Made by a program: the position numbers and the translations under genes. A stretch of 62,539 nt of DNA, taken from the NCBI GenBank assembly GCA_009782315.1, contig WRJH01000001.1, positions 1-62,539 on the forward strand, read 5' to 3'. Numbering within the stretch: position 1 is the stretch's first letter; each line of letters begins with the position of its first letter. The notes beneath the pieces are model-generated. The model was not told the origin of the DNA and ran no database searches. It saw nothing but the letters and a program-made list of their open reading frames with translations. Origin of the DNA: Alphaproteobacteria bacterium. Its GTDB lineage: Bacteria; Pseudomonadota; Alphaproteobacteria; Rs-D84. This document shows, in pieces, positions 1-62,539 of the stretch.

Positions 1-98
1 TTTTTTTTTTTTAGGGGGGGGGGGAAAACCTTCCCCCCCCCCGAAAGACCCTTTGTGGCTTTCGGCCCCCCCCGATGGGGGGGGCGATTAACCGGGAA
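1..98. repeat. R1 multi-hairpin G/C-homopolymer palindromic element, partial copy at window edge
   Basis: T12, then G11-AAAACCTT-C10, a GAAAGACCCTTTGTGGCTTTCGG hairpin and a C8-GAT-G8 hairpin. The module order matches 36534-36661 and 40355-40479. Homopolymers are longer than in the other copies and it lies at the sequence end, so part of it may be an assembly artefact. Confidence 0.55.
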
Positions 99-190
99 CA
101 GCACACAACAATGCCGAAACCGGCGGCAAAACAGTCGGGCGAACAGTTTGGTCGAATGCGGGGAAAATGCGACCAGGGCGGGGCGGGCTT

Positions 191-523
191 TCATTCCACC
201 CAGCCCTTTGCGCCCGCCGCCAGCTGCAAAGTGTTCATCGCACTCTGCCACAATCCCGCGCTGCGGTTTTCGGCATAGATATGCTGCGAAGGCGCCCGCC
301 GCCGTTCGCCGAATTTCACCATTGCTTCCAATTGTTCGCGCGTGATGCGGCCCGACAGATGCAGCCGCGTCACCAGCGTTTCAATATCCACCAGTTCGCA
401 TGGCCGGTATTCCGAGGTGCCGGCGCGGCGCAGGCCATCCCGGATTTTCGAACTGGATACGAACCAGAACCACATTTGTTCCGCATCGCGAAACTTTTGT
501 GCGTTATTTGCTGTTGATTGCAT
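191..523 (-). CDS. hypothetical protein (110 aa)
   Basis: Longest ORF in the region, with an AT-rich promoter-like stretch upstream (545-640). No family recognised. Confidence 0.4.
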   Translation of the reverse strand: MQSTANNAQKFRDAEQMWFWFVSSSKIRDGLRRAGTSEYRPCELVDIETLVTRLHLSGRITREQLEAMVKFGERRRAPSQHIYAENRSAGLWQSAMNTLQLAAGAKGWVE

Positions 524-642
524 TGTCTGCTCCCTTTGTTTTTGATTTTTAATAGGTATACAATCCTATACCATTAATTATAGATATAATGCAATACATA
601 CAATCAGTAATTGATATTAATATTGTATTATTGTGGGTTTTT

Positions 643-770
643 ATAGGGGCGGCTCGCGAGCCGCCCTTTGGTTGGGCGCGTTGCGACGCGCCCCTACAAG
701 GGCGCAAAACCCACCCATCGCGAACGAAAGTTCGCGTCGGGGCCCGGGGTATGCGCCCCTACAAACATAA
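643..770. repeat. R3 element(s): GTAGGGGCG...CGCCCCTAC double hairpins
   Basis: TATAGGGGCGGCTCGCGAGCCGCCC-TTTGGT-TGGGCGCGTTGCGACGCGCCCCTAC, followed by a second ...GCGCCCCTAC copy. Same architecture as 34798-34850. Confidence 0.6.
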
Positions 771-790
771 AAGCCCCCGCGGGGCGGGGG
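769..790 (-). terminator. putative intrinsic terminator downstream of the 837-1532 ORF
   Basis: CCCCCGC/GCGGGGG stem (774-780/784-790) followed on the minus strand by a short T-run. Confidence 0.35.
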
Positions 791-836
791 ATTGAATTGT
801 TGGGCGGATAGGTTAATTCTAACCTTGCCGGTTATT

Positions 837-1532
837 CTAGTTATTTCTTTGCTGTTCGGCCTGTTGCATGGCGTTCGCAACACGGCCCAATGTGGTCGCG
901 CAAGTCCGCACGGTATCGCGCAACGGGTTGAACGCTATGCCATCGCAAACTTTCAACGATGTCTTGTTGTCTTCGGTTGGACCGTGCCCAATAATCACAT
1001 CGTAATCTTTTTGCAATTGCCGGGCGGCGATACCGGGATTGGATTCTTGGGTTGCCTTTGTCGCATTGCGTTGTATGCATTGCATCGCTTCTGATTTATT
1101 CCACAGGCCGCTGCAATCGTCGGCGCCGGATATGCCGCCGCCGGATGCGGTGGTGGTGCCGGTGTTTTTATTTGCGGGCGCGGCGCCCGCGGCCTCCATC
1201 TGATTCATCAATGCGGCGCGGCGCAACTGCGTTTCAAGCCGCCGTACCGTCGCGTCCAGAAAATCATATTGCCGTTTCATCTGTTGCGCGACGATGGTGG
1301 ATTTCAGCCGCACGATTTCGTTCATCTGTTCGCGTTTGGCGCCGTCGCCCGGATTTACTGTCTCGCCGGCATTATATGCATGAACAGTGCACAGCACCAG
1401 GGCCGGGTGCACCACCTGGCTGACATCTTCCAGTTTATCAATATTGCATTCGTCGGATACTGTCTGCGCGAACGCGCCGCCTGCGCCCAGGCACATTGTT
1501 ATAATCGAAAAAGATAAAATCAATTTTTTCAT
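837..1532 (-). CDS. secreted hypothetical protein (231 aa)
   Basis: Signal peptide MKKLILSFSIITMCLGAGGAFA/Q. The start overlaps the stop of the upstream ORF as TAATG (1530-1534). Confidence 0.6.
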   Translation of the reverse strand: MKKLILSFSIITMCLGAGGAFAQTVSDECNIDKLEDVSQVVHPALVLCTVHAYNAGETVNPGDGAKREQMNEIVRLKSTIVAQQMKRQYDFLDATVRRLETQLRRAALMNQMEAAGAAPANKNTGTTTASGGGISGADDCSGLWNKSEAMQCIQRNATKATQESNPGIAARQLQKDYDVIIGHGPTEDNKTSLKVCDGIAFNPLRDTVRTCATTLGRVANAMQQAEQQRNN

Positions 1533-3325
1533 TATTCTTTTTTATTTAGAAATTCGTTCCAGGCCTTTTGAATTCCGTTGGTTTGTGGAGTGTATCCGAA
1601 ATTCATATTGTTTAAGTATGTTTCCTTTTGTGTTGGTGTAAGGTTTGGATCATTTTTTATGCTCTCTATTACTCTTGCTGATGCGCTATTGTCCAAAAGG
1701 TTGCTCCCCCCCGTGCTGTCGCCGGCCACACCAAGAATTCCCGGTATATTTCCTTCTTTGACACTGTCACGTCTGACGCACATTTTTGTCGGGACAAGTC
1801 TTGTCTCTTTCATGCGCTGCAAGGCGTCAACGAAACCCTGGGCGTTGCAGAAATTCATCGCCTCTTGCACGGATACCTGGTTGCGTGTTGTTGAACCCGT
1901 CGGCGTCGGTGCCGGCGCGTCTTGCATGACCATCATTTGCAAAACGCCGATGTCGATATTCGATTGTTTCCGCCGGCGGGCGCCAAGAAAGCCGGAATCT
2001 AAAGCCTCGGACGCGCAGGCGACCTGGATATTGGAACCGCCGGTTGTAGTATAACAATTGGTAAGGGTTACGCTGCCGTCCTGATTTCTGGTTTCTGTGC
2101 AAAAGCACCCCTCCGTGCCATTTTTGTCTGGTGTCGCGCATGGTTTCCTGTTGCTCTGTTGTTCCGGGTATATCCAGTTTTGTTGCACAGTTTGATTATC
2201 GGTCAGCATTTTCATCAGCTGGCAGCCGCCAAGGTTCTGTGGCAAAACCTTGCCATTCTGGGCTTGGTTTGGCGGACAGGGCGGATTATTGCCAGTGCCG
2301 CAGCCATTGCAGTTATTGCTGTCTGGAGTCAGTGAATTATTCCACACATTCGCCCCACAGGACGCATAACGAATATGCTGGCCCGGCGTACACAAGAACT
2401 GGCCCCAGACGTGGCACGAACCGTTCAGCATCATATAAATATCCGTAATGTCGACGCCCAGCGTCTGGGCCATTATCAGCGCGTCGTATATGCTGTCCAA
2501 AACCTCTTCGTACGGGTCAAAGAAATTGTTTGCCAACTGCCGAAAGCGCGCCGCGCGCCGCGGACCGGTGCAATCGTCGCCCCGCGGGCCACAGCCGGCG
2601 TATTGGAACGTTGCATCCATGCTGGCATTAACGCGGGCCATAGCCGAACGAACGTCGTCCAGTTTTGATTCTATCATGCCCATCGCCTGTTGGCGGACCA
2701 GTATGTCCGCGCTTATCCCGCTGGCCGCCGCAATCTGAACCGCAGAATCTGATATGGTGGCGGTCGGCGCCGGGGCGGCCGCTTGCTGTTTCTGTTCGGC
2801 CAGGGCTGCCTCCATCCGTCGGCTGGCCTCTTGCTGTTCGGTTAATGCCGCTTCCATTCTTCGGTCGGTTTCCTGTTGCGAACGCATCAATTCTTGCCGC
2901 ATTAATTCTATCTGTTGGGCCGCCGCGTCGTTCGCGGTATTGCCGGCGTCCGCCCGCGCGACAACCGTCGAATTAGCAACCATTTGCGCCGCAATAGACT
3001 GTACCAGCGCGTCGCCGTATGATTTGCAAGTTTCGTTCGCCATTACACAGCCGTTCACTATCCCGACCGCAACCTGCATATCCGAACAACGTCCGCCGGC
3101 GCATTTGGGCGCGGCGCAACGTTGAATCAGCGCGTCGCAATTTCCAAAGTTCGCCGCCGCCGGCGCGCCCGGCGCACTGCGCGGGTTTGTTGTGGCATTC
3201 CATTGTGCGTTATTCATCGCGCCGCCGCCATCGTTGAACGATGTCAGATTTTGGGCGCACACTGGCGCGTGCGCCAGAGCATAGAGCATAGAGCATAGAG
3301 CAAAGATGCGGGCAGGTGTTTTCAT
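1532..3325 (-). CDS. secreted Cys-rich / coiled-coil hypothetical protein (597 aa)
   Basis: Signal peptide MKTPARIFALCSMLYALAHAPVCA/Q. Central coiled coil with internal duplication RRMEAAL(T/A)EQ. Many Cys in the flanking regions. Confidence 0.6.
   Translation of the reverse strand: MKTPARIFALCSMLYALAHAPVCAQNLTSFNDGGGAMNNAQWNATTNPRSAPGAPAAANFGNCDALIQRCAAPKCAGGRCSDMQVAVGIVNGCVMANETCKSYGDALVQSIAAQMVANSTVVARADAGNTANDAAAQQIELMRQELMRSQQETDRRMEAALTEQQEASRRMEAALAEQKQQAAAPAPTATISDSAVQIAAASGISADILVRQQAMGMIESKLDDVRSAMARVNASMDATFQYAGCGPRGDDCTGPRRAARFRQLANNFFDPYEEVLDSIYDALIMAQTLGVDITDIYMMLNGSCHVWGQFLCTPGQHIRYASCGANVWNNSLTPDSNNCNGCGTGNNPPCPPNQAQNGKVLPQNLGGCQLMKMLTDNQTVQQNWIYPEQQSNRKPCATPDKNGTEGCFCTETRNQDGSVTLTNCYTTTGGSNIQVACASEALDSGFLGARRRKQSNIDIGVLQMMVMQDAPAPTPTGSTTRNQVSVQEAMNFCNAQGFVDALQRMKETRLVPTKMCVRRDSVKEGNIPGILGVAGDSTGGSNLLDNSASARVIESIKNDPNLTPTQKETYLNNMNFGYTPQTNGIQKAWNEFLNKKE
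3275..3305. repeat. one-armed heptamer array (AGAGCAT x about 4)
   Basis: CAGAGCATAGAGCATAGAGCATAGAGCAAAG. The antisense strand encodes ALCSMLYAL of the 597-aa signal peptide. Confidence 0.8.
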
Positions 3326-3383
3326 GTTCTCTCTTGGGATTTATTTTATCAGAAAATCACAGAAAATACAATGGAAATGTGTG

Positions 3384-3530
3384 ACTACCCCGGATTTCCA
3401 TCGGCAACAAGTTGCCGGGAAATCCGACCCTTCTGGGAAGGGTATGTCAGAGTGCGATTATGCCCTTCATCAGAAGGGCCGGAAACCTGAAAGTCCGCGT
3501 AAGCGGACGACCAAAGGTTTCCGGGGTAGT
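3384..3530. other. structured intergenic element (nested hairpins), function unknown
   Basis: ACTACCCCGGA (3384-) pairs with TCCGGGGTAGT (-3530). Internal hairpins are CGGCAAC/GTTGCCG, ACCCTTC/GAAGGGT, CCCTTC/GAAGGG, GTCCGC/GCGGAC and CCGGAAACC/GGTTTCCGG. A T9 run follows at 3543-3551. Confidence 0.3.
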
Positions 3531-3580
3531 CCTTGCAACCAGTTTTTTTTTATTTTATAATCAAATCAAAGAGGTAACAG

Positions 3581-4633
3581 ATGAAAAAATTATTAATGAA
3601 ACTATTCGGGCCGAAAGCGCGCAAGACAACCGCCGGCGCATTGGCCGAAAAATTTGGGTTAGAGTTGCGCGGTGCGGCCGACACCGAAATAAAGGGAATC
3701 GCGCCCATCGCCGATGCGGCGGCCGGCCAGCTGACCTTTTATTCCACCGAACAAAACGCCGCGGCGTTCAAAATTCTGCCTATTGAAACTTTGCAAAAAA
3801 CAAAGGCGTCCGTCATAGTTGTCCAACCAGAATTTGTTAAAAAAGCGCCAAAGAGTGCGACGCTGTTGATAACCGAAAGCCCGCGCGGCGCGATGGTCAA
3901 AATCCTGGGCGAGATTTATGCCGAACCGAAACGCCGCGGAATTTCACGGCGCGCATACATCGAACGCGGCGTATTCTTTCGTGATAAAAAGTCATGCTAT
4001 GTCGGCCCGTTCGTCACAATCCGGCGCGGCGCCGTCATAGAGGCCGGCGTCACAATAGATTCCGGCGCATACATCGGGCCCGCCGCCGTCATCGGCGCAA
4101 ACACCGAAATCGCCGCGAACGCCTTTGTCGACAACGTTACCATGGGCGCCGACTGCGTAATAAAACCAAACGCCACCGTCGGCCGCGAAGGTTTCGGATA
4201 TACCCGCCAAGACGGCAAAAATACTCTTTTGCCGCATGCGGGCCGCGTAATACTTGGCGCGCGAGTTTCCGTCGGCGCGAATTCCATAGTCGACCGCGGA
4301 ATGATGGCCGACACGCGTATAGGCGACGGAACCAAAGTCGACAGCGGATGCTATGTTTCGCACGGCGTCGTCATCGGCCGCGAATGTTTCCTGGCCGGCG
4401 GAACGGGCGTCGCGGGCGGCGTCGTCGCGGGCGACAACGTTTTGTTCGGCGCGCAATGCGGAATCGCAAACAAAGTGCAAATCGGCGACAATGTCGAAAT
4501 CGGCGCGAAATCCGGAGTGTTCCAAAATGTCCCGTCGGGTTCGAAAATACTGGGATATCCCGCAATCAACGGCGTCGAATTTCTGCGGATGTTCGCATGG
4601 ACGAGAAAGCAGGTGAAAAAACAAACCGCGTAA
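3581..4633 (+). CDS. lpxD: UDP-3-O-acylglucosamine N-acyltransferase
   Basis: 350 aa with a left-handed beta-helix hexapeptide repeat region. LpxD-type motifs: GREGFGY, RVILGARVSVGANSIVDRG, DTRIGDGTKVD. Confidence 0.85.
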   Translation: MKKLLMKLFGPKARKTTAGALAEKFGLELRGAADTEIKGIAPIADAAAGQLTFYSTEQNAAAFKILPIETLQKTKASVIVVQPEFVKKAPKSATLLITESPRGAMVKILGEIYAEPKRRGISRRAYIERGVFFRDKKSCYVGPFVTIRRGAVIEAGVTIDSGAYIGPAAVIGANTEIAANAFVDNVTMGADCVIKPNATVGREGFGYTRQDGKNTLLPHAGRVILGARVSVGANSIVDRGMMADTRIGDGTKVDSGCYVSHGVVIGRECFLAGGTGVAGGVVAGDNVLFGAQCGIANKVQIGDNVEIGAKSGVFQNVPSGSKILGYPAINGVEFLRMFAWTRKQVKKQTA

Positions 4634-4650
4634 TACGCGGTTATTTTTTT
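4624..4650 (+). terminator. intrinsic terminator after lpxD
   Basis: AACCGCG-TAATA-CGCGGTT followed by ATTTTTTT. The lpxD stop codon lies in the loop. Confidence 0.6.
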
Positions 4651-5449
4651 ACGGACAGGCCGAAAGCAGATACATTACGTTCCGCACGTCGCGGTTTATG
4701 GATACAGTAACGGTGCGCTGCAGGCCGTCCTGGTATGCGAATGCAAACGGCTGGCTTTTGAATTCCGGCGCCGCCGCGTACATTTGCGCAAACGGTGCCA
4801 GCAGACTGTCGAACCAATCGCGCGATTTGCAAAGACACGTGTTGCGGACGTCCGCCATCATTTCCGCCGCGCGATAGTCGCGCGCGTTCGCATCCAAATC
4901 GGCGTCCGATATCATCAGGCATCTTTGTCCCATCATATTGAAATTCGCGTCGTCGAATACGGATTTGTATACCGCCGTGTCGCTGGCGCCTGCGCGTTTC
5001 ATTCTGTAACTCATTCCGTCGCGACAGCATGCGTGCGACGCCCGTATCAACAGCTTGTACCGGTCGATCAAAGGACGCGCCGCTGGAGTGTCGCCGTTTA
5101 TTTCCCAATCGGATGTTTCCGCCAGGCGAACAAGTTCTTCCAAACGTTCCGGCCGCAGGTTACGCGGATTGTTTCCGACGGTTTCCCGCACGTGCGGTTT
5201 GGAAAGCCATATTTCGCATTCGCCCGACGACAGATATTCCGGACAGTCGGCGGACGGTCCGATTTTTAGGCGTTCTTCGGGCAGATATTCCCAATGCGTC
5301 GGAAACGCCGCCATCAGTTCGTCGATGCTGGAAAATTTTTCCCATTCGTAAATGGCCGCGTTTGCAGGTATTGCGCAAACAAGGCATAAGGCATAAGGCA
5401 TAAGGCATATGAGTTTTGTTTTTGTTAAAAATTTTTCCCACATTCTCAT
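4649..5449 (-). CDS. secreted hypothetical protein (266 aa)
   Basis: Signal peptide MRMWEKFLTKTKLICLMPYALCLVCAIPANA/A. The h-region is encoded by the GCATAAG heptamer array. Confidence 0.55.
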   Translation of the reverse strand: MRMWEKFLTKTKLICLMPYALCLVCAIPANAAIYEWEKFSSIDELMAAFPTHWEYLPEERLKIGPSADCPEYLSSGECEIWLSKPHVRETVGNNPRNLRPERLEELVRLAETSDWEINGDTPAARPLIDRYKLLIRASHACCRDGMSYRMKRAGASDTAVYKSVFDDANFNMMGQRCLMISDADLDANARDYRAAEMMADVRNTCLCKSRDWFDSLLAPFAQMYAAAPEFKSQPFAFAYQDGLQRTVTVSINRDVRNVMYLLSACP

Positions 5450-5485
5450 AATTTTTATGCCTTATGCCCTATGACTTATGCCTTA
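5381..5485. repeat. inverted heptamer array (AAGGCAT x4 / ATGCCTT x4)
   Basis: Left arm 5381-5409 and right arm 5456-5485 are reverse complements with 2 mismatches. The spacer contains the start codon of the 4649-5449 ORF. Confidence 0.85.
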
Positions 5486-6148
5486 AAAACCTTTTGGCGT
5501 TCCCATTTTGAAATTGGACGCGCGTTTGTTCAGCGCGGCGATGACTTCGTCCGTAATGTCAAGCCCGGTCGGGGCGCCCTTTGCCACGCGGGCAAAGCGG
5601 CCGTCTATGACCAGCGACAGGTTCTTTTTCGCGGTGATGCCTTCGATAATCGGGTCCAGATCGCGTTTTTGAATTTCAACCAGCGCCTTTTGGAATTCCA
5701 TTTCAATCGACTGGGCGCGTTCGGTCAAATCGCGCTGCAGGTTTCCGACCCTTTGCTGGTAATCCGCCACGCGGCGCTGCAAAGCTTCGCGGGACAGCAT
5801 GTCCTGGGATTTTTCAATGTCGTCGCGTTCTTTTTCCAGCGCTTTCTGCGTCTTGGTCAATTCGTCGCGCAGGCGTGCCTCGAACGATTCCTTTTGCTTG
5901 CGCAGATTGGAAAGGATATCCGCGCGGTTTTGAATTTCGTCCATTCTGACAACCGCAATGCGAAGTTCCGCGGCGGTCACGGAATCGGACGATATGGACG
6001 TCAGCGCATGTTCGACGGAAACCGGTTTCGACGCCGTCCGGGAAATCGCCAGCGCGGCAAGCAAAGCCACAACAATCACGGCGCCCCCAATCATTCCCAT
6101 TTTCGCATAGTTTTTCGGAACTTGTTTTATTTTCATTTTTTTAAGCAT
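5483..6148 (-). CDS. skp: OmpH/Skp-family periplasmic chaperone
   Basis: N-terminal TM/signal segment MGMIGGAVIVVALLAALA, then a long coiled coil rich in E/K/R/Q and a C-terminal DIT..V pattern typical of Skp. Start chosen at the internal MLKKMKIK (6148). Confidence 0.65.
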   Translation of the reverse strand: MLKKMKIKQVPKNYAKMGMIGGAVIVVALLAALAISRTASKPVSVEHALTSISSDSVTAAELRIAVVRMDEIQNRADILSNLRKQKESFEARLRDELTKTQKALEKERDDIEKSQDMLSREALQRRVADYQQRVGNLQRDLTERAQSIEMEFQKALVEIQKRDLDPIIEGITAKKNLSLVIDGRFARVAKGAPTGLDITDEVIAALNKRASNFKMGTPKGF

Positions 6149-6329
6149 GTCGATATCCTTTCGATATTTAGTTCGTCTTTGATTATACCATAAAGCAGAA
6201 ATTGTATAAAGAGAAAAAGTCAGGCTGTTTTTGTCCATTAGGCCGGCTTGCGCATGGTTTTTGGTGTGAAGTGTATAGATGATACATGAACACCAAAAAC
6301 CATGCGCAATGCGGTTTCAGATGGGAAAA

Positions 6330-6992
6330 CTATTTCACCACCGGCGATATGCGGATTTCTATGCGCCGGTTCATTTGCCGGCCCGTCGTGCTTTGGTCGG
6401 AAATCGGGCGCGCGCTGCCGCGGCCTATGACGAACATGCGTATCGGCTTTACCCTGTGCTGGGCCATAAACAGCGCGACGCGTTCCGCCATGTCGAAACT
6501 GAACCGCGTCGCGGCGTTCTGGTCCAGCGACGCGTCGGAATATCCCGCGATTTCAATGAACGTCCGGTCGAATTTGAAAAGAACGCGCGAAAGCGCGCCC
6601 AAAGTTTCCGCGCCGATTTCCGAAATTTCCGCTTCGTCCCGCTCCATAAAGGCGTCGCGGATCATAACCACCAAAACGTCGCCGCCTATGCGCGTGATTT
6701 GTATTCCGGTTTTGCGCATGGTGTCGGAAAGCTCTTGTTCCAGCAACGCCATATACGCCGCGGTTTCGTTCGGTTGCAGCGTTTTATGCCCCGCGTCAAG
6801 GTACAGCGGTTTTTTAGCCATTTTCGCCGTTTCCGTCATGGCGCCGAAACTGGATCCTTTCAGAATAGTGTTCCAGGCGCCGCGTTCGGGCGTTTTATAT
6901 CCGCCGCAGGCGACAAGCATTACAGAGCATAGAGCATAGAGCATAGAGCATAGATATACGCGTTTGAAAAATTTATTTTTTAATATGGACAT
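6330..6992 (-). CDS. OmpA/MotB-domain lipoprotein
   Basis: Lipobox MLVA-C. C-terminal OmpA-like peptidoglycan-binding motifs: IAGYSDASLD...RFSFDMAERVA, GRQMNRRIEIRI. Confidence 0.7.
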   Translation of the reverse strand: MSILKNKFFKRVYLCSMLYALCSVMLVACGGYKTPERGAWNTILKGSSFGAMTETAKMAKKPLYLDAGHKTLQPNETAAYMALLEQELSDTMRKTGIQITRIGGDVLVVMIRDAFMERDEAEISEIGAETLGALSRVLFKFDRTFIEIAGYSDASLDQNAATRFSFDMAERVALFMAQHRVKPIRMFVIGRGSARPISDQSTTGRQMNRRIEIRISPVVK

Positions 6993-7035
6993 TTATATGC
7001 TCTCTATTACTTATGCTCTATTATCTATGCTCTGC
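6923..7035. repeat. inverted heptamer array (AGAGCAT family)
   Basis: Left arm CAGAGCATAGAGCATAGAGCATAGAGCATAGATA. Right arm TATATGCTCTCTATTACTTATGCTCTATTATCTATGCTCTG (imperfect). The spacer holds the start codon at 6992. Confidence 0.8.
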
Positions 7036-7050
7036 GCGCGTTGCGCGCAC

Positions 7051-7572
7051 TTATTCTACCAGAATAGCGACTTTGTTTTCCCGGTCGTTTTTGCAATTTT
7101 CGGCAGCCGGATCGGAAAACGAATCGTTTGTAATAACGTCCGCCGCCCAATCGAAATGCTGCGAAGACAGCCATGCGCAATCGGAAAAGTTAAGCCCGGA
7201 AAGAGTTATGAAAAATCCGTCGCCCAAAGGTTCCGGGGACAATTCCATGCGCGTCGCCATGCGCGGCGGCACATCCGTTTTCAACGCGCCCATTTTTACC
7301 ATATAATGCACGGAAATACCGTCGAATCCGTTTCGTCCCGCGAATAGTATCCGCGCGCCGCGCGCGATTTCGCGCAGCTCTTCGCCCGCCAGCATGCGCG
7401 ACTGGCGCGTCGACACGGTTTGGTATACTTGCAGCGTTATGGCGACCAGCACGCCGCCGATGGCCAGCGCGCCGATGGTTTCGATAAGCGACCGGCCGGA
7501 TTGGGAACTGAGAACTGAGAGCTGAGAGCTGAGAGCTGACCGACCAGTATTTTTATTAAAAAGTTTTTTCAT
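7051..7572 (-). CDS. prepilin-type N-terminal domain protein (type IV pilin/pseudopilin-like)
   Basis: Start at MKKLFNK (7572). G/RSLIETIGALAIGGVLVAITL resembles a class III signal, with Glu at +5 and a hydrophobic helix. The leader is unusually long and partly encoded by the GAGCTGA array. Confidence 0.5.
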   Translation of the reverse strand: MKKLFNKNTGRSALSSQLSVLSSQSGRSLIETIGALAIGGVLVAITLQVYQTVSTRQSRMLAGEELREIARGARILFAGRNGFDGISVHYMVKMGALKTDVPPRMATRMELSPEPLGDGFFITLSGLNFSDCAWLSSQHFDWAADVITNDSFSDPAAENCKNDRENKVAILVE

Positions 7573-7604
7573 GATTATCTCCATTGTGAAACCAGTTCTC
7601 AGTT
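7505..7604. repeat. heptamer array (GAACTGA/GAGCTGA x5) with short inverted partner
   Basis: 7505-7539 GAACTGAGAACTGAGAGCTGAGAGCTGAGAGCTGA. Partner CAGTTCTCAGTT at 7593-7604. The spacer holds the start codon at 7572. Confidence 0.7.
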
Positions 7605-9197
7605 TGTCCCTATTATTTCTGCGCCCGCGAACAGTTCCAGCGCGCCCGCGACCATCGGGTCGGATGCGGCGTCGTTTTTGGATTTTTCGGCAAGCGTGGG
7701 CGCGTTTTCGGATTCTTGAATTTGTTCCAGATTCCAATTTTTTCCGGTTGCGGTCAAAAGCCATTTGGAAAGTTTCGCCGCGAACGCCTTGTCGGCGCCG
7801 CGGTTAAAAAACTTTATGCGTCCGTCGCTAAATTCCGATACTTCGACATTATTGCTGAATTCCGAAAGCAGTATGGCCTCTTTGGCGGCGGTCAGCGCCG
7901 CGGTCAGGTCGGCCGCAGAATTAATCGTGGTCCGTAGCCCGTTATCCGTAGCCCGTGGAGATTCGGACATCGGCGCGGCGCAATCTGTTGTTTCTGGCGT
8001 TGGTTTTTCTTCCGTTGAATTACGGGTTACGGATGACGGACTGCGGACTGTGTTTTGGTTTTGCGAAATCAAAACGTCGACCGGAGGCATGTCCGCGATA
8101 TGCATCAGGCGCACCACCAGCATGTCGAAACACTGTTTTTGATTCGCGGATTTTTGCATTTCTTCGACCGACGCAACCATAACCTGCCACAGGCGCGACA
8201 ACGTGTTCAGCGTCACGCCGTCTATCGTCCCCAGAATCTGTTCCCGCTGGTCATGCGAAAAAGGCGAAGATGAAACGTCGCCCGCGCGCAGCGCCGGATG
8301 CATGCGCGTCGCCCAGTGCGTCCATTCCATCATGTCCGAAAGCAACAACGATAAATCCGCGCCGCTTTGATAAAGTTCGTCCGCCTTGGAAAGCGCCGCG
8401 CTTGTATCGCCCGACAGCAGAATTTTCATAAAGTCGACGACAACCCCGCGGTCCGCGCGTTTCAGCATGTTCAGCACGGCCGTTCTGTCGACGTTGCCGC
8501 CGGTTTGCGCGATAGCCTGGTCGAACAGCGAAAGGCCGTCGCGCACAGAGCCGTCCGCCGCGCGCGCCAAAAGTTCGTTCGCGTCGCCTTCAAGCGTTAC
8601 CTTTTCGCAGGAAGCAATCCATGCGAAATGTTTTTTCAAGACGTCGACCGGAACGCGGCATAAATCAAACCGCTGGCACCGCGAAAGTATAGTCACCGGG
8701 ACTTTTCTGATTTCCGTCGTGGCCAAGATGAATATGACGTGCGCGGGCGGCTCTTCCAATGTTTTAAGCAGCGCGTTGAACGCGCTGTTCGACAGCATGT
8801 GAACTTCGTCGATTATATAAACCTTGTACCGGCCGTTCGTCGGACGATACTGCGCCGCATCCATAATATCGCGCATATTGTCGACGCCCGTGTGCGACGC
8901 CGCGTCGATTTCCAAAACGTCTATATGCTGGCCCGCCGCAATAGCGTTGCAGTTTTCACAAGTGCCGCACGGCGCGGCCGTCGCCTTGGCCGACGATTGG
9001 CAATTCAAAGCTTTCGCAAGTATTCGCGCGGTCGATGTTTTTCCGGTGCCGCGGATTCCGGTGAATATATACGCGTGCGCTATGCGGTCCGTATTTATTG
9101 CGGTGGTCAGGGTCTTTACCAGAACATCCTGGCCGATAAGCGAATTGAAATCCTGGCTGCGGTATTTCCGCGCAAGCACGGTGTAATTTGCGGACAT
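7599..9197 (-). CDS. dnaX: DNA polymerase III subunit gamma/tau
   Basis: YRSQDFNSLIGQ, Walker A GIRGTGKTS, a Cys4 zinc module CGTCENC, DEVHMLS and a SRC sensor motif. Start set at MSANYTV (9197). Confidence 0.9.
   Translation of the reverse strand: MSANYTVLARKYRSQDFNSLIGQDVLVKTLTTAINTDRIAHAYIFTGIRGTGKTSTARILAKALNCQSSAKATAAPCGTCENCNAIAAGQHIDVLEIDAASHTGVDNMRDIMDAAQYRPTNGRYKVYIIDEVHMLSNSAFNALLKTLEEPPAHVIFILATTEIRKVPVTILSRCQRFDLCRVPVDVLKKHFAWIASCEKVTLEGDANELLARAADGSVRDGLSLFDQAIAQTGGNVDRTAVLNMLKRADRGVVVDFMKILLSGDTSAALSKADELYQSGADLSLLLSDMMEWTHWATRMHPALRAGDVSSSPFSHDQREQILGTIDGVTLNTLSRLWQVMVASVEEMQKSANQKQCFDMLVVRLMHIADMPPVDVLISQNQNTVRSPSSVTRNSTEEKPTPETTDCAAPMSESPRATDNGLRTTINSAADLTAALTAAKEAILLSEFSNNVEVSEFSDGRIKFFNRGADKAFAAKLSKWLLTATGKNWNLEQIQESENAPTLAEKSKNDAASDPMVAGALELFAGAEIIGTN
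7931..8050. repeat. inverted heptamer array (CCGTNNN family) inside dnaX coding sequence
   Basis: Left arm TCCGTAGCCCGTTATCCGTAGCCCGT. Right arm AATTACGGGTTACGGATGACGGACTGCGGACTG. Same unit type as 54692-54819. Spans about 120 nt and is translated as VRSPSSVTRNS...PRATDNGLRTT. Confidence 0.75.
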
Positions 9198-9276
9198 GTT
9201 TTTTCCTGTTTTTCGTCTGAAAAAGGATAGCAAATTTTAATGTATTTGCAATGAAAAAAAAGCTTTCGAGTAAATG

Positions 9277-9400
9277 GGTTAAAATTAATTAGAACAGGCC
9301 AGATACTGCGTATTGCGAAGTTTTTGGCGACGGAGTGTATTGGATATACATAACAGAGCCAAAAACGAGCAAACGCAAAGTAGATGGTGTGTTATAATTT
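9277..9400. repeat. R4 repeat, copy 1
   Basis: CAGATACTGCGTATTGCGAAGTTTTTGGCGACGGAGTGTA...GAGCCAAAAACGAGCAAACG(C/T)AAAGTAGATGG recurs as the reverse complement at 29001-29120, including the AT-rich flank GGT(T)AAAA(A)TTAATTAGAA. Confidence 0.75.
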
Positions 9401-11906
9401 ATTTTAATGGCGGGAAGCAGTCGCCGCCGGACATAGGACAGCAATTCCATCCCTGTTCCGCCATGTCGGTTAAAACTTCGCCAGTGCAGCAGCCCTGGCC
9501 GTCGGGCGGCGTGCCGTCTTCACAGAACAATCCCGGGGCCGTCGGCACAGACGGCATACCCGACTGCGGCGTCGGTATCTGCGCGGCCGGCGGATTGAAC
9601 GGATTTTGAATCTGGTTGTTCTGGTACTGCAGCCCCAGGACATTCTGGTTATAATCCTGTGTATATATCGGCTGGCCGGTGGTCGGATTATATCCGGTCA
9701 CATTGCCAACCCCCATTTGTTGCTGTTGATTATAGTACTGGTCCCAGCGGACGTTGTTTATCGCGTTGTATTGCTTTGTTTGGCAATAATATATAACGGT
9801 GCGATAATCTATGCCCAGCGTGCGCGCCTCGCTGTGGGCGTTCGCCGTCGGTTGGCCCGGGTTGCTCGGGTCGCAGAATTTTTCCATCTGGACGTTCAGC
9901 GAACGCACCTGTCCCATCCATTCCGATATGTCGGTGGTCGGCGTCAATGTCGTCGTGGGCTTCGTGGTGTCTGTAAGATTATCAGGGAGATAATCCGCAT
10001 ATTCCTTGCTGTATTCGGAAATGGCGCAACTGCGGGTATCCCCAGATTCTTGGGTGCCGCATGTCACAATCAAATCCGTAGGCGAAAACACCGTTATGCG
10101 CGTTCCGGCCGCGATTGAAAACGGCGGAGTGGTATTGTCCATCATATCCAGAACCAATCGCTGTACAACATTGTTCCATGTCGATATGATTTCTTGTTTG
10201 GCAAGTTCCGACGACCGGACCTGGCCCGATTGTGTCACCGTATTGTTATCCAAATCTATCTGGTTCACGAATCTGTCCGATATCGGCGCAATCAGATTGA
10301 CCGCCGCCGGGACCAATGCCGTCATCATCGGCATAATCATGCTTTCGATATAATCCGTGCTGCCCCGGCCGGGGACGCCAACGCGGCCCTGGCTGTCCGC
10401 CGAGAAAGGACGACGACTGACAAAGTTGAATTCAACGCCGTCCGGACGGACAAACCGGTACCAATCGATTTGCATGCGGCCGATGGCGCGGTACGGTCCG
10501 GGCAATTCGCCCGTCGCATAGCCCAACAATTGCGTTCCGGCGGGCAATATGATTGTCCGGCCGTTATCGGAATAAACATGGCGGTCGACGGTCGCCGTAA
10601 CGGGCAGGCGCGCATATCCCTTTTCAATTGTCCGCGCGTCCGCGCGAACTTCGTTGACAATCGTCGCGGGTATGGGTTTATATTGGCGCAGGACAAACTG
10701 GCGGTCCGTCGGTTTGCTGGATACGGTCGACGCGGCGCTTGTGCCTGTTGTGCTGGCCAGCGATGTTGGGCCGAAAGTGGCGTCGGACGGCGCCGCATCG
10801 CGCAGGCCCCCAAAAGGACGCATGCCGCCGCCGGATGCCGCCGGTCCCGCGACCACGGTCGAAGGCAATTGGCCGTTTATCTGGCGCGCGCGATTCACCG
10901 TGCGCGGTGCGCGCGGTATGCTGGAAAGTTGCGGCATAATGGTTGTTGTCGGGCCGAACGCGCGTCCGCCGATGCGTTCCGCGTCCGAACCGATAGATTT
11001 GGACGGGTTTTGCAAATCATATATAAGACCAGTGTTCATGTCGTATTCGCCGACGGGCTTTTTGCAATCATAGTCGTCGAAAAGATGGAACAGAAAGCGT
11101 CCGCCGGCGGGTCGCACCCAGCCGGACTGTCGGCCTGATAAATCATATCCGGGGAACGCGAATTCAAGACAATCGTATGATACCGGTGCCGCGGGCGCGG
11201 GCACTGGCATTGGCGCAGGCACCGACATCGGTGGTGGCGGCGTATAATCCGCCGCCTGGTCGGGAAAGAAATCCAGATCCGGCAAAACCGGTTCGAATTC
11301 ATCCGCAAAATCTGGCGTGTCGTCAAAAAAGACGGGCGCGGGCATTGGCGCAGGTTCCGATTTAACGTCTTTTGCCTTTGCGGAAATCAATAAAGGAATG
11401 CGCGCCATATCGGACATGTCCGCCGGAATATCCGCGCCGTGATATATTATTTGGATTTCAAGTCCCGTGTCCGAAATCGGCGCGTCTGGTTTCCAGGAAA
11501 GGGTTATGGCGCACGGTTCCGTCTGTGAAACGGGACCCACGGTCGTGCAAAAGGATTTCTGCGACAGCCCAGCCGGCAACGCATCGCCCGCGCCGGAATT
11601 CTTTGCATTCGGCACAATCAAAACTTCGCGGATAATGGTTTCGGCCGAAGGCGTCACATTTATAGTCTGGGTGCGTTCGTCCCCGACCGCGACGTTTCGC
11701 CATTCTATTTCGGCCGGGTCCAGCGACAGCACGACAGCACCGGCGGCCTTACCGCCCGTTGTCTGTTTACCGGGGCCCGACAGTAAAAGTAAAAGCAGAA
11801 TCACAACAACCAAAAACGCGGCAAACAAAAACAGCCACTGTATGTGAACAGGGGTGTTTTGTCTTAATTCTACGAAAACTTGTTTTAACTTTTTCATTTT
11901 TATCAA
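9399..11906 (-). CDS. virB10: VirB10/TrbI-family type IV secretion protein with long N- and C-terminal extensions
   Basis: N-terminal TM, Pro-rich region, then a TrbI/VirB10 core (VTATVDRHVYSDNGRTIILPAGTQLLGY...IGRMQIDWYRFVRPDGVEFN...DSQGRVGVPG...AAGTRITVF). About 223 extra C-terminal residues. Confidence 0.8.
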   Translation of the reverse strand: MIKMKKLKQVFVELRQNTPVHIQWLFLFAAFLVVVILLLLLLSGPGKQTTGGKAAGAVVLSLDPAEIEWRNVAVGDERTQTINVTPSAETIIREVLIVPNAKNSGAGDALPAGLSQKSFCTTVGPVSQTEPCAITLSWKPDAPISDTGLEIQIIYHGADIPADMSDMARIPLLISAKAKDVKSEPAPMPAPVFFDDTPDFADEFEPVLPDLDFFPDQAADYTPPPPMSVPAPMPVPAPAAPVSYDCLEFAFPGYDLSGRQSGWVRPAGGRFLFHLFDDYDCKKPVGEYDMNTGLIYDLQNPSKSIGSDAERIGGRAFGPTTTIMPQLSSIPRAPRTVNRARQINGQLPSTVVAGPAASGGGMRPFGGLRDAAPSDATFGPTSLASTTGTSAASTVSSKPTDRQFVLRQYKPIPATIVNEVRADARTIEKGYARLPVTATVDRHVYSDNGRTIILPAGTQLLGYATGELPGPYRAIGRMQIDWYRFVRPDGVEFNFVSRRPFSADSQGRVGVPGRGSTDYIESMIMPMMTALVPAAVNLIAPISDRFVNQIDLDNNTVTQSGQVRSSELAKQEIISTWNNVVQRLVLDMMDNTTPPFSIAAGTRITVFSPTDLIVTCGTQESGDTRSCAISEYSKEYADYLPDNLTDTTKPTTTLTPTTDISEWMGQVRSLNVQMEKFCDPSNPGQPTANAHSEARTLGIDYRTVIYYCQTKQYNAINNVRWDQYYNQQQQMGVGNVTGYNPTTGQPIYTQDYNQNVLGLQYQNNQIQNPFNPPAAQIPTPQSGMPSVPTAPGLFCEDGTPPDGQGCCTGEVLTDMAEQGWNCCPMSGGDCFPPLK

Positions 11907-11972
11907 TCGTTAGTCGCTAGTCGATAGTCGTTAGAGAAGTCTTTTGACTGTTGACTATCGACTTTCGACTTA
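11907..11972. repeat. inverted heptamer array (AGTCNNN family)
   Basis: TCGTTAGTCGCTAGTCGATAGTCGTTAG / GACTGTTGACTATCGACTTTCGACTTA. Fills the virB9-virB10 spacer. Confidence 0.8.
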
Positions 11973-13472
11973 TTGCACCCTTACCACATGGCATGCGCCG
12001 GTTTGGAATTTCTGCAATTTGTCGCACAGCGTCTGGGCGTCGGTTATATTCGCGAACGGCCCGATGCGCAGACGGTAAAGGCGCGCGGTGTTTCCGGATT
12101 CGCCCAAATCGCCCACGCCCTGTTCGTCGACCGCAAAGAACACCATGTCTTTGTATGGCGCAAGCAGGCCCGCGCCGTCAGTGCCGCTGAACTGGGCCAG
12201 CAGTTTCGTCCAATGGTCGTTAAGCGCCTTTATCGACGGGTCGGATTTAAGTTCGACCGCAACGCCTGTCTGGTTACTGCGTATCAGGGGGATGTTGCTT
12301 TGCGGCAAGAATGCGCCCGCAGTATTGCGATTTTGCGGAACCATGTTCATGCCCTGGCCACCCTGTGCCGGCGCGCCGCCGAAACCGGGCTGTCCAGCTG
12401 GAACCATCATCGGTTGCGGTTGCTGCATCATCATGGGTTGACCCGGCATCATCATCGGCTGTCCGGTCGGACCAATCAAAGGCATTCCGCCGTATCCCAC
12501 GTTGTTGAACGACTGGGTAGAGAATATGCTTTGCGCGACGTTCGCTTCGGCCAATGACATCACCGACGCCGTGTCCGCAATCAGGAACGGTTTCGCGCGC
12601 TGTTTTATGCAGACTATGCGCTGGCCGCTGCGCAGGACCATGTCGCCCACCGCTTCGACAATCAACAGGCGACCGTGTTCGCCGTCCGTTCTGAATCCGA
12701 CCGGGCTTTCGCCCCCTTCGATTAATATCGACACAACCGGGCGCTGGGTCATCGCGATAACCTTGTCCCCGAAATCAATGTACGTGAATATCCGGTCGCG
12801 CCACACGCGTTCCGGCGCAATAACGTAATCGTCCGGATTCGGCACGAATATATCCAAATCAAACCGGAATTCGGACGGGTCGATTTTCATCGTTTTTATC
12901 CATCCGTAATCTTCGCCGTCCGGCGATGATACGCGGCCCCCCGCGGCGCCCCGGCCCGGGAATATGGAATTCATGCCGCCGCCCTGTGTAGTCGCGCCCG
13001 CGCCGCCCATGGGCAGCGAAGCGTTGTTGTCCAGAACGATGTCAACCATCGTGTATGTTATTTCCGACGCGTTGGCCGGTTCGCTGCGCAGATAAAACAG
13101 ATATATGTTTCCGGATTTGCCGGTGATGATAAGATTTGTGTCGGAACCCTGGTTTGTGGTTTCAGGCGTCAGCATGATTGTGCGACCGCCTTTTTGCGCG
13201 TCGAATACGAACAGGCCGGTGCTGCCGATAGTTCCGTCTTCAATGGCTTCACCCGCGGGCAGGTTAATCATCGTGACCATTCCGTTGCGAAGACGTATAG
13301 GCAGGACCGTGCCCGGACTCCACGTCAATTGGGCGAATCCGGGTCGCACGGAACCGGGCGCCATGTTGACATTCGGATTGTCCCACGCCTCTTGCACGCC
13401 CTGGGCGCGCGCGTTTTGCAGGAACGCAAAACAGAACATTGGGAATAGGGCATAGAGCATAAGTTTTTTCAT
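11970..13472 (-). CDS. virB9: VirB9/TrbG/CagX-family protein fused to a C-terminal SPOR domain
   Basis: Signal peptide MKKLMLYALFPMFCFAFLQNARA. VirB9-like N domain (PIRLRNGMVTMINLP...GKSGNIYLFYL). Met/Pro/Gln-rich linker. C-terminal LYRLRIGPFANITDAQTLCDKLQKFQTGACHVVRV matches the SPOR pattern. Confidence 0.7.
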   Translation of the reverse strand: MKKLMLYALFPMFCFAFLQNARAQGVQEAWDNPNVNMAPGSVRPGFAQLTWSPGTVLPIRLRNGMVTMINLPAGEAIEDGTIGSTGLFVFDAQKGGRTIMLTPETTNQGSDTNLIITGKSGNIYLFYLRSEPANASEITYTMVDIVLDNNASLPMGGAGATTQGGGMNSIFPGRGAAGGRVSSPDGEDYGWIKTMKIDPSEFRFDLDIFVPNPDDYVIAPERVWRDRIFTYIDFGDKVIAMTQRPVVSILIEGGESPVGFRTDGEHGRLLIVEAVGDMVLRSGQRIVCIKQRAKPFLIADTASVMSLAEANVAQSIFSTQSFNNVGYGGMPLIGPTGQPMMMPGQPMMMQQPQPMMVPAGQPGFGGAPAQGGQGMNMVPQNRNTAGAFLPQSNIPLIRSNQTGVAVELKSDPSIKALNDHWTKLLAQFSGTDGAGLLAPYKDMVFFAVDEQGVGDLGESGNTARLYRLRIGPFANITDAQTLCDKLQKFQTGACHVVRVQ

Positions 13473-13490
13473 AACTGTTCCTTTAACAAA

Positions 13491-14243
13491 CTAGTTCGCA
13501 CGATGGCGATCCAAAGGATCGCGCAGGCCGGGTCCCATGCGGTATTGATACACCAGTATGCCCAGCGGGTTTTCCAACCGGTCGGACCATTTTACCGACG
13601 GCTGAAATTTAATTCCTATGACGATTGTATAATCTTTTGACTCTTCATGTCCAGCATTATCGAAACAAAAATGACGAAACCGGACCAGGTGTTCCGAAGA
13701 CATCGTATCGTCGCCACCGTCCGCCGGACGGTACGGGTCAATGTTCCCGATAAATTCCACCCGGCATGTCGCGGGGAAGGTTTCGTTCGGGGCGGCCTCC
13801 ATAACCGCCAGCCACATTCCCGTCCGCGCGAATTCGGCGAAAACATCCGGCGCGGACCACAGACCCACCGGGCAGTCGCGCCGGCACCAGCGCGCATGCA
13901 TCGCGCTGATTTGCGGTATTATTTCGTTCCGCATGCGTATGTATTCCCGTATGAAATTTTCCTTGTAAATTTCGATGTTCGAATCCGTTACGGAAAACGA
14001 TTTCAAACGGATTTCGGTGTTCGACAACGGCTGTGACGTCAGAAAGAAAATCTGGGTTCTGTTCAGCGGCATAATGTTGGCCAAAGTCGCGACCAGAACG
14101 ACCGCCGTCGCAAGCGCGGCCGCAAAGACAAATGTCATGATTTTGGACATCAATGCCGGTGGTTCCACTGTTCGCATAATCTCTCTCTTGATTATACGGC
14201 ATATTAGACAAAAAATATAAGGCGGCGCAAGTGGTTTTTTCAA
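13491..14243 (-). CDS. virB8: VirB8-family type IV secretion protein
   Basis: Single TM (FVFAAALATAVVLVATLANI), then a periplasmic domain with IEIYKENFIREYIRMRNEI and the C-terminal ENPLGILVYQYR motif. The start is uncertain (alternative Met at 14177). Confidence 0.75.
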   Translation of the reverse strand: MKKPLAPPYIFCLICRIIKREIMRTVEPPALMSKIMTFVFAAALATAVVLVATLANIMPLNRTQIFFLTSQPLSNTEIRLKSFSVTDSNIEIYKENFIREYIRMRNEIIPQISAMHARWCRRDCPVGLWSAPDVFAEFARTGMWLAVMEAAPNETFPATCRVEFIGNIDPYRPADGGDDTMSSEHLVRFRHFCFDNAGHEESKDYTIVIGIKFQPSVKWSDRLENPLGILVYQYRMGPGLRDPLDRHRAN

Positions 14244-14346
14244 CTAACAACTAACAGCTAACAACTAACAGCTGGAAAAATAACAAAAATTATATGACTT
14301 GTGAGCGTAGTGAACGCAAAAGTTGTTAGTTGTTAGCTGTTAGTTG
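14241..14346. repeat. inverted heptamer array (CTAACAA/CTAACAG)
   Basis: CAACTAACAACTAACAGCTAACAACTAACAGC ... GTTGTTAGTTGTTAGCTGTTAGTTG, with a spacer of about 49 nt. Confidence 0.85.
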
Positions 14347-14474
14347 TTTTTTTACTTTACACGCCTATTATTAATGTTTTATACTACTTTCCACTTGATT
14401 TTTGGAAAATGTGTGGTACCGTGCGCGGGATTATAGCGGGGTGAAATGGTAAAATCACACAAAAACAAAGATTT

Positions 14475-14548
14475 AGGGGCGTAGTTCAACGGTAGAATAG
14501 AGGTCTCCAAAACCTTTGGTGAGGGTTCGATTCCTTCCGCCCCTGCCA
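14475..14548 (+). tRNA. tRNA-Trp (CCA)
   Basis: Acceptor AGGGGCG/CGCCCCT, anticodon loop CTCCAAA, T-arm GGTTCGATTCC, encoded CCA. Classical position upstream of secE-nusG. Confidence 0.9.
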
Positions 14549-14568
14549 CAATAAAAAAGAACAATAGA

Positions 14569-14748
14569 ATGAAGCAATTATTCGAATATATAAAATCAGT
14601 CCGCCTGGAATGGTTCAAAATAGTATGGCCGACGCGCGATATGGTTATTCGCGCCACCATCATGATTTTTATATTCGCCGGGCTGTTGTCGCTGTTTCTG
14701 TTCTTTATAGACGGCATATTGAATTGGTTTATGGGATTGATATTCTAA
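14569..14748 (+). CDS. secE: preprotein translocase subunit SecE (59 aa, below the ORF-track cutoff)
   Basis: Hand translation: MKQLFEYIKSVRLEWFKIVWPTRDMVIRATIMIFIFAGLLSLFLFFIDGILNWFMGLIF. It has the conserved E..KV.WP.R motif and one TM, between tRNA-Trp and nusG. Confidence 0.85.
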   Translation: MKQLFEYIKSVRLEWFKIVWPTRDMVIRATIMIFIFAGLLSLFLFFIDGILNWFMGLIF

Positions 14749-14761
14749 ACGGAGAGCGCAA

Positions 14762-15280
14762 ATGAACTGGTACATAGTCAATGTTCATACGGGTTGTGAA
14801 AACAAGGTTGCAAAAGAGCTGCGCGAGAAAATCGACGTCGCGAAGCTGAATCCTTTGTTCGGCGAAATACTGGTGCCCACGCGCGAAATAACCGAAATCA
14901 AAGCGGGAAAACGCGTCAAGACCGAAAAGAAGTTTTTCCCAGGCTATATCGTCGTCCAGATGACCATGACCGACGAAACGTTCAGCCTGGTGAAACTGCT
15001 GCCCCAGGTCGTCATGTTTCTGGGCCAAAAAAACAAACCGGTTCCGATTTCCGAAGTCGAGGCGCGACGTCTGATGAAACAGATGGAAGAAGGTCCCGCC
15101 ATGTCGGATGCGGAATACGAAGTCGGACAGGAAATACACATCATCGACGGGCCGTTCGCAAATTTCAACGGCATCGCGTCGGAGGTCGACAACCTGAAAC
15201 AAAAAATGACCGTCACGGTTCTGGTATTCGGACGTGAAACATCGGTCGGGCTGGATTTCAGCCAGGTGGAGAAAGTTTAG
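14762..15280 (+). CDS. nusG: transcription termination/antitermination factor NusG
   Basis: 172 aa. WY.V....G.E NGN domain, FPGYI.V motif, C-terminal KOW (GPFANFNGIASEVD). Confidence 0.9.
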   Translation: MNWYIVNVHTGCENKVAKELREKIDVAKLNPLFGEILVPTREITEIKAGKRVKTEKKFFPGYIVVQMTMTDETFSLVKLLPQVVMFLGQKNKPVPISEVEARRLMKQMEEGPAMSDAEYEVGQEIHIIDGPFANFNGIASEVDNLKQKMTVTVLVFGRETSVGLDFSQVEKV

Positions 15281-15305
15281 CAAATTTTGCAAAGCAAAAT
15301 TTGCA

Positions 15306-15445
15306 AGGCATAGGGCATAAGGCATATGGCATAATGTTCTATGTTTGAAGAATGTGGTAGATACGCCATATCGCACCACGTCGCAACAATAGCATAAGAA
15401 ATTTGGGTTCGGCTTTATGCCTTATGCCTTATGCCTTATGCCTTA
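15306..15445. repeat. inverted heptamer array (GCATARG family) in the nusG-rplK spacer
   Basis: AGGCATAGGGCATAAGGCATATGGCATA ... TTATGCCTTATGCCTTATGCCTTATGCCTTA, with a spacer of about 82 nt. Confidence 0.8.
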
Positions 15446-15462
15446 TACAACGGAGTTGTAAA

Positions 15463-15894
15463 ATGGCAAAGAAAGAAGTAAAGGGATACGTCAAACTGGT
15501 CGTTCCCGCAAAACAGGCAAACCCCGCGCCGCCAATCGGCCCCGCGCTGGGCGCGAACGGCGTCAATATCGCCGAATTCTGCAAACAGTTTAACGACGCG
15601 ACAAAAGACAAGGAAGCGGGCATGCCCATTCCGTGCATCATCACGGTCTATACCGACCGCAGTTTCGAATTCATCATGAAATTGCCGCCGGTGTCGTTCT
15701 TTATAAAGAAAGCGCTGGGCGCGAAATCCGGTTCTAAAAAAGCCGGCCGCGAATTTGTCGGAACTCTTTCCGAAGCGCAAGTTCGTAAAATCGCCGAAGA
15801 AAAAATGCCGGACCTGAACACGGATTCGGTGGACGCCGCGGCGAATATCGTCGCCGGACAATGCCGCTCTATGGGCGTAAAGGTAGAGGGGTAA
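15463..15894 (+). CDS. rplK: 50S ribosomal protein L11
   Basis: MAKKEVKGYVKLVVPAKQANPAPPIGPALG..GVNI..FCK.FN is the canonical L11 N-terminus. Confidence 0.92.
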   Translation: MAKKEVKGYVKLVVPAKQANPAPPIGPALGANGVNIAEFCKQFNDATKDKEAGMPIPCIITVYTDRSFEFIMKLPPVSFFIKKALGAKSGSKKAGREFVGTLSEAQVRKIAEEKMPDLNTDSVDAAANIVAGQCRSMGVKVEG

Positions 15895-15898
15895 TATT

Positions 15899-16570
15899 AT
15901 GAAAGTTGCAAAAAGAATAAAAGCCTGGGAAACATTGGATACCGATAAAGTATATGCGCTGGCCGACGCCATCGAAACGTTGCGCGGATTCGCGTCGAAA
16001 AAATTCGACGAAACGTTGGAAATCGCCGTGCGTTTGGGCGTCGACGTCACAAAGGCCGACCAGAACATCCGCCTGATGCTGTCTTTGCCGAACGGCACCG
16101 GTAAATCTGCGCGCGTTGCGGTTATCACGGCCGACAAAGCCGACGAAGCCAAAAAAGCCGGCGCGGATGTTATCGGCGGCGAAGAATTGATTGAAAAAAT
16201 CGCCGGCGGATTTTTGGAATTCGACCGCGTTATCGCGTCGCCCGACATGATGCCGAAAATGGCAAAAGTCGCGCGTGTCCTGGGGCCTAAGGGAATCATG
16301 CCGAATCCGAAACTGGGCACCGTTACGAACAATATCGCGGACGCGGTGAAAATCGCCAAAGCGGGCCAGGTAGAATTACGTGCCGAAAAGAAAGGCATCG
16401 TCCATGCGGGCGCGGGCAAATTGTCTTTTGCGACCGCGAAACTGGTGGAAAATTGCGAAGCCGTCATCGACGCTTTGAAAAAAGCCAAACCGGCAAGCGC
16501 AAAGGGTCAATACATGCTGGGCATTTCCGTGTCGACGACACAGGGCCCGGGATTGAAAATAGGGATATAG
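15899..16570 (+). CDS. rplA: 50S ribosomal protein L1
   Basis: 223 aa with typical L1 motifs (FDETLEIAVRLGVD, LGPKGIMPNPKLGTVT). Follows rplK. Confidence 0.92.
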   Translation: MKVAKRIKAWETLDTDKVYALADAIETLRGFASKKFDETLEIAVRLGVDVTKADQNIRLMLSLPNGTGKSARVAVITADKADEAKKAGADVIGGEELIEKIAGGFLEFDRVIASPDMMPKMAKVARVLGPKGIMPNPKLGTVTNNIADAVKIAKAGQVELRAEKKGIVHAGAGKLSFATAKLVENCEAVIDALKKAKPASAKGQYMLGISVSTTQGPGLKIGI

Positions 16571-16645
16571 GTAATAGGTAATAGGTAATAGGTATAAGGT
16601 AAAATCGAACAAACCTTATACTTCATACCTTTTACCTTATACCTG
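16569..16645. repeat. inverted heptamer array (AGGTAWW family) immediately after the rplA stop
   Basis: AGGTAATAGGTAATAGGTAATAGGTATAAGGTAAAA ... ACCTTATACTTCATACCTTTTACCTTATACCT (imperfect pairing). Confidence 0.8.
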
Positions 16646-16649
16646 AGCG

Positions 16650-16816
16650 CAACGCGCGCAAAGGAATTCTTGTCCAAGACTGATGGCGTTGCGCCGGCGC
16701 GAAGCAAAGGCGAACTTAATTTCCATCATAGACAAAAGAGATAATCTCTTTTGGGACACAGAAGAGAGCCCCAGCAGAAATGTTGGAAAATTAATAGAAC
16801 AAAAAAGGTAGAGCTG
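16650..16816 (+). promoter_or_regulatory. rplJ 5' leader region (possible L10 autoregulatory leader)
   Basis: Position only: an untranslated spacer of about 165 nt ahead of rplJ, where an L10(L12)4-binding leader occurs in many bacteria. I could not verify the structure by eye. Confidence 0.25.
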
Positions 16817-17293
16817 ATGAAAAAAACTGAAAAATCAGAATTGGTTTCATCGCTGCATAATCTTTTGAAAGACGCCGGCGGCGTGTTTGTTGTCGAAAAT
16901 CACGGACTGACCGTAAGGCAGACCGAAGAGCTTCGCAAGCAATTGAAACCCGTCGCGAAAGTGTTCAAGGTCATCAAAAACCGTCTGTTCAAACTGGCTG
17001 TCAAAGACACCGGTTTTTCGGACGTCGAAGACATGATGAAACGTCCGACGGCGGTCGCGATTGCGAACGACCCGCTGGCCGTTACAAAAGTCTTGGCGAA
17101 ATTCGCCGAAGAAAACCCAAAGCTGTCCATCATCGGCGGCAAGATGGGTGCGGACCTGTTGGACGTCAATGGAATTGTGCAATTATCCAAACTGCCGTCA
17201 ATGTTGGAAATCCGCGGTACAATCGCGCGCATTCTGGTCGAACCAGGTTCGCGTCTGGCCCGTGTTTCCGCGGAATATGGCAAAAAAAATTAA
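16817..17293 (+). CDS. rplJ: 50S ribosomal protein L10
   Basis: Start at MKKTEKSELV. L10-like sequence between rplA and rplL. Confidence 0.88.
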   Translation: MKKTEKSELVSSLHNLLKDAGGVFVVENHGLTVRQTEELRKQLKPVAKVFKVIKNRLFKLAVKDTGFSDVEDMMKRPTAVAIANDPLAVTKVLAKFAEENPKLSIIGGKMGADLLDVNGIVQLSKLPSMLEIRGTIARILVEPGSRLARVSAEYGKKN

Positions 17294-17305
17294 TAGGAGC
17301 AAAAA

Positions 17306-17671
17306 ATGGCTGATATTAAAAAACTGGTAGACGAACTTTCGAAACTGTCCGTTTTGGAAGCGGTTGAACTTTCCAAAGCATTGGAAGAAACATGGGGCGT
17401 TTCCGCCGCCGCCGCCGTGGCTGTAGCTGCGGGACCGGCCGCCGCCGCATCGGAAGAAAAGACCGAATTCGACGTCATCCTGAGTGATGCCGGCGCGAAC
17501 AAGCTGGGCGTTATCAAAGTCGTGAAAGACGCGACCGGTCTGGGTCTGGGCGAAGCGAAAGCGTTCGTCGAATCCGCGCCGAAAGCTGTGAAAGAAGGCG
17601 TGTCCAAAGAAGAGGCAGAAACCTTGAAAAAGAAATTGGAAGAAGCAGGCGCGAAGGTTGAAGTGAAGTAA
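17306..17671 (+). CDS. rplL: 50S ribosomal protein L7/L12
   Basis: 121 aa. Ala-rich hinge [16 protein letters not shown]-terminal domain [24 protein letters not shown]. Confidence 0.93.
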
Positions 17672-17673
17672 AT

Positions 17674-17738
17674 AGTCGAAAGTCGAAAGTCGAAAGAAAT
17701 TAAATCTTGTCGACTTTCGACTGGCGACTTTTAGACTA
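17674..17738. repeat. inverted heptamer array (AGTCGAA x3) after rplL
   Basis: AGTCGAAAGTCGAAAGTCGAAAG - 12 nt - GTCGACTTTCGACTGGCGACTTTTAGACT. Confidence 0.85.
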
Positions 17739-17977
17739 ACCTCAACCTACCGGCCCGCTTAATTGAAAAAAACGAATAAAAAATATAACCGATTGTAACA
17801 CCCGCCCGCCAGACGGGGTTTTGTCGTGTTATGACGTTTTGATTATTGGCTTGTTAAAGAGGCAACAGTCAAAATAAAAGATAAAAATGGTTTTTGCAGA
17901 TAACGGTGGTCGCAAAGATTGTTTATAAAAAGTTTGTGAAAAACACCGACGGATAATTTGGAATACGGAGAACGAAC

Positions 17978-20900
17978 ATGGCAATCATTCAGAAACTTCG
18001 CAAATCTTTTGGCAAAAGCTTTTTGCAGACGCCGCTGCCCGACCTGGTCGAAATACAATACGATTCGTACCGCGATTTCCTGCAGGCGGACGTGGAGCCA
18101 AGTCTGCGCAAAAACATGGGACTTCAGAACGTGTTCAAGTCCATGTTCCCAATCAAAGATTACGCCGGCGTCGCCGATTTGGAATTCGTGGAATACACTC
18201 TGGACAACCCCCAGTATAACGTAAAGGAATGCGTGCTGCGCAACATGACGTACGGCGCGCGCCTGAAACTGAAACTGCGCCTGGTTCTGTGGGACGTCGC
18301 GCAGGATTCCGGCAAGAAAACTTTGCGCGATATAAAGGAACAGGAAATATTCATGGGCGACATTCCGCTGATGACCGAACGCGGAACTTTCATAGCGTCC
18401 GGCGTCGAACGCGTCGTGGTTTCCCAAATGCACCGCGCCCAGGGCGTCGTGTTCGGCCATACGAAAGAATCCAAAATCGCCGGAAACCCAACGACCCACA
18501 CCGCGCGCATTATTCCGGAACGCGGCAGCTGGATTGATTTCGAAGAATCAAAGGGAATCATATTCGTCCGCATCGACCGCCGCCGCAAAATCCCGGCCAC
18601 AACGTTCCTGCGCTGTCTGCCGTCCGCCGCCGACGAAAAGAAATGGGTCGCCGACATGCGGCGCGCCAACGTCGCGGGTATGACCGACGCCGAAATCCTG
18701 GGCGCTTTCTATAAAAAAATCCCGTTCGCTTTCGACGGAAAAGTCTGGATTGGCGAAATCGCGTCCTATAAAGATTTGGGAACATATCGTTTGAATTACG
18801 ACATGCTGGACCCGAAGACGAAAAAAGTCATGCTGGCCAAAGGCGACCGTTTAACCGCGAAAAAAATCGAAAAGATTTCCGCGCAGTCCAAAACTTTCGG
18901 AATCATTCCGGAACAGATGGTTGCGGAATATCTGTTCGACCCAATCATGCAGGGCGAAGAAATATTGTTCCCGGCCGGCACCGAAATCACCGAAGAAGTT
19001 CTGGCCGATTTCGAAAAACTGGGCGTCAAAAATATTTCGATTATTTCCATCGACAACATGGCGTACGGCGCGCATATCCGCAATACCCTGGTGTCCGACA
19101 AGACTGCGACCCGCGACGAAGCTTTAATCGAAGTGTACAACGTCATCCGCCCGGGCGAACGCCCGACCGTAGAGGCGGCCGCGAACCTGTTCATGCACCA
19201 GGGGTTCGATTCAACTTATTACGACCTGTCCGCGGTCGGCCGTTTCAAGATGAACAAACGTCTTAAAATGGAATCCGGAAAACGCCCCGAAGACGAACGC
19301 GTTCTGACAAAGCAGGACGTCGTCGAAACATTAAAGACATTGGTCAATATAATCGACCACAAAGACAGCGTCGACGATATAGACAATCTGTCGAACCGCC
19401 GCGTGCGCGTTGTGGGCGAATTGCTGGAACAACAGTTCCGCATCGGTCTTTTGCGCATCGAACGCCTTGTCCGTGAAAATCTGTCCAGTCCGAACATCGT
19501 CAACATGAAGCCCCAGGACACAATCAACGCGAAACCGATGATGGCGCTGATTTCCGAATTCTTTGGAACATCGCCGCTGTCCCAGTTTATGGACGCGTGG
19601 AATCCGTTGGCCGAACTGGAACACAAGCGCCTGATTTCCGCATTGGGTCCGGGCGGATTAAACCGCGACCGCGCCGGAATCGATGTTCGCGACGTTCATC
19701 CGACGCATTACGGACGCCTGTGCCCGGTGCATACTCCGGAAGGTCCGAATATTGGTTTGATTAACCACTTGTCGTCCTATGCGCGCGTCAATCCGTACGG
19801 ATTTATCGAAACGCCGTATTATACCGTGAAAAACAGCAAGATTACCGACAGCATGGTATATCTGACCGCGGACGAAGAAATCGGGCACAAAATCGCCCAG
19901 GGAAATACCCCGACCACCGCGGCCGGAACGCTTGCCGAAGAAATGGTGACCGCGCGCGTAGACGGCGAATTCACGATGATACCGCGCGAAGAGGTTACGC
20001 TGATTGACGTCGCGCCGCGCCAGATTGTGTCCATCGCGACCGCCATGATACCGTTCGTCGAAAACGACGACGCGAACCGCGCGCTGATGGGTTCCAATAT
20101 GCAGCGCCAGGGCGTGCCTTTGCTTAAATCCGACGCGCCGCTGGTCGGCACCGGAATCGAACGCGAAGTCGCGCGCGACAGCCGCAGCGTTAAAATCGCA
20201 AAACACAGCGGCATCGTCGAATCCGTCGACGCAAACCGCATAGTTTTGAAACGCGTGAATTCCCGCAATGTCGTGTCCGGCGTCGACGTGTACGATTTGG
20301 AAAAATTCGGACGTTCGAATTCGGAAACTCTGATTCACCAAAAACCGCTGGTCAAAGTCGGCGACCGCGTCGCGGCCGGCGACATAATCGCCGACGGCGC
20401 GTCCACCAGTTACGGCGAAATGGCGCTGGGTAAAAACGTCATGGTGGCGTTCGCCCCGTGGCGCGGATACAATTACGAAGATTCCATCGTCATATCCGAA
20501 CGCATTTCCCGCGACGACGTTTTCACAAGCATTAAAATCGTCGAAAAGGAATTCAAGGCGCGCGACACCCAGCTGGGCCAGGAATCGTTCACGCGCGACA
20601 TTCCGAACGTCGGCGAAGAGGCTTTGAAAAACCTGGACGAATCCGGAATCATTTATATCGGCGCGCATGTGAAACAGGGCGACATCCTGGTCGGCCGCGT
20701 AAGCCCGAAATCCGAAACTTTGCTGACGCCGGAAGAATCCCTTTTGCGCAACATATTCGGCGAAAAGGCTTTGTCCGTCAAAGACACGTCGCTTCGCGTC
20801 GGGCCGAACGAAGAGGGAATCGTTATCGGCGTGAACGTCCTGACCCGCCACGGCGTCAAGAAAGACGAACGCACGCAATTAATCGAACTGCAAAAAATCG

Positions 20901-22117
20901 AAGCCATCAATAAAAACCGCGAAGAAAAGACCGCAATCATGGAACGCGGATTCGCGGACCAGGTGTTCCAACTGGCCGCGGGACAAATCATATCCAGCGG
21001 CACGGGCAGCGCGAAACCGTTCATCGGGAAAAAACTTTCCGAAGAAATCGCCGAAGCAATCCGGCCCGCGGACGTGAAAAAGATGACCTTCAAAAGCGCG
21101 GATACCCAGGAAAAGTTCGAAGAACTGCGCGACGCGCATGTATTCGTCATCAAAGAACTGGCCGACAAAGCGGAACATGAAACCGCGAAAGTCCGCGAAA
21201 GCAATTCTTTGAACGCCGGCGTTTTGAAAGAAGTCAAAGTATACATCGCCCACAAGATGAAACTGCAGCCGGGCGACAAGATGGCCGGCCGCCATGGAAA
21301 CAAAGGCATCGTGTCCAGGGTTGTTCCAATCGAAGACATGCCGCACACCGAAGACGGAACGCCCGTCGATATCGTGTTGAACCCGCTGGGTGTGCCAAGC
21401 CGTATGAACGTCGGCCAGATTCTGGAAGTCCACATGGGCGCCGCCGCGCGCGGATTGGGTCTGCAAATCGGCGAAGTTCTGGACGAAATCAAGAACAAGC
21501 GCGCCGTCACCGACGATTTGCGGGGTATCATGGGCAAGATATACGGCAAGGACGTTGCGGGGGCTCTTGAAAAAATGACCGACACCGACGTCCGCGCGGC
21601 CGCGAACCTGGTGCGCGACGGCGTTCCGATGGCGACGCCCACATTCGACGGGGCCATGCCGGACGACATCAAAAAAATGCTGAAACTGGCAAAGCTGCCC
21701 GAAACGGGCCAAGTGACTTTGATTGACGGAATGACGGGCGAGCAGTTCGCGCGTCCCGTTACGGTCGGAATCATGCACATGATGAAGCTGCACCATTTCG
21801 TGGATGAAAAAATCCACGCGCGCAGCATCGGCAATTACGCGCTGGTCACCCAGCAGCCGCTGTCCGGAAAGGCGCACAACGGCGGACAGCGTTTCGGCGA
21901 AATGGAAGTCTGGGCGCTGGAAGCGCACGGCGCGGCGCATCTTTTGAAAGAAATGCTGACCGTCAAGTCCGACGACATCATCGGCCGCAACAAAATGTAC
22001 GAAGCCGTGATTTACGGTTCCACCGACATACAGACCGGAACGCCCGAAGCGTTCAACGTCTTTATGCGCGAACTGCGCGGTCTTGGCCTGGCCATGACGC
22101 CAAAGAAAATAGATTAA
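17978..22117 (+). CDS. rpoB: DNA-directed RNA polymerase subunit beta
   Basis: 1379 aa. Conserved blocks include GPGGL, NRALMGSNMQRQ and GRHGNKG. Confidence 0.97.
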   Translation: MAIIQKLRKSFGKSFLQTPLPDLVEIQYDSYRDFLQADVEPSLRKNMGLQNVFKSMFPIKDYAGVADLEFVEYTLDNPQYNVKECVLRNMTYGARLKLKLRLVLWDVAQDSGKKTLRDIKEQEIFMGDIPLMTERGTFIASGVERVVVSQMHRAQGVVFGHTKESKIAGNPTTHTARIIPERGSWIDFEESKGIIFVRIDRRRKIPATTFLRCLPSAADEKKWVADMRRANVAGMTDAEILGAFYKKIPFAFDGKVWIGEIASYKDLGTYRLNYDMLDPKTKKVMLAKGDRLTAKKIEKISAQSKTFGIIPEQMVAEYLFDPIMQGEEILFPAGTEITEEVLADFEKLGVKNISIISIDNMAYGAHIRNTLVSDKTATRDEALIEVYNVIRPGERPTVEAAANLFMHQGFDSTYYDLSAVGRFKMNKRLKMESGKRPEDERVLTKQDVVETLKTLVNIIDHKDSVDDIDNLSNRRVRVVGELLEQQFRIGLLRIERLVRENLSSPNIVNMKPQDTINAKPMMALISEFFGTSPLSQFMDAWNPLAELEHKRLISALGPGGLNRDRAGIDVRDVHPTHYGRLCPVHTPEGPNIGLINHLSSYARVNPYGFIETPYYTVKNSKITDSMVYLTADEEIGHKIAQGNTPTTAAGTLAEEMVTARVDGEFTMIPREEVTLIDVAPRQIVSIATAMIPFVENDDANRALMGSNMQRQGVPLLKSDAPLVGTGIEREVARDSRSVKIAKHSGIVESVDANRIVLKRVNSRNVVSGVDVYDLEKFGRSNSETLIHQKPLVKVGDRVAAGDIIADGASTSYGEMALGKNVMVAFAPWRGYNYEDSIVISERISRDDVFTSIKIVEKEFKARDTQLGQESFTRDIPNVGEEALKNLDESGIIYIGAHVKQGDILVGRVSPKSETLLTPEESLLRNIFGEKALSVKDTSLRVGPNEEGIVIGVNVLTRHGVKKDERTQLIELQKIEAINKNREEKTAIMERGFADQVFQLAAGQIISSGTGSAKPFIGKKLSEEIAEAIRPADVKKMTFKSADTQEKFEELRDAHVFVIKELADKAEHETAKVRESNSLNAGVLKEVKVYIAHKMKLQPGDKMAGRHGNKGIVSRVVPIEDMPHTEDGTPVDIVLNPLGVPSRMNVGQILEVHMGAAARGLGLQIGEVLDEIKNKRAVTDDLRGIMGKIYGKDVAGALEKMTDTDVRAAANLVRDGVPMATPTFDGAMPDDIKKMLKLAKLPETGQVTLIDGMTGEQFARPVTVGIMHMMKLHHFVDEKIHARSIGNYALVTQQPLSGKAHNGGQRFGEMEVWALEAHGAAHLLKEMLTVKSDDIIGRNKMYEAVIYGSTDIQTGTPEAFNVFMRELRGLGLAMTPKKID

Positions 22118-22127
22118 GGAGCGAAAC

Positions 22128-25100
22128 ATGAATATGCTGCAAAAGATTTTTGGACAAATCGAAACCAGGGAACAATTCGACGCGCTGCAAATCAAAATAG
22201 CGTCCCCGGAAGAAATCATGTCCTGGTCGCACGGCGAAGTCAAAAAGCCGGAGACAATCAATTACCATTCCATGAAACCGGAATCGGACGGATTGTTCTG
22301 CCAGGTTATATTCGGACCGTCGAAAGACTATGAATGCGCGTGCGGAAAATACAAACGCATTAAATTCCGCGGCGTCGTCTGTGAACGGTGCAGCGTCGAA
22401 GTCGGCGCGTCCGCCGTCCGCCGCGAACGCATGGGCCACATCAAACTTGCGACCCCTGTGTCGCACACATGGTTCCTGCGCGAAGGAAAGATTGCGACCC
22501 TGCTGAACAACATGCCCCAGAAAAAATTGGAACAGGTTGTTTATTACGACGCGTACATCGTCACGGAACCGGGTTTGACCAACCTTAAACTGTTTGATGT
22601 CATCAGCGAAGACGAATACCAGGCCGCGCTGGAAGAATACGGCGAAGACGCGTTCCGCGTCGGAATCGGCGCCGAAGGCGTGCGCGAAGTCATAGCCATA
22701 ATGGACATGGGCGACGAACGCACGCGCTTGCGCGCCGAACTTGCCGAAACCAAATCCGAAACAAAGCGCAAGGGAATCGTCAAACATCTGAAACTGGTCG
22801 AATCATTCATGGATTCTAAAACCGAACCGGCGTGGATGCTGCCCGACGTATTGCCGGTAATCCCGCCGGATATGCGTCCCCTGGTCACACTGGACGCGGG
22901 TCACGTCGCGGCTTCGGATTTGAACGATTTGTACCGCCGCGTCATAATCCGCAACAACCGTCTGAAAAAACTTATCGACCTGCATGCGCCGGAAATCATC
23001 ATCCGCAATGAAAAAAGAATGCTGCAGGAAGCGGTCGACGCGCTGTTCGACAACGGGCACAAAGCGCGCCCGCTGGTTTCGCAAAACCGTCACCCGCTGA
23101 AATCGCTGTCCGATTCTTTGATTGGAAAAACGGGGCGCTTCCGCCAGAACCTTTTGGGCAAGCGCGTGGACTATTCCGGCCGTTCCGTCATCGTGTCCGG
23201 GCCGACGCTGAAACTGCACCAGGTCGGGTTACCGAAAATGATGGCGCTGGAGCTGTTCAAACCGTTCGTGTTCGCGCGGCTGATGGCCGGCGATTACGCC
23301 AACACTTTGAAGACCGCGCGCAAAATGGTTGATGCGGGAGAAGAAATCGTATGGGACATTCTGGGCGAAGTGGTGCACCAGCACCCGGTGCTGCTTAACC
23401 GCGCGCCGACTTTGCACCGTCTGTCCGTTCTGGCGTTCGAACCCGTGCTGGTCGAAGGCAAGGCGATCCGCCTGCACCCGCTGGTGTGTTCCGGATTCAA
23501 CGCCGACTTTGACGGCGACCAGATGTCCGTGCACGTGCCGATTTCATTGGAAGCGCAACTGGAAGCGCGCACCCTGATGCTGTCGTCCAACAACGTTCTG
23601 TCGCCCGCGTCGGGCAAGCCGGTAATCGTGCCGTCCCAGGACATGGTGTTGGGCGTGTATTACCTGTCGCTGGTCGAAGGCGAGCACAGCGACGCGTCGC
23701 CGCGTTTCGCAAACATGGACGAAATCAAGTTGGCGCTGCATAACAAAGCCATCAAACTGCACACTCCGATAATCGCGCGCTATACTGGCGCCGACGGCAC
23801 AGTTACCGTCCAGACCACCGCGGGCCGAATGATGCTGGGCGAACTTTTGCCGAAAAAACCGGGCGTGTCGTTCGACCTGGTGAACAAGCCGATGAACAAA
23901 GACCAGATCGGACAGCTGATGGAAGCGGTGTACGAACAGTGCGGCGACAAGGATATGATTGTTCTGGCCGACAGTTTGAAAAACATCGGATTCGAACAGG
24001 CCGCGCGTTCCGGTATCTCTATCGGATTCGACGACATGGTCATTCCGGAAGAAAAGCAGCAGATGATTGCGGACGCCGGAAAACACGCCGAAGAAATCGA
24101 AAACCAATATCAGAACGGCCTTATCTCTCATGGCGAACGCTATAACAAACTTATCGACATGTGGCAGCGCGTCACGAACAAGCTGGGCGATTTGGCGTTT
24201 TCAAACATGCGCAAACTGAACGGCATATACTGGAATTCCATCATCATGATGGCCGATTCCGGCGCGCGCGGTTCGAAAACCCAGATACAACAGCTGGCCG
24301 GAATGCGCGGCGTTATGCAAAAGCCGTCCGGCGACCTGATCGAAGTTCCGATTATATCGAATTTCAAAGAAGGTCTGTCCATGGCGGAATATTTCACATC
24401 GACGCACGGCGCGCGCAAGGGTCTTGCCGACACCGCGCTGAAAACAGCCGAAGCGGGATATCTGACCCGCCGTTTGGTATCGCTGGCGCACAACACCGTC
24501 ATAACCGAACATGACTGCGGAACGTCCGAATTCGTCACCGCCACGCCGATTTACAACGGGTCCGTTCTGTCCGTGTCGCTGGGCAATGTGATATTGGGCC
24601 GCACCGCGGCGCGCGATATCGTGCACCCGATATCGGGCAAGGTAATCGTCCCTGCGAATGAAATCGTGACAAAGGCGCTGTCGAAAGAAATCGACACGGT
24701 CGGCGTGCCGTCCGCGGATATCCGCAGCGTCCTTACGTGCCAGTCCGACGGCCTGTGCGCGAAATGTTACGGCATGGATTTGTCGCGGTCCGCATTGGTC
24801 CACGTCGGCGAAGCCGTCGGCGTCATAGCGGGACAGGCGATCGGCGAACCTGGAACACAGCTTACCTTACGCACTTTCCACATCGGCGGAATTGCGGCGG
24901 GCGGCGCCGCGGCGGCCCACTTTATCGAAACGCCGGTTGCCGGAACAGTTCGTCTGGACGGCGCGCATACGATTGAAAACAGCGCGGGCAGAACGGTCGT
25001 TTTATCGCGCAACGCGAAAATAGTCGTCGTTGATAAAAAGGGCAAGGAACAGTCCAGCCAAAGACTGCCCTATGCATCCATGCTGTTGGTCAAAGACGGC

Positions 25101-26255
25101 GCGGAAGTCGCCGCCGGTGCCAAACTGGCCGAATGGGACCCGTATTCCAACACAATCATTGCGGAAAAATCCGGACAGGTGCGCTTCCGCGACCTGATTG
25201 AAAACGTTTCGTATTCCGAAGATATGGACACCACGACCGGAATCGCCACGCGTAAAGTCACCAATTGGAAATCCGCGACAAAGAAAGCTTTGTCACCCGC
25301 CATCATGCTGGTCAATGAAAACGGCGAAGTTATTTCGATGGGCGGAAAAAAGATTGCGGAATATCTGCTGCCTATGTACGCGGTTCTGGCCGTCGCCGAC
25401 GGGCAATCCGTCAATGCCGGCGACGTTCTGGTGCGCATACCGGTCGAAACCAAAAAGACGTCCGACATTACGGGCGGCCTGCCCCGCGTCAACGACCTTT
25501 TGGAAGTGCGGCGCAGCGCGACCCCCGCGATATTGGCTGAAGTCGACGGCGAAATCGAAATCGTCGACGAAGGCAAGGCGAAAATCCTTGTGCGCATATT
25601 GCCCGAAGACGGCACCGCGCCCGTCGAATATGTGATTGCAAAGGGCGTCAACCTGATGGTGCGCGCGGGCGATCATGTAAAGAAAGCCGACCTGATTGTC
25701 GACGGCGACCCGGTGCCGCAGGACATCCTGCGCATACTGGGACAGAAAGCGCTGGCACAGTTTATGGTGGAACAAATCCAACAGGTTTACCGCTTGCAGG
25801 GCGTGACCATCAATAACAAGCACGTCGAAATCCTGATACGCGAAATGACGAGAAGAGTCGAAGTCGTGAATCCGGGCGACACCGCTTTCTTGACCGGCAA
25901 CGTTGTCGACCGCGTCGTGTTCGAAGAAGAAAACGACCGCGTCGTGAAAGACGGCGGCCGGCCGGCCGAAGCGTCGCGGATATTGGTGGGTCTGACCCGC
26001 GCGTCCCTGACATCGCGTTCCTTTATATCCAACGCGTCGTTCCAACAGACCACGAAAGTCCTGGTGGATGCCGCCATCGGCGGACAGACCGACAAACTGA
26101 TCGGAATCAACGAAAACCTGATGGTGGGTCGTTTGATACCCGTCGGCACCGGCGCGTACGTCAGACGCGTGCGCGAAATCGCGAAAGAGGAAGAGCAGGC
26201 CGAACGCATCGCGGCAGAGAATGCGGGCGGCGAACAGCAGATGCTGGCGATATAG
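22128..26255 (+). CDS. rpoC: DNA-directed RNA polymerase subunit beta'
   Basis: 1375 aa. Zn-finger CACGKYK...CERC, catalytic NADFDGDQM, follows rpoB. Confidence 0.97.
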   Translation: MNMLQKIFGQIETREQFDALQIKIASPEEIMSWSHGEVKKPETINYHSMKPESDGLFCQVIFGPSKDYECACGKYKRIKFRGVVCERCSVEVGASAVRRERMGHIKLATPVSHTWFLREGKIATLLNNMPQKKLEQVVYYDAYIVTEPGLTNLKLFDVISEDEYQAALEEYGEDAFRVGIGAEGVREVIAIMDMGDERTRLRAELAETKSETKRKGIVKHLKLVESFMDSKTEPAWMLPDVLPVIPPDMRPLVTLDAGHVAASDLNDLYRRVIIRNNRLKKLIDLHAPEIIIRNEKRMLQEAVDALFDNGHKARPLVSQNRHPLKSLSDSLIGKTGRFRQNLLGKRVDYSGRSVIVSGPTLKLHQVGLPKMMALELFKPFVFARLMAGDYANTLKTARKMVDAGEEIVWDILGEVVHQHPVLLNRAPTLHRLSVLAFEPVLVEGKAIRLHPLVCSGFNADFDGDQMSVHVPISLEAQLEARTLMLSSNNVLSPASGKPVIVPSQDMVLGVYYLSLVEGEHSDASPRFANMDEIKLALHNKAIKLHTPIIARYTGADGTVTVQTTAGRMMLGELLPKKPGVSFDLVNKPMNKDQIGQLMEAVYEQCGDKDMIVLADSLKNIGFEQAARSGISIGFDDMVIPEEKQQMIADAGKHAEEIENQYQNGLISHGERYNKLIDMWQRVTNKLGDLAFSNMRKLNGIYWNSIIMMADSGARGSKTQIQQLAGMRGVMQKPSGDLIEVPIISNFKEGLSMAEYFTSTHGARKGLADTALKTAEAGYLTRRLVSLAHNTVITEHDCGTSEFVTATPIYNGSVLSVSLGNVILGRTAARDIVHPISGKVIVPANEIVTKALSKEIDTVGVPSADIRSVLTCQSDGLCAKCYGMDLSRSALVHVGEAVGVIAGQAIGEPGTQLTLRTFHIGGIAAGGAAAAHFIETPVAGTVRLDGAHTIENSAGRTVVLSRNAKIVVVDKKGKEQSSQRLPYASMLLVKDGAEVAAGAKLAEWDPYSNTIIAEKSGQVRFRDLIENVSYSEDMDTTTGIATRKVTNWKSATKKALSPAIMLVNENGEVISMGGKKIAEYLLPMYAVLAVADGQSVNAGDVLVRIPVETKKTSDITGGLPRVNDLLEVRRSATPAILAEVDGEIEIVDEGKAKILVRILPEDGTAPVEYVIAKGVNLMVRAGDHVKKADLIVDGDPVPQDILRILGQKALAQFMVEQIQQVYRLQGVTINNKHVEILIREMTRRVEVVNPGDTAFLTGNVVDRVVFEEENDRVVKDGGRPAEASRILVGLTRASLTSRSFISNASFQQTTKVLVDAAIGGQTDKLIGINENLMVGRLIPVGTGAYVRRVREIAKEEEQAERIAAENAGGEQQMLAI

Positions 26256-26270
26256 AATCGCCGAAATATC

Positions 26271-26433
26271 GTCATTGCGAGGAAGAAAAATCACGGCCGG
26301 TAACGGCCGTGTTTTTTTGACGAAGCAATCCAGTCCTATAAAGAGCGCCCGCAAAGCGGGCGCATTCTATTTACTGGATTGCCGCGTCGCGTTTGCAGAC
26401 GCTGCGCGTCAGACAAACGCTCCTCGCAATGAC
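26271..26433. repeat. R2 palindromic element, copy 1 (GTCATTGCGAGG...CCTCGCAATGAC)
   Basis: Shares its outer stem, the GAAGCAATCCAG/CTGGATTGC stem, the GCGTCGCGTTTGCAGAC...GTCAGACAAACGC segment and an internal hairpin with 49548-49704. Here the rpoC terminator is nested inside it. Confidence 0.8.
26292..26318 (+). terminator. intrinsic terminator after rpoC
   Basis: CACGGCCG-GTAA-CGGCCGTG followed by T7. Confidence 0.75.
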
Positions 26434-26440
26434 GATTTTT

Positions 26441-27517
26441 TTACATCGTTTTCCCAAACTGTTGTTCCGCAAGCCTTCGGACGTTCATAACGACCGGCGC
26501 GTCGCCGTCGTCTTTTTCCGGGATGAATTTTGCCGACGAAAGCGCATCGAAATCCAAACCGTAAAAATTCGCGGCATGCATGGAATATTCCATTATCTGG
26601 TGATAAACCTCTTGCCCCGCCGCGTACTGGTACGCCCTGCGGATGTCGCCCATAAATATCCCGGCGGCCGGCGACGCGGTCCGTTTCTTTTCCACTTGGT
26701 GCGGGGCGCTGTCGCTGCCCAGCATCATACGCGAATATTTGCAGTCCATCCAGAATTTAAGCAAAGCCGCCCGATTCTTTTCCGTTTGGATAATCGGTTT
26801 GCAAAAATAATACGGCCATAATTTCGTCAGCATCGCTTCGGCGGTCGCCGGCAAATCTATGCCCAACTGTTCCTGGCTGAAAGCCAGATGATGCGGCGTT
26901 ATGGTGCACCACAGGCCGTGGTTGAAACATTCCCTTAACCCGTATTCCGTGGAAATATGTTCGACGGATATTTTCATATTGCGTTGCTTTCCATCTTTTT
27001 CAATGAACTGTGGCAGAACGCGCCTGAACGCGGATTCTTCTTTTTTCGACGTGTCGGCCTCGTCCGGGTCTTCCATGTGCAGCGCCAGCGGCAGGTTTGC
27101 GGCCTGGACCACGTCGATAAGCGTTTGCGCGTGCTTTATATCCGGGGCGTATCCGGAATTCGTGCTTTGACCCTGGGTGAACAGTTTGAATCCGGCCAGC
27201 GGAAGATTTTGCTTTTGTGCAAGCGTTATAAAAGATTCCAGACTTTTCGCGGTCATTTGGTTGTTCAACACCGGCATAATCAGCGCGATATGTTCATAGT
27301 TGCCGACACCCGCCGCCGCGCCGTGTATGCTGGCGGCGTATTCATGGCAGAATTTAACGTCCGCATTAACATCGTAAAGTTCCAAAGGATTCGGAAAATT
27401 CATCATGTAAACGCCGCCGGAATACAGGCCGTATGTCGGCATGGATTTCAAGAATTCCGGTGTTCCCGGTTCGCGGGCATGAATATGGCCGTCGAAAACT
27501 ATGTATTTTTTTATCAT
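26441..27517 (-). CDS. pyrC: dihydroorotase (class II, E. coli PyrC type)
   Basis: By-eye alignment to E. coli PyrC: DGHIHAREPG (DWHLHLRDG), GFKLFTQGQSTNSGY (AAKLYPANATTNSSH), SVEHIST (VFEHITT), CTITPHHL (ATITPQHL), FCKPII (YCLPIL), LGSDSAPH (LGTDSAPH). Confidence 0.75.
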   Translation of the reverse strand: MIKKYIVFDGHIHAREPGTPEFLKSMPTYGLYSGGVYMMNFPNPLELYDVNADVKFCHEYAASIHGAAAGVGNYEHIALIMPVLNNQMTAKSLESFITLAQKQNLPLAGFKLFTQGQSTNSGYAPDIKHAQTLIDVVQAANLPLALHMEDPDEADTSKKEESAFRRVLPQFIEKDGKQRNMKISVEHISTEYGLRECFNHGLWCTITPHHLAFSQEQLGIDLPATAEAMLTKLWPYYFCKPIIQTEKNRAALLKFWMDCKYSRMMLGSDSAPHQVEKKRTASPAAGIFMGDIRRAYQYAAGQEVYHQIMEYSMHAANFYGLDFDALSSAKFIPEKDDGDAPVVMNVRRLAEQQFGKTM

Positions 27518-27606
27518 GGATAATCCTGTTATTGTTGTTTTTGATTTTCGGTGTGATAGAAGCGCTTTTTAGGGCTTTTGTCAACCGAATAACTTTGTGG
27601 GGGGAT

Positions 27607-27629
27607 ATAAAAAATCCGCCATGCGGCGG
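27607..27629 (-). terminator. putative intrinsic terminator after mraZ
   Basis: On the minus strand, CCGCC-GCAT-GGCGG followed by ATTTTTT. It begins 2 nt past the mraZ stop. Confidence 0.45.
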
Positions 27630-27630
27630 T

Positions 27631-28083
27631 TTACTTGTTTTCCAATTTCAAATTCGGCCGACTTTTCCGCAATGCGGCCAGCGACTTTTCCTGGGCCGCT
27701 TTGAATGCCGCCGGTTCCCAGATTTGAAATGAATTGCCGCGGCCGACGAATATCGCCGCATCCCGTATCCCTGCATGTTCCAGCAAATCGGCCGGTATAA
27801 CCACGCGGCCGGTGACGTCGAATTGCAAAGGGCGCGCGTCCGCGAACAGCATGGCGGACAAATCGTCCAGTTCGGCGTCGAACACGCCCATCTGGTCCGT
27901 GGCCTGGGCCATCTTTTCCATGCGCGACATCGACAAACCCTCTATACAGCCGTTCGTAAAAGAGCGGTATAAAACGATTCCGGCAAAATTTTCGGAATTT
28001 ACAGACGAACGGAATGGGGCCGGAATGGAAATTCGACCCTTGGTATCCAGGCGATTTTCATAAGTGGAGAGAAATAATGGCAT
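27631..28083 (-). CDS. mraZ: transcriptional regulator MraZ
   Basis: 150 aa. N-terminus MPLFLSTYENRLDTKGRISIPAPFR, plus a second SpoVT/AbrB-like repeat (FDVTGRVVIPADL). Confidence 0.88.
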   Translation of the reverse strand: MPLFLSTYENRLDTKGRISIPAPFRSSVNSENFAGIVLYRSFTNGCIEGLSMSRMEKMAQATDQMGVFDAELDDLSAMLFADARPLQFDVTGRVVIPADLLEHAGIRDAAIFVGRGNSFQIWEPAAFKAAQEKSLAALRKSRPNLKLENK

Positions 28084-28330
28084 TACAGCCCCTTTTTCCG
28101 ATTCGTTGTCCTATTTATAGCGCAGTAAAGCATGGTTGTCAATGACAATGTATAATTATTTTATGGGATTTTATGGTTTGAATGGATATAAATGAATAAT
28201 AGTAAATAAAATTAAAATAAAATGTATTTTTTACTTGACGGCCGATTCGTTTTTTTACTAAGCTGTGTGTATAGACAGGTAAAGAATTTGCAAAACACGC
28301 AGAAATCTGCGGAATATGCAGAAAAACAAC

Positions 28331-28430
28331 GATTTCGGATTTATGAATTCTGATTTCTGATTTGGTTTCGTATGGACGCGGTCTATACAAAGAAAACTTA
28401 AATCAGAATTCATAAATCCGAAATCATAAA
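28331..28430. repeat. inverted heptamer array (GATTTNN family)
   Basis: GATTTCGGATTTATGAATTCTGATTTCTGATTT ... AAATCAGAATTCATAAATCCGAAATCATAAA. Lies just upstream of the 28436 ORF. Confidence 0.8.
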
Positions 28431-28435
28431 TAAAA

Positions 28436-28783
28436 ATGGAGGAAGGAATGGCGAAAGAGTTGAAAGAAATCATGGCGGCGCTGGACAAAGTCCTTTGCAC
28501 CACAGTCTGGGTCAATGCAGACCGTCAGATTGTGTCGCTGGCGGACGAACTTCACATCGGCGCGGGCAACAGCCCACGCACAATCGAAGATTTGTCGCGC
28601 GCCAGCTTGACCGGTGCATACGTTTCTTTGCAAATCCGCAGCGACGATTTTTCGGTTGCGGCGGAAGGCCTTGAAACCGCGGACCTGGCGGCAAAGGTGA
28701 AAGAAATGGTTTTCGCCGAAGCCAAAAAGGTTATGGACGAAGCGTCCGGCGCGTTTTCTGAAAAAGTCGCAATGGCCGCGTAA
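28436..28783 (+). CDS. hypothetical protein (115 aa)
   Basis: ORF with AAATGGAGGAAGG upstream context and a strong terminator downstream. No family recognised. Confidence 0.45.
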   Translation: MEEGMAKELKEIMAALDKVLCTTVWVNADRQIVSLADELHIGAGNSPRTIEDLSRASLTGAYVSLQIRSDDFSVAAEGLETADLAAKVKEMVFAEAKKVMDEASGAFSEKVAMAA

Positions 28784-28848
28784 TCCGCCTGTGCGCTTTG
28801 CGCACCGGCGCGACAAACCAGTTTCCCGTAACAGGGAAGGAAGGGAGC

Positions 28849-28880
28849 CCCCCCGCCGTTTCGGCGGGGGTCTTTTATTT
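28849..28880 (+). terminator. intrinsic terminator
   Basis: CCCCCGCCG-TTT-CGGCGGGGG followed by TCTTTTATTT. Confidence 0.7.
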
Positions 28881-28915
28881 GCAATTTATCTGTATTCATG
28901 TAAAATACCCTGGTC

Positions 28916-28991
28916 GTCCCCATAGTTCAATTGGATAGAACGGGGTCCTCCTAAGACTCAGATGTGGGTTCGATTCCTCCTGGGGACGCCA
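28916..28991 (+). tRNA. tRNA-Arg (CCT)
   Basis: Acceptor GTCCCCA/TGGGGAC, anticodon loop CTCCTAA, T-arm GGTTCGATTCC, encoded CCA. Confidence 0.88.
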
Positions 28992-29000
28992 AAAAATTAT

Positions 29001-29120
29001 TATAACGGGCCATCTACTTTACGTTTGCTCGTTTTTGGCTCGGTCATGTACCACACGTACACTCCGTCGCCAAAAACTTCGCAATACGCAGTATCTGACC
29101 CATTCTAATAATTTTTTACC
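29001..29120. repeat. R4 repeat, copy 2 (inverted relative to 9277-9400)
   Basis: Its reverse complement matches copy 1 across both conserved arms. The central hairpin differs but keeps pairing (TGTAC..GTACA versus TGTAT..ATACA). Confidence 0.75.
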
Positions 29121-29135
29121 AAAAAGGGATAATTT

Positions 29136-29255
29136 ATGAGAAATTTATATTTGATTTTTGTTTTATGCGCGGCGCTGGCCGCGGCCGCGTGCGGCATCAA
29201 ATCCGACTTGGACCATCCTAATGCGGGTTTTCCGCGCGACTATCCGGTGTATTGA
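29136..29255 (+). CDS. small lipoprotein (39 aa), LptM/YifL-like
   Basis: Hand translation MRNLYLIFVLCAALAAAACGIKSDLDHPNAGFPRDYPVY. Has a lipobox-type Cys followed by a G.K..L..P pattern. Below the ORF-track cutoff. Confidence 0.5.
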   Translation: MRNLYLIFVLCAALAAAACGIKSDLDHPNAGFPRDYPVY

Positions 29256-29418
29256 TTTTGTTTGAATCCGAGCGCATAAGGATTAGGTTTTTTGCGTTAT
29301 AAGCAAAAAACCATATATCCGCGTCGCAAGGATGCAAGTGGCTACAGAAATATGATAGGCAAGTAACCCAGTACTTGACTTTTTAATGCCTGGGATATAA
29401 AATGCACGGGTTTTGTAT

Positions 29419-29494
<76 letters not shown>

Positions 29495-29617
29495 CCCTTC
29501 GCCTCTGCGAGGCTTCGGGTGGCTTCGCCACACGAAATGACGAGCAGTGATAGGCGAAGGAGTGCCCACCGAAGCACAAAGTGCGAAGGCGGGCCGGTAG
29601 GTTAGGTTTTTATGTAT

Positions 29618-29695
29618 GGCGGGTATAGCTCAGTTGGTTAGAGCGCCAGTTTGTGGTACTGGATGTCGCCGGTTCAAATCCGGTTACTCGCCCCA
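29618..29695 (+). tRNA. tRNA-His (GTG) with encoded G-1
   Basis: G-1 at 29618 lies opposite C73. Acceptor GCGGGTA/TACTCGC, anticodon loop TTGTGGT, encoded CCA. Confidence 0.85.
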
Positions 29696-29783
29696 TTTTT
29701 ATCCGCCGACCGGCGGATTTTATAATTGATTTTTATATCGGCGTAGAGTATTATCCCCAAGTCAAAAAAAGAAAGGAGTCGTA

Positions 29784-30344
29784 ATGGATTACGCTTTATT
29801 AAAAGCCGAAGCGGAACAAAAAGGCAATGCAACAATCGAAGTCTTGAAAAAAGAATTCGCCGGTTTGCGCACCGGACGCGCTTCGGTAACCCTGCTTGAC
29901 GGCGTGCACGTCGAAGTATACGGCGCGGACATGCCGCTGAACCAAATCGCGACGGTATCAACACCCGAAGCCCAGGTTATATCCGTATCCGTTTGGGACG
30001 CGTCCAACGTCGCATCCGTCGAAAAAGCCATACGCGATTCCGGATTGGGACTGAACCCCATGACCGCGGGCGGCGTCATACGCCTTAACATGCCGCCGCT
30101 TACCGAAGAACGCCGCCGCGATTTGGTAAAGGTTGCAAAGAAATACGCAGAAGACGCGCACATCGCGCTGCGCAATGTTCGTCAGGATTTGATGAACAAA
30201 ATCAAAAAGGCCGAATCCGACAAAGAGATTTCCGAAGACGACCAGAAAAGATTTGGCGAAGATTTGCAGAAAGTGTTCGATGCAAAGGGATCTGACATCG
30301 ACGCCGCCGCGAAACAAAAAGAACAAGATATAATGTCTGTTTGA
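29784..30344 (+). CDS. frr: ribosome recycling factor
   Basis: 186 aa. Canonical RRF motifs: LRTGRAS..LLD.V.V.YYG, LTEERR..LVK. Confidence 0.92.
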   Translation: MDYALLKAEAEQKGNATIEVLKKEFAGLRTGRASVTLLDGVHVEVYGADMPLNQIATVSTPEAQVISVSVWDASNVASVEKAIRDSGLGLNPMTAGGVIRLNMPPLTEERRRDLVKVAKKYAEDAHIALRNVRQDLMNKIKKAESDKEISEDDQKRFGEDLQKVFDAKGSDIDAAAKQKEQDIMSV

Positions 30345-30362
30345 CGCAAGGCGTCAAACAGA

Positions 30363-30446
30363 CAGAGCATAGATAATAGAGCATAGATAATGTTTGGATT
30401 TTTAAGAAAGAAATCGCTAGCCACCAGCCACCAGCCACCAGCCACC
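30363..30446. repeat. two one-armed heptamer arrays flanking the uppS start (AGAGCAT/AGATAAT type, then AGCCACC x4)
   Basis: 30363-30390 CAGAGCATAGATAATAGAGCATAGATAA. 30419-30446 AGCCACCAGCCACCAGCCACCAGCCACC, translated as ATSHQPPAT in the UppS N-terminal extension. Confidence 0.75.
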
Positions 30447-31166
30447 CCAAATCATATCGCATTCATTTGCGACGGCAACCGCACTTGGGCAAAAAAACGG
30501 GGGCTGCCGGCAATACAGGGGCACAGCCGCGCGGCGGGCGGCGATATTTCCAAAATGGTCGATTGGTTCTTTGCGCGCGGCGCGACCACTTTGACGTATT
30601 TTATCTTTTCCACGGAAAATTGGACCCGGTCAAAGGAAGAGGTTGATTTTCTGATGAAGCTTTTCGAAGAGGTTCTGGACCGGAATTGCAAGGACGCGAA
30701 AAAGAAAAACGTTCGGTTCAAAGTAATCGGAAGGCGCGACCGGGTATCAAGCGCGTTGCTTTCAAAAATCGAAAGATTGGAAAAGGAAACGGACGAAAAT
30801 ACCCGTGGAACCGTTGTGTTTGCGCTGGATTTCGGCGGGCATGACGAAATCGTCCGCGCCGCCGCCGCCGCCATAGAATCCGGAATTCCGTCTGCGGAAT
30901 TGGATATAAATACTTTTGAAACATTCATGGACACCGGCGACATTCTGCCCGTCGACATGATGGTGCGCACCAGCAACGAACAGCGCATATCGAATTTCAT
31001 GTTATGGAAGCTGGCGTATGCGGAATTATTTTTCACACCGGAACAATGGCCGGAATATGTGAATAGCGAAAAATTATGGCAAAAGACATTGGACGAATTC
31101 GCACGCCGCAACAGACGTTTCGGCGGAGGGTGCGAAAAAAATTACAGCGGGGAAAAATCAGAATGA
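30390..31166 (+). CDS. uppS: undecaprenyl-diphosphate synthase (isoprenyl transferase)
   Basis: HIAFICDGNRTWAKKRGL, FSTENW.R, and RTSNEQRISNFMLW...AE motifs. Confidence 0.9.
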   Translation: MFGFLRKKSLATSHQPPATPNHIAFICDGNRTWAKKRGLPAIQGHSRAAGGDISKMVDWFFARGATTLTYFIFSTENWTRSKEEVDFLMKLFEEVLDRNCKDAKKKNVRFKVIGRRDRVSSALLSKIERLEKETDENTRGTVVFALDFGGHDEIVRAAAAAIESGIPSAELDINTFETFMDTGDILPVDMMVRTSNEQRISNFMLWKLAYAELFFTPEQWPEYVNSEKLWQKTLDEFARRNRRFGGGCEKNYSGEKSE

Positions 31167-31825
31167 AAAATATCGTAAAAAGAATATTGGTTGGCGCGGG
31201 AATAGCAATCGTCGCAATCTTTGCCGCGGCGTTGGAATATTATTCCATTCCGGCGGTGCGATGGCTGGCGGTTCTAATCGTTTTTGGGATGGCCATTGAA
31301 CTGGCCGTCGGCGTGCGCCGGCGCATAGCAAAGGAAAAAGATGCGCAAAAGATAAACCAACTGTGGACCAACTATTCGATAATCATCGTGCCCGCCGTCA
31401 TATTCATCGCTTTTTCCGCGCATGCGGTCGGGTCAAAGCCGTGGATTATGTTTCTGTTGTTGTTGATTATATCCGCCGCGGACACGGGCGCATGGTTTTT
31501 CGGAAAATGGTTGGGCACCACGAAACTGTGGGAAAAGATTTCGCCGAACAAAACATGGTCCGGGCAGATTGCCGGAATAATATGCGGATGCGGCGCGGCC
31601 GTTTTGTACGGGATTATCGGCGCCGGGATATTCATGCCGCAACTGATGTGGATAGGAATCGCCGTGGCATTGCTTTCACAGTACGGCGATCTGACCGCCA
31701 GCTGGCTGAAACGAAAACTGGGGGTCAAGGATTTTGGCGGCGCGCTGCCCGGTCACGGCGGAATTCTGGACAGGTTCGACGGCTGGATTTTCGTTCTGCC
31801 GATAACATGGCTGGCGATGGCGTAA
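31163..31825 (+). CDS. cdsA: phosphatidate cytidylyltransferase
   Basis: Start MKNIVKR overlaps the uppS stop (ATGA). Multi-TM protein with the C-terminal signature SQYGDLTASWLKRKLGVKDFGGALPGHGGILDRFDG. Confidence 0.88.
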   Translation: MKNIVKRILVGAGIAIVAIFAAALEYYSIPAVRWLAVLIVFGMAIELAVGVRRRIAKEKDAQKINQLWTNYSIIIVPAVIFIAFSAHAVGSKPWIMFLLLLIISAADTGAWFFGKWLGTTKLWEKISPNKTWSGQIAGIICGCGAAVLYGIIGAGIFMPQLMWIGIAVALLSQYGDLTASWLKRKLGVKDFGGALPGHGGILDRFDGWIFVLPITWLAMA

Positions 31826-31841
31826 TAAAAAGGAAGAGAAA

Positions 31842-32900
31842 ATGTTATCAATATTACTATCAATAATCGGATTTCTTGTCGTTTTGGGTCTGGCCGTTCT
31901 GGTTCACGAATTTGGCCATTACTGGGCGGCGCGGTATGCGCGCGTTACGGTCAATACTTTTTCAATCGGATTCGGGCCGGCGATTGTGAAATGGACGGAC
32001 AAGCGCGGAACGGTTTGGAAAATTTCCGCCGTGCCGCTGGGCGGATATGTCTCGCTGTACGGGAACGAAGATATTTTCAATCGGAAAAATTACGACAAGC
32101 TGTCCCCAAAAAAGAAAAAAGGGCATTATCTTTCCGCAAAATTATGGCAAAGGATTCTGATATGCGTCGGCGGCGTCGCCATGAATTTTGCGTTGGCCTT
32201 TGCGATTTACACATCGTTTTTCGCAGCTTTTCCGCGAACCGTGCAGATGCCAGTTGTGGGCCAGGTGATACGGGATTCCATCGCGTACAATGCCGGCGTG
32301 CGCGCGGGCGACACCGTCGCGCGCATAGACGGGACGAAAATTTCAAACTGGGGCGATATTATTCTGGCCAAAGAACTGGCGTCCAATCGCGACGCAGAGG
32401 TTGTATTGCTGCGCGGCGAATTGTCGGTCGTGACGAAATTGTCGCCGGCGGAACGCTGGGGGCTGGTCGCGGACGGGTCGAAAACCTTTGTTCAAAAAAA
32501 GAACATTTTCGGCGCGATGTATTCGGGCGCGCGCGAAGTTTGGGTGCAATCCAAAACAATCGTCACGGTGATTTCGCAAATCATAACCGGTGAGCGTTCG
32601 TCCAAACAGCTGGGCAGTTTCATATTAATCGCCCAGATGTCGGGCAAGGCGCTGTCGGCCGGAATTATGGCGCTGTTTTCGCTGGTCGCGCTGCTTTCCG
32701 TTAATTTTGCCGTGCTGAACCTTTTGCCGTTGCCGGTTCTTGACGGCGGGACGCTGATTCTGCTTTTGGCCGAAGGGATAACGCGCAAAAAAATCCAGGG
32801 CCGCATCGTCGAATACATATTCATCGGCGGCTGGGTATTTTTGATATTATTGTTCGCGCTGACCATGAAGAACGATATATTCAGATTGCTTGGCTGGTGA
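31842..32900 (+). CDS. rseP: RIP zinc metalloprotease RseP
   Basis: HEFGHY zinc motif in TM1, one PDZ-like segment, C-terminal NLLPLPVLDGG motif. Confidence 0.88.
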   Translation: MLSILLSIIGFLVVLGLAVLVHEFGHYWAARYARVTVNTFSIGFGPAIVKWTDKRGTVWKISAVPLGGYVSLYGNEDIFNRKNYDKLSPKKKKGHYLSAKLWQRILICVGGVAMNFALAFAIYTSFFAAFPRTVQMPVVGQVIRDSIAYNAGVRAGDTVARIDGTKISNWGDIILAKELASNRDAEVVLLRGELSVVTKLSPAERWGLVADGSKTFVQKKNIFGAMYSGAREVWVQSKTIVTVISQIITGERSSKQLGSFILIAQMSGKALSAGIMALFSLVALLSVNFAVLNLLPLPVLDGGTLILLLAEGITRKKIQGRIVEYIFIGGWVFLILLFALTMKNDIFRLLGW

Positions 32901-33241
32901 TGACGAATTATTCGGCCGGTCTTTTTGCCGAATTCATCGCCCGCATGTATTTGCGATTCCACGGGTTTCGCATATTAAAGCAACGGTATGTCACCGGGCG
33001 TTACACGGGCCGGGCGGAAATCGATATAATCGCCGCCAAAGGAAATCTGATAATTTTCGTCGAAGTGAAAAAACGTGAAACCGCGGCGGCGGGCGCCAGT
33101 GCCGTAACGTTCGCCCAGGGTCGGCGGCTTCGCTTTGCTGCGGAAACATATCTGTTGCGAAACCGCCATACGGGCGACGCGCGGTTCGACATTATCGTCG
33201 TATCCGGATTCCGCGTCCGCTGGTTCAAAAATTTCATTTGA
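32897..33241 (+). CDS. yraN: YraN-family (UPF0102) endonuclease-like protein
   Basis: 114 aa with G..AE..A..YL...G..IL..R.....GEIDIIA......IFVEVK.R pattern. Overlaps the rseP stop. Confidence 0.8.
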   Translation: MMTNYSAGLFAEFIARMYLRFHGFRILKQRYVTGRYTGRAEIDIIAAKGNLIIFVEVKKRETAAAGASAVTFAQGRRLRFAAETYLLRNRHTGDARFDIIVVSGFRVRWFKNFI

Positions 33242-33301
33242 TTTTCAGTGATAATTTGATAATATTCCCAATGTTACATTTGTAGCAAAAAGGAGTAAAC
33301 C

Positions 33302-33457
33302 ATGAAAAAAGTACTGTTGCTTTGCATTGCGGGCGTCCTGTTGTCGGGTTGCGTCGGCTTTGTCGAAGGCAAATCCAAAACAACCGGCAAAAAGACGAAC
33401 GATATGTACGTTCTGCATCCGGTGATTACAATTTCCGGGTATATCTCGCAGATGTAA
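33302..33457 (+). CDS. small lipoprotein (51 aa)
   Basis: Hand translation MKKVLLLCIAGVLLSGCVGFVEGKSKTTGKKTNDMYVLHPVITISGYISQM. Lipobox LLSG-C, AGGAG upstream, terminator directly downstream. Confidence 0.6.
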   Translation: MKKVLLLCIAGVLLSGCVGFVEGKSKTTGKKTNDMYVLHPVITISGYISQM

Positions 33458-33462
33458 GAAAA

Positions 33463-33490
33463 TCCCCGCTTTTGCGGGGATTTTTCTTTT
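33463..33490 (+). terminator. intrinsic terminator
   Basis: TCCCCGC-TTTT-GCGGGGA followed by TTTTTCTTTT. Confidence 0.75.
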
Positions 33491-33591
33491 GACTTTTCAT
33501 TTAAATAAACTATCCTTGAACATTACGTATTTTCAATACATAGGCATTGATGCCTGATGAAAATTGTCGCCAATGAATCTATGGTAGGGCC

Positions 33592-34482
33592 ATGTCAAAA
33601 CGTTTGTTCATTTTCGCATCCTGGGACCAGGACTGTATAATCGACAGTTCGGTGACCTTTTACCTGGGCGCTTTGTCGGAACTGGGCGACATCATATTCG
33701 TGTCAGATTGCGACACGTGTGCCGACGAATTGGCGAAATTAAAATCGATTCCGAATATTATCCATATAATATCCGGCCGTCACGGCGAATACGATTTCGG
33801 TTCGTACAAACGCGGATACGCGTATGCGGCCGATAACAAAATTCTGGAAAAATACGATTGGATTTATTTTGTGAACGATTCCGTGTACGGGCCTTTGCGT
33901 CCGCTGGGTCCCGTGTTGCAGGAAATGGAATCCAAAAACGCCGACGCCGTCGGAATGTATCACGTCAACCGGCACGATATTTCGGCGCATCTGCAAACAT
34001 GGTTCATCGGCGTGACGAAAAGAGTCGGAAAAGAAGAATGGTTTGCGGAATTTTTACAAAATATCAGGGCGCGCGAAAACAAAAGCGACATAGTTATCGA
34101 ATATGAATTCGGAATGTCGGGGTTGCTGTGCCGCCACGGCTGCGAATTCGGCGGACTGATTTCCGCCCGCGAAAACGAAGACGGTTTTCGCAATCCGGCG
34201 CTGGCGTTGTCGCGCGGTTTGCCGTTCGTGAAAAAATCAAGAATCGCGATGAGCAATATCAGAAACGCGCGCGCAATCCGGAAATACATTCCGGAAAACA
34301 TAATGATGATGATATTTCGGGATATGAAACGTCATGATTTCGGATTCGGCCATTATCGGCGGATTATCAGTTTCCGCCTGTTCGGATTCATTCCGATTCT
34401 GGATATCCAAAGACATTACAACGATAAAAAAATCAAAGTGTTCCTGTTCAAATATATTCCGATTTTGGGAATGAATTTTTAA
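33592..34482 (+). CDS. rhamnan-synthesis protein F (RgpF)-like polysaccharide biosynthesis protein
   Basis: 296 aa. The pattern ...IFASWD....ID..V.FYL..L......IIFVS......ELAKL......II...N.G.DFGSYK.G... recalled from the RgpF family. Recognition is from memory only. Confidence 0.45.
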   Translation: MSKRLFIFASWDQDCIIDSSVTFYLGALSELGDIIFVSDCDTCADELAKLKSIPNIIHIISGRHGEYDFGSYKRGYAYAADNKILEKYDWIYFVNDSVYGPLRPLGPVLQEMESKNADAVGMYHVNRHDISAHLQTWFIGVTKRVGKEEWFAEFLQNIRARENKSDIVIEYEFGMSGLLCRHGCEFGGLISARENEDGFRNPALALSRGLPFVKKSRIAMSNIRNARAIRKYIPENIMMMIFRDMKRHDFGFGHYRRIISFRLFGFIPILDIQRHYNDKKIKVFLFKYIPILGMNF

Positions 34483-34779
34483 TTATTTGATTACCGCGGT
34501 TTTGATAAGCGCCAGGTCTTCCTTTATAACGTCCAGTTTCAATTGCAATTGCGCGATGCCGGATTCCAAAGACGCCGCGCGGTTTTCCAGCGCGGTCGTG
34601 CGCGATTCTATTTTTTGAACGTCGTCGATGGACAAATCGTGCTTTGCGACCCAATATACCGCCGTGCCGACGAACATGATAAGGAACCACGAATTGCGCA
34701 GACTGTCCAACAAAGCATTTTGCGGGCTTTGCGCCGCGGCGTGCCGTTTTGCGGCCAGCTGTTTTATTTTTTCAACCAT
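34483..34779 (-). CDS. hypothetical membrane/coiled-coil protein (98 aa)
   Basis: One TM (WFLIMFVGTAVYWVA) followed by a coiled coil. Downstream of the portal module. Confidence 0.4.
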   Translation of the reverse strand: MVEKIKQLAAKRHAAAQSPQNALLDSLRNSWFLIMFVGTAVYWVAKHDLSIDDVQKIESRTTALENRAASLESGIAQLQLKLDVIKEDLALIKTAVIK

Positions 34780-34797
34780 GTTTTTTCTCTTTGTATT

Positions 34798-34850
34798 GTA
34801 GGGGCGCGTATTCGCGCCCTTTTGTTGGGCGCAAATATGCGCCCCTACGG
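34798..34850. repeat. R3 double-hairpin element
   Basis: TGTAGGGGCGCGTATTCGCGCCC-TTTTGT-TGGGCGCAAATATGCGCCCCTAC. Confidence 0.7.
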
Positions 34851-35042
34851 TTTTTTACCGCGTTCGATTAGATTTTCAATCTGGCGGACTAATGCGCGCT
34901 GGCCCTCTAGATGACGCAATTGATTGTCCGTTGCGTCCGGGCCCAAAAACCGCATAACCGTGATTTCGCGAATATGTTCCAAAACCCGCGCGCCGTCCGC
35001 CGTGCCGAACGCGCGAGTATATGATTTTTCGATGTCTTTCAT
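34845..35042 (-). CDS. small phage protein (Bbp19-like, recalled from BPP-1-type podophages)
   Basis: Start at MKDIEK with an AAGGAG SD. Contains the FG...G..VL.H....T......GP......LRHLEGQRALV pattern. Directly downstream of the portal gene. Confidence 0.4.
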   Translation of the reverse strand: MKDIEKSYTRAFGTADGARVLEHIREITVMRFLGPDATDNQLRHLEGQRALVRQIENLIERGKKP

Positions 35043-35055
35043 TTTTGCTCCTTTC

Positions 35056-35113
35056 AGTCGCAAATAGTCGGAAGTCGATAGTCTTAAGTCTATAGACTAT
35101 CGACTTTAGACTA
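35056..35113. repeat. inverted heptamer array (AGTCNNN family) between the portal gene and the next gene
   Basis: AGTCGCAAATAGTCGGAAGTCGATAGTCTTAAGTCTA / TAGACTATCGACTTTAGACTA, with no spacer. Confidence 0.8.
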
Positions 35114-36476
35114 ATAGTTCTTCCGGAATATGCAATGCCGTGCCCAGATAATTCATAACCGCAGTGTTGTCGATATTGGCGGCAAGTCCCACGCTGGATG
35201 CGGCAGAAAGGAACGTTAAAATCTGCGTCACGCGTTCGTCCGCGGCCAGGCGTGCAATCGGCGCGACATAGCAAAGCCGCGCGTCGGTATGCAGCGAAAT
35301 CGGGTCTATCGCGCCGCGCCGCGCCAATATGGCAAGGCCCCGTTCCACCATCGGCCGGATGAATTCGCACAAAAGGCGACCGTATGTCGCGCCCAAAACG
35401 CGCATCATGTCCGTGTTGCGCGCGATGATTTCCGTCGCGGTCATTTCCTTGTCGGATAAAATCGACAAACGGTCGGCAAGCAGCGCATGCCGAATCCGTG
35501 CGCGCAAATCGCCCAGGACCAGTTGCGACACGTCGAAATCCGCGCCGCTGCGCAGCGGCGTCAGGCCGGACGACCCGACGGCTTTTGGAATAATCGCGCC
35601 GGGGGTAAGGTTGATGTTGGACAGATTGATGACGCCGTCGTCGTCCGCCTGCCAGATTCCGGACACCGCGATGGTCGCGTTTTTCAACACCAGCTCTACG
35701 ACCTTGTTCGCGGTCTTTATATCGGGCAGGGCGCGCATGACCGGACTGCGCCCATAAGTTTCGCCCGTCGCCGCGGACCAGCGGAATATAATATACGGAT
35801 TGGTTTCAAATCGGCCCGTCTGCACAATATTGTTTTCCAATTCGCCGCCGCAATCTATCCATGCCGTGAATGCATAGCCTTCGGCGTCCGCCACAACGGA
35901 TTGCACCAGGCGCAGCGGCATTTCCGGGTTTTGTTTTATAGAATCACGAAGTGACGCCGGCGGCGTCCAGGCGGGATATTTTTCCATCATTTCCGCGGCG
36001 GGCATCGATGCGGTATGAAACACCGCGGTGATGTTGTCCGCGCCGTCGCGCAGTATGGATACGTCGTTCATCGGAATTGCGGTAAAAGAAAAAGCGCTTT
36101 TCGCGCCGATTGGATTTTCCGAAAAGAACAGACACGCTGTGCCGACGGTCGCCAAATCCAAATAGGATTGATGCACGGTCGTATAAAAATTGGAATTGTT
36201 CAGATGTCTGCGCAGATATTCCGTCGCATTGTCCGGGTCCGGCGAAAATTCAGTTTCGCGGGCCAGCGATATCCACAAAGATTCCGGCGGCGTAAGCAGG
36301 CTGAACATATTCGCGGCCAGCATGTCGACGGCGTCGCCCGCGGTTGAATCGAACAGTGCGGCCGTCTGGTCGTCCGGCGTTGGTATGGTATAGCGCCGGC
36401 AATCGGCCCAGCGGCGGGCAAAAGCGTCGCGTCCGGCCATTGATTGTTTATATAAAGATAAAAGCTTGGTATTCAT
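35106..36476 (-). CDS. phage portal (head-to-tail connector) protein, podovirus type
   Basis: 456 aa. Size, position next to the terminase fragment, and N-terminal L...Y......R..F..RW..C..Y..P pattern fit podoviral connector proteins. Confidence 0.65.
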   Translation of the reverse strand: MNTKLLSLYKQSMAGRDAFARRWADCRRYTIPTPDDQTAALFDSTAGDAVDMLAANMFSLLTPPESLWISLARETEFSPDPDNATEYLRRHLNNSNFYTTVHQSYLDLATVGTACLFFSENPIGAKSAFSFTAIPMNDVSILRDGADNITAVFHTASMPAAEMMEKYPAWTPPASLRDSIKQNPEMPLRLVQSVVADAEGYAFTAWIDCGGELENNIVQTGRFETNPYIIFRWSAATGETYGRSPVMRALPDIKTANKVVELVLKNATIAVSGIWQADDDGVINLSNINLTPGAIIPKAVGSSGLTPLRSGADFDVSQLVLGDLRARIRHALLADRLSILSDKEMTATEIIARNTDMMRVLGATYGRLLCEFIRPMVERGLAILARRGAIDPISLHTDARLCYVAPIARLAADERVTQILTFLSAASSVGLAANIDNTAVMNYLGTALHIPEELLV

Positions 36477-36533
36477 GTTTTATTTCCTTTGGGTTTGGTT
36501 GGTTTTTTGTATGGGCGCAATATCGACTTTACA

Positions 36534-36661
36534 ATTACTCCCCCCTTGGGGGGCAGTCGACGGCAAAGCCGTCGGTGGGGGGATACATACATATGTATAT
36601 TATTGCCCCCCACCGAAAGACACTTTGTGTCTTTCGGCTCCCCCCGATGGGGGGAGCAATT
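36534..36661. repeat. R1 multi-hairpin element, copy A (intergenic)
   Basis: AATTACTC-C6TTG6-hairpin CGACGGCAAAGCCGTCG-G6[loop]C6-ACCGAAAGACACTTTGTGTCTTTCGG-CTC6GATG6AG-CAATT. Confidence 0.85.
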
Positions 36662-36791
36662 AGCTCATATGGGTGCAATATGTTGCGCCCCTACAATTTT
36701 ACTATTGACCTGGCATGCCGTTTTGGGCAATAATTAACCATGGTCTTAACTGACGGGCGCCGCCCGTCGTGCAATTGTAGGGTTGCCTGTA

Positions 36792-39767
36792 ATGATGAAA
36801 AAATTCCTTTTTGTTGGTTTTATAATGGCTGTTTTCGGCGTCACCGCCGCAAACGCAAGCTATACGGGCCCGCGGTGTTATGATTCCGTCGCTATTGGAA
36901 CCGGGACCACGCAAACGGCGACGTACCGGGGAAACCGCGGGTATTCCCGCGTTCTTGCTGCCAGCTGTCCGACCGGCACCACGAAACAAAACGCATCGCC
37001 GACAAGCGGTTCTATACCGGCGGCATCATCAAACACCGGCAGTGCCAGTTGCGGCATAATATGCCTTGGCAACACGGTCACGATTACGTTGAACAAGAAC
37101 GGCGGTACCGGCAATGTGATGGGTGGCATGCATGGTACCGAAACAACTGGCGGAACCAACGCGACCGGCACGACCAGCGCCACGCATACATGCTATCGTG
37201 GCGTTCCCTGTACCCTGCCAACGCCGAACAATCTTACCCGGACCGGATATAAAGTGATATCATCAAAGTGGCATACCAATACTTCAAACGGCGGAACTGT
37301 TTATGCCTCGGCCACTTCGCTTGCAGATGGAAGTTTTCCGACAGCTTCGACCATGTTATATGCCGGGTGGACGGAAGATACGGTCGCGGTAACACTGAAC
37401 AAGAATAAAGGAAGCGGTGATACACCTGCGACCACGCATTGTGATAAAAGCTCCGGCGAAGAAGATATTGTTTGTAAGTGCCCAAAAGATTTGCCTTGCA
37501 TTCTTCCGCCATCCAGCAGCCTTGTAAATGTCAATCCTATAAGTACAACGCCCGGTTGGGGTAACAAACCCGATTCTCTCACCATATTATATACCACCAG
37601 CGGAACATTCTCTACGACTACAACGCTATATGCTGTATGGACGAAGTGTAATGAATGCGCCACATCCAATGCCAGTTGCAGACTTTCAGTATCCAGTAAT
37701 GCTTGTTCCTATTCAACCAGTTGCAATACCGGCCATACCGGCGGAACGCCAAATACTTATAACCATAGTTGTACTCCATGTGCTAATGGAAGTTTCAAAT
37801 CGACCACGGGTAGCGCGGCGTGTACTCTTTGTAACACTTTGACCGGTGCCAGTCCGGCCGGCGGAACATATACAACCAATCCGGCCAGCGCGGCCACCGC
37901 GAATACGGCCTGTCGATACCAGGCGCCCGCCAAGGCGATTACCGGTTGCCATACCGTTACATCGAATTTAATGTCGTATTCTGGCTCTTCATGGCCCGCA
38001 TCGACTTATGCCGTGACGGCGAAACAGGGGAATGTTATAGCAAGCAACAATACTTCAAGCGCAACGTGTACGTGTTGTGATACGGGGCTCTTCATGGCAA
38101 GTGCGGATGGTCATACTAATACATCGTGCACAAACTGTAATACTGTGCCGACGACGCAGACTGCCCCGCATAGTACGGTTTCCGGCGGAACATATACAAC
38201 CAGTCCGGCGACCTGCGCCACTGCGAATACTACTTGTCGCTATACCGCGCCCGCCAAAACGATTGCCGGCTGTACTGCTGTTACTGCCAATCTGCTTTCC
38301 AATGCGACGGGTTCATGGACTTGGAATTTTTATTCTGTTACTGCGAATTCCGGGTATGTTATAGCTAATAATGGTGCTTCAAATGCAACTTGTACCCAAT
38401 GCAATGGTGCGGTGTATATGGGTGCGGCAAACGGTCATACAAATACCAGTTGTTGGACTTGCCCGACTGCAACAAGCAACTGGACGCGCAATACCGGCAG
38501 CGGCTGGACCAATTGTAATCAATGTAATCAGACACAGATTCCAGATGGATGTTGCACTGCCGTAGATAGTAGTATTGGATGTACTGCGGTTTCTGCAGAA
38601 GCAAAGCGTATTGGTAACAGCAGTACTACATCGACATGCAGTTGGAACACCACATCAGATACTGCGAGTGGGACGATGAGAGCGAAAGCCGGAAGATATG
38701 TATCGGGTGCATTATGTCCAGAGTGTACCGGCATAACTTATTCAGAAGGAGGGACCGTTACGTCATGTACAAATTGTACAACTACAAATTCAAATTATGG
38801 CTTTGACCCTGTTGGGTATGTACGTGACAGAACTAAATCTTCCAGTTGTCTACGGGATGTAGGAAGTGGCAGGCGCGTGGCGTCTGGAAATGCCGAAGGT
38901 CCTATGCCTGCTGGATCTGGTGCTGGTAGTATTTCGTCTGCTGGTGTAATAACTGGCGCGATGTTTAGTAAAAGGCATGCAGTAGGGTTTGGTACTACAT
39001 CCGCGCAAGGGATTTTGATAAATGCTGACAATTCGTTGAATCCTACAGGTAAATCGTGGGATGGAAGTTGTACCGGTCCTGTCTGTTCTTGTGGGCCGAA
39101 TTCAGAAGATTATGGAAATGTTGGTGCCAGTGGCACAGGTCCAGAAAGTTGCTATGCCATATGTCCGGCTGGGAAGAGAGTAAGCACCGCCCAGGCTGCC
39201 TGTGCCGCCATACCTGCTGGGACGGGAACAAGTGCGAATTGGAGCAATCAGCATAATGTTTATTGGGGCAATACATCCGCAACTTGCACTACGGCGGGTT
39301 GTACGAATACCGGTGTCAATCGTTGCCCGACAAACTATCAGAATACCAATGCCAGCGCCAGCGCCCAGACGTCATGTTTCACAAAATGCAGCGCCGGATA
39401 CAGGGTTGCAAGTGTTAATGGCGCATGCGTATGCGTGGGTGCCGATTCTTACAAGGCCGCACATGATGTGAATTATAACAACACTTCTGTTGGCACGGCA
39501 TGCGCGGCCGGTACAAAATCCAGCGGATGCGGAACAGGCGCGGCGGCGTCCACCGACTGCAAGGCGTTCAAGACGTTGAAAACCAGCAAAGGCCAAAGTA
39601 TTATCCTGCGCGCCATCAAAGATACCAGCGCGGCAAAATCATTGGCGGTGAATGTCGGCGGAACGGTGTATTACGGCAATTTGCTGACAACCGGTTCCGG
39701 CGGGGTCAAGCTGAATATAGGCGGCACGGTATATTACCTGACCAATAACCAGTCTTCATCGTTATAA
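36792..39767 (+). CDS. giant secreted Cys-rich repeat protein (about 990 aa) with Listeria-Bacteroides (Flg_new)-type repeats
   Basis: Signal peptide MMKKFLFVGFIMAVFGVTAANA. Segments VTITLNKNGGTG...LTRTGYKV..W.T...GGTVY......LYAGWT match the Listeria-Bacteroides repeat pattern. There are many repeats of GGTYTT.PA..ATANT.CRY.APAK.I.GC..VT.N. Confidence 0.7.
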   Translation: MMKKFLFVGFIMAVFGVTAANASYTGPRCYDSVAIGTGTTQTATYRGNRGYSRVLAASCPTGTTKQNASPTSGSIPAASSNTGSASCGIICLGNTVTITLNKNGGTGNVMGGMHGTETTGGTNATGTTSATHTCYRGVPCTLPTPNNLTRTGYKVISSKWHTNTSNGGTVYASATSLADGSFPTASTMLYAGWTEDTVAVTLNKNKGSGDTPATTHCDKSSGEEDIVCKCPKDLPCILPPSSSLVNVNPISTTPGWGNKPDSLTILYTTSGTFSTTTTLYAVWTKCNECATSNASCRLSVSSNACSYSTSCNTGHTGGTPNTYNHSCTPCANGSFKSTTGSAACTLCNTLTGASPAGGTYTTNPASAATANTACRYQAPAKAITGCHTVTSNLMSYSGSSWPASTYAVTAKQGNVIASNNTSSATCTCCDTGLFMASADGHTNTSCTNCNTVPTTQTAPHSTVSGGTYTTSPATCATANTTCRYTAPAKTIAGCTAVTANLLSNATGSWTWNFYSVTANSGYVIANNGASNATCTQCNGAVYMGAANGHTNTSCWTCPTATSNWTRNTGSGWTNCNQCNQTQIPDGCCTAVDSSIGCTAVSAEAKRIGNSSTTSTCSWNTTSDTASGTMRAKAGRYVSGALCPECTGITYSEGGTVTSCTNCTTTNSNYGFDPVGYVRDRTKSSSCLRDVGSGRRVASGNAEGPMPAGSGAGSISSAGVITGAMFSKRHAVGFGTTSAQGILINADNSLNPTGKSWDGSCTGPVCSCGPNSEDYGNVGASGTGPESCYAICPAGKRVSTAQAACAAIPAGTGTSANWSNQHNVYWGNTSATCTTAGCTNTGVNRCPTNYQNTNASASAQTSCFTKCSAGYRVASVNGACVCVGADSYKAAHDVNYNNTSVGTACAAGTKSSGCGTGAAASTDCKAFKTLKTSKGQSIILRAIKDTSAAKSLAVNVGGTVYYGNLLTTGSGGVKLNIGGTVYYLTNNQSSSL

Positions 39768-39788
39768 ATATTCCCCCATTCGGGGGGA

Positions 39789-40724
39789 TTAAATTTTAAA
39801 TTCCGTTTTTGCATTAATCATTCGCGCGGCACCGCGCGGGCGCAATGCAATCGGCGTCATTCGGAGCGCGCCCGCAACCGCGTCCAGGCCGTCGTCGCGA
39901 TTAACCGTCGCCGCGGGCGACCAGTCCGCCATTTCATCAAATAAACCCGTTTCGCAGACGCGTTCATGCGCATATAATCGTCCGGTGCCCAACAGCGGTT
40001 CTATGGCGTCCAGTATGCGCGTTTCCTTTTTCGCGCTGTTTATAATTTTCCGTATGACCAATGGCTGGCCCCGCGCAATCGACGCGCCCCGTAAAATTTC
40101 AGGTAACGCGTTGCCGATACCATTGACCTCGATTGCAATGTGCCGCAATCCAAAGGCAGCCATGAAATCCAAAACCTGGTCGCATTGCGTGGCAAACGGA
40201 TGCGGGTCGTCCGGGGCCGCCGCCAGATATTTTATGTCGTGTATAAAAGCCGCCCGCGTTTTATCATCGCGCAGGACAAGCGCGATTACGGAACCGTCCG
40301 CGCCGCGCCGCGCCGAAGATGGGTCCCAATAGACCGCATAGCCTGTTATTGATAAATTGCTCCCCCCATCGGGGGGAGCCGAAAGACACAAAGTGTCTTT
40401 CGGTGGGGGGCAAAAAAACTCTTCGCTTATCCCCCCACCGGCGCTGGCGCGCCGACTCCCCCCAAGGGGGGAGTAATTTAATTTTGCGGCGCGCAAATCC
40501 AAATCGCCGTTATAAAATTTTATCGCGTCGGGGTCCAGGCGGGATTTTTCTTCGGATATATATTCCAACATCATCTGGGCGGAAAAATGCCGCGGGCCGA
40601 CGGTTTGGCGAATCTGGTCTATTTTTTCGGGCGGAAAAACCGCAGGCCATGCGGGCGCACCGCCCGCGTCCATTATGGGCATGCGCAAAACGCGGTACCC
40701 GCGCAAAAATGGTGGTGTGTTCAT
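39789..40724 (-). pseudogene. terL: phage terminase large subunit, C-terminal (nuclease) half only
   Basis: YWDPS..GADGSVIALV, HIAIEVNGIG and NRDDGLDAVAGA resemble the RNase H-like nuclease motifs of TerL. There is no ATPase domain here. The complementary N-half is at 56578-57174. Confidence 0.7.
40355..40479. repeat. R1 multi-hairpin element, copy B (inside the terminase C-half ORF, inverted relative to copy A)
   Basis: Its reverse complement has the same five modules as copy A. It is translated in frame as NYSPLGGSRRASAGGGISEEFFCPPPKDTLCLSAPPDGGSNLS. Confidence 0.85.
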
Positions 40725-40750
40725 GATGTGTGATAAATGCTGGTTAGAAA

Positions 40751-40773
40751 CAAAAATCCCGCCAAATGGCGGG
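40751..40773 (-). terminator. intrinsic terminator after the RloB-like gene
   Basis: On the minus strand, CCCGCC-ATTT-GGCGGG followed by ATTTTTG. Confidence 0.55.
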
Positions 40774-40789
40774 CAAGTACAGATTAGTA

Positions 40790-41428
40790 TTAATTCATGT
40801 TTGATATCTCGCGTAGACGGATGACTAATTTGTGTACCAATGTTTTTGGATTATCAATTTTTGTCGAATTGCAAAATCCCACCAAAGCTTTCGAATTTTT
40901 TATAGCTGTATCAGTTTGTTCTTTTATTTTTGCGTGAATACCCTTGGTGTTTTTTGAGTATGCTTTAAACAAATTAACATCCACTTTTATTTTTTTTAGG
41001 TCTTTCACAAGTTCGTTTGGACTGATATATGACTTTGTAGTATAGTTAAAATGCAGCATATACCACAACTCAAAAGATATATTTGAATAAATGGCTTCTA
41101 TTATTATGCGCGTACGGTTTTCTTTTTGCAATCTTTTAATTTTCAGTACGGCATCGTCGAATTTTTCATGTTTATCTCTGTCGAAAACACAATATATTTC
41201 ATCATAATTGTCGATTTCTTTTTCCGCTCTATCTGCTATTTCCAATGGTGTGGAAGCGTCGTGAATTATCTTTGCGCCAAGCTTGTAAGCTTTGCAAAAA
41301 TCTTCAAGGTAAAATTTTCCAGACTTTTTATCTTCTGTTAGAAGCAGAAGAACAGGTTTTGCCTTTGATGTGTTTTCAGGGCGCGTGAAATCGGTCTGTA
41401 TTCTGTTATTTTTTGCTGACATAAACAT
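40790..41428 (-). CDS. RloB/AbiLii-family protein
   Basis: 212 aa. Pattern ...LLLTEDKKSGKFYLE...D..D.IYCVFDRD...F..A.........I..A.SN.SFELW..LHF... matches what I recall of the RloB (Toprim-like) family. Overlaps the 3' end of the ATPase gene. Confidence 0.6.
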   Translation of the reverse strand: MFMSAKNNRIQTDFTRPENTSKAKPVLLLLTEDKKSGKFYLEDFCKAYKLGAKIIHDASTPLEIADRAEKEIDNYDEIYCVFDRDKHEKFDDAVLKIKRLQKENRTRIIIEAIYSNISFELWYMLHFNYTTKSYISPNELVKDLKKIKVDVNLFKAYSKNTKGIHAKIKEQTDTAIKNSKALVGFCNSTKIDNPKTLVHKLVIRLREISNMN

Positions 41429-42659
41429 CTCCTATGTTGGGCAACCCGCCATAGCTACCTTTTTCATATCTTCGTCTGAGAGATATTTTGTCGTTCCTAT
41501 TTTCTTTTTCCAGAACCGAATACAATTCAGAAGAAAATCCATTTTTCCTCTCTATTATATAAAGTTCTTCACGCGAGTGGGTTTCCCAAACTGTCGTATC
41601 ATGGGTCGTATACACTAATTGGGCATTTTTCCTGTTTATATTTTTATCTGTAAACAAGCTTTCGATGTACTCCAGCTCTTTATAATGCAGACTTTTATTC
41701 ATTTCATCAATGAACAATACTTTTCCATTATCCAGAACGTCACACAACGGGCCGGCCAAAGCAAATAAAACTTTTGTCCCATCTGATGCTGTATTATCGA
41801 AATCAAGAGTGATTATTTTTCCGTCTTCCGATTTGTGCATAGATTTTTTTGTAAAGAAATCGTGATTTAAATTGTTCTCTTTTAAAAATTTCATAAATTT
41901 TGGATCAAGCTCTTTATCTTCCCTTTTGTTGATTATCATACCATTAATGCCAACGTCAGCCGAGTCCATAAAATTAAGGATTCTTTTATTGTAATTATCA
42001 TTGCTGAATTGTTTGCAAGTGTACGAATCTGAAAGAAATTCGGGGCTATCCAAAACCCGCATATCTTTGGAAAGATATTTCACTATTTCAGACAGTTCTT
42101 TTTGATTTTTTAAGGTTGCCGCAACCGAAAGAAACAAAGAATTTTTGCGAGTTTCTTTGAACCATGATTTATCAAAATCCGGTATAAACTTTTTGTTTGC
42201 TTCCCATTTATCTTTTTTATTATCTTCTTTCCGTATGAACCAAGTATCAACAGTTTTATTGCCCTTTTGGGTTACAAACAACCATTCTTCGATAATTTCT
42301 GTTTTTGTGGTTGCAAAACCGTACTGATACAGATTGCCATTAATTATGAATACAATTTCAAATTCCGAAGGTTTTTTATCCAATCCTTTCTTTAATAAGT
42401 ACGGATGAATATTTGGAATTTCTTCATCTATTTTGGCACTGTGTGATTCGATAATAATGTCGCCCATGTTATCGAGTGCTTTCAGTAAATTACTTTTCCC
42501 TGATGCATTAGGACCAACTATAACAACCCTGTTCAGTAGGGATGGAACGACAGGAACCCCGGTATCAAAAGCATGTTCAGAGCCTTTTTTCGCTACCAGT
42601 GAAAGAGTTTGTTTATCTTTAAAAGATTTATAATTGGAAACAGAGAAGTTAACTAGCAT
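41406..42659 (-). CDS. AAA/ABC-type ATPase (AAA_21-like, AbiLi/RloA-like)
   Basis: Start at MLVNFSVSNYKSFKD. Walker A GPNASGKSN, C-terminal Walker B-like LFIDEMNKSLH and a TTHD motif. Architecture typical of ATPases paired with RloB. Confidence 0.7.
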   Translation of the reverse strand: MLVNFSVSNYKSFKDKQTLSLVAKKGSEHAFDTGVPVVPSLLNRVVIVGPNASGKSNLLKALDNMGDIIIESHSAKIDEEIPNIHPYLLKKGLDKKPSEFEIVFIINGNLYQYGFATTKTEIIEEWLFVTQKGNKTVDTWFIRKEDNKKDKWEANKKFIPDFDKSWFKETRKNSLFLSVAATLKNQKELSEIVKYLSKDMRVLDSPEFLSDSYTCKQFSNDNYNKRILNFMDSADVGINGMIINKREDKELDPKFMKFLKENNLNHDFFTKKSMHKSEDGKIITLDFDNTASDGTKVLFALAGPLCDVLDNGKVLFIDEMNKSLHYKELEYIESLFTDKNINRKNAQLVYTTHDTTVWETHSREELYIIERKNGFSSELYSVLEKENRNDKISLRRRYEKGSYGGLPNIGDVYVSKK

Positions 42660-42822
42660 TTTTTGCTCCGATTTTACAATTTTTGTAATTTTATAGGGAT
42701 TTAATAGAAAAGTCAAGATATTATGGAAGAGACTTTACATAGCACTTAAAAGGTGGTGTGTTTGGCATGTTTAACAAAATCCTTGCAAACGGGTAAATTC
42801 TGGGTTAATATTGGCCCGCCGT

Positions 42823-42898
42823 TGGGGTATAGTTCAGTCGGTAGAACACCGGACTGTTAATCCGTATGTCGCTGGTTCGAGCCCAGCTACCCCAGCCA
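42823..42898 (+). tRNA. tRNA-Asn (GTT)
   Basis: Acceptor TGGGGTA/TACCCCA, anticodon loop CTGTTAA, T-arm GGTTCGAGCCC, encoded CCA. Confidence 0.85.
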
Positions 42899-42905
42899 AA
42901 AATCA

Positions 42906-42935
42906 AAACCGTCGAAACGACGGTTTTTATTTTTG
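42906..42935 (+). terminator. intrinsic terminator after tRNA-Asn
   Basis: AAACCGTCG-AAA-CGACGGTTT followed by TTATTTTT. Confidence 0.65.
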
Positions 42936-43054
42936 CCAGGGAGTCTGGCGAGAATCCAGTTCGGCGAAAGCCGTTCTGGTTCGACAATGAGTAAGCGAGA
43001 ACGAGCAACGCGAAGTTCAAGCGCTAACGAATGCCGCGCAGCCCGAAGGGCAAG

Positions 43055-43073
43055 CGAACCCAGCTACCCCCAG
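43055..43073 (+). repeat. direct repeat of the tRNA-Asn 3' end (att-like scar)
   Basis: CGAACCCAGCTACCCCCAG compared with tRNA positions CGAGCCCAGCTACCCCAG (42879-42896). Confidence 0.55.
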
Positions 43074-43092
43074 GGTGCGTTTCCACACGCCC

Positions 43093-44703
43093 CTACATCA
43101 TATCGTCCGGAATATCATCCATTGCCGGGCCGGCGGGAATGTCCGCCGGTATCGGCGCCGAATTTGGTGCCGCAGGCGGTGGACCGTAATTGTTCCTTTG
43201 CGGCGCGTTGTACGAACCGTATGCGGAATCGTCGTCTTTGAACAATGAATATTCGCTGTGGAATTCCAATCTTATAGTGTCCGGTTTGCCATGACGGTTT
43301 TTGCCGATTATCAATTCGGCCTTGCCCCGGCATTGGTCCAGACGGCGCTTCCAATCTTCGTGTTCTTTCTGCAATTGCATATCCGACCGGCCGGAGATTT
43401 TATCCATAGGGTCGCGGCCCTGCAGATAATATTCTTCGCGATACGTGAACATGACAATGTCGGCGTCCTGTTCGATAGACCCGGATTCGCGAAGGTCCGA
43501 AAGCTGCGGCCGTTTGTCCGTACGGTCTTTGGATTCAACGTTACGCGACAACTGCGACAATGCGATGACCGGCACGTCCAATTCTTTGGCCAGCATTTTC
43601 AATCCGCGCGTGATTTCGGAAAGTTCCTGGACCCTGTTTTCATTACGCCGTCCGCCGGGCGACGTCATCAATTGCAGATAGTCGATTACGATAAGCGCAA
43701 GTCCCCCGTGTTTTCGCGCCAGGCGCCGCGCGCGAGTGCGCATCATCGGAACGCTCATGCCGGGCGTGTCGTCAAAGAACAGCGGCACGGACGAAAGCGC
43801 GTCGGAATACTGCGACATTTTAAGAAAGTCCGAATCGGTCAGGTTGCCGTTTCTCATACTGCTGGACGGGATTTCCGATTGCGACGACAGAACGCGCGCC
43901 GCCAATTGCGACGCGGACATTTCCAAAGAAAAGAACACCACGGCGCCCTTGTAATTCTTGTTCGCATTGCCGGATTTGATTGCGTTCGCCGCGCTGAACG
44001 CCATGTTAATCGCGACGGTTGTTTTACCCATCGCGGGACGGCCGGCGATTATTATCAAATCGGAATTGTGCAGGCCGCTGACCGATTTGTCCAAATCGCG
44101 GAACCCGGTGGTCAGGCCCGATAGTTTGCCGTCGGCCTTGTATGCTATTTCGGCGGCTTCCAAAGCGGCGCGAAGCGATTCGCCCAATGTCTGCGCGCCC
44201 TTGTCGACGGACGCGCCGCTGGTCGACAGGTCGAACAGTTTCTTTTCCGCATCTTCGATTTGCGACGATACGGGTTTGTCCAAATCTTCGACGAACGCGT
44301 TGTCGGTAATGCCCTGGCCGATGCCTATAAGCTCGCGCCGCATTGCATTGTCGTATACTATGCGCGCGTATTGTTCGACATTGACGACGGATGTTCCGGC
44401 GCCCGCAAGCTGTGCCAAATAGTCCGTTCCGCCGACGGATTCCAGAACGCCCTGTTGTTCCAGATAATTTTTAATCGTGATGATGTCGACCGGAAATCCC
44501 GCGGCAAACTGGCGGTCCATCAGTTTATATATTTCTTTGTGCGCGGGGTGGGTGAAATGGTCGGATTTCAAATATTCGCCGAATTTTTCCAACGCGCGGT
44601 TGTTCATCAGAACCGCAGCCAATACCGCTTGTTCGGCCTCTAGATTAGTCGGCAGCTGTTTCGGCGCAAAGTTGATGTTTTCCGTTTCCATGGCAAAAAT
44701 CAT
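43093..44703 (-). CDS. dnaB: replicative DNA helicase DnaB
   Basis: P.N.EAEQAVL N-terminus, Walker A GRPAMGKT, IVIDYLQLM, and LSQLSR, with an extra Pro-rich C-terminal tail. The start may instead be the Met at 44691. Confidence 0.92.
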   Translation of the reverse strand: MIFAMETENINFAPKQLPTNLEAEQAVLAAVLMNNRALEKFGEYLKSDHFTHPAHKEIYKLMDRQFAAGFPVDIITIKNYLEQQGVLESVGGTDYLAQLAGAGTSVVNVEQYARIVYDNAMRRELIGIGQGITDNAFVEDLDKPVSSQIEDAEKKLFDLSTSGASVDKGAQTLGESLRAALEAAEIAYKADGKLSGLTTGFRDLDKSVSGLHNSDLIIIAGRPAMGKTTVAINMAFSAANAIKSGNANKNYKGAVVFFSLEMSASQLAARVLSSQSEIPSSSMRNGNLTDSDFLKMSQYSDALSSVPLFFDDTPGMSVPMMRTRARRLARKHGGLALIVIDYLQLMTSPGGRRNENRVQELSEITRGLKMLAKELDVPVIALSQLSRNVESKDRTDKRPQLSDLRESGSIEQDADIVMFTYREEYYLQGRDPMDKISGRSDMQLQKEHEDWKRRLDQCRGKAELIIGKNRHGKPDTIRLEFHSEYSLFKDDDSAYGSYNAPQRNNYGPPPAAPNSAPIPADIPAGPAMDDIPDDMM

Positions 44704-44754
44704 ACATTAAAAAATTCGGTTTGCAACTTTTATATTTCGCTTTATAATCGGCCT

Positions 44755-46836
44755 GTGACCAAAGAATTATTTGATTTGCTGAATACTGATTTACAGTTTG
44801 TAAAGGGCATCGGCCCGGTGCTGGCCGCGCGCCTTTCCGATTTGCTGGGCGGACGGCGGGTTTTGGATTTCTTGCTGCATAAACCGCATTATGTAAAGCC
44901 GCGCGGGATTCAGGACTCTGTTCTGGACGCAAAACCCGGCGAAGTCTTGACCATTCCGGTCCAGGTTGTCAGCCATAAAAAAGGCGGCGTTTTCAAATCC
45001 GGCAAGCGGGCGCCGACGCAGATACTTTGCCGCGACAAAATGGGCGCGGAATTAAAGGTGTATTTTTACAATGTGAATTTTCTGGATTATTGGTTGGAAA
45101 AACTGCCCGTAAACGAATGGCGTATTATCAGCGGCCGATTGGAATTTTCCGGCCGCGGCGCGTCCATTACCCATCCGGACTTTATCGAAAAAATCGAAGA
45201 CCGGCATAAAATCCCGGAATACCAGGCGATATATCCGATTGGCGAAGGATTGACGCAGCGCGTCATGGCGAACGCAAGAGATGCAATTTTTTCAAAATTG
45301 CATCAGAGCATAGAGCAAAGAGCAAAGAGCATAGATGATTTTTTTAATTCCCTTGAAAAAATTCACTATCCGAAATCGAACGAAGACCTGGCGGCGGGGA
45401 ATGAAAACATCGCGGCGCTGGCGTACGCCGAATTGTTCGCGCACCAGGTTGCGATTGTTCAGACGCGCGAACGGCGAAAGCGCGGAATCGTCGGCCGCTC
45501 TATTTCCGGCGACGGGACCCTTCGTGAAAAATTATACGCGTCTTTGCCGTTCAAACTGACCGCGGCGCAAAGCCGCGCGATAGAGGAAATAGAGGCCGAC
45601 ATGGCAAGCGCCGAGCCCATGCTGCGCCTGGTCCAGGGAGACGTCGGTTCGGGCAAGACAATGGTTGCATTGGCGGCCGCTTTGAACGCGGCGGAATGCA
45701 AATTGCAGACGGCGATTATGGCGCCGACGGATACGCTTGCCCAACAGCATTTTGCAAAGATAAAACCTATGTGCGACGCGTTCGGCGTCGTGTGCGAAAT
45801 ATTGACCGGCCGGGACAAGGGCGCCGCGCAGAAAGAAAAACTGATTTCCATACGTTCGGGCCGCACAAAGATTGTAATCGGCACGCACGCGCTGTTCCAG
45901 GAATCTGTCGAATACAAAGATTTGGGGCTGGTGATTATCGACGAACAACATCGCTTTGGAGTGGCCCAGCGCGCGGCGCTGTGCGCAAAGGGCGCGAATC
46001 CGGATTTCGTCGCGCTGTCGGCGACGCCGATTCCGCGGACTTTGTCCATGACGATTTACGGCGATATGGATGTTTCTGTAATCGACCAGAAGCCGGCCGG
46101 CCGCATGCCTATTAAAACCGTGACTTTGGCCGTGGACCGGATTATGGCGCTGGTCGGCCGGGTAAAGGCGCAATTGGATGCGGGTGCGAAAGTATTCTGG
46201 GTCTGTCCGCTGGTTGCGGAAAACGAAGACATGGATTTTGCTGCGGCGGAAACACGGTATGAATTCTTGAAAAAATATTTCGGCGACGATGTCGGTCTGG
46301 TCCATGGACAAATGGATAAAAAATCACGCGATTGCGTCATGGCGGAATTCGCGGACACAGGCGGCAAGATAAAATTATTGGTCGCGACCAGTGTGATAGA
46401 GGTCGGCATAGACGTGCCGTCCGCGACGATTATGGTGATAGAGAATGCGGAAAAATTCGGCCTGTCCGCATTGCACCAATTGCGCGGGCGCGTGGGCCGC
46501 GGCGGGGACCAGTCTTTTTGCGTGCTGCTGCACGGCGAAAGATTGACCGAAGATGGCGAAAAGCGTCTGGCCGTTTTGGTTGACACCGACGACGGGTTTG
46601 CGATTGCGGAACAGGATTTGATGATGCGCGGCGCGGGCGAATTGCTGGGCAGCCGGCAAAGCGGTTGGATACCGTATCATTTCGTCGATTACCGCGAACA
46701 TCGCGATTTGTTCAAACTGGCGGCGCGGAATGCGGTTGAATTGGTCGAATCGGATTCGAAATTGGAATCGGCGGCGGGCGCCGGCGCGCGCGATTTGATG
46801 TATATATTCGACCGCGATGTAAAAATTTCCGGGTGA
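44755..46836 (+). CDS. recG: ATP-dependent DNA helicase RecG
   Basis: 693 aa, GTG start. Wedge domain, helicase motifs GDVGSGKT, DEQHRFGV, SATPIPRT, LHQLRGRVGRG. Confidence 0.92.
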   Translation: MTKELFDLLNTDLQFVKGIGPVLAARLSDLLGGRRVLDFLLHKPHYVKPRGIQDSVLDAKPGEVLTIPVQVVSHKKGGVFKSGKRAPTQILCRDKMGAELKVYFYNVNFLDYWLEKLPVNEWRIISGRLEFSGRGASITHPDFIEKIEDRHKIPEYQAIYPIGEGLTQRVMANARDAIFSKLHQSIEQRAKSIDDFFNSLEKIHYPKSNEDLAAGNENIAALAYAELFAHQVAIVQTRERRKRGIVGRSISGDGTLREKLYASLPFKLTAAQSRAIEEIEADMASAEPMLRLVQGDVGSGKTMVALAAALNAAECKLQTAIMAPTDTLAQQHFAKIKPMCDAFGVVCEILTGRDKGAAQKEKLISIRSGRTKIVIGTHALFQESVEYKDLGLVIIDEQHRFGVAQRAALCAKGANPDFVALSATPIPRTLSMTIYGDMDVSVIDQKPAGRMPIKTVTLAVDRIMALVGRVKAQLDAGAKVFWVCPLVAENEDMDFAAAETRYEFLKKYFGDDVGLVHGQMDKKSRDCVMAEFADTGGKIKLLVATSVIEVGIDVPSATIMVIENAEKFGLSALHQLRGRVGRGGDQSFCVLLHGERLTEDGEKRLAVLVDTDDGFAIAEQDLMMRGAGELLGSRQSGWIPYHFVDYREHRDLFKLAARNAVELVESDSKLESAAGAGARDLMYIFDRDVKISG
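45304..45337. repeat. one-armed heptamer array (AGAGCAT/AGAGCAA) inside recG
   Basis: CAGAGCATAGAGCAAAGAGCAAAGAGCATAGATG, translated as QSIEQRAKSIDD. Confidence 0.7.
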
Positions 46837-46839
46837 TGT

Positions 46840-49449
46840 TTATGGGTTTTTATTGCAACAGGACAAACCAAGCGGCAGTTGGGCGCATGCCGGAAGCGCA
46901 AGACAGGCCGGAACACTGAACGTTCCCGCAATGTCCGCAATAATTGTATTGGCGGGTATCCCTGTTGTGGATTTGCATATGGGGCCCTCCTTTGCTCCTA
47001 TGCCGCCGGTTGTGCCATCATTACAGGGTTTGCAGGTTGTCTTTCCTTCTTCGTCTTGATATTGCTGCACCGGGCATTCGTTGCAGGACGCCTGCCCCTG
47101 TTGGTCTTGGTATGACCCGGCGGCGCAAGAATTGCAAGATGTTTGTCCCGGCTTGTCTTGGTATGATCCCGCCGGACATTTTTCGCACAATTCACCTTTT
47201 GGAGAAAAATATCCGGCGTCACAATCCACACATAAAGACTGGTCGCTATTGGGATGTTTGCCGACATCGCACTGTGTACACGACACGCTGTCTGCGGACA
47301 CGTGTCCGGTTGGGCATTTTTCCCATCTGGCGTATAATGTTCCCGTTCCGCTGGCAAACGCGGTATTTGTTGTAAATTCTCCTCCGGGGATATTTTTATT
47401 TATTACTTGTGTTCCGCCGGTGGACGCGCTGGTGTCATAATATCCTTGGAATAAATGGCCGGGCCGCGTGGGGTTGGCCGTCAGTTTTCCAATACTAGAA
47501 CCGCTGCAATTATTACTTGCAAACCAGTTTGCGTTGTATCTCTGGGATACGGATGCCGGGGTGCCGCCGGTACCCCCGTTATGGTCAAGCGTTACAGGTA
47601 CGCAATTCGCGCCCCATACTGCGGCCAAAGTAATTTCCCCGCTGAAAGCCGCCTGTGCAATGCTTTGCCCAGCATTGAAATTATGACTGCCGCTGCAAAT
47701 GCCGGGCCTTCCCCCGGAACACAACCAATTGGAGAACGCCTGGCCGGTGGGCGGCGTATAGGTATTGGCCGGCGCGTTGCAGGTGCCGCCGAAAATACAG
47801 GATGTCGGACTGGTCGGCGCGCTGCCTGTGCCCGCCGGATTGCCGGGCGCGTATCTCACGTTAAAAGTATTCGGCGTACAGGCGTTTCCATTATCGGAAC
47901 CATTTTTAGTATATCCATCGTTGCAAATGTTTATTCTGCAAAATATTGGATTATTGTTGTTCCAGTTCGGTGCGACAAAGGTTGCCGCGCCGGATTTGTT
48001 GGTGCAATCGGTGCAAGTGTTGGACGTGGTGGAATTGGCCTTTTGCGAACCCGCGGGTGTCCCGCCGGTGCATACAGAACAGCTGGTGTTAGTGTTGTTT
48101 GCGGCGTTGTAAGAGCCATCGGCACATGCCGGACACGTATTTCCGCTTTTATATCGGCCGGCGGCGCATTGGTTCACGGTGCATGTGGTGGCGCAATTTG
48201 TTTCGCAATAGGGATTCCCGCCGCCGTTTACAACGCCGCCGGTGATTTTGGTGGCGGTACAGCTGCATCTGCCGGGCGCCGCAAAATTGGCCGCGCCCTG
48301 TATATCATTCGTGTTGCATGGCCGGGTGCAATGGGTCACTTCAGACCGTCCGGTGGCACCGTTTGTATCGAAACCGGAAAGACACCAGTTGATGCCTTGG
48401 TCGGTAGAAGCGGACGGTGTAAAAGTATCGCCCGGGCACCAGTTGTTTACCGGACAAGTTACGCAAGTGCCGCTGCCCGCTGGCAGATATTGCCCGGCCG
48501 GGCAGGTGATGTTGTTTACACAGGCCTCTGTATAGTTAGTCAAATTGACCTTTCTGACTGTGTCGTGGCTGGTTACTGAAACAATTTTTGGCAAAAGACC
48601 GGGAACTTGGGCATAACCGGTTTTACATCTGTCAAGCCTGCACTTATCACTGCAACTTTTCAATTGAAATCCAAGGGTTCTGTTGTTGTAATCAGAATTG
48701 AGAGTGATATCCACGCATTCATAACATACATTGTTGCCCAATGTTGTGTCACTCTCACAGTTTATTCCGGCCAGCAGGGCATGGCCACCAAAATAGTTGA
48801 CGACAGGGTCTTGACATAAAGCTGTTCCCATAAGACGTTCGGTGACGCCATTAGTGTCAATTTCATTGCGGAATATAAATGATGCAGAGGCGCTATAATT
48901 ATTATTATTGCGTCTGTAATTTAGCACAGTATCTTCTGGTATAAGGCTGCAAATATTATACATGGTATTGGTTTCACAATTATTTTTCCTAAACTCATTA
49001 CATAATGGCGTTGCACTAGAGTTGCTTGAATGGTAAGAAGCGATGGCGCTGTTACTAAGGCATTGCGCGCATGCATTAGTCCAATCTTCGTCCCAACCGC
49101 CGTAATATCCACCAAAGTTCCAGATGCTATCATTGTTTATATTAAAATTGCACATGGTGCAATGGTTATCGACTATGCACTTGCTGAAATGGTACATACA
49201 TAGGTGTTGCTTAATAGGTACGGATTCTATATAAGTGCCATATTCGGTTTCTAACGGAATGCCATAGTCATAAAAACTGTACCTATATCCCACTTCCAAA
49301 TTATCAACATAATTGCCAGCCCCAGGGTTCCATGGACCCGCCGTTGATGTTGGGTTGGGGCCCATCGAGCATTGCGCCACCGCATCGCGCGTGCCGAAGC
49401 ACATCGCAATCAACACAATCACCGGCAAAAAGGCAAGTTTTGTTTTCAA
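46840..49449 (-). CDS. giant secreted Cys-rich protein (869 aa) with a Listeria-Bacteroides repeat and CxxCxxGxY (ephrin-receptor/GCC2_GCC3-like) modules
   Basis: Signal peptide MKTKLAFLPVIVLIAMCFGTRDAVA. VTLDHNGGTGG...RPGHLFQGYYDT...GGTQV...LYARW. C-terminal CEKCPAGSYQDKPGQTSCNSCAAGSYQDQQGQASCNECPVQQYQDEEGKTTCKPC. Confidence 0.7.
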   Translation of the reverse strand: MKTKLAFLPVIVLIAMCFGTRDAVAQCSMGPNPTSTAGPWNPGAGNYVDNLEVGYRYSFYDYGIPLETEYGTYIESVPIKQHLCMYHFSKCIVDNHCTMCNFNINNDSIWNFGGYYGGWDEDWTNACAQCLSNSAIASYHSSNSSATPLCNEFRKNNCETNTMYNICSLIPEDTVLNYRRNNNNYSASASFIFRNEIDTNGVTERLMGTALCQDPVVNYFGGHALLAGINCESDTTLGNNVCYECVDITLNSDYNNRTLGFQLKSCSDKCRLDRCKTGYAQVPGLLPKIVSVTSHDTVRKVNLTNYTEACVNNITCPAGQYLPAGSGTCVTCPVNNWCPGDTFTPSASTDQGINWCLSGFDTNGATGRSEVTHCTRPCNTNDIQGAANFAAPGRCSCTATKITGGVVNGGGNPYCETNCATTCTVNQCAAGRYKSGNTCPACADGSYNAANNTNTSCSVCTGGTPAGSQKANSTTSNTCTDCTNKSGAATFVAPNWNNNNPIFCRINICNDGYTKNGSDNGNACTPNTFNVRYAPGNPAGTGSAPTSPTSCIFGGTCNAPANTYTPPTGQAFSNWLCSGGRPGICSGSHNFNAGQSIAQAAFSGEITLAAVWGANCVPVTLDHNGGTGGTPASVSQRYNANWFASNNCSGSSIGKLTANPTRPGHLFQGYYDTSASTGGTQVINKNIPGGEFTTNTAFASGTGTLYARWEKCPTGHVSADSVSCTQCDVGKHPNSDQSLCVDCDAGYFSPKGELCEKCPAGSYQDKPGQTSCNSCAAGSYQDQQGQASCNECPVQQYQDEEGKTTCKPCNDGTTGGIGAKEGPICKSTTGIPANTIIADIAGTFSVPACLALPACAQLPLGLSCCNKNP

Positions 49450-49547
49450 ACGCCCCCCGTTATCAATTATACAGCACGATTATTGCAAAATAAAACAGGG
49501 TAATGCAATGGTAAAATAATCTTTCTTTGCATTCCCGTCCCATCCAC

Positions 49548-49704
49548 GTCATTGCGAGAAGCGCAAGTCCGACGTGGAACGTCGGCGCGCGCGCCGAAGC
49601 AATCCAGTAAATAGAGTGCGCCAGCAAAGCTGGCGCGACAATATGCTGGATTGCCGCGTCGCGTTTGCAGACACTTCGTGTCAGACAAACGCTCCTCGCA
49701 ATGA
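49548..49704. repeat. R2 palindromic element, copy 2
   Basis: GTCATTGCGAG...GAAGCAATCCAG...CTGGATTGCCGCGTCGCGTTTGCAGAC...GTCAGACAAACGCTCCTCGCAATGAC. Same orientation as copy 1. Confidence 0.8.
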
Positions 49705-49784
49705 CGGACTGGGTATGGGCGGATATATCCGCCCATACATTAATATTGCCAAACCGTAAATTTTGTTGTATATATCATTCCGCG

Positions 49785-52106
49785 ATGAAGAAATTCCATG
49801 CCGCTTATCTTGCCCTGCTGGTCACGGCGCTTTTGACTTTTTCGGCTTTTGCCGAAGTTGTCAAAATCATATCCGTTTCCGGAAACCGCCGAATGGACGC
49901 GGAATCCGTGCGCATCATGACGGATGTAAAGGTTGGCGACAATCTGGACACCGCGGGACTTAACCGCGTCGCCAAAAAATTACAGGCCACCGGTCTTTTT
50001 TCCAAATCTTCCGTCGAGATGTCCGGCGGCGTTTTGAATATCGCCGTTACGGAATCGCCCGTCGTCAATATGGTGACGATAGAAGGCAACGACGAAATAT
50101 CCACCGACGATTTGAAAAAGGAAATCCGCCTGCGCGAACGGTCCGCGTACGACGAATCCGCCATCGGCGCGGATGTTCAGCGCATGCTGACCGTGTATCA
50201 GCGCAAAGGTTTTTTCGGAACGAAAATAGAGCCTAAACGCATCGAACTGGACGGCGGCCGCGTGAACATTGTGTATGAAATCACCGAAGGCCACCCGACG
50301 CGAATCAAAGATATAAAATTCACCGGAAATAAAAAATTCAGTTCGCGCACCCTGCGTTCCGAAGTATTGTCGCGCGAATACGCTTGGTGGAAATTCATGG
50401 CGTCTTTCGACAATTACGACGAAGACCGCATACAATACGACCAACAGCTGTTGCGCCAATTCTATCTGCGCAACGGATTCGTCGATTTTCAAATCAAATC
50501 AGCAAACGGCGTGTTTTCCCCCGACCGCAAATATTTTTCCGTAACGTTCGATATTCACGAAGGAAATCGTTACAAGTTCGGAAAGATGTCCGTCGAAAAT
50601 CCCTTTCCGGATGTCGACGACAAAAAACTGATGGACCTGATTAAAATGGACCCGGGCGATTATTACAACATCGACCTGGTTGACGGCACCATCAGCGCTT
50701 TGCGCAACGCTGTCGCGGAACAGGGATACGCATTCATAAACATTGACGTGATTCCGACCAAAAACGACGAAGCCCGCACCATAGATTTGGTGTTCCAGAT
50801 TCAAAAGACAAACCGCATATATATAAACAAAGTGTCCATTCTGGGCAATGTGCGGACTTTCGATTCGGTTATAGAGCACTTGCTGCAAGTCCGTTCGGGC
50901 GACCCCTTTAACCGCCAGGAAATAGAAAGCGGCCGCCAGCGGTTAATGCGCACGCGATACTTTAAATCCGTCGACATGGTGCCGACGCGCATCGAAGATT
51001 CCAACCTGATGAACCTGGACGTAAAGGTCGAAGAACAGCCGACAGGCGAACTTTCTGGGGGACTTGGCTGGTCCAACATCAACGGGTTCATGCTGGACGC
51101 CGGCATCACGGAAAACAATTTCATGGGCCGCGGCCAGACGGTGCAATTGCGCGGGTCGCTGGCGCAATACCAGAAACAGGCGATGTTCAGCTTTACCGAA
51201 CCGTATCTGTTCGGGCGCGCGCTGTCCGCCGGATTCGACGTCAATTATACCATGTACAACTATTCGTCTTTGGGGTCTCTTGGGTACGACCGCGACAGCT
51301 TTATGGTGGCGGGCCGTTTGGGCTGGAAACTGACCGACAACTGGACCCAGATGGTGCGCTTGTCCGCGGCTTTCGACCAGAATCTTGACCTGCACGCGAC
51401 CGGCGGCCAGTGGCAGTCTGTGAACCTTTACACGCTTGGCACGAATTTCCGTTATCACAATCTGGATACGGATTTCGCGCAACAGACGCATGACGGCGTC
51501 ATCGGCAATATTGGTGTGGCGTATACTGGATTCGGAAGCACGGAAACATTCATGCGGTACGATGCGTCCATTACCGGATTGTATAAATTCCTGGACAACC
51601 GGTGGCAGTTGAAATCCGAACTGGGCGCCGGATTGTTACAGCCCTTGACGGATGACGAATATATTTCGCGTATGTACCGTTACTTTCTGGGCGGGGAATC
51701 TTTGCGCGGGTTCAACGTCGCGGGCGTTGGTTCGCGCAACTGGGCCTTTCGGAATTATGCGACCGGCGGCCTGTGGAAAATCAACGGCACGACCCAGCTG
51801 AATTTCCCGGTGTTTATTCCCGATGAATACCAGGTAAAGGGATTCGTGTTCACCGATTACGGCATATTGGGCCGCCCGCCGAAAAAAGAGTTTTCATATA
51901 AGCCGGCCAGCGCTGGATTTACATGTCCGGATTGGAATCCCGGATGCGAAAATTTCATAGACCAGGATTGGCGCGTGTCGTACGGTATCGGCGTATATTG
52001 GAATACTCCGATGGGGCCGATGAATTTCTCTTGGGGCTGGCCGCTTTTATCCAAAGAATACGACCGGGAACAGAAATTCCTGCTTTCTTTCGCGACACAG
52101 TTTTAG
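49785..52106 (+). CDS. bamA: outer membrane protein assembly factor BamA
   Basis: Start at MKKFHAAYLALLVTALLTFSAFA. POTRA repeats (I..I.V.GN.R), a C-terminal beta-barrel and a terminal aromatic residue (...SFATQF). Confidence 0.9.
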   Translation: MKKFHAAYLALLVTALLTFSAFAEVVKIISVSGNRRMDAESVRIMTDVKVGDNLDTAGLNRVAKKLQATGLFSKSSVEMSGGVLNIAVTESPVVNMVTIEGNDEISTDDLKKEIRLRERSAYDESAIGADVQRMLTVYQRKGFFGTKIEPKRIELDGGRVNIVYEITEGHPTRIKDIKFTGNKKFSSRTLRSEVLSREYAWWKFMASFDNYDEDRIQYDQQLLRQFYLRNGFVDFQIKSANGVFSPDRKYFSVTFDIHEGNRYKFGKMSVENPFPDVDDKKLMDLIKMDPGDYYNIDLVDGTISALRNAVAEQGYAFINIDVIPTKNDEARTIDLVFQIQKTNRIYINKVSILGNVRTFDSVIEHLLQVRSGDPFNRQEIESGRQRLMRTRYFKSVDMVPTRIEDSNLMNLDVKVEEQPTGELSGGLGWSNINGFMLDAGITENNFMGRGQTVQLRGSLAQYQKQAMFSFTEPYLFGRALSAGFDVNYTMYNYSSLGSLGYDRDSFMVAGRLGWKLTDNWTQMVRLSAAFDQNLDLHATGGQWQSVNLYTLGTNFRYHNLDTDFAQQTHDGVIGNIGVAYTGFGSTETFMRYDASITGLYKFLDNRWQLKSELGAGLLQPLTDDEYISRMYRYFLGGESLRGFNVAGVGSRNWAFRNYATGGLWKINGTTQLNFPVFIPDEYQVKGFVFTDYGILGRPPKKEFSYKPASAGFTCPDWNPGCENFIDQDWRVSYGIGVYWNTPMGPMNFSWGWPLLSKEYDREQKFLLSFATQF

Positions 52107-52159
52107 TTGACACGCCGCCCCGGAATTCCCTATAATCAAAGAAATATGAAAGGGAGATT

Positions 52160-52309
52160 ATGATGAAGAAATTCGCATACCTATTTTTTGCTATGCTGGT
52201 GCTTGCCGGATGCGGCCAGGTTTACGACCGCGTGCCGATTGGAATCGGATTCGATAACGATGAATTAAAACTGTCGCCGTGCGCATGCATCCGGGTATGG
52301 CAAGCCTGA
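52160..52309 (+). CDS. small lipoprotein (49 aa), VirB7/ComB7-like candidate
   Basis: Hand translation MMKKFAYLFFAMLVLAGCGQVYDRVPIGIGFDNDELKLSPCACIRVWQA. AGGGAG SD and lipobox LAG-C. ELKLSPC resembles the ..KKSPC.. motif recalled from ComB7/VirB7-type lipoproteins. Sits directly upstream of VirB8 paralogs. Confidence 0.45.
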   Translation: MMKKFAYLFFAMLVLAGCGQVYDRVPIGIGFDNDELKLSPCACIRVWQA

Positions 52310-52318
52310 CGGCTTTGC

Positions 52319-52394
52319 AGGTAAGAGGTAATAGGTAATAGGTAATAGGTAGAAGTTTTCATACCTTGTACCTTATACCTTTTACCTTATACCT
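52319..52394. repeat. inverted heptamer array (AGGTAWW family)
   Basis: AGGTAAGAGGTAATAGGTAATAGGTAATAGGTAGAAG-TTTT-CATACCTTGTACCTTATACCTTTTACCTTATACCT. Same unit type as 16569-16645. Confidence 0.8.
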
Positions 52395-52418
52395 GCTTGC
52401 GAGCAAAGCGAGCAAGCA

Positions 52419-53093
52419 ATGGATTATCCAAACAATTTCGATACACCGCCGTTTCCTGAATCGCGCAAGATTGCCTTGTCGCGGTTCGCGGCCGTATGGT
52501 ATTTGGTTTTGTTTTTCGTAATAGCGTCGCTGTGCGGTCTGGTTGTCTGGACGGTGCATTCGGTGCGGCTTTCCCCTTATATTATTTCCATCGACAATGT
52601 TACCGGCGAATGGCGGGTGATAAGCGAAAAATCAAAATCGGACGACGCGGTTTCAAAAGAAATTTCGATGCAGGAATCCGTCGTGTGGCGCTTTGCGACC
52701 GAATGGTTCAGGGTGACGGAGAGCGCCGCCCGGAACGCCGCCAATTGGTGCGAATGCGAGGTGGCATCGTGCGCCGGCACCGCGTGCTTTATCTGCTGCG
52801 CTTCGGACGCTTTGCTTTACAAAAGTTTTTCCGAAAGCGTTCTGCCGGTTTACAAGGACATGGCGGAAGGGGGTGAAACGCAAAGGCTGCGCCGGGATTC
52901 GATTACCATATCGCCGGTATCCGGACCGGACGGTCGCGGCGGAATGTGGCGCGCCCAGGCGGTTTTGGAACAGTCCGCCGGCCCCGATAGAAATATGGAA
53001 ATATACGTCCGCGTGCAGCGGAACGAAAGCGTATATCCGCTGACGCTGGGGTATTATGTCGCGGATTTTAACTGGTATGTGACGGGAATATGA
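52419..53093 (+). CDS. VirB8-family paralog
   Basis: 224 aa. N-terminal cytoplasmic tail, one TM, RLSPYIISIDNVTGEWRVI (VirB8 PY...VD..TG pattern), SMQESVVWRFATEWFRV. Confidence 0.6.
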   Translation: MDYPNNFDTPPFPESRKIALSRFAAVWYLVLFFVIASLCGLVVWTVHSVRLSPYIISIDNVTGEWRVISEKSKSDDAVSKEISMQESVVWRFATEWFRVTESAARNAANWCECEVASCAGTACFICCASDALLYKSFSESVLPVYKDMAEGGETQRLRRDSITISPVSGPDGRGGMWRAQAVLEQSAGPDRNMEIYVRVQRNESVYPLTLGYYVADFNWYVTGI

Positions 53094-53746
53094 GAAAGCT
53101 TTTATTCTTTTTATCGTCTTTGACTATTATGGCGCTTTCCGTCGGGGCGTTGTATTTCAGCGGCCGCCTGTTCGACGCGTCCGCAAAGATAGACATAGAA
53201 CCGTATATATTCCAATCGGCGGAACATTCCAGCCGGCGTTTGGGCGGGCCGGTGTCTTTGTCCGCGATGGAGCGGTCGAATTCGACGTATGTCCAGGAAC
53301 GATTAATCGCGGCGTTCGTTCGCGAATATTTCGGGGTGATTCCGTACGACGGCGATCTGGACCGCCGCGCCGGACGGAACAGTCCGCTGGCCGCGATGAC
53401 GGTTGGGTCGCGGACGCCGGTGTTCGAAAATTGGAAGGCGAACGTAAAACCGGAATTGGCCGCCTTGGCGGAAAAAATGAAATTGCGCCGCGTGAATGTG
53501 CATCGGGGGATGCCGCAAAGACAGGGCGAATATTATGTTGTGCGATTTGATTTGATTACTTATAATCCGAATGATATGGCCGCCGCGCCCGAAATATTGC
53601 GGGACCGGGAAATACTGATTCGTCTGCGGTACGAGGCGGGCATGCGGACGGAATTGGGCGGACAACCTTTCGATTCGCGGCGCGCGCTTGAATCCGGCGT
53701 CCCTCCGATGATAGTGTTCAAGTTCGTGGTGGACGAGGTAAGATAG
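53090..53746 (+). CDS. VirB8-family paralog (divergent)
   Basis: 218 aa. ATGA overlap with the previous gene. N-terminal TM, IEPYIF, VQERLIAAFVREYFGV. Confidence 0.5.
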   Translation: MRKLLFFLSSLTIMALSVGALYFSGRLFDASAKIDIEPYIFQSAEHSSRRLGGPVSLSAMERSNSTYVQERLIAAFVREYFGVIPYDGDLDRRAGRNSPLAAMTVGSRTPVFENWKANVKPELAALAEKMKLRRVNVHRGMPQRQGEYYVVRFDLITYNPNDMAAAPEILRDREILIRLRYEAGMRTELGGQPFDSRRALESGVPPMIVFKFVVDEVR

Positions 53747-53767
53747 ATGGTTGCGCCTTTGGCGCAA

Positions 53768-53872
53768 CAGAGCATAGATAATAGAGCATAGATAAGTGTT
53801 TATATTAAAAAATAATTTTATAAAATCATTCGGGCGTTTATCTATGCTCTATGCTCTATGCTCTATGCTCTG
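53768..53872. repeat. inverted heptamer array (AGAGCAT family)
   Basis: CAGAGCATAGATAATAGAGCATAGATAAG ... TTATCTATGCTCTATGCTCTATGCTCTATGCTCTG. The right arm encodes LSMLYALCSML of the following ORF. Confidence 0.85.
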
Positions 53873-54689
53873 CGTTTGCGCAGCAAACGCAGATTTCGAA
53901 CCTTTTTTTGACGATGCGGTGTACGATGATTCAACCGGGTTCGGCGGTTTTGACAATTTCGATAATTTCGATGTTTTAGCGAATAATGTTATCGACGAAG
54001 TCATAACGGACGCAGGGGGCGTGGATTTGTCCGTTGCCAAACCGGTGTATTTGAACAAAGACTCCGTTTTCGCGGGCGTTATGCAGTTCGACATTGCGGG
54101 CGTAATGCTTGGCATGGATTTCGAAAGCGTTTATAACCAATTTTTCAGGGCGAAATCGCTTTACGCGCCCAGAAGTAAAAATTCCATAATATATTCAGTG
54201 TCGCGGGATTGGAAAAACAATCTGGATTACGAATGCCGCCTGCAAAAAATATTCGCGCCGTCGTCGCTTGCCAACTGCATAAATTCTTTGGCAAAGGCGC
54301 GCGGACTGCTGTACGCGTCCGAAATGCATCTGGTGCGCGAATCGACGGGTGAAACGATAGCCGTTTATTTTACGTCCAACATGACGGGCAACGCCGTATG
54401 GCGCGTGGAATACAACAACGACGTCGACGAGATAAAGGGCGACGATCCGAAATTCGCGGACCAGCGGGAAAAGAAAATCCTGGCGTTCTGGCAGGGCGTC
54501 CTGGACAAATACGGCGCGCCGAATTCCGATGGCGACAAATGGATTTCGTCAGACAATACTTTCGACCCGATGATGGTCGCATATTACGGCCGTCTGGAAT
54601 TGATAAACGCCGGATTGAACGCGTGGGACGCGGCCGAAAATATCCGGCATTCGCGCGAAAATTTCAAGGCGAAACCGTATTTCTTTTAA
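53796..54689 (+). CDS. secreted hypothetical protein (297 aa)
   Basis: GTG start inferred. Signal peptide (M)FILKNNFIKSFGRLSMLYALCSMLCVCAANA/D. Confidence 0.5.
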   Translation: MFILKNNFIKSFGRLSMLYALCSMLCVCAANADFEPFFDDAVYDDSTGFGGFDNFDNFDVLANNVIDEVITDAGGVDLSVAKPVYLNKDSVFAGVMQFDIAGVMLGMDFESVYNQFFRAKSLYAPRSKNSIIYSVSRDWKNNLDYECRLQKIFAPSSLANCINSLAKARGLLYASEMHLVRESTGETIAVYFTSNMTGNAVWRVEYNNDVDEIKGDDPKFADQREKKILAFWQGVLDKYGAPNSDGDKWISSDNTFDPMMVAYYGRLELINAGLNAWDAAENIRHSRENFKAKPYFF

Positions 54690-54691
54690 CC

Positions 54692-54819
54692 AGTTATCCG
54701 TAACCCGTTATCCGTTTTCCGTAATTCATACCGTTTATGTTCCGTGCCATAGGTTTGTTTGCGCACACAAGTTGAACATTAAAGAATTACGGACTACGGG
54801 TTACGGATAACGGTCTACG
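54692..54819. repeat. inverted heptamer array (CCGTNNN family)
   Basis: AGTTATCCGTAACCCGTTATCCGTTTTCCGTAATT ... AATTACGGACTACGGGTTACGGATAACGGTCTACG, followed by a separate perfect hairpin TTTTTCTTGC-GCAA-GCAAGAAAAA (54821-54846). Confidence 0.85.
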
Positions 54820-54877
54820 ATTTTTCTTGCGCAAGCAAGAAAAAGACTCTATACTTTTGTCAATATAACCAAGAGGA

Positions 54878-55903
54878 ATGGCCATGGCTTGGGAAGAAAT
54901 AATTTTTCCGAACAATATCAGAAATATAAGACTGGGCAAGGGCATGCGGATGACCGCGGTCGCGAAAAAGTCCGGCCTGTCGCTGTCCGCAATGTCAAAG
55001 GTGGAAAAAGGCGTGCGCCGCCTGAATCAAAAACAGCTGTTGACGCTGTGCGGAATTCTGGATTGCAAACTGTCCGATATGTTTATAAAGGCCAATGACG
55101 AGGTTGCGGATTCATGGCAATCGGAAATGCAGCGCCGTCTGGAAGACAATGAAACCGGCGGTCTTAAAATATTCGGCGCCGGCGTGCGCGTTCTGCGCAA
55201 AAAGGCCGGCAAGACAATCGCCCAGGCCGCGAAAGACGCGAAAATGACGCTGTCGGTGTATCATAAAATCGAAGTGGGCCAGCGCGAACTGTACGAAGAC
55301 GAAATCGCGGACCTGGCAAAGGCTTTGGGCAAAACGCCCGACAGCATGTACAAAGCCATCGCGGAACTTTTTGAAAAAGGCGAACTGGCGAAACAAATCA
55401 GCAAGGTCGGCGAAAAGGTGCGCAGCGTCCTGGTGCCCAGCTCTTCGTCCGCAGGAACAGACCTTTCGGGCGAAATTTACGGCGCGAATATTTACGATTC
55501 CGCGCGCAAGAAACTGGTGCCGGTTTTCGGCGTTCCGGGCGACAAGGATTTGGTGTTCAAAAAATCCGACGAACAGATGATAGTGTCGCCGATGAATTTG
55601 GAAAGCAACACCGGGATATACGCGGTCGTCCCGAACGCGAAACGCATCGGCAATATGTTTCCGGCGCGCTCGTACATGTTTGTCGATCCGGACGCGATCG
55701 CCCAGCCGGGCGATTTGGCCGTCGCGCTTTCCGAAGATTTCGACAAACTGGAACCGGGATTGAAAACGCACGCGCGCATAGTCATGGTCCGCGAAGACGC
55801 GCGCGGCAAACTGTACGGCCATATGGTGGAACCGGATGAAAAAATCACGGTGTCCAACACGGGCGGCCGCCTGCACAAAATCGTGCAGATTGTAATGGAA
55901 TAA
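54878..55903 (+). CDS. tandem XRE-family HTH protein with C-terminal LexA/CI-like (S24-fold) domain
   Basis: Two HTH_XRE-like segments (IRNIRLGKGMRMTAVAKKSGLSLSAMSKVEKG, VRVLRKKAGKTIAQAAKDAKMTLSVYHKIEVG). The C-terminal region resembles the S24 fold, but the GxSM motif reads IGNMFP. Confidence 0.5.
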   Translation: MAMAWEEIIFPNNIRNIRLGKGMRMTAVAKKSGLSLSAMSKVEKGVRRLNQKQLLTLCGILDCKLSDMFIKANDEVADSWQSEMQRRLEDNETGGLKIFGAGVRVLRKKAGKTIAQAAKDAKMTLSVYHKIEVGQRELYEDEIADLAKALGKTPDSMYKAIAELFEKGELAKQISKVGEKVRSVLVPSSSSAGTDLSGEIYGANIYDSARKKLVPVFGVPGDKDLVFKKSDEQMIVSPMNLESNTGIYAVVPNAKRIGNMFPARSYMFVDPDAIAQPGDLAVALSEDFDKLEPGLKTHARIVMVREDARGKLYGHMVEPDEKITVSNTGGRLHKIVQIVME

Positions 55904-55926
55904 TTGTTTACGGGAAAGAGAGAGCA

Positions 55927-56574
55927 ATGAAAGAAAAACCATCGGTAACGGCGCAAAGATTGATGAACCTGTACCGCCAGGCGCATGCCATTCATGGCGG
56001 GTGGCGCGCCGTAAACCCTGTGTTCATGCAAGAATCTGATTCCGCGGTTCTGGAAGAAATCAGAAAGCTGCCGACCGGCGAAAAACTTGCCGAACATATT
56101 TCAGAGCTGCAAAGCGGCCGCGGGGACCGCGCGTCGATTTCGCCGGAACTGATGCCGTACGGCGGCCTGATGGAAACTCATTTCGCCGAAGTGGCCAAAG
56201 ACGCGAAGTTTTCGAACGAAGACATGGATTCGTTGGAACGGGAACTGGTCGATTTCGAACCGACGGCGGAACATTTGCAAAGAATCGAATCGCTGCCCTA
56301 TGTGCGCCAGTTTGGCGACAGATGGCTGGCCGGCGTCCGCGCCGCGATTTCCGGGCGGCCGAATCTGGTCGCGCGTTGGAAAACGGTGTACGCCGCGTCG
56401 CGCGCGTTCGACCTGTGGACCCGCGCCGACAACATATTGTCGTGGCAGCCGACGGAAAAAACCAGGGCAGAGGTCCAGGCGGACCTTCCCGAATACGAAA
56501 CCTATCTTCCGATGTTCGGCGACGCGGGCCAGGAACTGCTTGTAAAACTGCGCGCATTCGTTAGCAGTATATAA
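55927..56574 (+). CDS. hypothetical protein (215 aa)
   Basis: ORF following the HTH gene, convergent with the terminase N-half (stops 3 nt apart). No family recognised. Confidence 0.4.
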   Translation: MKEKPSVTAQRLMNLYRQAHAIHGGWRAVNPVFMQESDSAVLEEIRKLPTGEKLAEHISELQSGRGDRASISPELMPYGGLMETHFAEVAKDAKFSNEDMDSLERELVDFEPTAEHLQRIESLPYVRQFGDRWLAGVRAAISGRPNLVARWKTVYAASRAFDLWTRADNILSWQPTEKTRAEVQADLPEYETYLPMFGDAGQELLVKLRAFVSSI

Positions 56575-56577
56575 AAT

Positions 56578-57174
56578 CTATACCCTGTAAATCGTATCGC
56601 GTGCGTGCGGCGTGCCGATGTAAATCATCGTACCGCGCGGCGACAGGATGAAATCCAGTTCGCGCAAACGTTCGCGCAGATTTTCCCGTTTTTGTTTTGT
56701 ATTGCTGGTGTTTGGCACTTCGACGTCGTCGCAGATTATCAAATCGCTGCGCAATCCCGTGACATTGCCGTGAATGCCCTGGCAGATTACGGATGGTTCG
56801 CGAATACCTATGGGTCGCTGGATTGTGATTTTGTGGCTGCCCCATTCTTTTTTGACGGCGGGCGGCATGTCCGAACACGCCGGGTGGTTTTCCAAGATAT
56901 GCTTTATATGTGAAACCATTCGCGACGCCAGTTTTGTTTCCGCAGACAGAATCAGAATCCGCGATTCGGGGCGCATCCGCAGAACCCATGCGGCGAAAAC
57001 CCCGACGACGGACGATTTCCCGGAATGCCGGAACGAAAGCAACAACGCCCGGCGTGGGTCCGTGCGCAAAGATTCAACCAAGAATTCCAGAATTTTTTTA
57101 TGATGCGCGGGCGTGGACAGTCCGATAATTTCGTTCCAATCATCCAAGAATTTCAAAGCGGAATTATACGACAT
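56578..57174 (-). pseudogene. terL: phage terminase large subunit, N-terminal (ATPase) half only
   Basis: Walker A-like FRHSGKSS, Walker B LIICDDVE and IYIGTPH coupling motif. The ORF stops right after the ATPase domain. The nuclease half is at 39789-40724. Confidence 0.7.
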
Positions 57175-57524
57175 TATCCGATAAGTTTTGAGAATTGCGA
57201 ATTGAACAATTTGACCAGGTTTGTTTTCTTCGGTTTTTTCAAATTCGACATTTTGTTCATGTTCGCGATTCGCTTTTCATCGAACGGCTGTTCGGTTTCT
57301 TCACGCATGCGTTTCAACACGGCCTCTTCGGTCATGCCTTTGCCGCCCATTCCGGCCGCGCCGTATTTTGCGCGCTGCGCGGCCAGCGCTTTTTTAACCA
57401 GATTGGTTTTTGTCGCCTCGTCGGCCGCGATTTGGTCCAGAATAATCCGGCGTTCTTTTTTCAGTTCTTTGCCGGCCTTTCTGTCGGAAAGCATGTTTTC
57501 TATTTCATTTGCTATTTGTCCCAT
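57174..57524 (-). CDS. small phage protein, candidate small terminase subunit
   Basis: 116 aa, basic and coiled-coil. AAGGAG SD. Its stop overlaps the terminase start as TAATG. The call is from position only. Confidence 0.35.
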   Translation of the reverse strand: MGQIANEIENMLSDRKAGKELKKERRIILDQIAADEATKTNLVKKALAAQRAKYGAAGMGGKGMTEEAVLKRMREETEQPFDEKRIANMNKMSNLKKPKKTNLVKLFNSQFSKLIG

Positions 57525-57538
57525 GGTTTACTCCTTTT

Positions 57539-57655
57539 AGTCGTAAATAGTAGAAAGTCTAAAGTCAAAAGTAGAAAGACTATTTTGATATTTATTGGAA
57601 TTATTCCAACAATCTCTAAACTTACTTTCTACTTTGTACTTGCGACTATCGACTA
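57539..57655. repeat. inverted heptamer array (AGTCNNN/AGTAGAA family)
   Basis: AGTCGTAAATAGTAGAAAGTCTAAAGTCAAAAGTAGAAAG ... CTTACTTTCTACTTTGTACTTGCGACTATCGACTA. Confidence 0.8.
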
Positions 57656-59395
57656 TATTGAATATCTTCCCTCTGCCGTGACGGAAAGTACCGTCACGGG
57701 TCCGGGTTCGTCCCCGCTGATTGTCCACAGCGGGTCTATGGCGTTTGTCGTCGTTCCGAAAAGATTCACAGCCGTGTCGCCGGAATAGACATCCGCGTCC
57801 GATGCGTCCGCCGCAAACGGCAGCGGCGCGCGCAGCTTTTTTCCGCCAACGGAAAAGAAAAGCGATTGGGTTCCCAATACTCGCGCGGACAGTTTTGCCA
57901 GCCGGACTTTTTTCGGGGCGTGCCCGGACACGAACGGCGGCATGCTGGCCGCGGTATGGGCAAATTCGAATTCTCCGGAATCCGTTTCGGCGTCTTTATC
58001 GAATCGTTCGACGAAAGTTCCGTTATCGCGCTGTACGACGACATAAACCTGTTCGTCCAGAACGGCGACGGATTTGAATTTGCCCGCGGTTCTATACGCC
58101 GCCCATGCGGAAATGGAGAGAGGCGCTATTTTGGTCAGCACGGCCATGCCGCCGTCCGCCTGCGGCACGAACAGGCGGTTCGCCGCGTCGTGATACGCCA
58201 TATCGACCGGCGCCGTCATCATATGCGACGACAGGGCGCACAAATCAACCGCGCTGTAAGTATTGTTCAAATCGTCCAATACCAATTCGCGGATTGCGCG
58301 TCCGCCGCGCGATACGAAAACGGTGCTGCCTTCGATTTTCTGGGGCTGCAGATATATGTCGCTTTTGCTGCCGACGTTCGTGTGTTGCTTTATGTCGATG
58401 TTCGCCGGCGTCAAAGGCTTTGCGGTGATCGCCCATTCTCCGGCGTTGGTCAGTATCTGCAGATTGTCCGCGCTGGCGACTGTGCAGATTTGCTGGCGCG
58501 TTCCGGAAAGCAGGGTAAGGAAAATCGCCTCGTCGTCCAATCCGGTTCCGGCGTTGAAATTCATATGGTCGCCGACTTTGGACATCCATATGCCGGCCGG
58601 CCAATCGCGCGAACCGCCGAACACCAGTCTGTCCTGGTGGAACGTTATGCTGGCCGGCCAGCCGCGGGCCCTGGAAAAAGCGGCTTCGCGCCAATCGGAT
58701 ATGGGCGCCGGCGGCAGCGAATATCCGCCGTTGGTGCCGGCGATTACGACCGTGGGGCTGACGTAATCCGTTACCAGCCATTGTTTGTCCATGAACAGCA
58801 AAAGCGTGCCGACGATACTTTCGTCCCATATTGCGGCGCTGGCGGTCAGCTGCGCGGCGTTGTTTCCATATTGGTTGTAATTCGCAACGGTCAGTTTTAC
58901 GCCGGCCGTATCGTCGAATTTTATAAACGGCATGTTGGAGGACGCGTTTTCATTGACTGTGAATACGAAATCGGACAAAGAAAAATTGCCTGCGGCGGAT
59001 TTGCGCAGAACTTTCGGACAATGGTTCGGGTGGACGAATATCATCGTGCCGAACCTTTGCGCGTATTGCACGCTTCGCAGTTCCGATGCGGACCAGGGGG
59101 TAACCACGGTTTGCAGGCGCGCGCCATCTTGATAAACTTCGATGCTTTTCGGCGACAGAACCAACAGATAGTTCTGGTCGTTGGACGTCGAAAACGGAAC
59201 CAGGATGGAATCCGGCGCGGAATCAAAAAGCCGGACGGTTCCCGTCCGCCGCGAAATTCCGCCCGACGGCAGGACGTCCATATTTTCCAAACGCGACAGT
59301 CCGCTGTTCGCGGCGGCCAAATCGCTGCGCGCGAAAAATTCCGCGGACACTTCGCCATGCGCGAAAGAATTCTGGGTTTTGATAAATTTTCCCAT
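57653..59395 (-). CDS. phage tail tubular protein B-like / stabilisation protein-like (580 aa)
   Basis: Follows the gp11-like gene as gp12 does in T7-type phages. N-terminus F..GE.S....R.D......GL..L.N......GG...R.G is a pattern I recall for this family. Confidence 0.45.
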   Translation of the reverse strand: MGKFIKTQNSFAHGEVSAEFFARSDLAAANSGLSRLENMDVLPSGGISRRTGTVRLFDSAPDSILVPFSTSNDQNYLLVLSPKSIEVYQDGARLQTVVTPWSASELRSVQYAQRFGTMIFVHPNHCPKVLRKSAAGNFSLSDFVFTVNENASSNMPFIKFDDTAGVKLTVANYNQYGNNAAQLTASAAIWDESIVGTLLLFMDKQWLVTDYVSPTVVIAGTNGGYSLPPAPISDWREAAFSRARGWPASITFHQDRLVFGGSRDWPAGIWMSKVGDHMNFNAGTGLDDEAIFLTLLSGTRQQICTVASADNLQILTNAGEWAITAKPLTPANIDIKQHTNVGSKSDIYLQPQKIEGSTVFVSRGGRAIRELVLDDLNNTYSAVDLCALSSHMMTAPVDMAYHDAANRLFVPQADGGMAVLTKIAPLSISAWAAYRTAGKFKSVAVLDEQVYVVVQRDNGTFVERFDKDAETDSGEFEFAHTAASMPPFVSGHAPKKVRLAKLSARVLGTQSLFFSVGGKKLRAPLPFAADASDADVYSGDTAVNLFGTTTNAIDPLWTISGDEPGPVTVLSVTAEGRYSI

Positions 59396-59410
59396 CTTTA
59401 ATACCTCTTA

Positions 59411-59938
59411 TTAATACCTTGCGCTGATTAGTGAAAAATTCTGCACGCCTGTTCCGGACGACATTGTGCTGTCGATAAACTTCGCCGCGCGCAGTTCCGA
59501 ATCGAACAAAGCGGCCAGCGTGTTGAAAGCGTTCTGATTGTCCGACAGCGGCATGCAGAATTCCATGGCCAGCCGCGTCGCAAGACAGGATGTGAAAAAC
59601 GCCGGATAGTTTTCCACGTCGGTCCGCACAATCGCGGTAATGGATATTTTGTCGGCCGAGGATTTTATTCTGTTTTGTTTTATTTCATACTTTTGCGCGC
59701 TGCACGATATGACGCGCAGTATTTCCGCCGGCACCAGAAAATCGCCGGATTCGGTTTTGGTTAAATCGAATGTTCGGGATGCGAATCGCCACGGGTGTCC
59801 GGCGATCAGCGCATCCGATACGGCCTCGAACAGGGTCCGCGCCAGCTGTGCGGCGGCGGTGTCCTCGTTAAAGGATTGGATTGGCTTTTCGCCTATTTTC
59901 AACAGCGCCATGGAACAGATATCGATTTTGGTAAGCAT
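59411..59938 (-). CDS. phage tail tubular protein A (T7 gp11-like) / adaptor
   Basis: ICSMALLKIGEKPIQSFNEDTAAAQLARTLFEAVSDALIAGHPWRFA parallels the T7 gp11 N-terminus ([46 protein letters not shown]). Confidence 0.55.
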   Translation of the reverse strand: MLTKIDICSMALLKIGEKPIQSFNEDTAAAQLARTLFEAVSDALIAGHPWRFASRTFDLTKTESGDFLVPAEILRVISCSAQKYEIKQNRIKSSADKISITAIVRTDVENYPAFFTSCLATRLAMEFCMPLSDNQNAFNTLAALFDSELRAAKFIDSTMSSGTGVQNFSLISARY

Positions 59939-59949
59939 GGTTTAATCCT

Positions 59950-60189
59950 TTATAATTTTGCGATTTCGACGGCCGGGCCGGTCTGTCCGATTTTTTTCAA
60001 AGCGGTCTGGTCGTCGGCGTTGATAATTATTATGTCGCCGATATTCATCAATGTTTTTACATTGTTGAAATAACCGGCCTTTGATATATCCGCCATTTTT
60101 TCACCCGCGCCGTAATGCCACAAAGTGAATCCGTTCGCGTATGCGATGACCGATAGATTTTTATTTGCGAAAGCCATTAAAAACTCCAT
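59950..60189 (-). CDS. hypothetical phage protein (79 aa)
   Basis: Small ORF between the capsid and gp11-like genes. Confidence 0.4.
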   Translation of the reverse strand: MEFLMAFANKNLSVIAYANGFTLWHYGAGEKMADISKAGYFNNVKTLMNIGDIIIINADDQTALKKIGQTGPAVEIAKL

Positions 60190-60193
60190 TTTT

Positions 60194-60250
60194 AGTCTAA
60201 AGTCGTAAGTCTAAAGTCTATAGACTATTGACTTACGACTATCGACTATT
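60194..60250. repeat. inverted heptamer array (AGTCNNN family)
   Basis: AGTCTAAAGTCGTAAGTCTAAAGTCTA / TAGACTATTGACTTACGACTATCGACTATT. The AGTC/GACT cores are conserved, but the 3-nt spacers are only partly complementary. Confidence 0.85.
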
Positions 60251-60253
60251 TAC

Positions 60254-61066
60254 TTATTCACCGCATGCGATGCGGACGATGCCGGTCTGGTCGACCAGCA
60301 CGGCGCCCTGGGACATGCTGTTGCTGATGAAATGCGCGGCGCGTTCGCCAACCCAACTGATGTCGGTCTTGACTTCCTGGCCGCACGCGTGACCGATGGC
60401 GGACGCGTGGTACATAAAGCACTGGCGCTGGTCGTTGTCGACGGGCAGGCCGTTGTGCAGTATCCAGTTGACGCCCAGCCATTTGCGGGTTTCGAATCCG
60501 CCGGTCATCGCCGGCGTGCCGACGTAATCGGCGCTGGTGAATTCTTCCATGGAAAGCAGTTCGTTCCATTGGTTCACGCCGACGACGCAGAATCTGCGGC
60601 CGTCGTCCGGAACGTCGTTTTCGTTCAGTATGCCGACGGCGGACAGGATAAGTTCCCTGGTCAGTCCGGTCGAATAATCGCCGACGGTCGTGCCGGCGTT
60701 CTTCATCGCGTCGATGACCAACTCGTCCGTCTTGCGGCCCAGCGCGTACGCGCCGGCGGACGCCACCACGCGGCGTTCGTCGTGGTTGATTTTCAATTCG
60801 TCCAACGCGTCGACCCAGTCGCCCGCATAGTAATCGACCAACAGGCATTCCACCGGTTCGTGGTCCAGGTTCATGACCGGAACCAATCCGTGGCGGGATT
60901 TTGTGCTGGCCGTTCCGCGCCCGACTTTTTGGAAAGTCGTGCTGGCGCCGACAACGGCGTTTTTGGAACGGATCGTCGCGCGCAGTTTCGTGCCGGTTTG
61001 CTGGTAAGCCAAATGCACGTCGGCTTCGAATTGTTTTACGAAGGCCATGTTTATTGAATCAGACAT
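60254..61066 (-). CDS. phage major capsid protein (270 aa)
   Basis: Lies between the scaffold and tail tubular genes. The pattern F....VHLAYQQ.G.KLR......VG....FQKVG.G.A..K.R......M...H..V...L.DY.A...VD..D..K...D.......A.ALGR..DE..I.A matches capsid proteins as I recall them. Confidence 0.55.
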   Translation of the reverse strand: MSDSINMAFVKQFEADVHLAYQQTGTKLRATIRSKNAVVGASTTFQKVGRGTASTKSRHGLVPVMNLDHEPVECLLVDYYAGDWVDALDELKINHDERRVVASAGAYALGRKTDELVIDAMKNAGTTVGDYSTGLTRELILSAVGILNENDVPDDGRRFCVVGVNQWNELLSMEEFTSADYVGTPAMTGGFETRKWLGVNWILHNGLPVDNDQRQCFMYHASAIGHACGQEVKTDISWVGERAAHFISNSMSQGAVLVDQTGIVRIACGE

Positions 61067-61200
61067 TTTTGTTTCCTTTGTGTTCTGAATGTTGAAAAAG
61101 CCGGCGCATGGCCGGCTGCATTGTTTCGGTTTTCGGTTATGCGCAAGTGCTGCGCGCCGCGAATCGAAACCGCGCGGGTCAAAGGATTATCCGCGCGAAA

Positions 61201-61272
61201 AGTCCAAAGTCACAAGTCGAGAGCCGCAAGTCGAAAAAAATTTCCATAGACTAACGACTTGTGACTCTCGAC
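61201..61272. repeat. inverted heptamer array (AGTCNNN family)
   Basis: AGTCCAAAGTCACAAGTCGAGAGCCGCAAGTCGA ... TAGACTAACGACTTGTGACTCTCGACT. Confidence 0.8.
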
Positions 61273-61284
61273 TGATTTCTTTTA

Positions 61285-61316
61285 ACAAAAAACCCGCCAA
61301 TCGGCGGGTTTTTTGT
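61285..61316. terminator. bidirectional intrinsic terminator
   Basis: AAAAAACCCGCC-AATC-GGCGGGTTTTTT, flanked by A-run and T-run. Lies 15 nt downstream of the Lys/Ala/Pro-rich gene. Confidence 0.75.
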
Positions 61317-61330
61317 TAAAAGAAATTAAT

Positions 61331-61807
61331 TTATTTCTTTTTCGCGACTTTCTTCACGGCTTTTTTGGCCGCCGGTTTTTTAACGGCGACTTTTTTAACG
61401 GCCGGTTTTTTCGCGACGGCTTTCTTGACCGCCGGTTTTTTGACGGCGGCTTTCTTTACGGCCGGTTTTTTCGCGACGGCTTTTTTGACCGCCGGTTTTT
61501 TAACGGCGACTTTCTTCGCGGCCGGTTTTTTCACGGCTTTCTTCGCGACAGGGGCTTTGACGGCCAGTTTCGCGACTTTTTTCACGACTTTCTTTTTCGC
61601 GGCCGGCTTTTTGACGGCTACTTTTTTGACCGCCGGTTTTTTAACGGCGACTTTTTTAACGGCCGGTTTTTTCGCGACGGCTTTTTTAACAGCAGGTTTC
61701 TTCGCGGCCGGTTTTTTGGCGGCCGGTTTCTTCACAGCGGGTTTTTTCGCAGCCGGTTTTTTGGCGGCGGGTTTTTTCGCGGTGGTTTTCAAGAATGAAA
61801 ATGCCAT
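61331..61807 (-). CDS. histone H1-like Lys/Ala/Pro-rich repeat protein (158 aa)
   Basis: Almost entirely (A/V)KKPA(A/V)KK repeats after MAFSFLKTT. Has its own terminator and an AT-rich upstream region. Confidence 0.65.
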   Translation of the reverse strand: MAFSFLKTTAKKPAAKKPAAKKPAVKKPAAKKPAAKKPAVKKAVAKKPAVKKVAVKKPAVKKVAVKKPAAKKKVVKKVAKLAVKAPVAKKAVKKPAAKKVAVKKPAVKKAVAKKPAVKKAAVKKPAVKKAVAKKPAVKKVAVKKPAAKKAVKKVAKKK

Positions 61808-61932
61808 TCTTTCTCTCCTTCATTTTTGTTTTATAGAACAAATTTTTTTGTTCTTTGATACAATTGTATATGAAACAAGAAAATAATGCAAGAGAGAAAA
61901 TATTTTTTGCAAAAAATTTTCGCGCGCGAATT

Positions 61933-62514
61933 TTACGAATATAGTTTTTTGAATCCGCTTTCTATTTTTCTGATATGCTCCGCGTCGAAGTCGCGCCAGT
62001 ATTTCGGATCGCGCATCATTTCGCGCAGGTCGCGTTCCGTCAGCGCGCCCGCCGCGCCGCCGCCGCTTTGCACTTTCGGTTCCATCGACTGCATCATTCC
62101 GTGCATGCTTTTTATTCCGGCGGCCGACGACGCCAGCGATTCGAACGTGTCGGCGGGAAGAAATTTTTCGCCGAACTTTTCTATCTCTGTCATCGCGGCC
62201 GTCATCTTTTCGTCGCCGCCGAAAAAATTCCGCAGCTCTTGCAAGGAATCGGATTCATGCCGCGACTGAAAGATTTCCGAAATCGCCGGCGACAGGTATT
62301 CAGCCGCGATGTCGTAAATCTTTTCCACCTGGGTCCTGTTTAGTCCTGCGTCCAAAAATTTCTGCCGGACGGAATCGTCGACGTCGAACACGGGGTGATC
62401 CGGGTATTCCGCGATTGTTGTCGGCACGCCGACCGCGCGGTTGAATTTTTCGCGGGCCGAATCGTCCGCGTCCGCGGCCGGCACGGTTACCATCGCGCCG
62501 ATTTTCTTTTCCAA
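61933..62514 (-). CDS. phage scaffolding / capsid assembly protein
   Basis: 193 aa, acidic and helical, upstream of the capsid gene as in T7-type modules. The call is from position and composition. Confidence 0.45.
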   Translation of the reverse strand: MEKKIGAMVTVPAADADDSAREKFNRAVGVPTTIAEYPDHPVFDVDDSVRQKFLDAGLNRTQVEKIYDIAAEYLSPAISEIFQSRHESDSLQELRNFFGGDEKMTAAMTEIEKFGEKFLPADTFESLASSAAGIKSMHGMMQSMEPKVQSGGGAAGALTERDLREMMRDPKYWRDFDAEHIRKIESGFKKLYS

Positions 62515-62539
62515 TTCGGAATACGATTTAAGTATGGCG

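Follow-up and report, generated by a model that had tools for sequence, protein, structure and literature searches.

The window, i.e. the whole 62,539-nt stretch of DNA analysed here from an alphaproteobacterium of the order Rs-D84, contains two open reading frames (ORFs), both on the minus strand and 15,853 bp apart, which, according to the preliminary description, are two halves of one large terminase (TerL) that complement each other without overlapping. This raises the question of whether a terminase gene was recently broken in this genome or whether the two pieces still serve as one enzyme. Our alignments agree with this identification and show the terminase to be of the T7 type; the two ORFs are as follows.

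56578–57174, minus strand: TerL-N, a stand-alone N-terminal ATPase-core piece (198 aa)
39789–40724, minus strand: TerL-C, the rest of the ATPase module and an RNase H-like nuclease (311 aa)

TerL-N matches phrog_38 at positions 276–458 (E 5e-37) and TerL-C at positions 468–706 (E 6e-36); TerL-C also matches the Pfam family Terminase-T7_RNaseH-like (PF22530). When aligned to an intact TerL (P0243, 498 aa), the N half corresponds to residues 9–196 and the C half to residues 206–498, with no overlap and with ∼9 loop residues covered by neither half. Both halves come from one terminase lineage and share their top phage matches, among them the Acinetobacter phage TPWB-05 TerL, which is the best match of the N half. 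TerL-N contains a Walker A motif (FRHSGKS), a Walker B motif (CDDVE) and ATPase motif III (IGTPH); all 81 TerL-N sequences share FRHSGKS, CDD.EVPNT and IGTPH without variation. In TerL-C, the nuclease residues D134, E199 and D277/D278/D281 are invariant, and the fold matches those of terminase nucleases. The TerL of PhiV-1 (PDB 8dgc chain E) and T7 gp19 (4bij) have the same motifs and nuclease triad; TerL-N aligns to residues 49–211 of the T7-type TerL structure (8dgc_E/4bij, E 5e-22), and the TerL-C model matches 8dgc_E over 302 columns (E 6e-12). However, known T7-type TerLs are single chains of ∼480–590 aa that carry the ATPase and the nuclease on one polypeptide, whereas the Rs-D84 TerL is encoded in two ORFs, TerL-N ending at a conserved stop and TerL-C opening with a conserved start.

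The gene had been described as cleanly split into ATPase and nuclease halves. The nuclease motifs do lie in the C half, but the cut does not lie at the domain boundary. It is located inside the ATPase module, in a surface loop ∼10 residues after motif III, and TerL-C therefore also bears roughly 70–120 pre-nuclease residues. The break position is identical in all loci, with TerL-N ending in ...IGTPHxxDTIY and TerL-C starting with ...STPFLRGY.... The first ∼60 residues of TerL-C, which are modelled with only moderate confidence, would belong to the ATPase module, an assignment based on homology to intact TerLs. The nearest of these are 450–510 aa in length and align contiguously with both halves, and only about 2–12 residues of the halves at the cut are non-homologous. 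In a second lineage (L155/L156), two neighbouring ORFs whose start and stop overlap encode a TerL that is cut at the same loop, showing that this site tolerates a two-chain enzyme.

The preliminary description attributed the break to a rearrangement in this genome. However, all of the related genomes examined share this break, and it falls at the same loop in each. Stand-alone N halves (189–216 aa, 72–84% identical) form at least 120 distinct clusters at 90% identity, and stand-alone C halves, most of which are 256–313 aa and a few up to 402 aa in length, likewise form at least 120. Relatives are encoded in 237 matching stretches of GTDB species-representative genomes, and 80 of these loci were retrieved. 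All of them derive from gut Alphaproteobacteria/Enterousia MAGs, except for a few contigs labelled Muribaculaceae; Ca. Enterousia has been placed in the order Rs-D84 (PMC12306168). A synteny comparison revealed the same gene order in ∼70 loci, flanked by host genes on either side. The split of terL is ancient and has been inherited across the order Rs-D84; it is not recent damage. Our literature search turned up no earlier account.

The gap between the halves is 3.28–3.50 kb in 67 of the 70 loci, and in its canonical form it consists of an opposite-strand block of three genes, which are located in the window as follows.

43093–44703, minus strand: dnaB, host-type replicative helicase (NCBIfam PRK09165, 608 bits; cutoff 540)
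54878–55903, plus strand: protein with two Cro/C1-type HTH domains, a candidate regulator (Pfam HTH_3 and HTH_31)
55927–56574, plus strand: x215, a clade-specific all-alpha protein encoded by the last gene of the block, convergent with TerL-N with 3 nt between the stops

In most relatives, dnaB lies head-to-head with TerL-C, whereas in the window it has been moved and inverted. The start codons of TerL-C and dnaB overlap as CATG in 62 of the 69 loci, the stop codons of TerL-N and x215 interlock as YTAR in 31 of the 69, and opposite-strand coding sequence reaches right up to both junctions.

The preliminary description also placed both terL halves within a single T7-like, GTA-like gene cluster, with the order scaffold, capsid, gp11, gp12, small ORF and TerL-N in one block and TerL-C followed by the portal in the other. 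Gene content and order bear this out. The remaining cluster genes in the window are listed below, starting with the first one visible.

61933–62514, minus strand: T7-type scaffold for capsid assembly (Pfam Phage_T7_Capsid, E 6e-11)
61331–61807, minus strand: Lys/Ala/Pro-rich histone H1/Hc2-like protein with AKKPAAKK repeats (Pfam HC2, E 1e-16)
60254–61066, minus strand: major capsid protein (Pfam Phage_capsid_2, E 4e-74)
59950–60189, minus strand: conserved 79-aa ORF between capsid and gp11 (tblastn matches in 75 loci)
59411–59938, minus strand: tail tubular protein A, T7 gp11-like (Pfam Tube, E 2e-7; phrog_394, E 9e-35)
57653–59395, minus strand: tail tubular protein B, T7 gp12-like (phrog_376, E 1e-95)
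57174–57524, minus strand: conserved 116-aa basic ORF (in ∼75 loci)
35106–36476, minus strand: portal, or head-to-tail connector (Pfam Head-tail_con, E 1e-86)
34845–35063, minus strand: small Bbp19-like ORF downstream of the portal (73% identical to an ORF of L088 that bears Pfam Phage_Bbp19)
34483–34779, minus strand: conserved 98-aa ORF at the end of the TerL-C/portal unit (tblastn matches after the portal in most loci)

The scaffold gene is conserved in at least 57 loci, and an equivalent K/A/P/V-rich ORF occupies the position of the histone-like gene, between scaffold and capsid, in 55 of the 58 loci. The 79-aa ORF shows 65–74% identity in the eight matches listed, and the Bbp19-like ORF was found in 62 loci. 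Across the loci, the cluster comprises genes for a cell-wall hydrolase, scaffold, histone-like protein, capsid, gp11, gp12, short fibre, TerL-N, TerL-C, portal and the Bbp19-like ORF. No integrase, replication, RNA polymerase or lysogeny module accompanies it in the flanks inspected (L003, L019, L088 and L089), and IMG/VR contains only 4–16 kb fragments of this cluster.

Several features point to selection on the cluster. The dN/dS values, which are approximate because dS is near saturation for many pairs, are 0.09 for TerL-N and 0.17 for TerL-C, compared with 0.08 for the capsid, 0.06 for the portal and 0.08 for dnaB; they are 0.12 for the HTH protein and 0.23 for the 116-aa ORF, and span 0.06–0.23 in all. 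No internal stops are present in the aligned copies (81 N halves and 67 C halves). The phage-derived genes and dnaB correlate in their pairwise distances (rho 0.6–0.77); the cluster is thus fixed in the chromosome, vertically inherited and under purifying selection. Furthermore, because Rs-D84 genomes are typically smaller than 1 Mb (PMC12306168), the retention of ∼12 kb of phage genes implies selection. Both TerL halves look functional and under strong purifying selection, and the order Rs-D84 apparently still uses the inherited T7-like particle cluster.

On this sequence evidence, we consider it probable that terL represents an anciently split but functional two-gene T7-type TerL that reassembles non-covalently, within a domesticated, vertically inherited GTA-like cluster of Rs-D84. 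TerL-N and TerL-C would be translated separately, and the N-terminal strands and helices of TerL-C would complete the ATPase fold of TerL-N without a covalent bond, yielding a two-chain packaging ATPase-nuclease. The cluster would then produce GTA-like particles rather than a replicating phage.

An alternative is that the halves have been co-opted, for example TerL-C as a host RuvC-like nuclease, or that the particle does not serve DNA transfer and instead forms a protein compartment, acts in adhesion or killing, or is linked to the nearby type IV secretion genes. The fold of TerL-C resembles those of RuvC and resolvases in addition to terminase nucleases, the cluster adjoins VirB8-like genes, and no small terminase or T7 internal-core (ejection) proteins (gp14–16) are recognizable in it; lone TerL loci without structural genes nearby also occur in other bacteria. 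However, every terminase motif is kept in both halves, the halves co-diverge and remain syntenic with the capsid, portal and tail-tube genes, and in most loci TerL-C is immediately followed by the portal gene. Co-option is therefore an unlikely explanation.

The reading as a functional two-gene terminase in a GTA-like cluster can be compared with known systems. Like the RcGTA type and BaGTA of Bartonella, which occur in the same host class, the Rs-D84 cluster is a phage-derived head, tail and packaging cluster that is fixed in the chromosome, vertically inherited and under purifying selection, with no replication or integration genes nearby. It is likened to GTAs from its gene content, and particle production and DNA transfer are predicted. 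RcGTA is of HK97-like siphovirus origin and has a single-gene TerL, whereas the Rs-D84 cluster is T7-like, its TerL and portal included, with a two-gene terL interrupted by host genes; it has a Phage_capsid_2 capsid, a T7 scaffold and a gp11/gp12 tail tube instead of an HK97-like head-tail module, and neither a prohead protease nor a tape measure was seen in it. FpGTA of Faecalibacterium, compared by description only, is likewise a GTA-like element of a gut bacterium but from a different phylum; in the passages searched of the paper that describes it, the authors call it the first GTA-like element whose morphology resembles that of a podovirus, and no mention of a split terminase was found (PMC12946183). 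A prophage-like region of Rhodospirillum centenum (CP000613, L086) has the same module order (scaffold?-capsid-small ORF-gp11-gp12-...-TerL-...-Hydrolase_2), in which the identity of the scaffold is unconfirmed. Its capsid is 56% and the N part of its TerL 48% identical to those of the Rs-D84 cluster. However, this region contains one of the nearest intact TerLs (511 aa), a tail spike and a holin, lacks the histone-like gene, and is probably an ordinary prophage.

A more far-reaching interpretation, which we regard as rather doubtful, is that the cluster represents an unrecognized class of GTA derived from T7-like podoviruses, with an obligate two-chain terminase, expression wired to chromosome replication and a histone-like DNA condenser. 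The wiring would lie in the back-to-back arrangement, with overlapping start codons, of the TerL-C/portal unit and dnaB, the sole replicative helicase gene. If so, particle production, once switched on, would antagonize the expression of dnaB by way of convergent or antisense transcription that crosses the 5′ ends of the two, and the cluster-encoded histone-like protein would help to condense host DNA for packaging.

It could also be supposed that the intervening DNA is removed to restore a single terL product by site-specific excision, RNA splicing or split-intein trans-splicing. Both halves lie on the same strand, and there are precedents. In herpesviruses, the two exons of UL15, a TerL homologue, flank the antisense genes UL16 and UL17 and are rejoined by mRNA splicing; as in the Rs-D84 terL, the interruption by opposite-strand genes lies inside the ATPase region. 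Unlike UL15, the Rs-D84 terL shows no splicing signal: no Rfam intron model matched at the gathering score, whether in the window or in four further loci (L019, L015, L003 and L156), and the halves have separate start or stop codons. TerL-C opens with an ATG of its own, which a GGAG/GGGG Shine-Dalgarno-like motif precedes in the eight example loci inspected, and TerL-N has a conserved stop. In the ‘fractured genes’ of phages, including a T4-type terminase, two pieces are separated by a free-standing endonuclease gene and bear split-intein halves of 88–105 and 33–54 aa (PMC2677866). The ∼2–12 spare residues at the cut in Rs-D84 leave no room for a split intein, for which ∼90 plus 35 residues would be needed (PMC2677866). 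As for excision, the canonical gap consists of dnaB, the HTH protein and x215, which has no fold match, and contains no recombinase; the longest words shared by the junctions, direct or inverted, do not exceed those of the shuffled control. This agrees with the earlier view that the gap is not an excisable element of the skin/nifD type. In addition, lineages differ in their gap content, some of them having an inverted dnaB. Rejoining is thus very unlikely.

Even less probable is that a prophage or GTA cluster was recently cut by a chromosomal rearrangement in this genome, with two decaying TerL pseudogene fragments as the remains. The window does carry additional rearrangements. As previously described, the DNA between its halves contains dnaB, recG, bamA, a VirB8-like gene, a tRNA-Asn gene and a defence islet, the last of which we identified as AbiL. 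Compared with most relatives, the bamA block has been moved into the gap, dnaB inverted, and AbiL and an opposite-strand surface-protein gene (36783–39767, between TerL-C and the portal gene) inserted, while the short tail-fibre gene, present in 59 loci, is missing; TerL-C also bears a repeat-element insert. However, the identical break loop in every retrieved relative, the intact ORFs and the invariant catalytic motifs contradict decay, as do the dN/dS values, which are approximately 0.06–0.18 in the lineage of the window itself. Only the enlargement of the gap from ∼3.3 to 15.8 kb is a lineage-specific secondary rearrangement of the termite-gut sublineage, in which later block rearrangements and insertions widened it.

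The other suggestion of the preliminary description, a chimeric assembly joined at a repeat, is, like a binning artefact, practically out of the question despite the R1 repeat copies near both phage-derived blocks and the uncultured, most likely metagenomic origin of the sequence, because the 15.8-kb arrangement is reproduced by independent assemblies (L004 and L089 for the HTH->y297..bamA->recG context, L088 for TerL-C-portal..yraN-rseP-cdsA-uppS-frr) and contigs from many studies, hundreds in all, show the split itself. The R1 insert noted earlier in TerL-C proved to be real.

40355–40490, no strand assigned: R1, an in-frame palindromic repeat in a variable loop of TerL-C (an insert relative to the homologues; pLDDT <50)

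Additional copies of R1 are located at 36533–36661 and 34–82, and the TerL-C loop that holds it also varies among the relatives.

The two ORFs that the preliminary description regarded as complementary, non-overlapping halves of one T7-type large terminase (TerL) are the following.

56578-57174 (-), TerL-N, 198 aa, containing Walker A (FRHSGKSS), Walker B (LIICDDVE) and motif III (IYIGTPH)
39789-40724 (-), TerL-C, 311 aa, containing the T7 terminase RNase H-like domain (Pfam)

Their complementarity was confirmed by two comparisons. In the phrog_38 terminase profile (PHROGs), TerL-N and TerL-C match consecutive spans (positions 276-458 and 468-706, respectively), and in P0243, an intact TerL relative of 498 aa, they align with residues 9-196 and 206-498 with zero overlap, only approximately nine loop residues being covered by neither. 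The two halves have top matches in common, among them Acinetobacter phage TPWB-05, the best one for TerL-N. TerL-N matched 2,507 phage TerL records, whereas TerL-C matched only 9. No match was obtained when PDB sequences were searched with the TerL-C profile, and the structure search alone succeeded. Pfam scans for domain boundaries, performed on intact relatives and on an in silico fusion of the two halves, yielded weak matches only.

Among the loci compared, TerL-N always ends with IYIGTPHxxDTIY[KR]x followed by 0-10 residues (tails of up to ~40 in a few loci), and TerL-C starts with M and 1-12 residues, followed by STPFLRGYxxLKIPI. Because TerL-N corresponds to residues 49-211 of 586 in T7-type TerL structures (8dgc_E and 4bij), the cut is placed by sequence directly after motif III, within the ATPase module rather than at its border with the nuclease. 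In TerL-C, the AF2 model (mean pLDDT 81) contains an RNase H-like fold from approximately residue 122, and its first ~68 residues form two short strands and helices of lower model confidence. The whole model (302 columns) was aligned by Foldseek only to the full-length TerL of PhiV-1; nuclease-only structures were aligned over 166-221 columns. We infer that TerL-C would provide the last part of the ATPase module in addition to the nuclease.

The split of TerL is ancient and shared across the clade. When 5.8 billion proteins were searched with TerL-N, 849 matches were obtained, the best 120 of which are all stand-alone proteins (189-216 aa, 72-84% identical) from MAGs of Alphaproteobacteria, 'Rickettsiales' and Ca. 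Enterousia. The best 120 of the 759 matches to TerL-C are mostly stand-alone proteins of 256-313 aa, with a few longer ones of up to 402 aa. When one genome of each GTDB species was scanned, 237 stretches encoding TerL-N relatives were identified, 80 of which were retrieved and compared; these loci are from gut MAGs from termite, ruminant, bird, mouse and rabbit, and represent the order Rs-D84. By mapping the proteins of the window onto the retrieved loci, we obtained a canonical gene order, which starts with scaffold, (histone-like), capsid, 79-aa ORF, gp11, gp12, 116-aa ORF, (short fibre) and TerL-N, continues with x215(-), HTH(-) and dnaB(-), and ends with TerL-C, portal, Bbp19-like ORF and 98-aa ORF, followed by yraN(-) ... 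bamA(-). Between the TerL-N stop and TerL-C, the gap measures 3.28-3.50 kb in 67 of 70 loci, with outliers of 3.7, 4.6 and 9.2 kb; in the window it measures 15.85 kb.

Internal stop codons were absent from all 81 TerL-N and all 67 TerL-C sequences. Walker A, Walker B, motif III and the nuclease residues D134, E199, D277, D278 and D281 are invariant. The dN/dS values (Nei-Gojobori method; pairs with dS of 0.1-1.5) were 0.09 for TerL-N, 0.17 for TerL-C, 0.08 for capsid, 0.06 for portal, 0.19 for gp11, 0.20 for gp12, 0.12 for the HTH gene and 0.08 for dnaB. In the sublineage of the window, where dS is near saturation, they were 0.06-0.11 for TerL-N and 0.18 for TerL-C. Judged from these sequences, both TerL halves have been retained under selection. 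Across 57 loci, the phage-derived genes and dnaB show correlated pairwise distances (Spearman 0.6-0.77), which, together with the fixed chromosomal position, indicates that the phage-derived cluster has been inherited vertically.

In the window, T7-like scaffold, capsid, gp11 and gp12 genes lie upstream of TerL-N, and the portal gene lies downstream of TerL-C. The genes between the two halves are the same as those listed in the preliminary description.

40790-42716, AbiL defence pair, GC 0.34-0.37 (AbiLi, E 1e-80; AbiLii, E 2e-18)
54878-55903 (+), double-HTH protein
55927-56574 (+), x215, a 215-aa ORF
Also between the halves: tRNA-Asn, dnaB, recG, a Cys-rich surface protein gene, bamA, and a VirB8-like gene with two unknown ORFs

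Compared with the canonical order, dnaB is inverted and separated from the HTH gene by a y297-z218-VirB8-like-bamA block, the surface protein gene and recG, the AbiL islet and tRNA-Asn are placed ahead of TerL-C, a surface-protein gene intervenes between TerL-C and the portal gene, yraN abuts rseP-cdsA-uppS-frr, and the short-fibre gene present in 59 loci is missing. A chimeric assembly, which had been proposed beside a chromosomal rearrangement as the cause of the split, is very unlikely to be the source of this arrangement, because the derived order is independently reproduced in assemblies of close relatives (L004, and L088 and L089 from another sample). The R1 insert previously noted in TerL-C was verified as a palindromic repeat; the copy in TerL-C (40355-40490) is an in-frame insertion in a loop of variable length among relatives.

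The TerL halves and the intervening genes are tightly interlocked in the canonical loci. The ATG of TerL-C overlaps that of the opposite-strand dnaB as CATG in 62 of 69 distinct loci (e.g. L019:13885-13900), and a GGAG/GGGG motif precedes the TerL-C ATG by ~8 nt in 8 example loci. The stop codons of TerL-N and x215 are interlocked (YTAR) in 31 of 69 loci, and are within ~12 nt of each other in most of the others. Neither overlap contains intergenic DNA for promoters. The x215 protein has no matches in Pfam, PHROGs, NCBIfam or PADLOC, and its confident, all-alpha AF2 model has no Foldseek match in PDB or BFVD. An essential host operon that interrupts a phage gene, with start and stop codons interlocked at the junctions, is an unusual architecture, and represents a rare, testable regulatory entanglement of a domesticated virus with host replication.

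To our knowledge, terminase genes in pieces are known only where the pieces are rejoined, by splicing or by split inteins. The herpesvirus terminase gene UL15 is rejoined by splicing. Rejoining via split inteins has been described for another terminase gene (PMC2677866). None of the routes by which terL or its product might be rejoined is supported in this case. Intron splicing is disfavoured by the opposite-strand coding sequence reaching both junctions and by the lack of an Rfam intron match (tRNAs alone were detected in the window and four loci). Excision of the intervening DNA is disfavoured by its variable content and by the absence of a recombinase and of junction repeats; in the window and 69 loci, neither direct nor inverted repeats exceeded the shuffled control at the junctions bordering the 3' end of TerL-N and the 5' end of TerL-C. 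A split intein has no room in either half (size basis, PMC2677866).

A cut at the same post-motif-III loop was also found in L155 (10001-11480) and L156 (10001-11441), loci from two strains, one on a 1.47-Mb contig. In both, TerL is encoded by two adjacent ORFs with an 8-nt overlap (ATGGGTGA) and a GGAGGAG motif upstream. In a neighbour-joining tree, the deep branches of which are poorly supported, these sequences show no affinity as a sister of the Rs-D84 clade. Because they are separated in this tree, the same loop has probably been split at least twice. With no rejoining route supported and the same loop cut in L155/L156, the best-supported model is that the two separate chains would reassemble non-covalently into a terminase serving a domesticated, GTA-like cluster of T7-type particle genes; the cluster may produce particles, and these may transfer DNA. 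If the chains work together, a viral packaging ATPase would be functional despite a cut inside the ATPase fold, with the same cut in a second lineage, and the split TerL would provide a ready-made system to study the coupling of ATP hydrolysis to the nuclease/translocation module.

The nearest intact TerLs (450-510 aa) are 45-51% identical over TerL-N. One intact relative is encoded in a prophage-like region of Rhodospirillum centenum with the same module order and a capsid 56% identical, where the genes after TerL encode a Hydrolase_2 endolysin and a holin. In the Rs-D84 locus L019, a Hydrolase_2 gene lies just upstream of the scaffold gene, and its homologues are present in 60 loci. Integrase, replication and RNA polymerase genes were absent from the flanks inspected (L003, L019, L088 and L089), and IMG/VR entries for the cluster loci are 4-16 kb fragments only. 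By its genes, the cluster resembles a GTA but differs in kind from RcGTA and BaGTA, and likely represents a new kind of GTA, a T7-like domesticated particle system. FpGTA belongs to Faecalibacterium, a different phylum from Rs-D84, and the searched passages of its description mention no split terminase (PMC12946183). Our literature search, which covered split terminases, T7-like GTAs and phage elements of Rs-D84/Enterousia, revealed no account of this cluster, of a conserved two-gene TerL, of a T7-like domesticated cluster in Rs-D84 or of the dnaB interlock. Genomes of the order Rs-D84 are mostly <1 Mb, and the organisms are thought to be partner-dependent (PMC12306168). The retention of the cluster in such small genomes suggests that it is important, possibly for gene exchange among obligately partner-dependent gut symbionts. 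In current annotations, its loci appear as short proviruses or hypothetical proteins, and they are prone to misreading as broken prophages.

Several other features of the retrieved loci were observed. The short-fibre gene preceding TerL-N encodes a 178-aa protein consisting only of the N-terminal (tail-attachment) domain of the T7 tail fibre (L019:9487-10023), and is also missing from some termite-gut relatives. The histone-like ORF (61331-61807 (-) in the window), between the scaffold and capsid genes, encodes a highly basic, H1/Hc2-like protein with AKKPAAKK repeats. An equivalent ORF occurs in 55 of the 58 related loci but is lacking in the R. centenum prophage; the protein may have been gained after domestication as a DNA-condensing component. 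Five cluster-bearing contigs (L007, L009, L014, L018 and L022) were deposited as 'uncultured Muribaculaceae' MAGs, probably through binning or labelling errors. Lone terminase loci also exist: the split TerL of L155/L156 lies among the host genes hemCD, ftsY, miaB and dapF with no structural genes nearby, and an intact member of the same TerL family (505 aa; L084:10001-11518) occupies an ordinary chromosomal context, surrounded by small unknown ORFs only, with no prophage.

In the window, the low-GC AbiL islet with tRNA-Asn (40790-42898), directly upstream of TerL-C, looks like a recent island insertion. The R1 repeat is G/C-hairpin-rich and MITE- or REP-like, with at least three copies (34-82, 36533-36661 and 40355-40490). 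The usually contiguous frr-uppS-cdsA-rseP-bamA order is broken (29784-32900 versus 49665-52106), placing bamA ~17 kb away from rseP; bamA adjoins the phage-derived cluster in most relatives. Two large, repetitive Cys/Thr/Ser-rich proteins, likely located at the cell surface, are interspersed with the cluster (36783-39767 (+) and 46840-49449 (-)). One of them bears Ephrin_rec_like repeats, and relatives encode Flg_new or Ephrin_rec_like proteins nearby. The 994-aa ORF at 36783-39767 was considered as a tail fibre, but has no phage matches; its signal-peptide-like start and Cys/Thr/Ser-rich composition suggest a host surface protein. Type IV secretion genes (VirB10/TrbI-like, VirB9/CagX-like and VirB8) are located upstream at 9399-14243. 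In relatives, the phage-derived cluster is always flanked by two unknown ORFs and a second, weak VirB8-like gene, which lie at 52419-54689 in the window.
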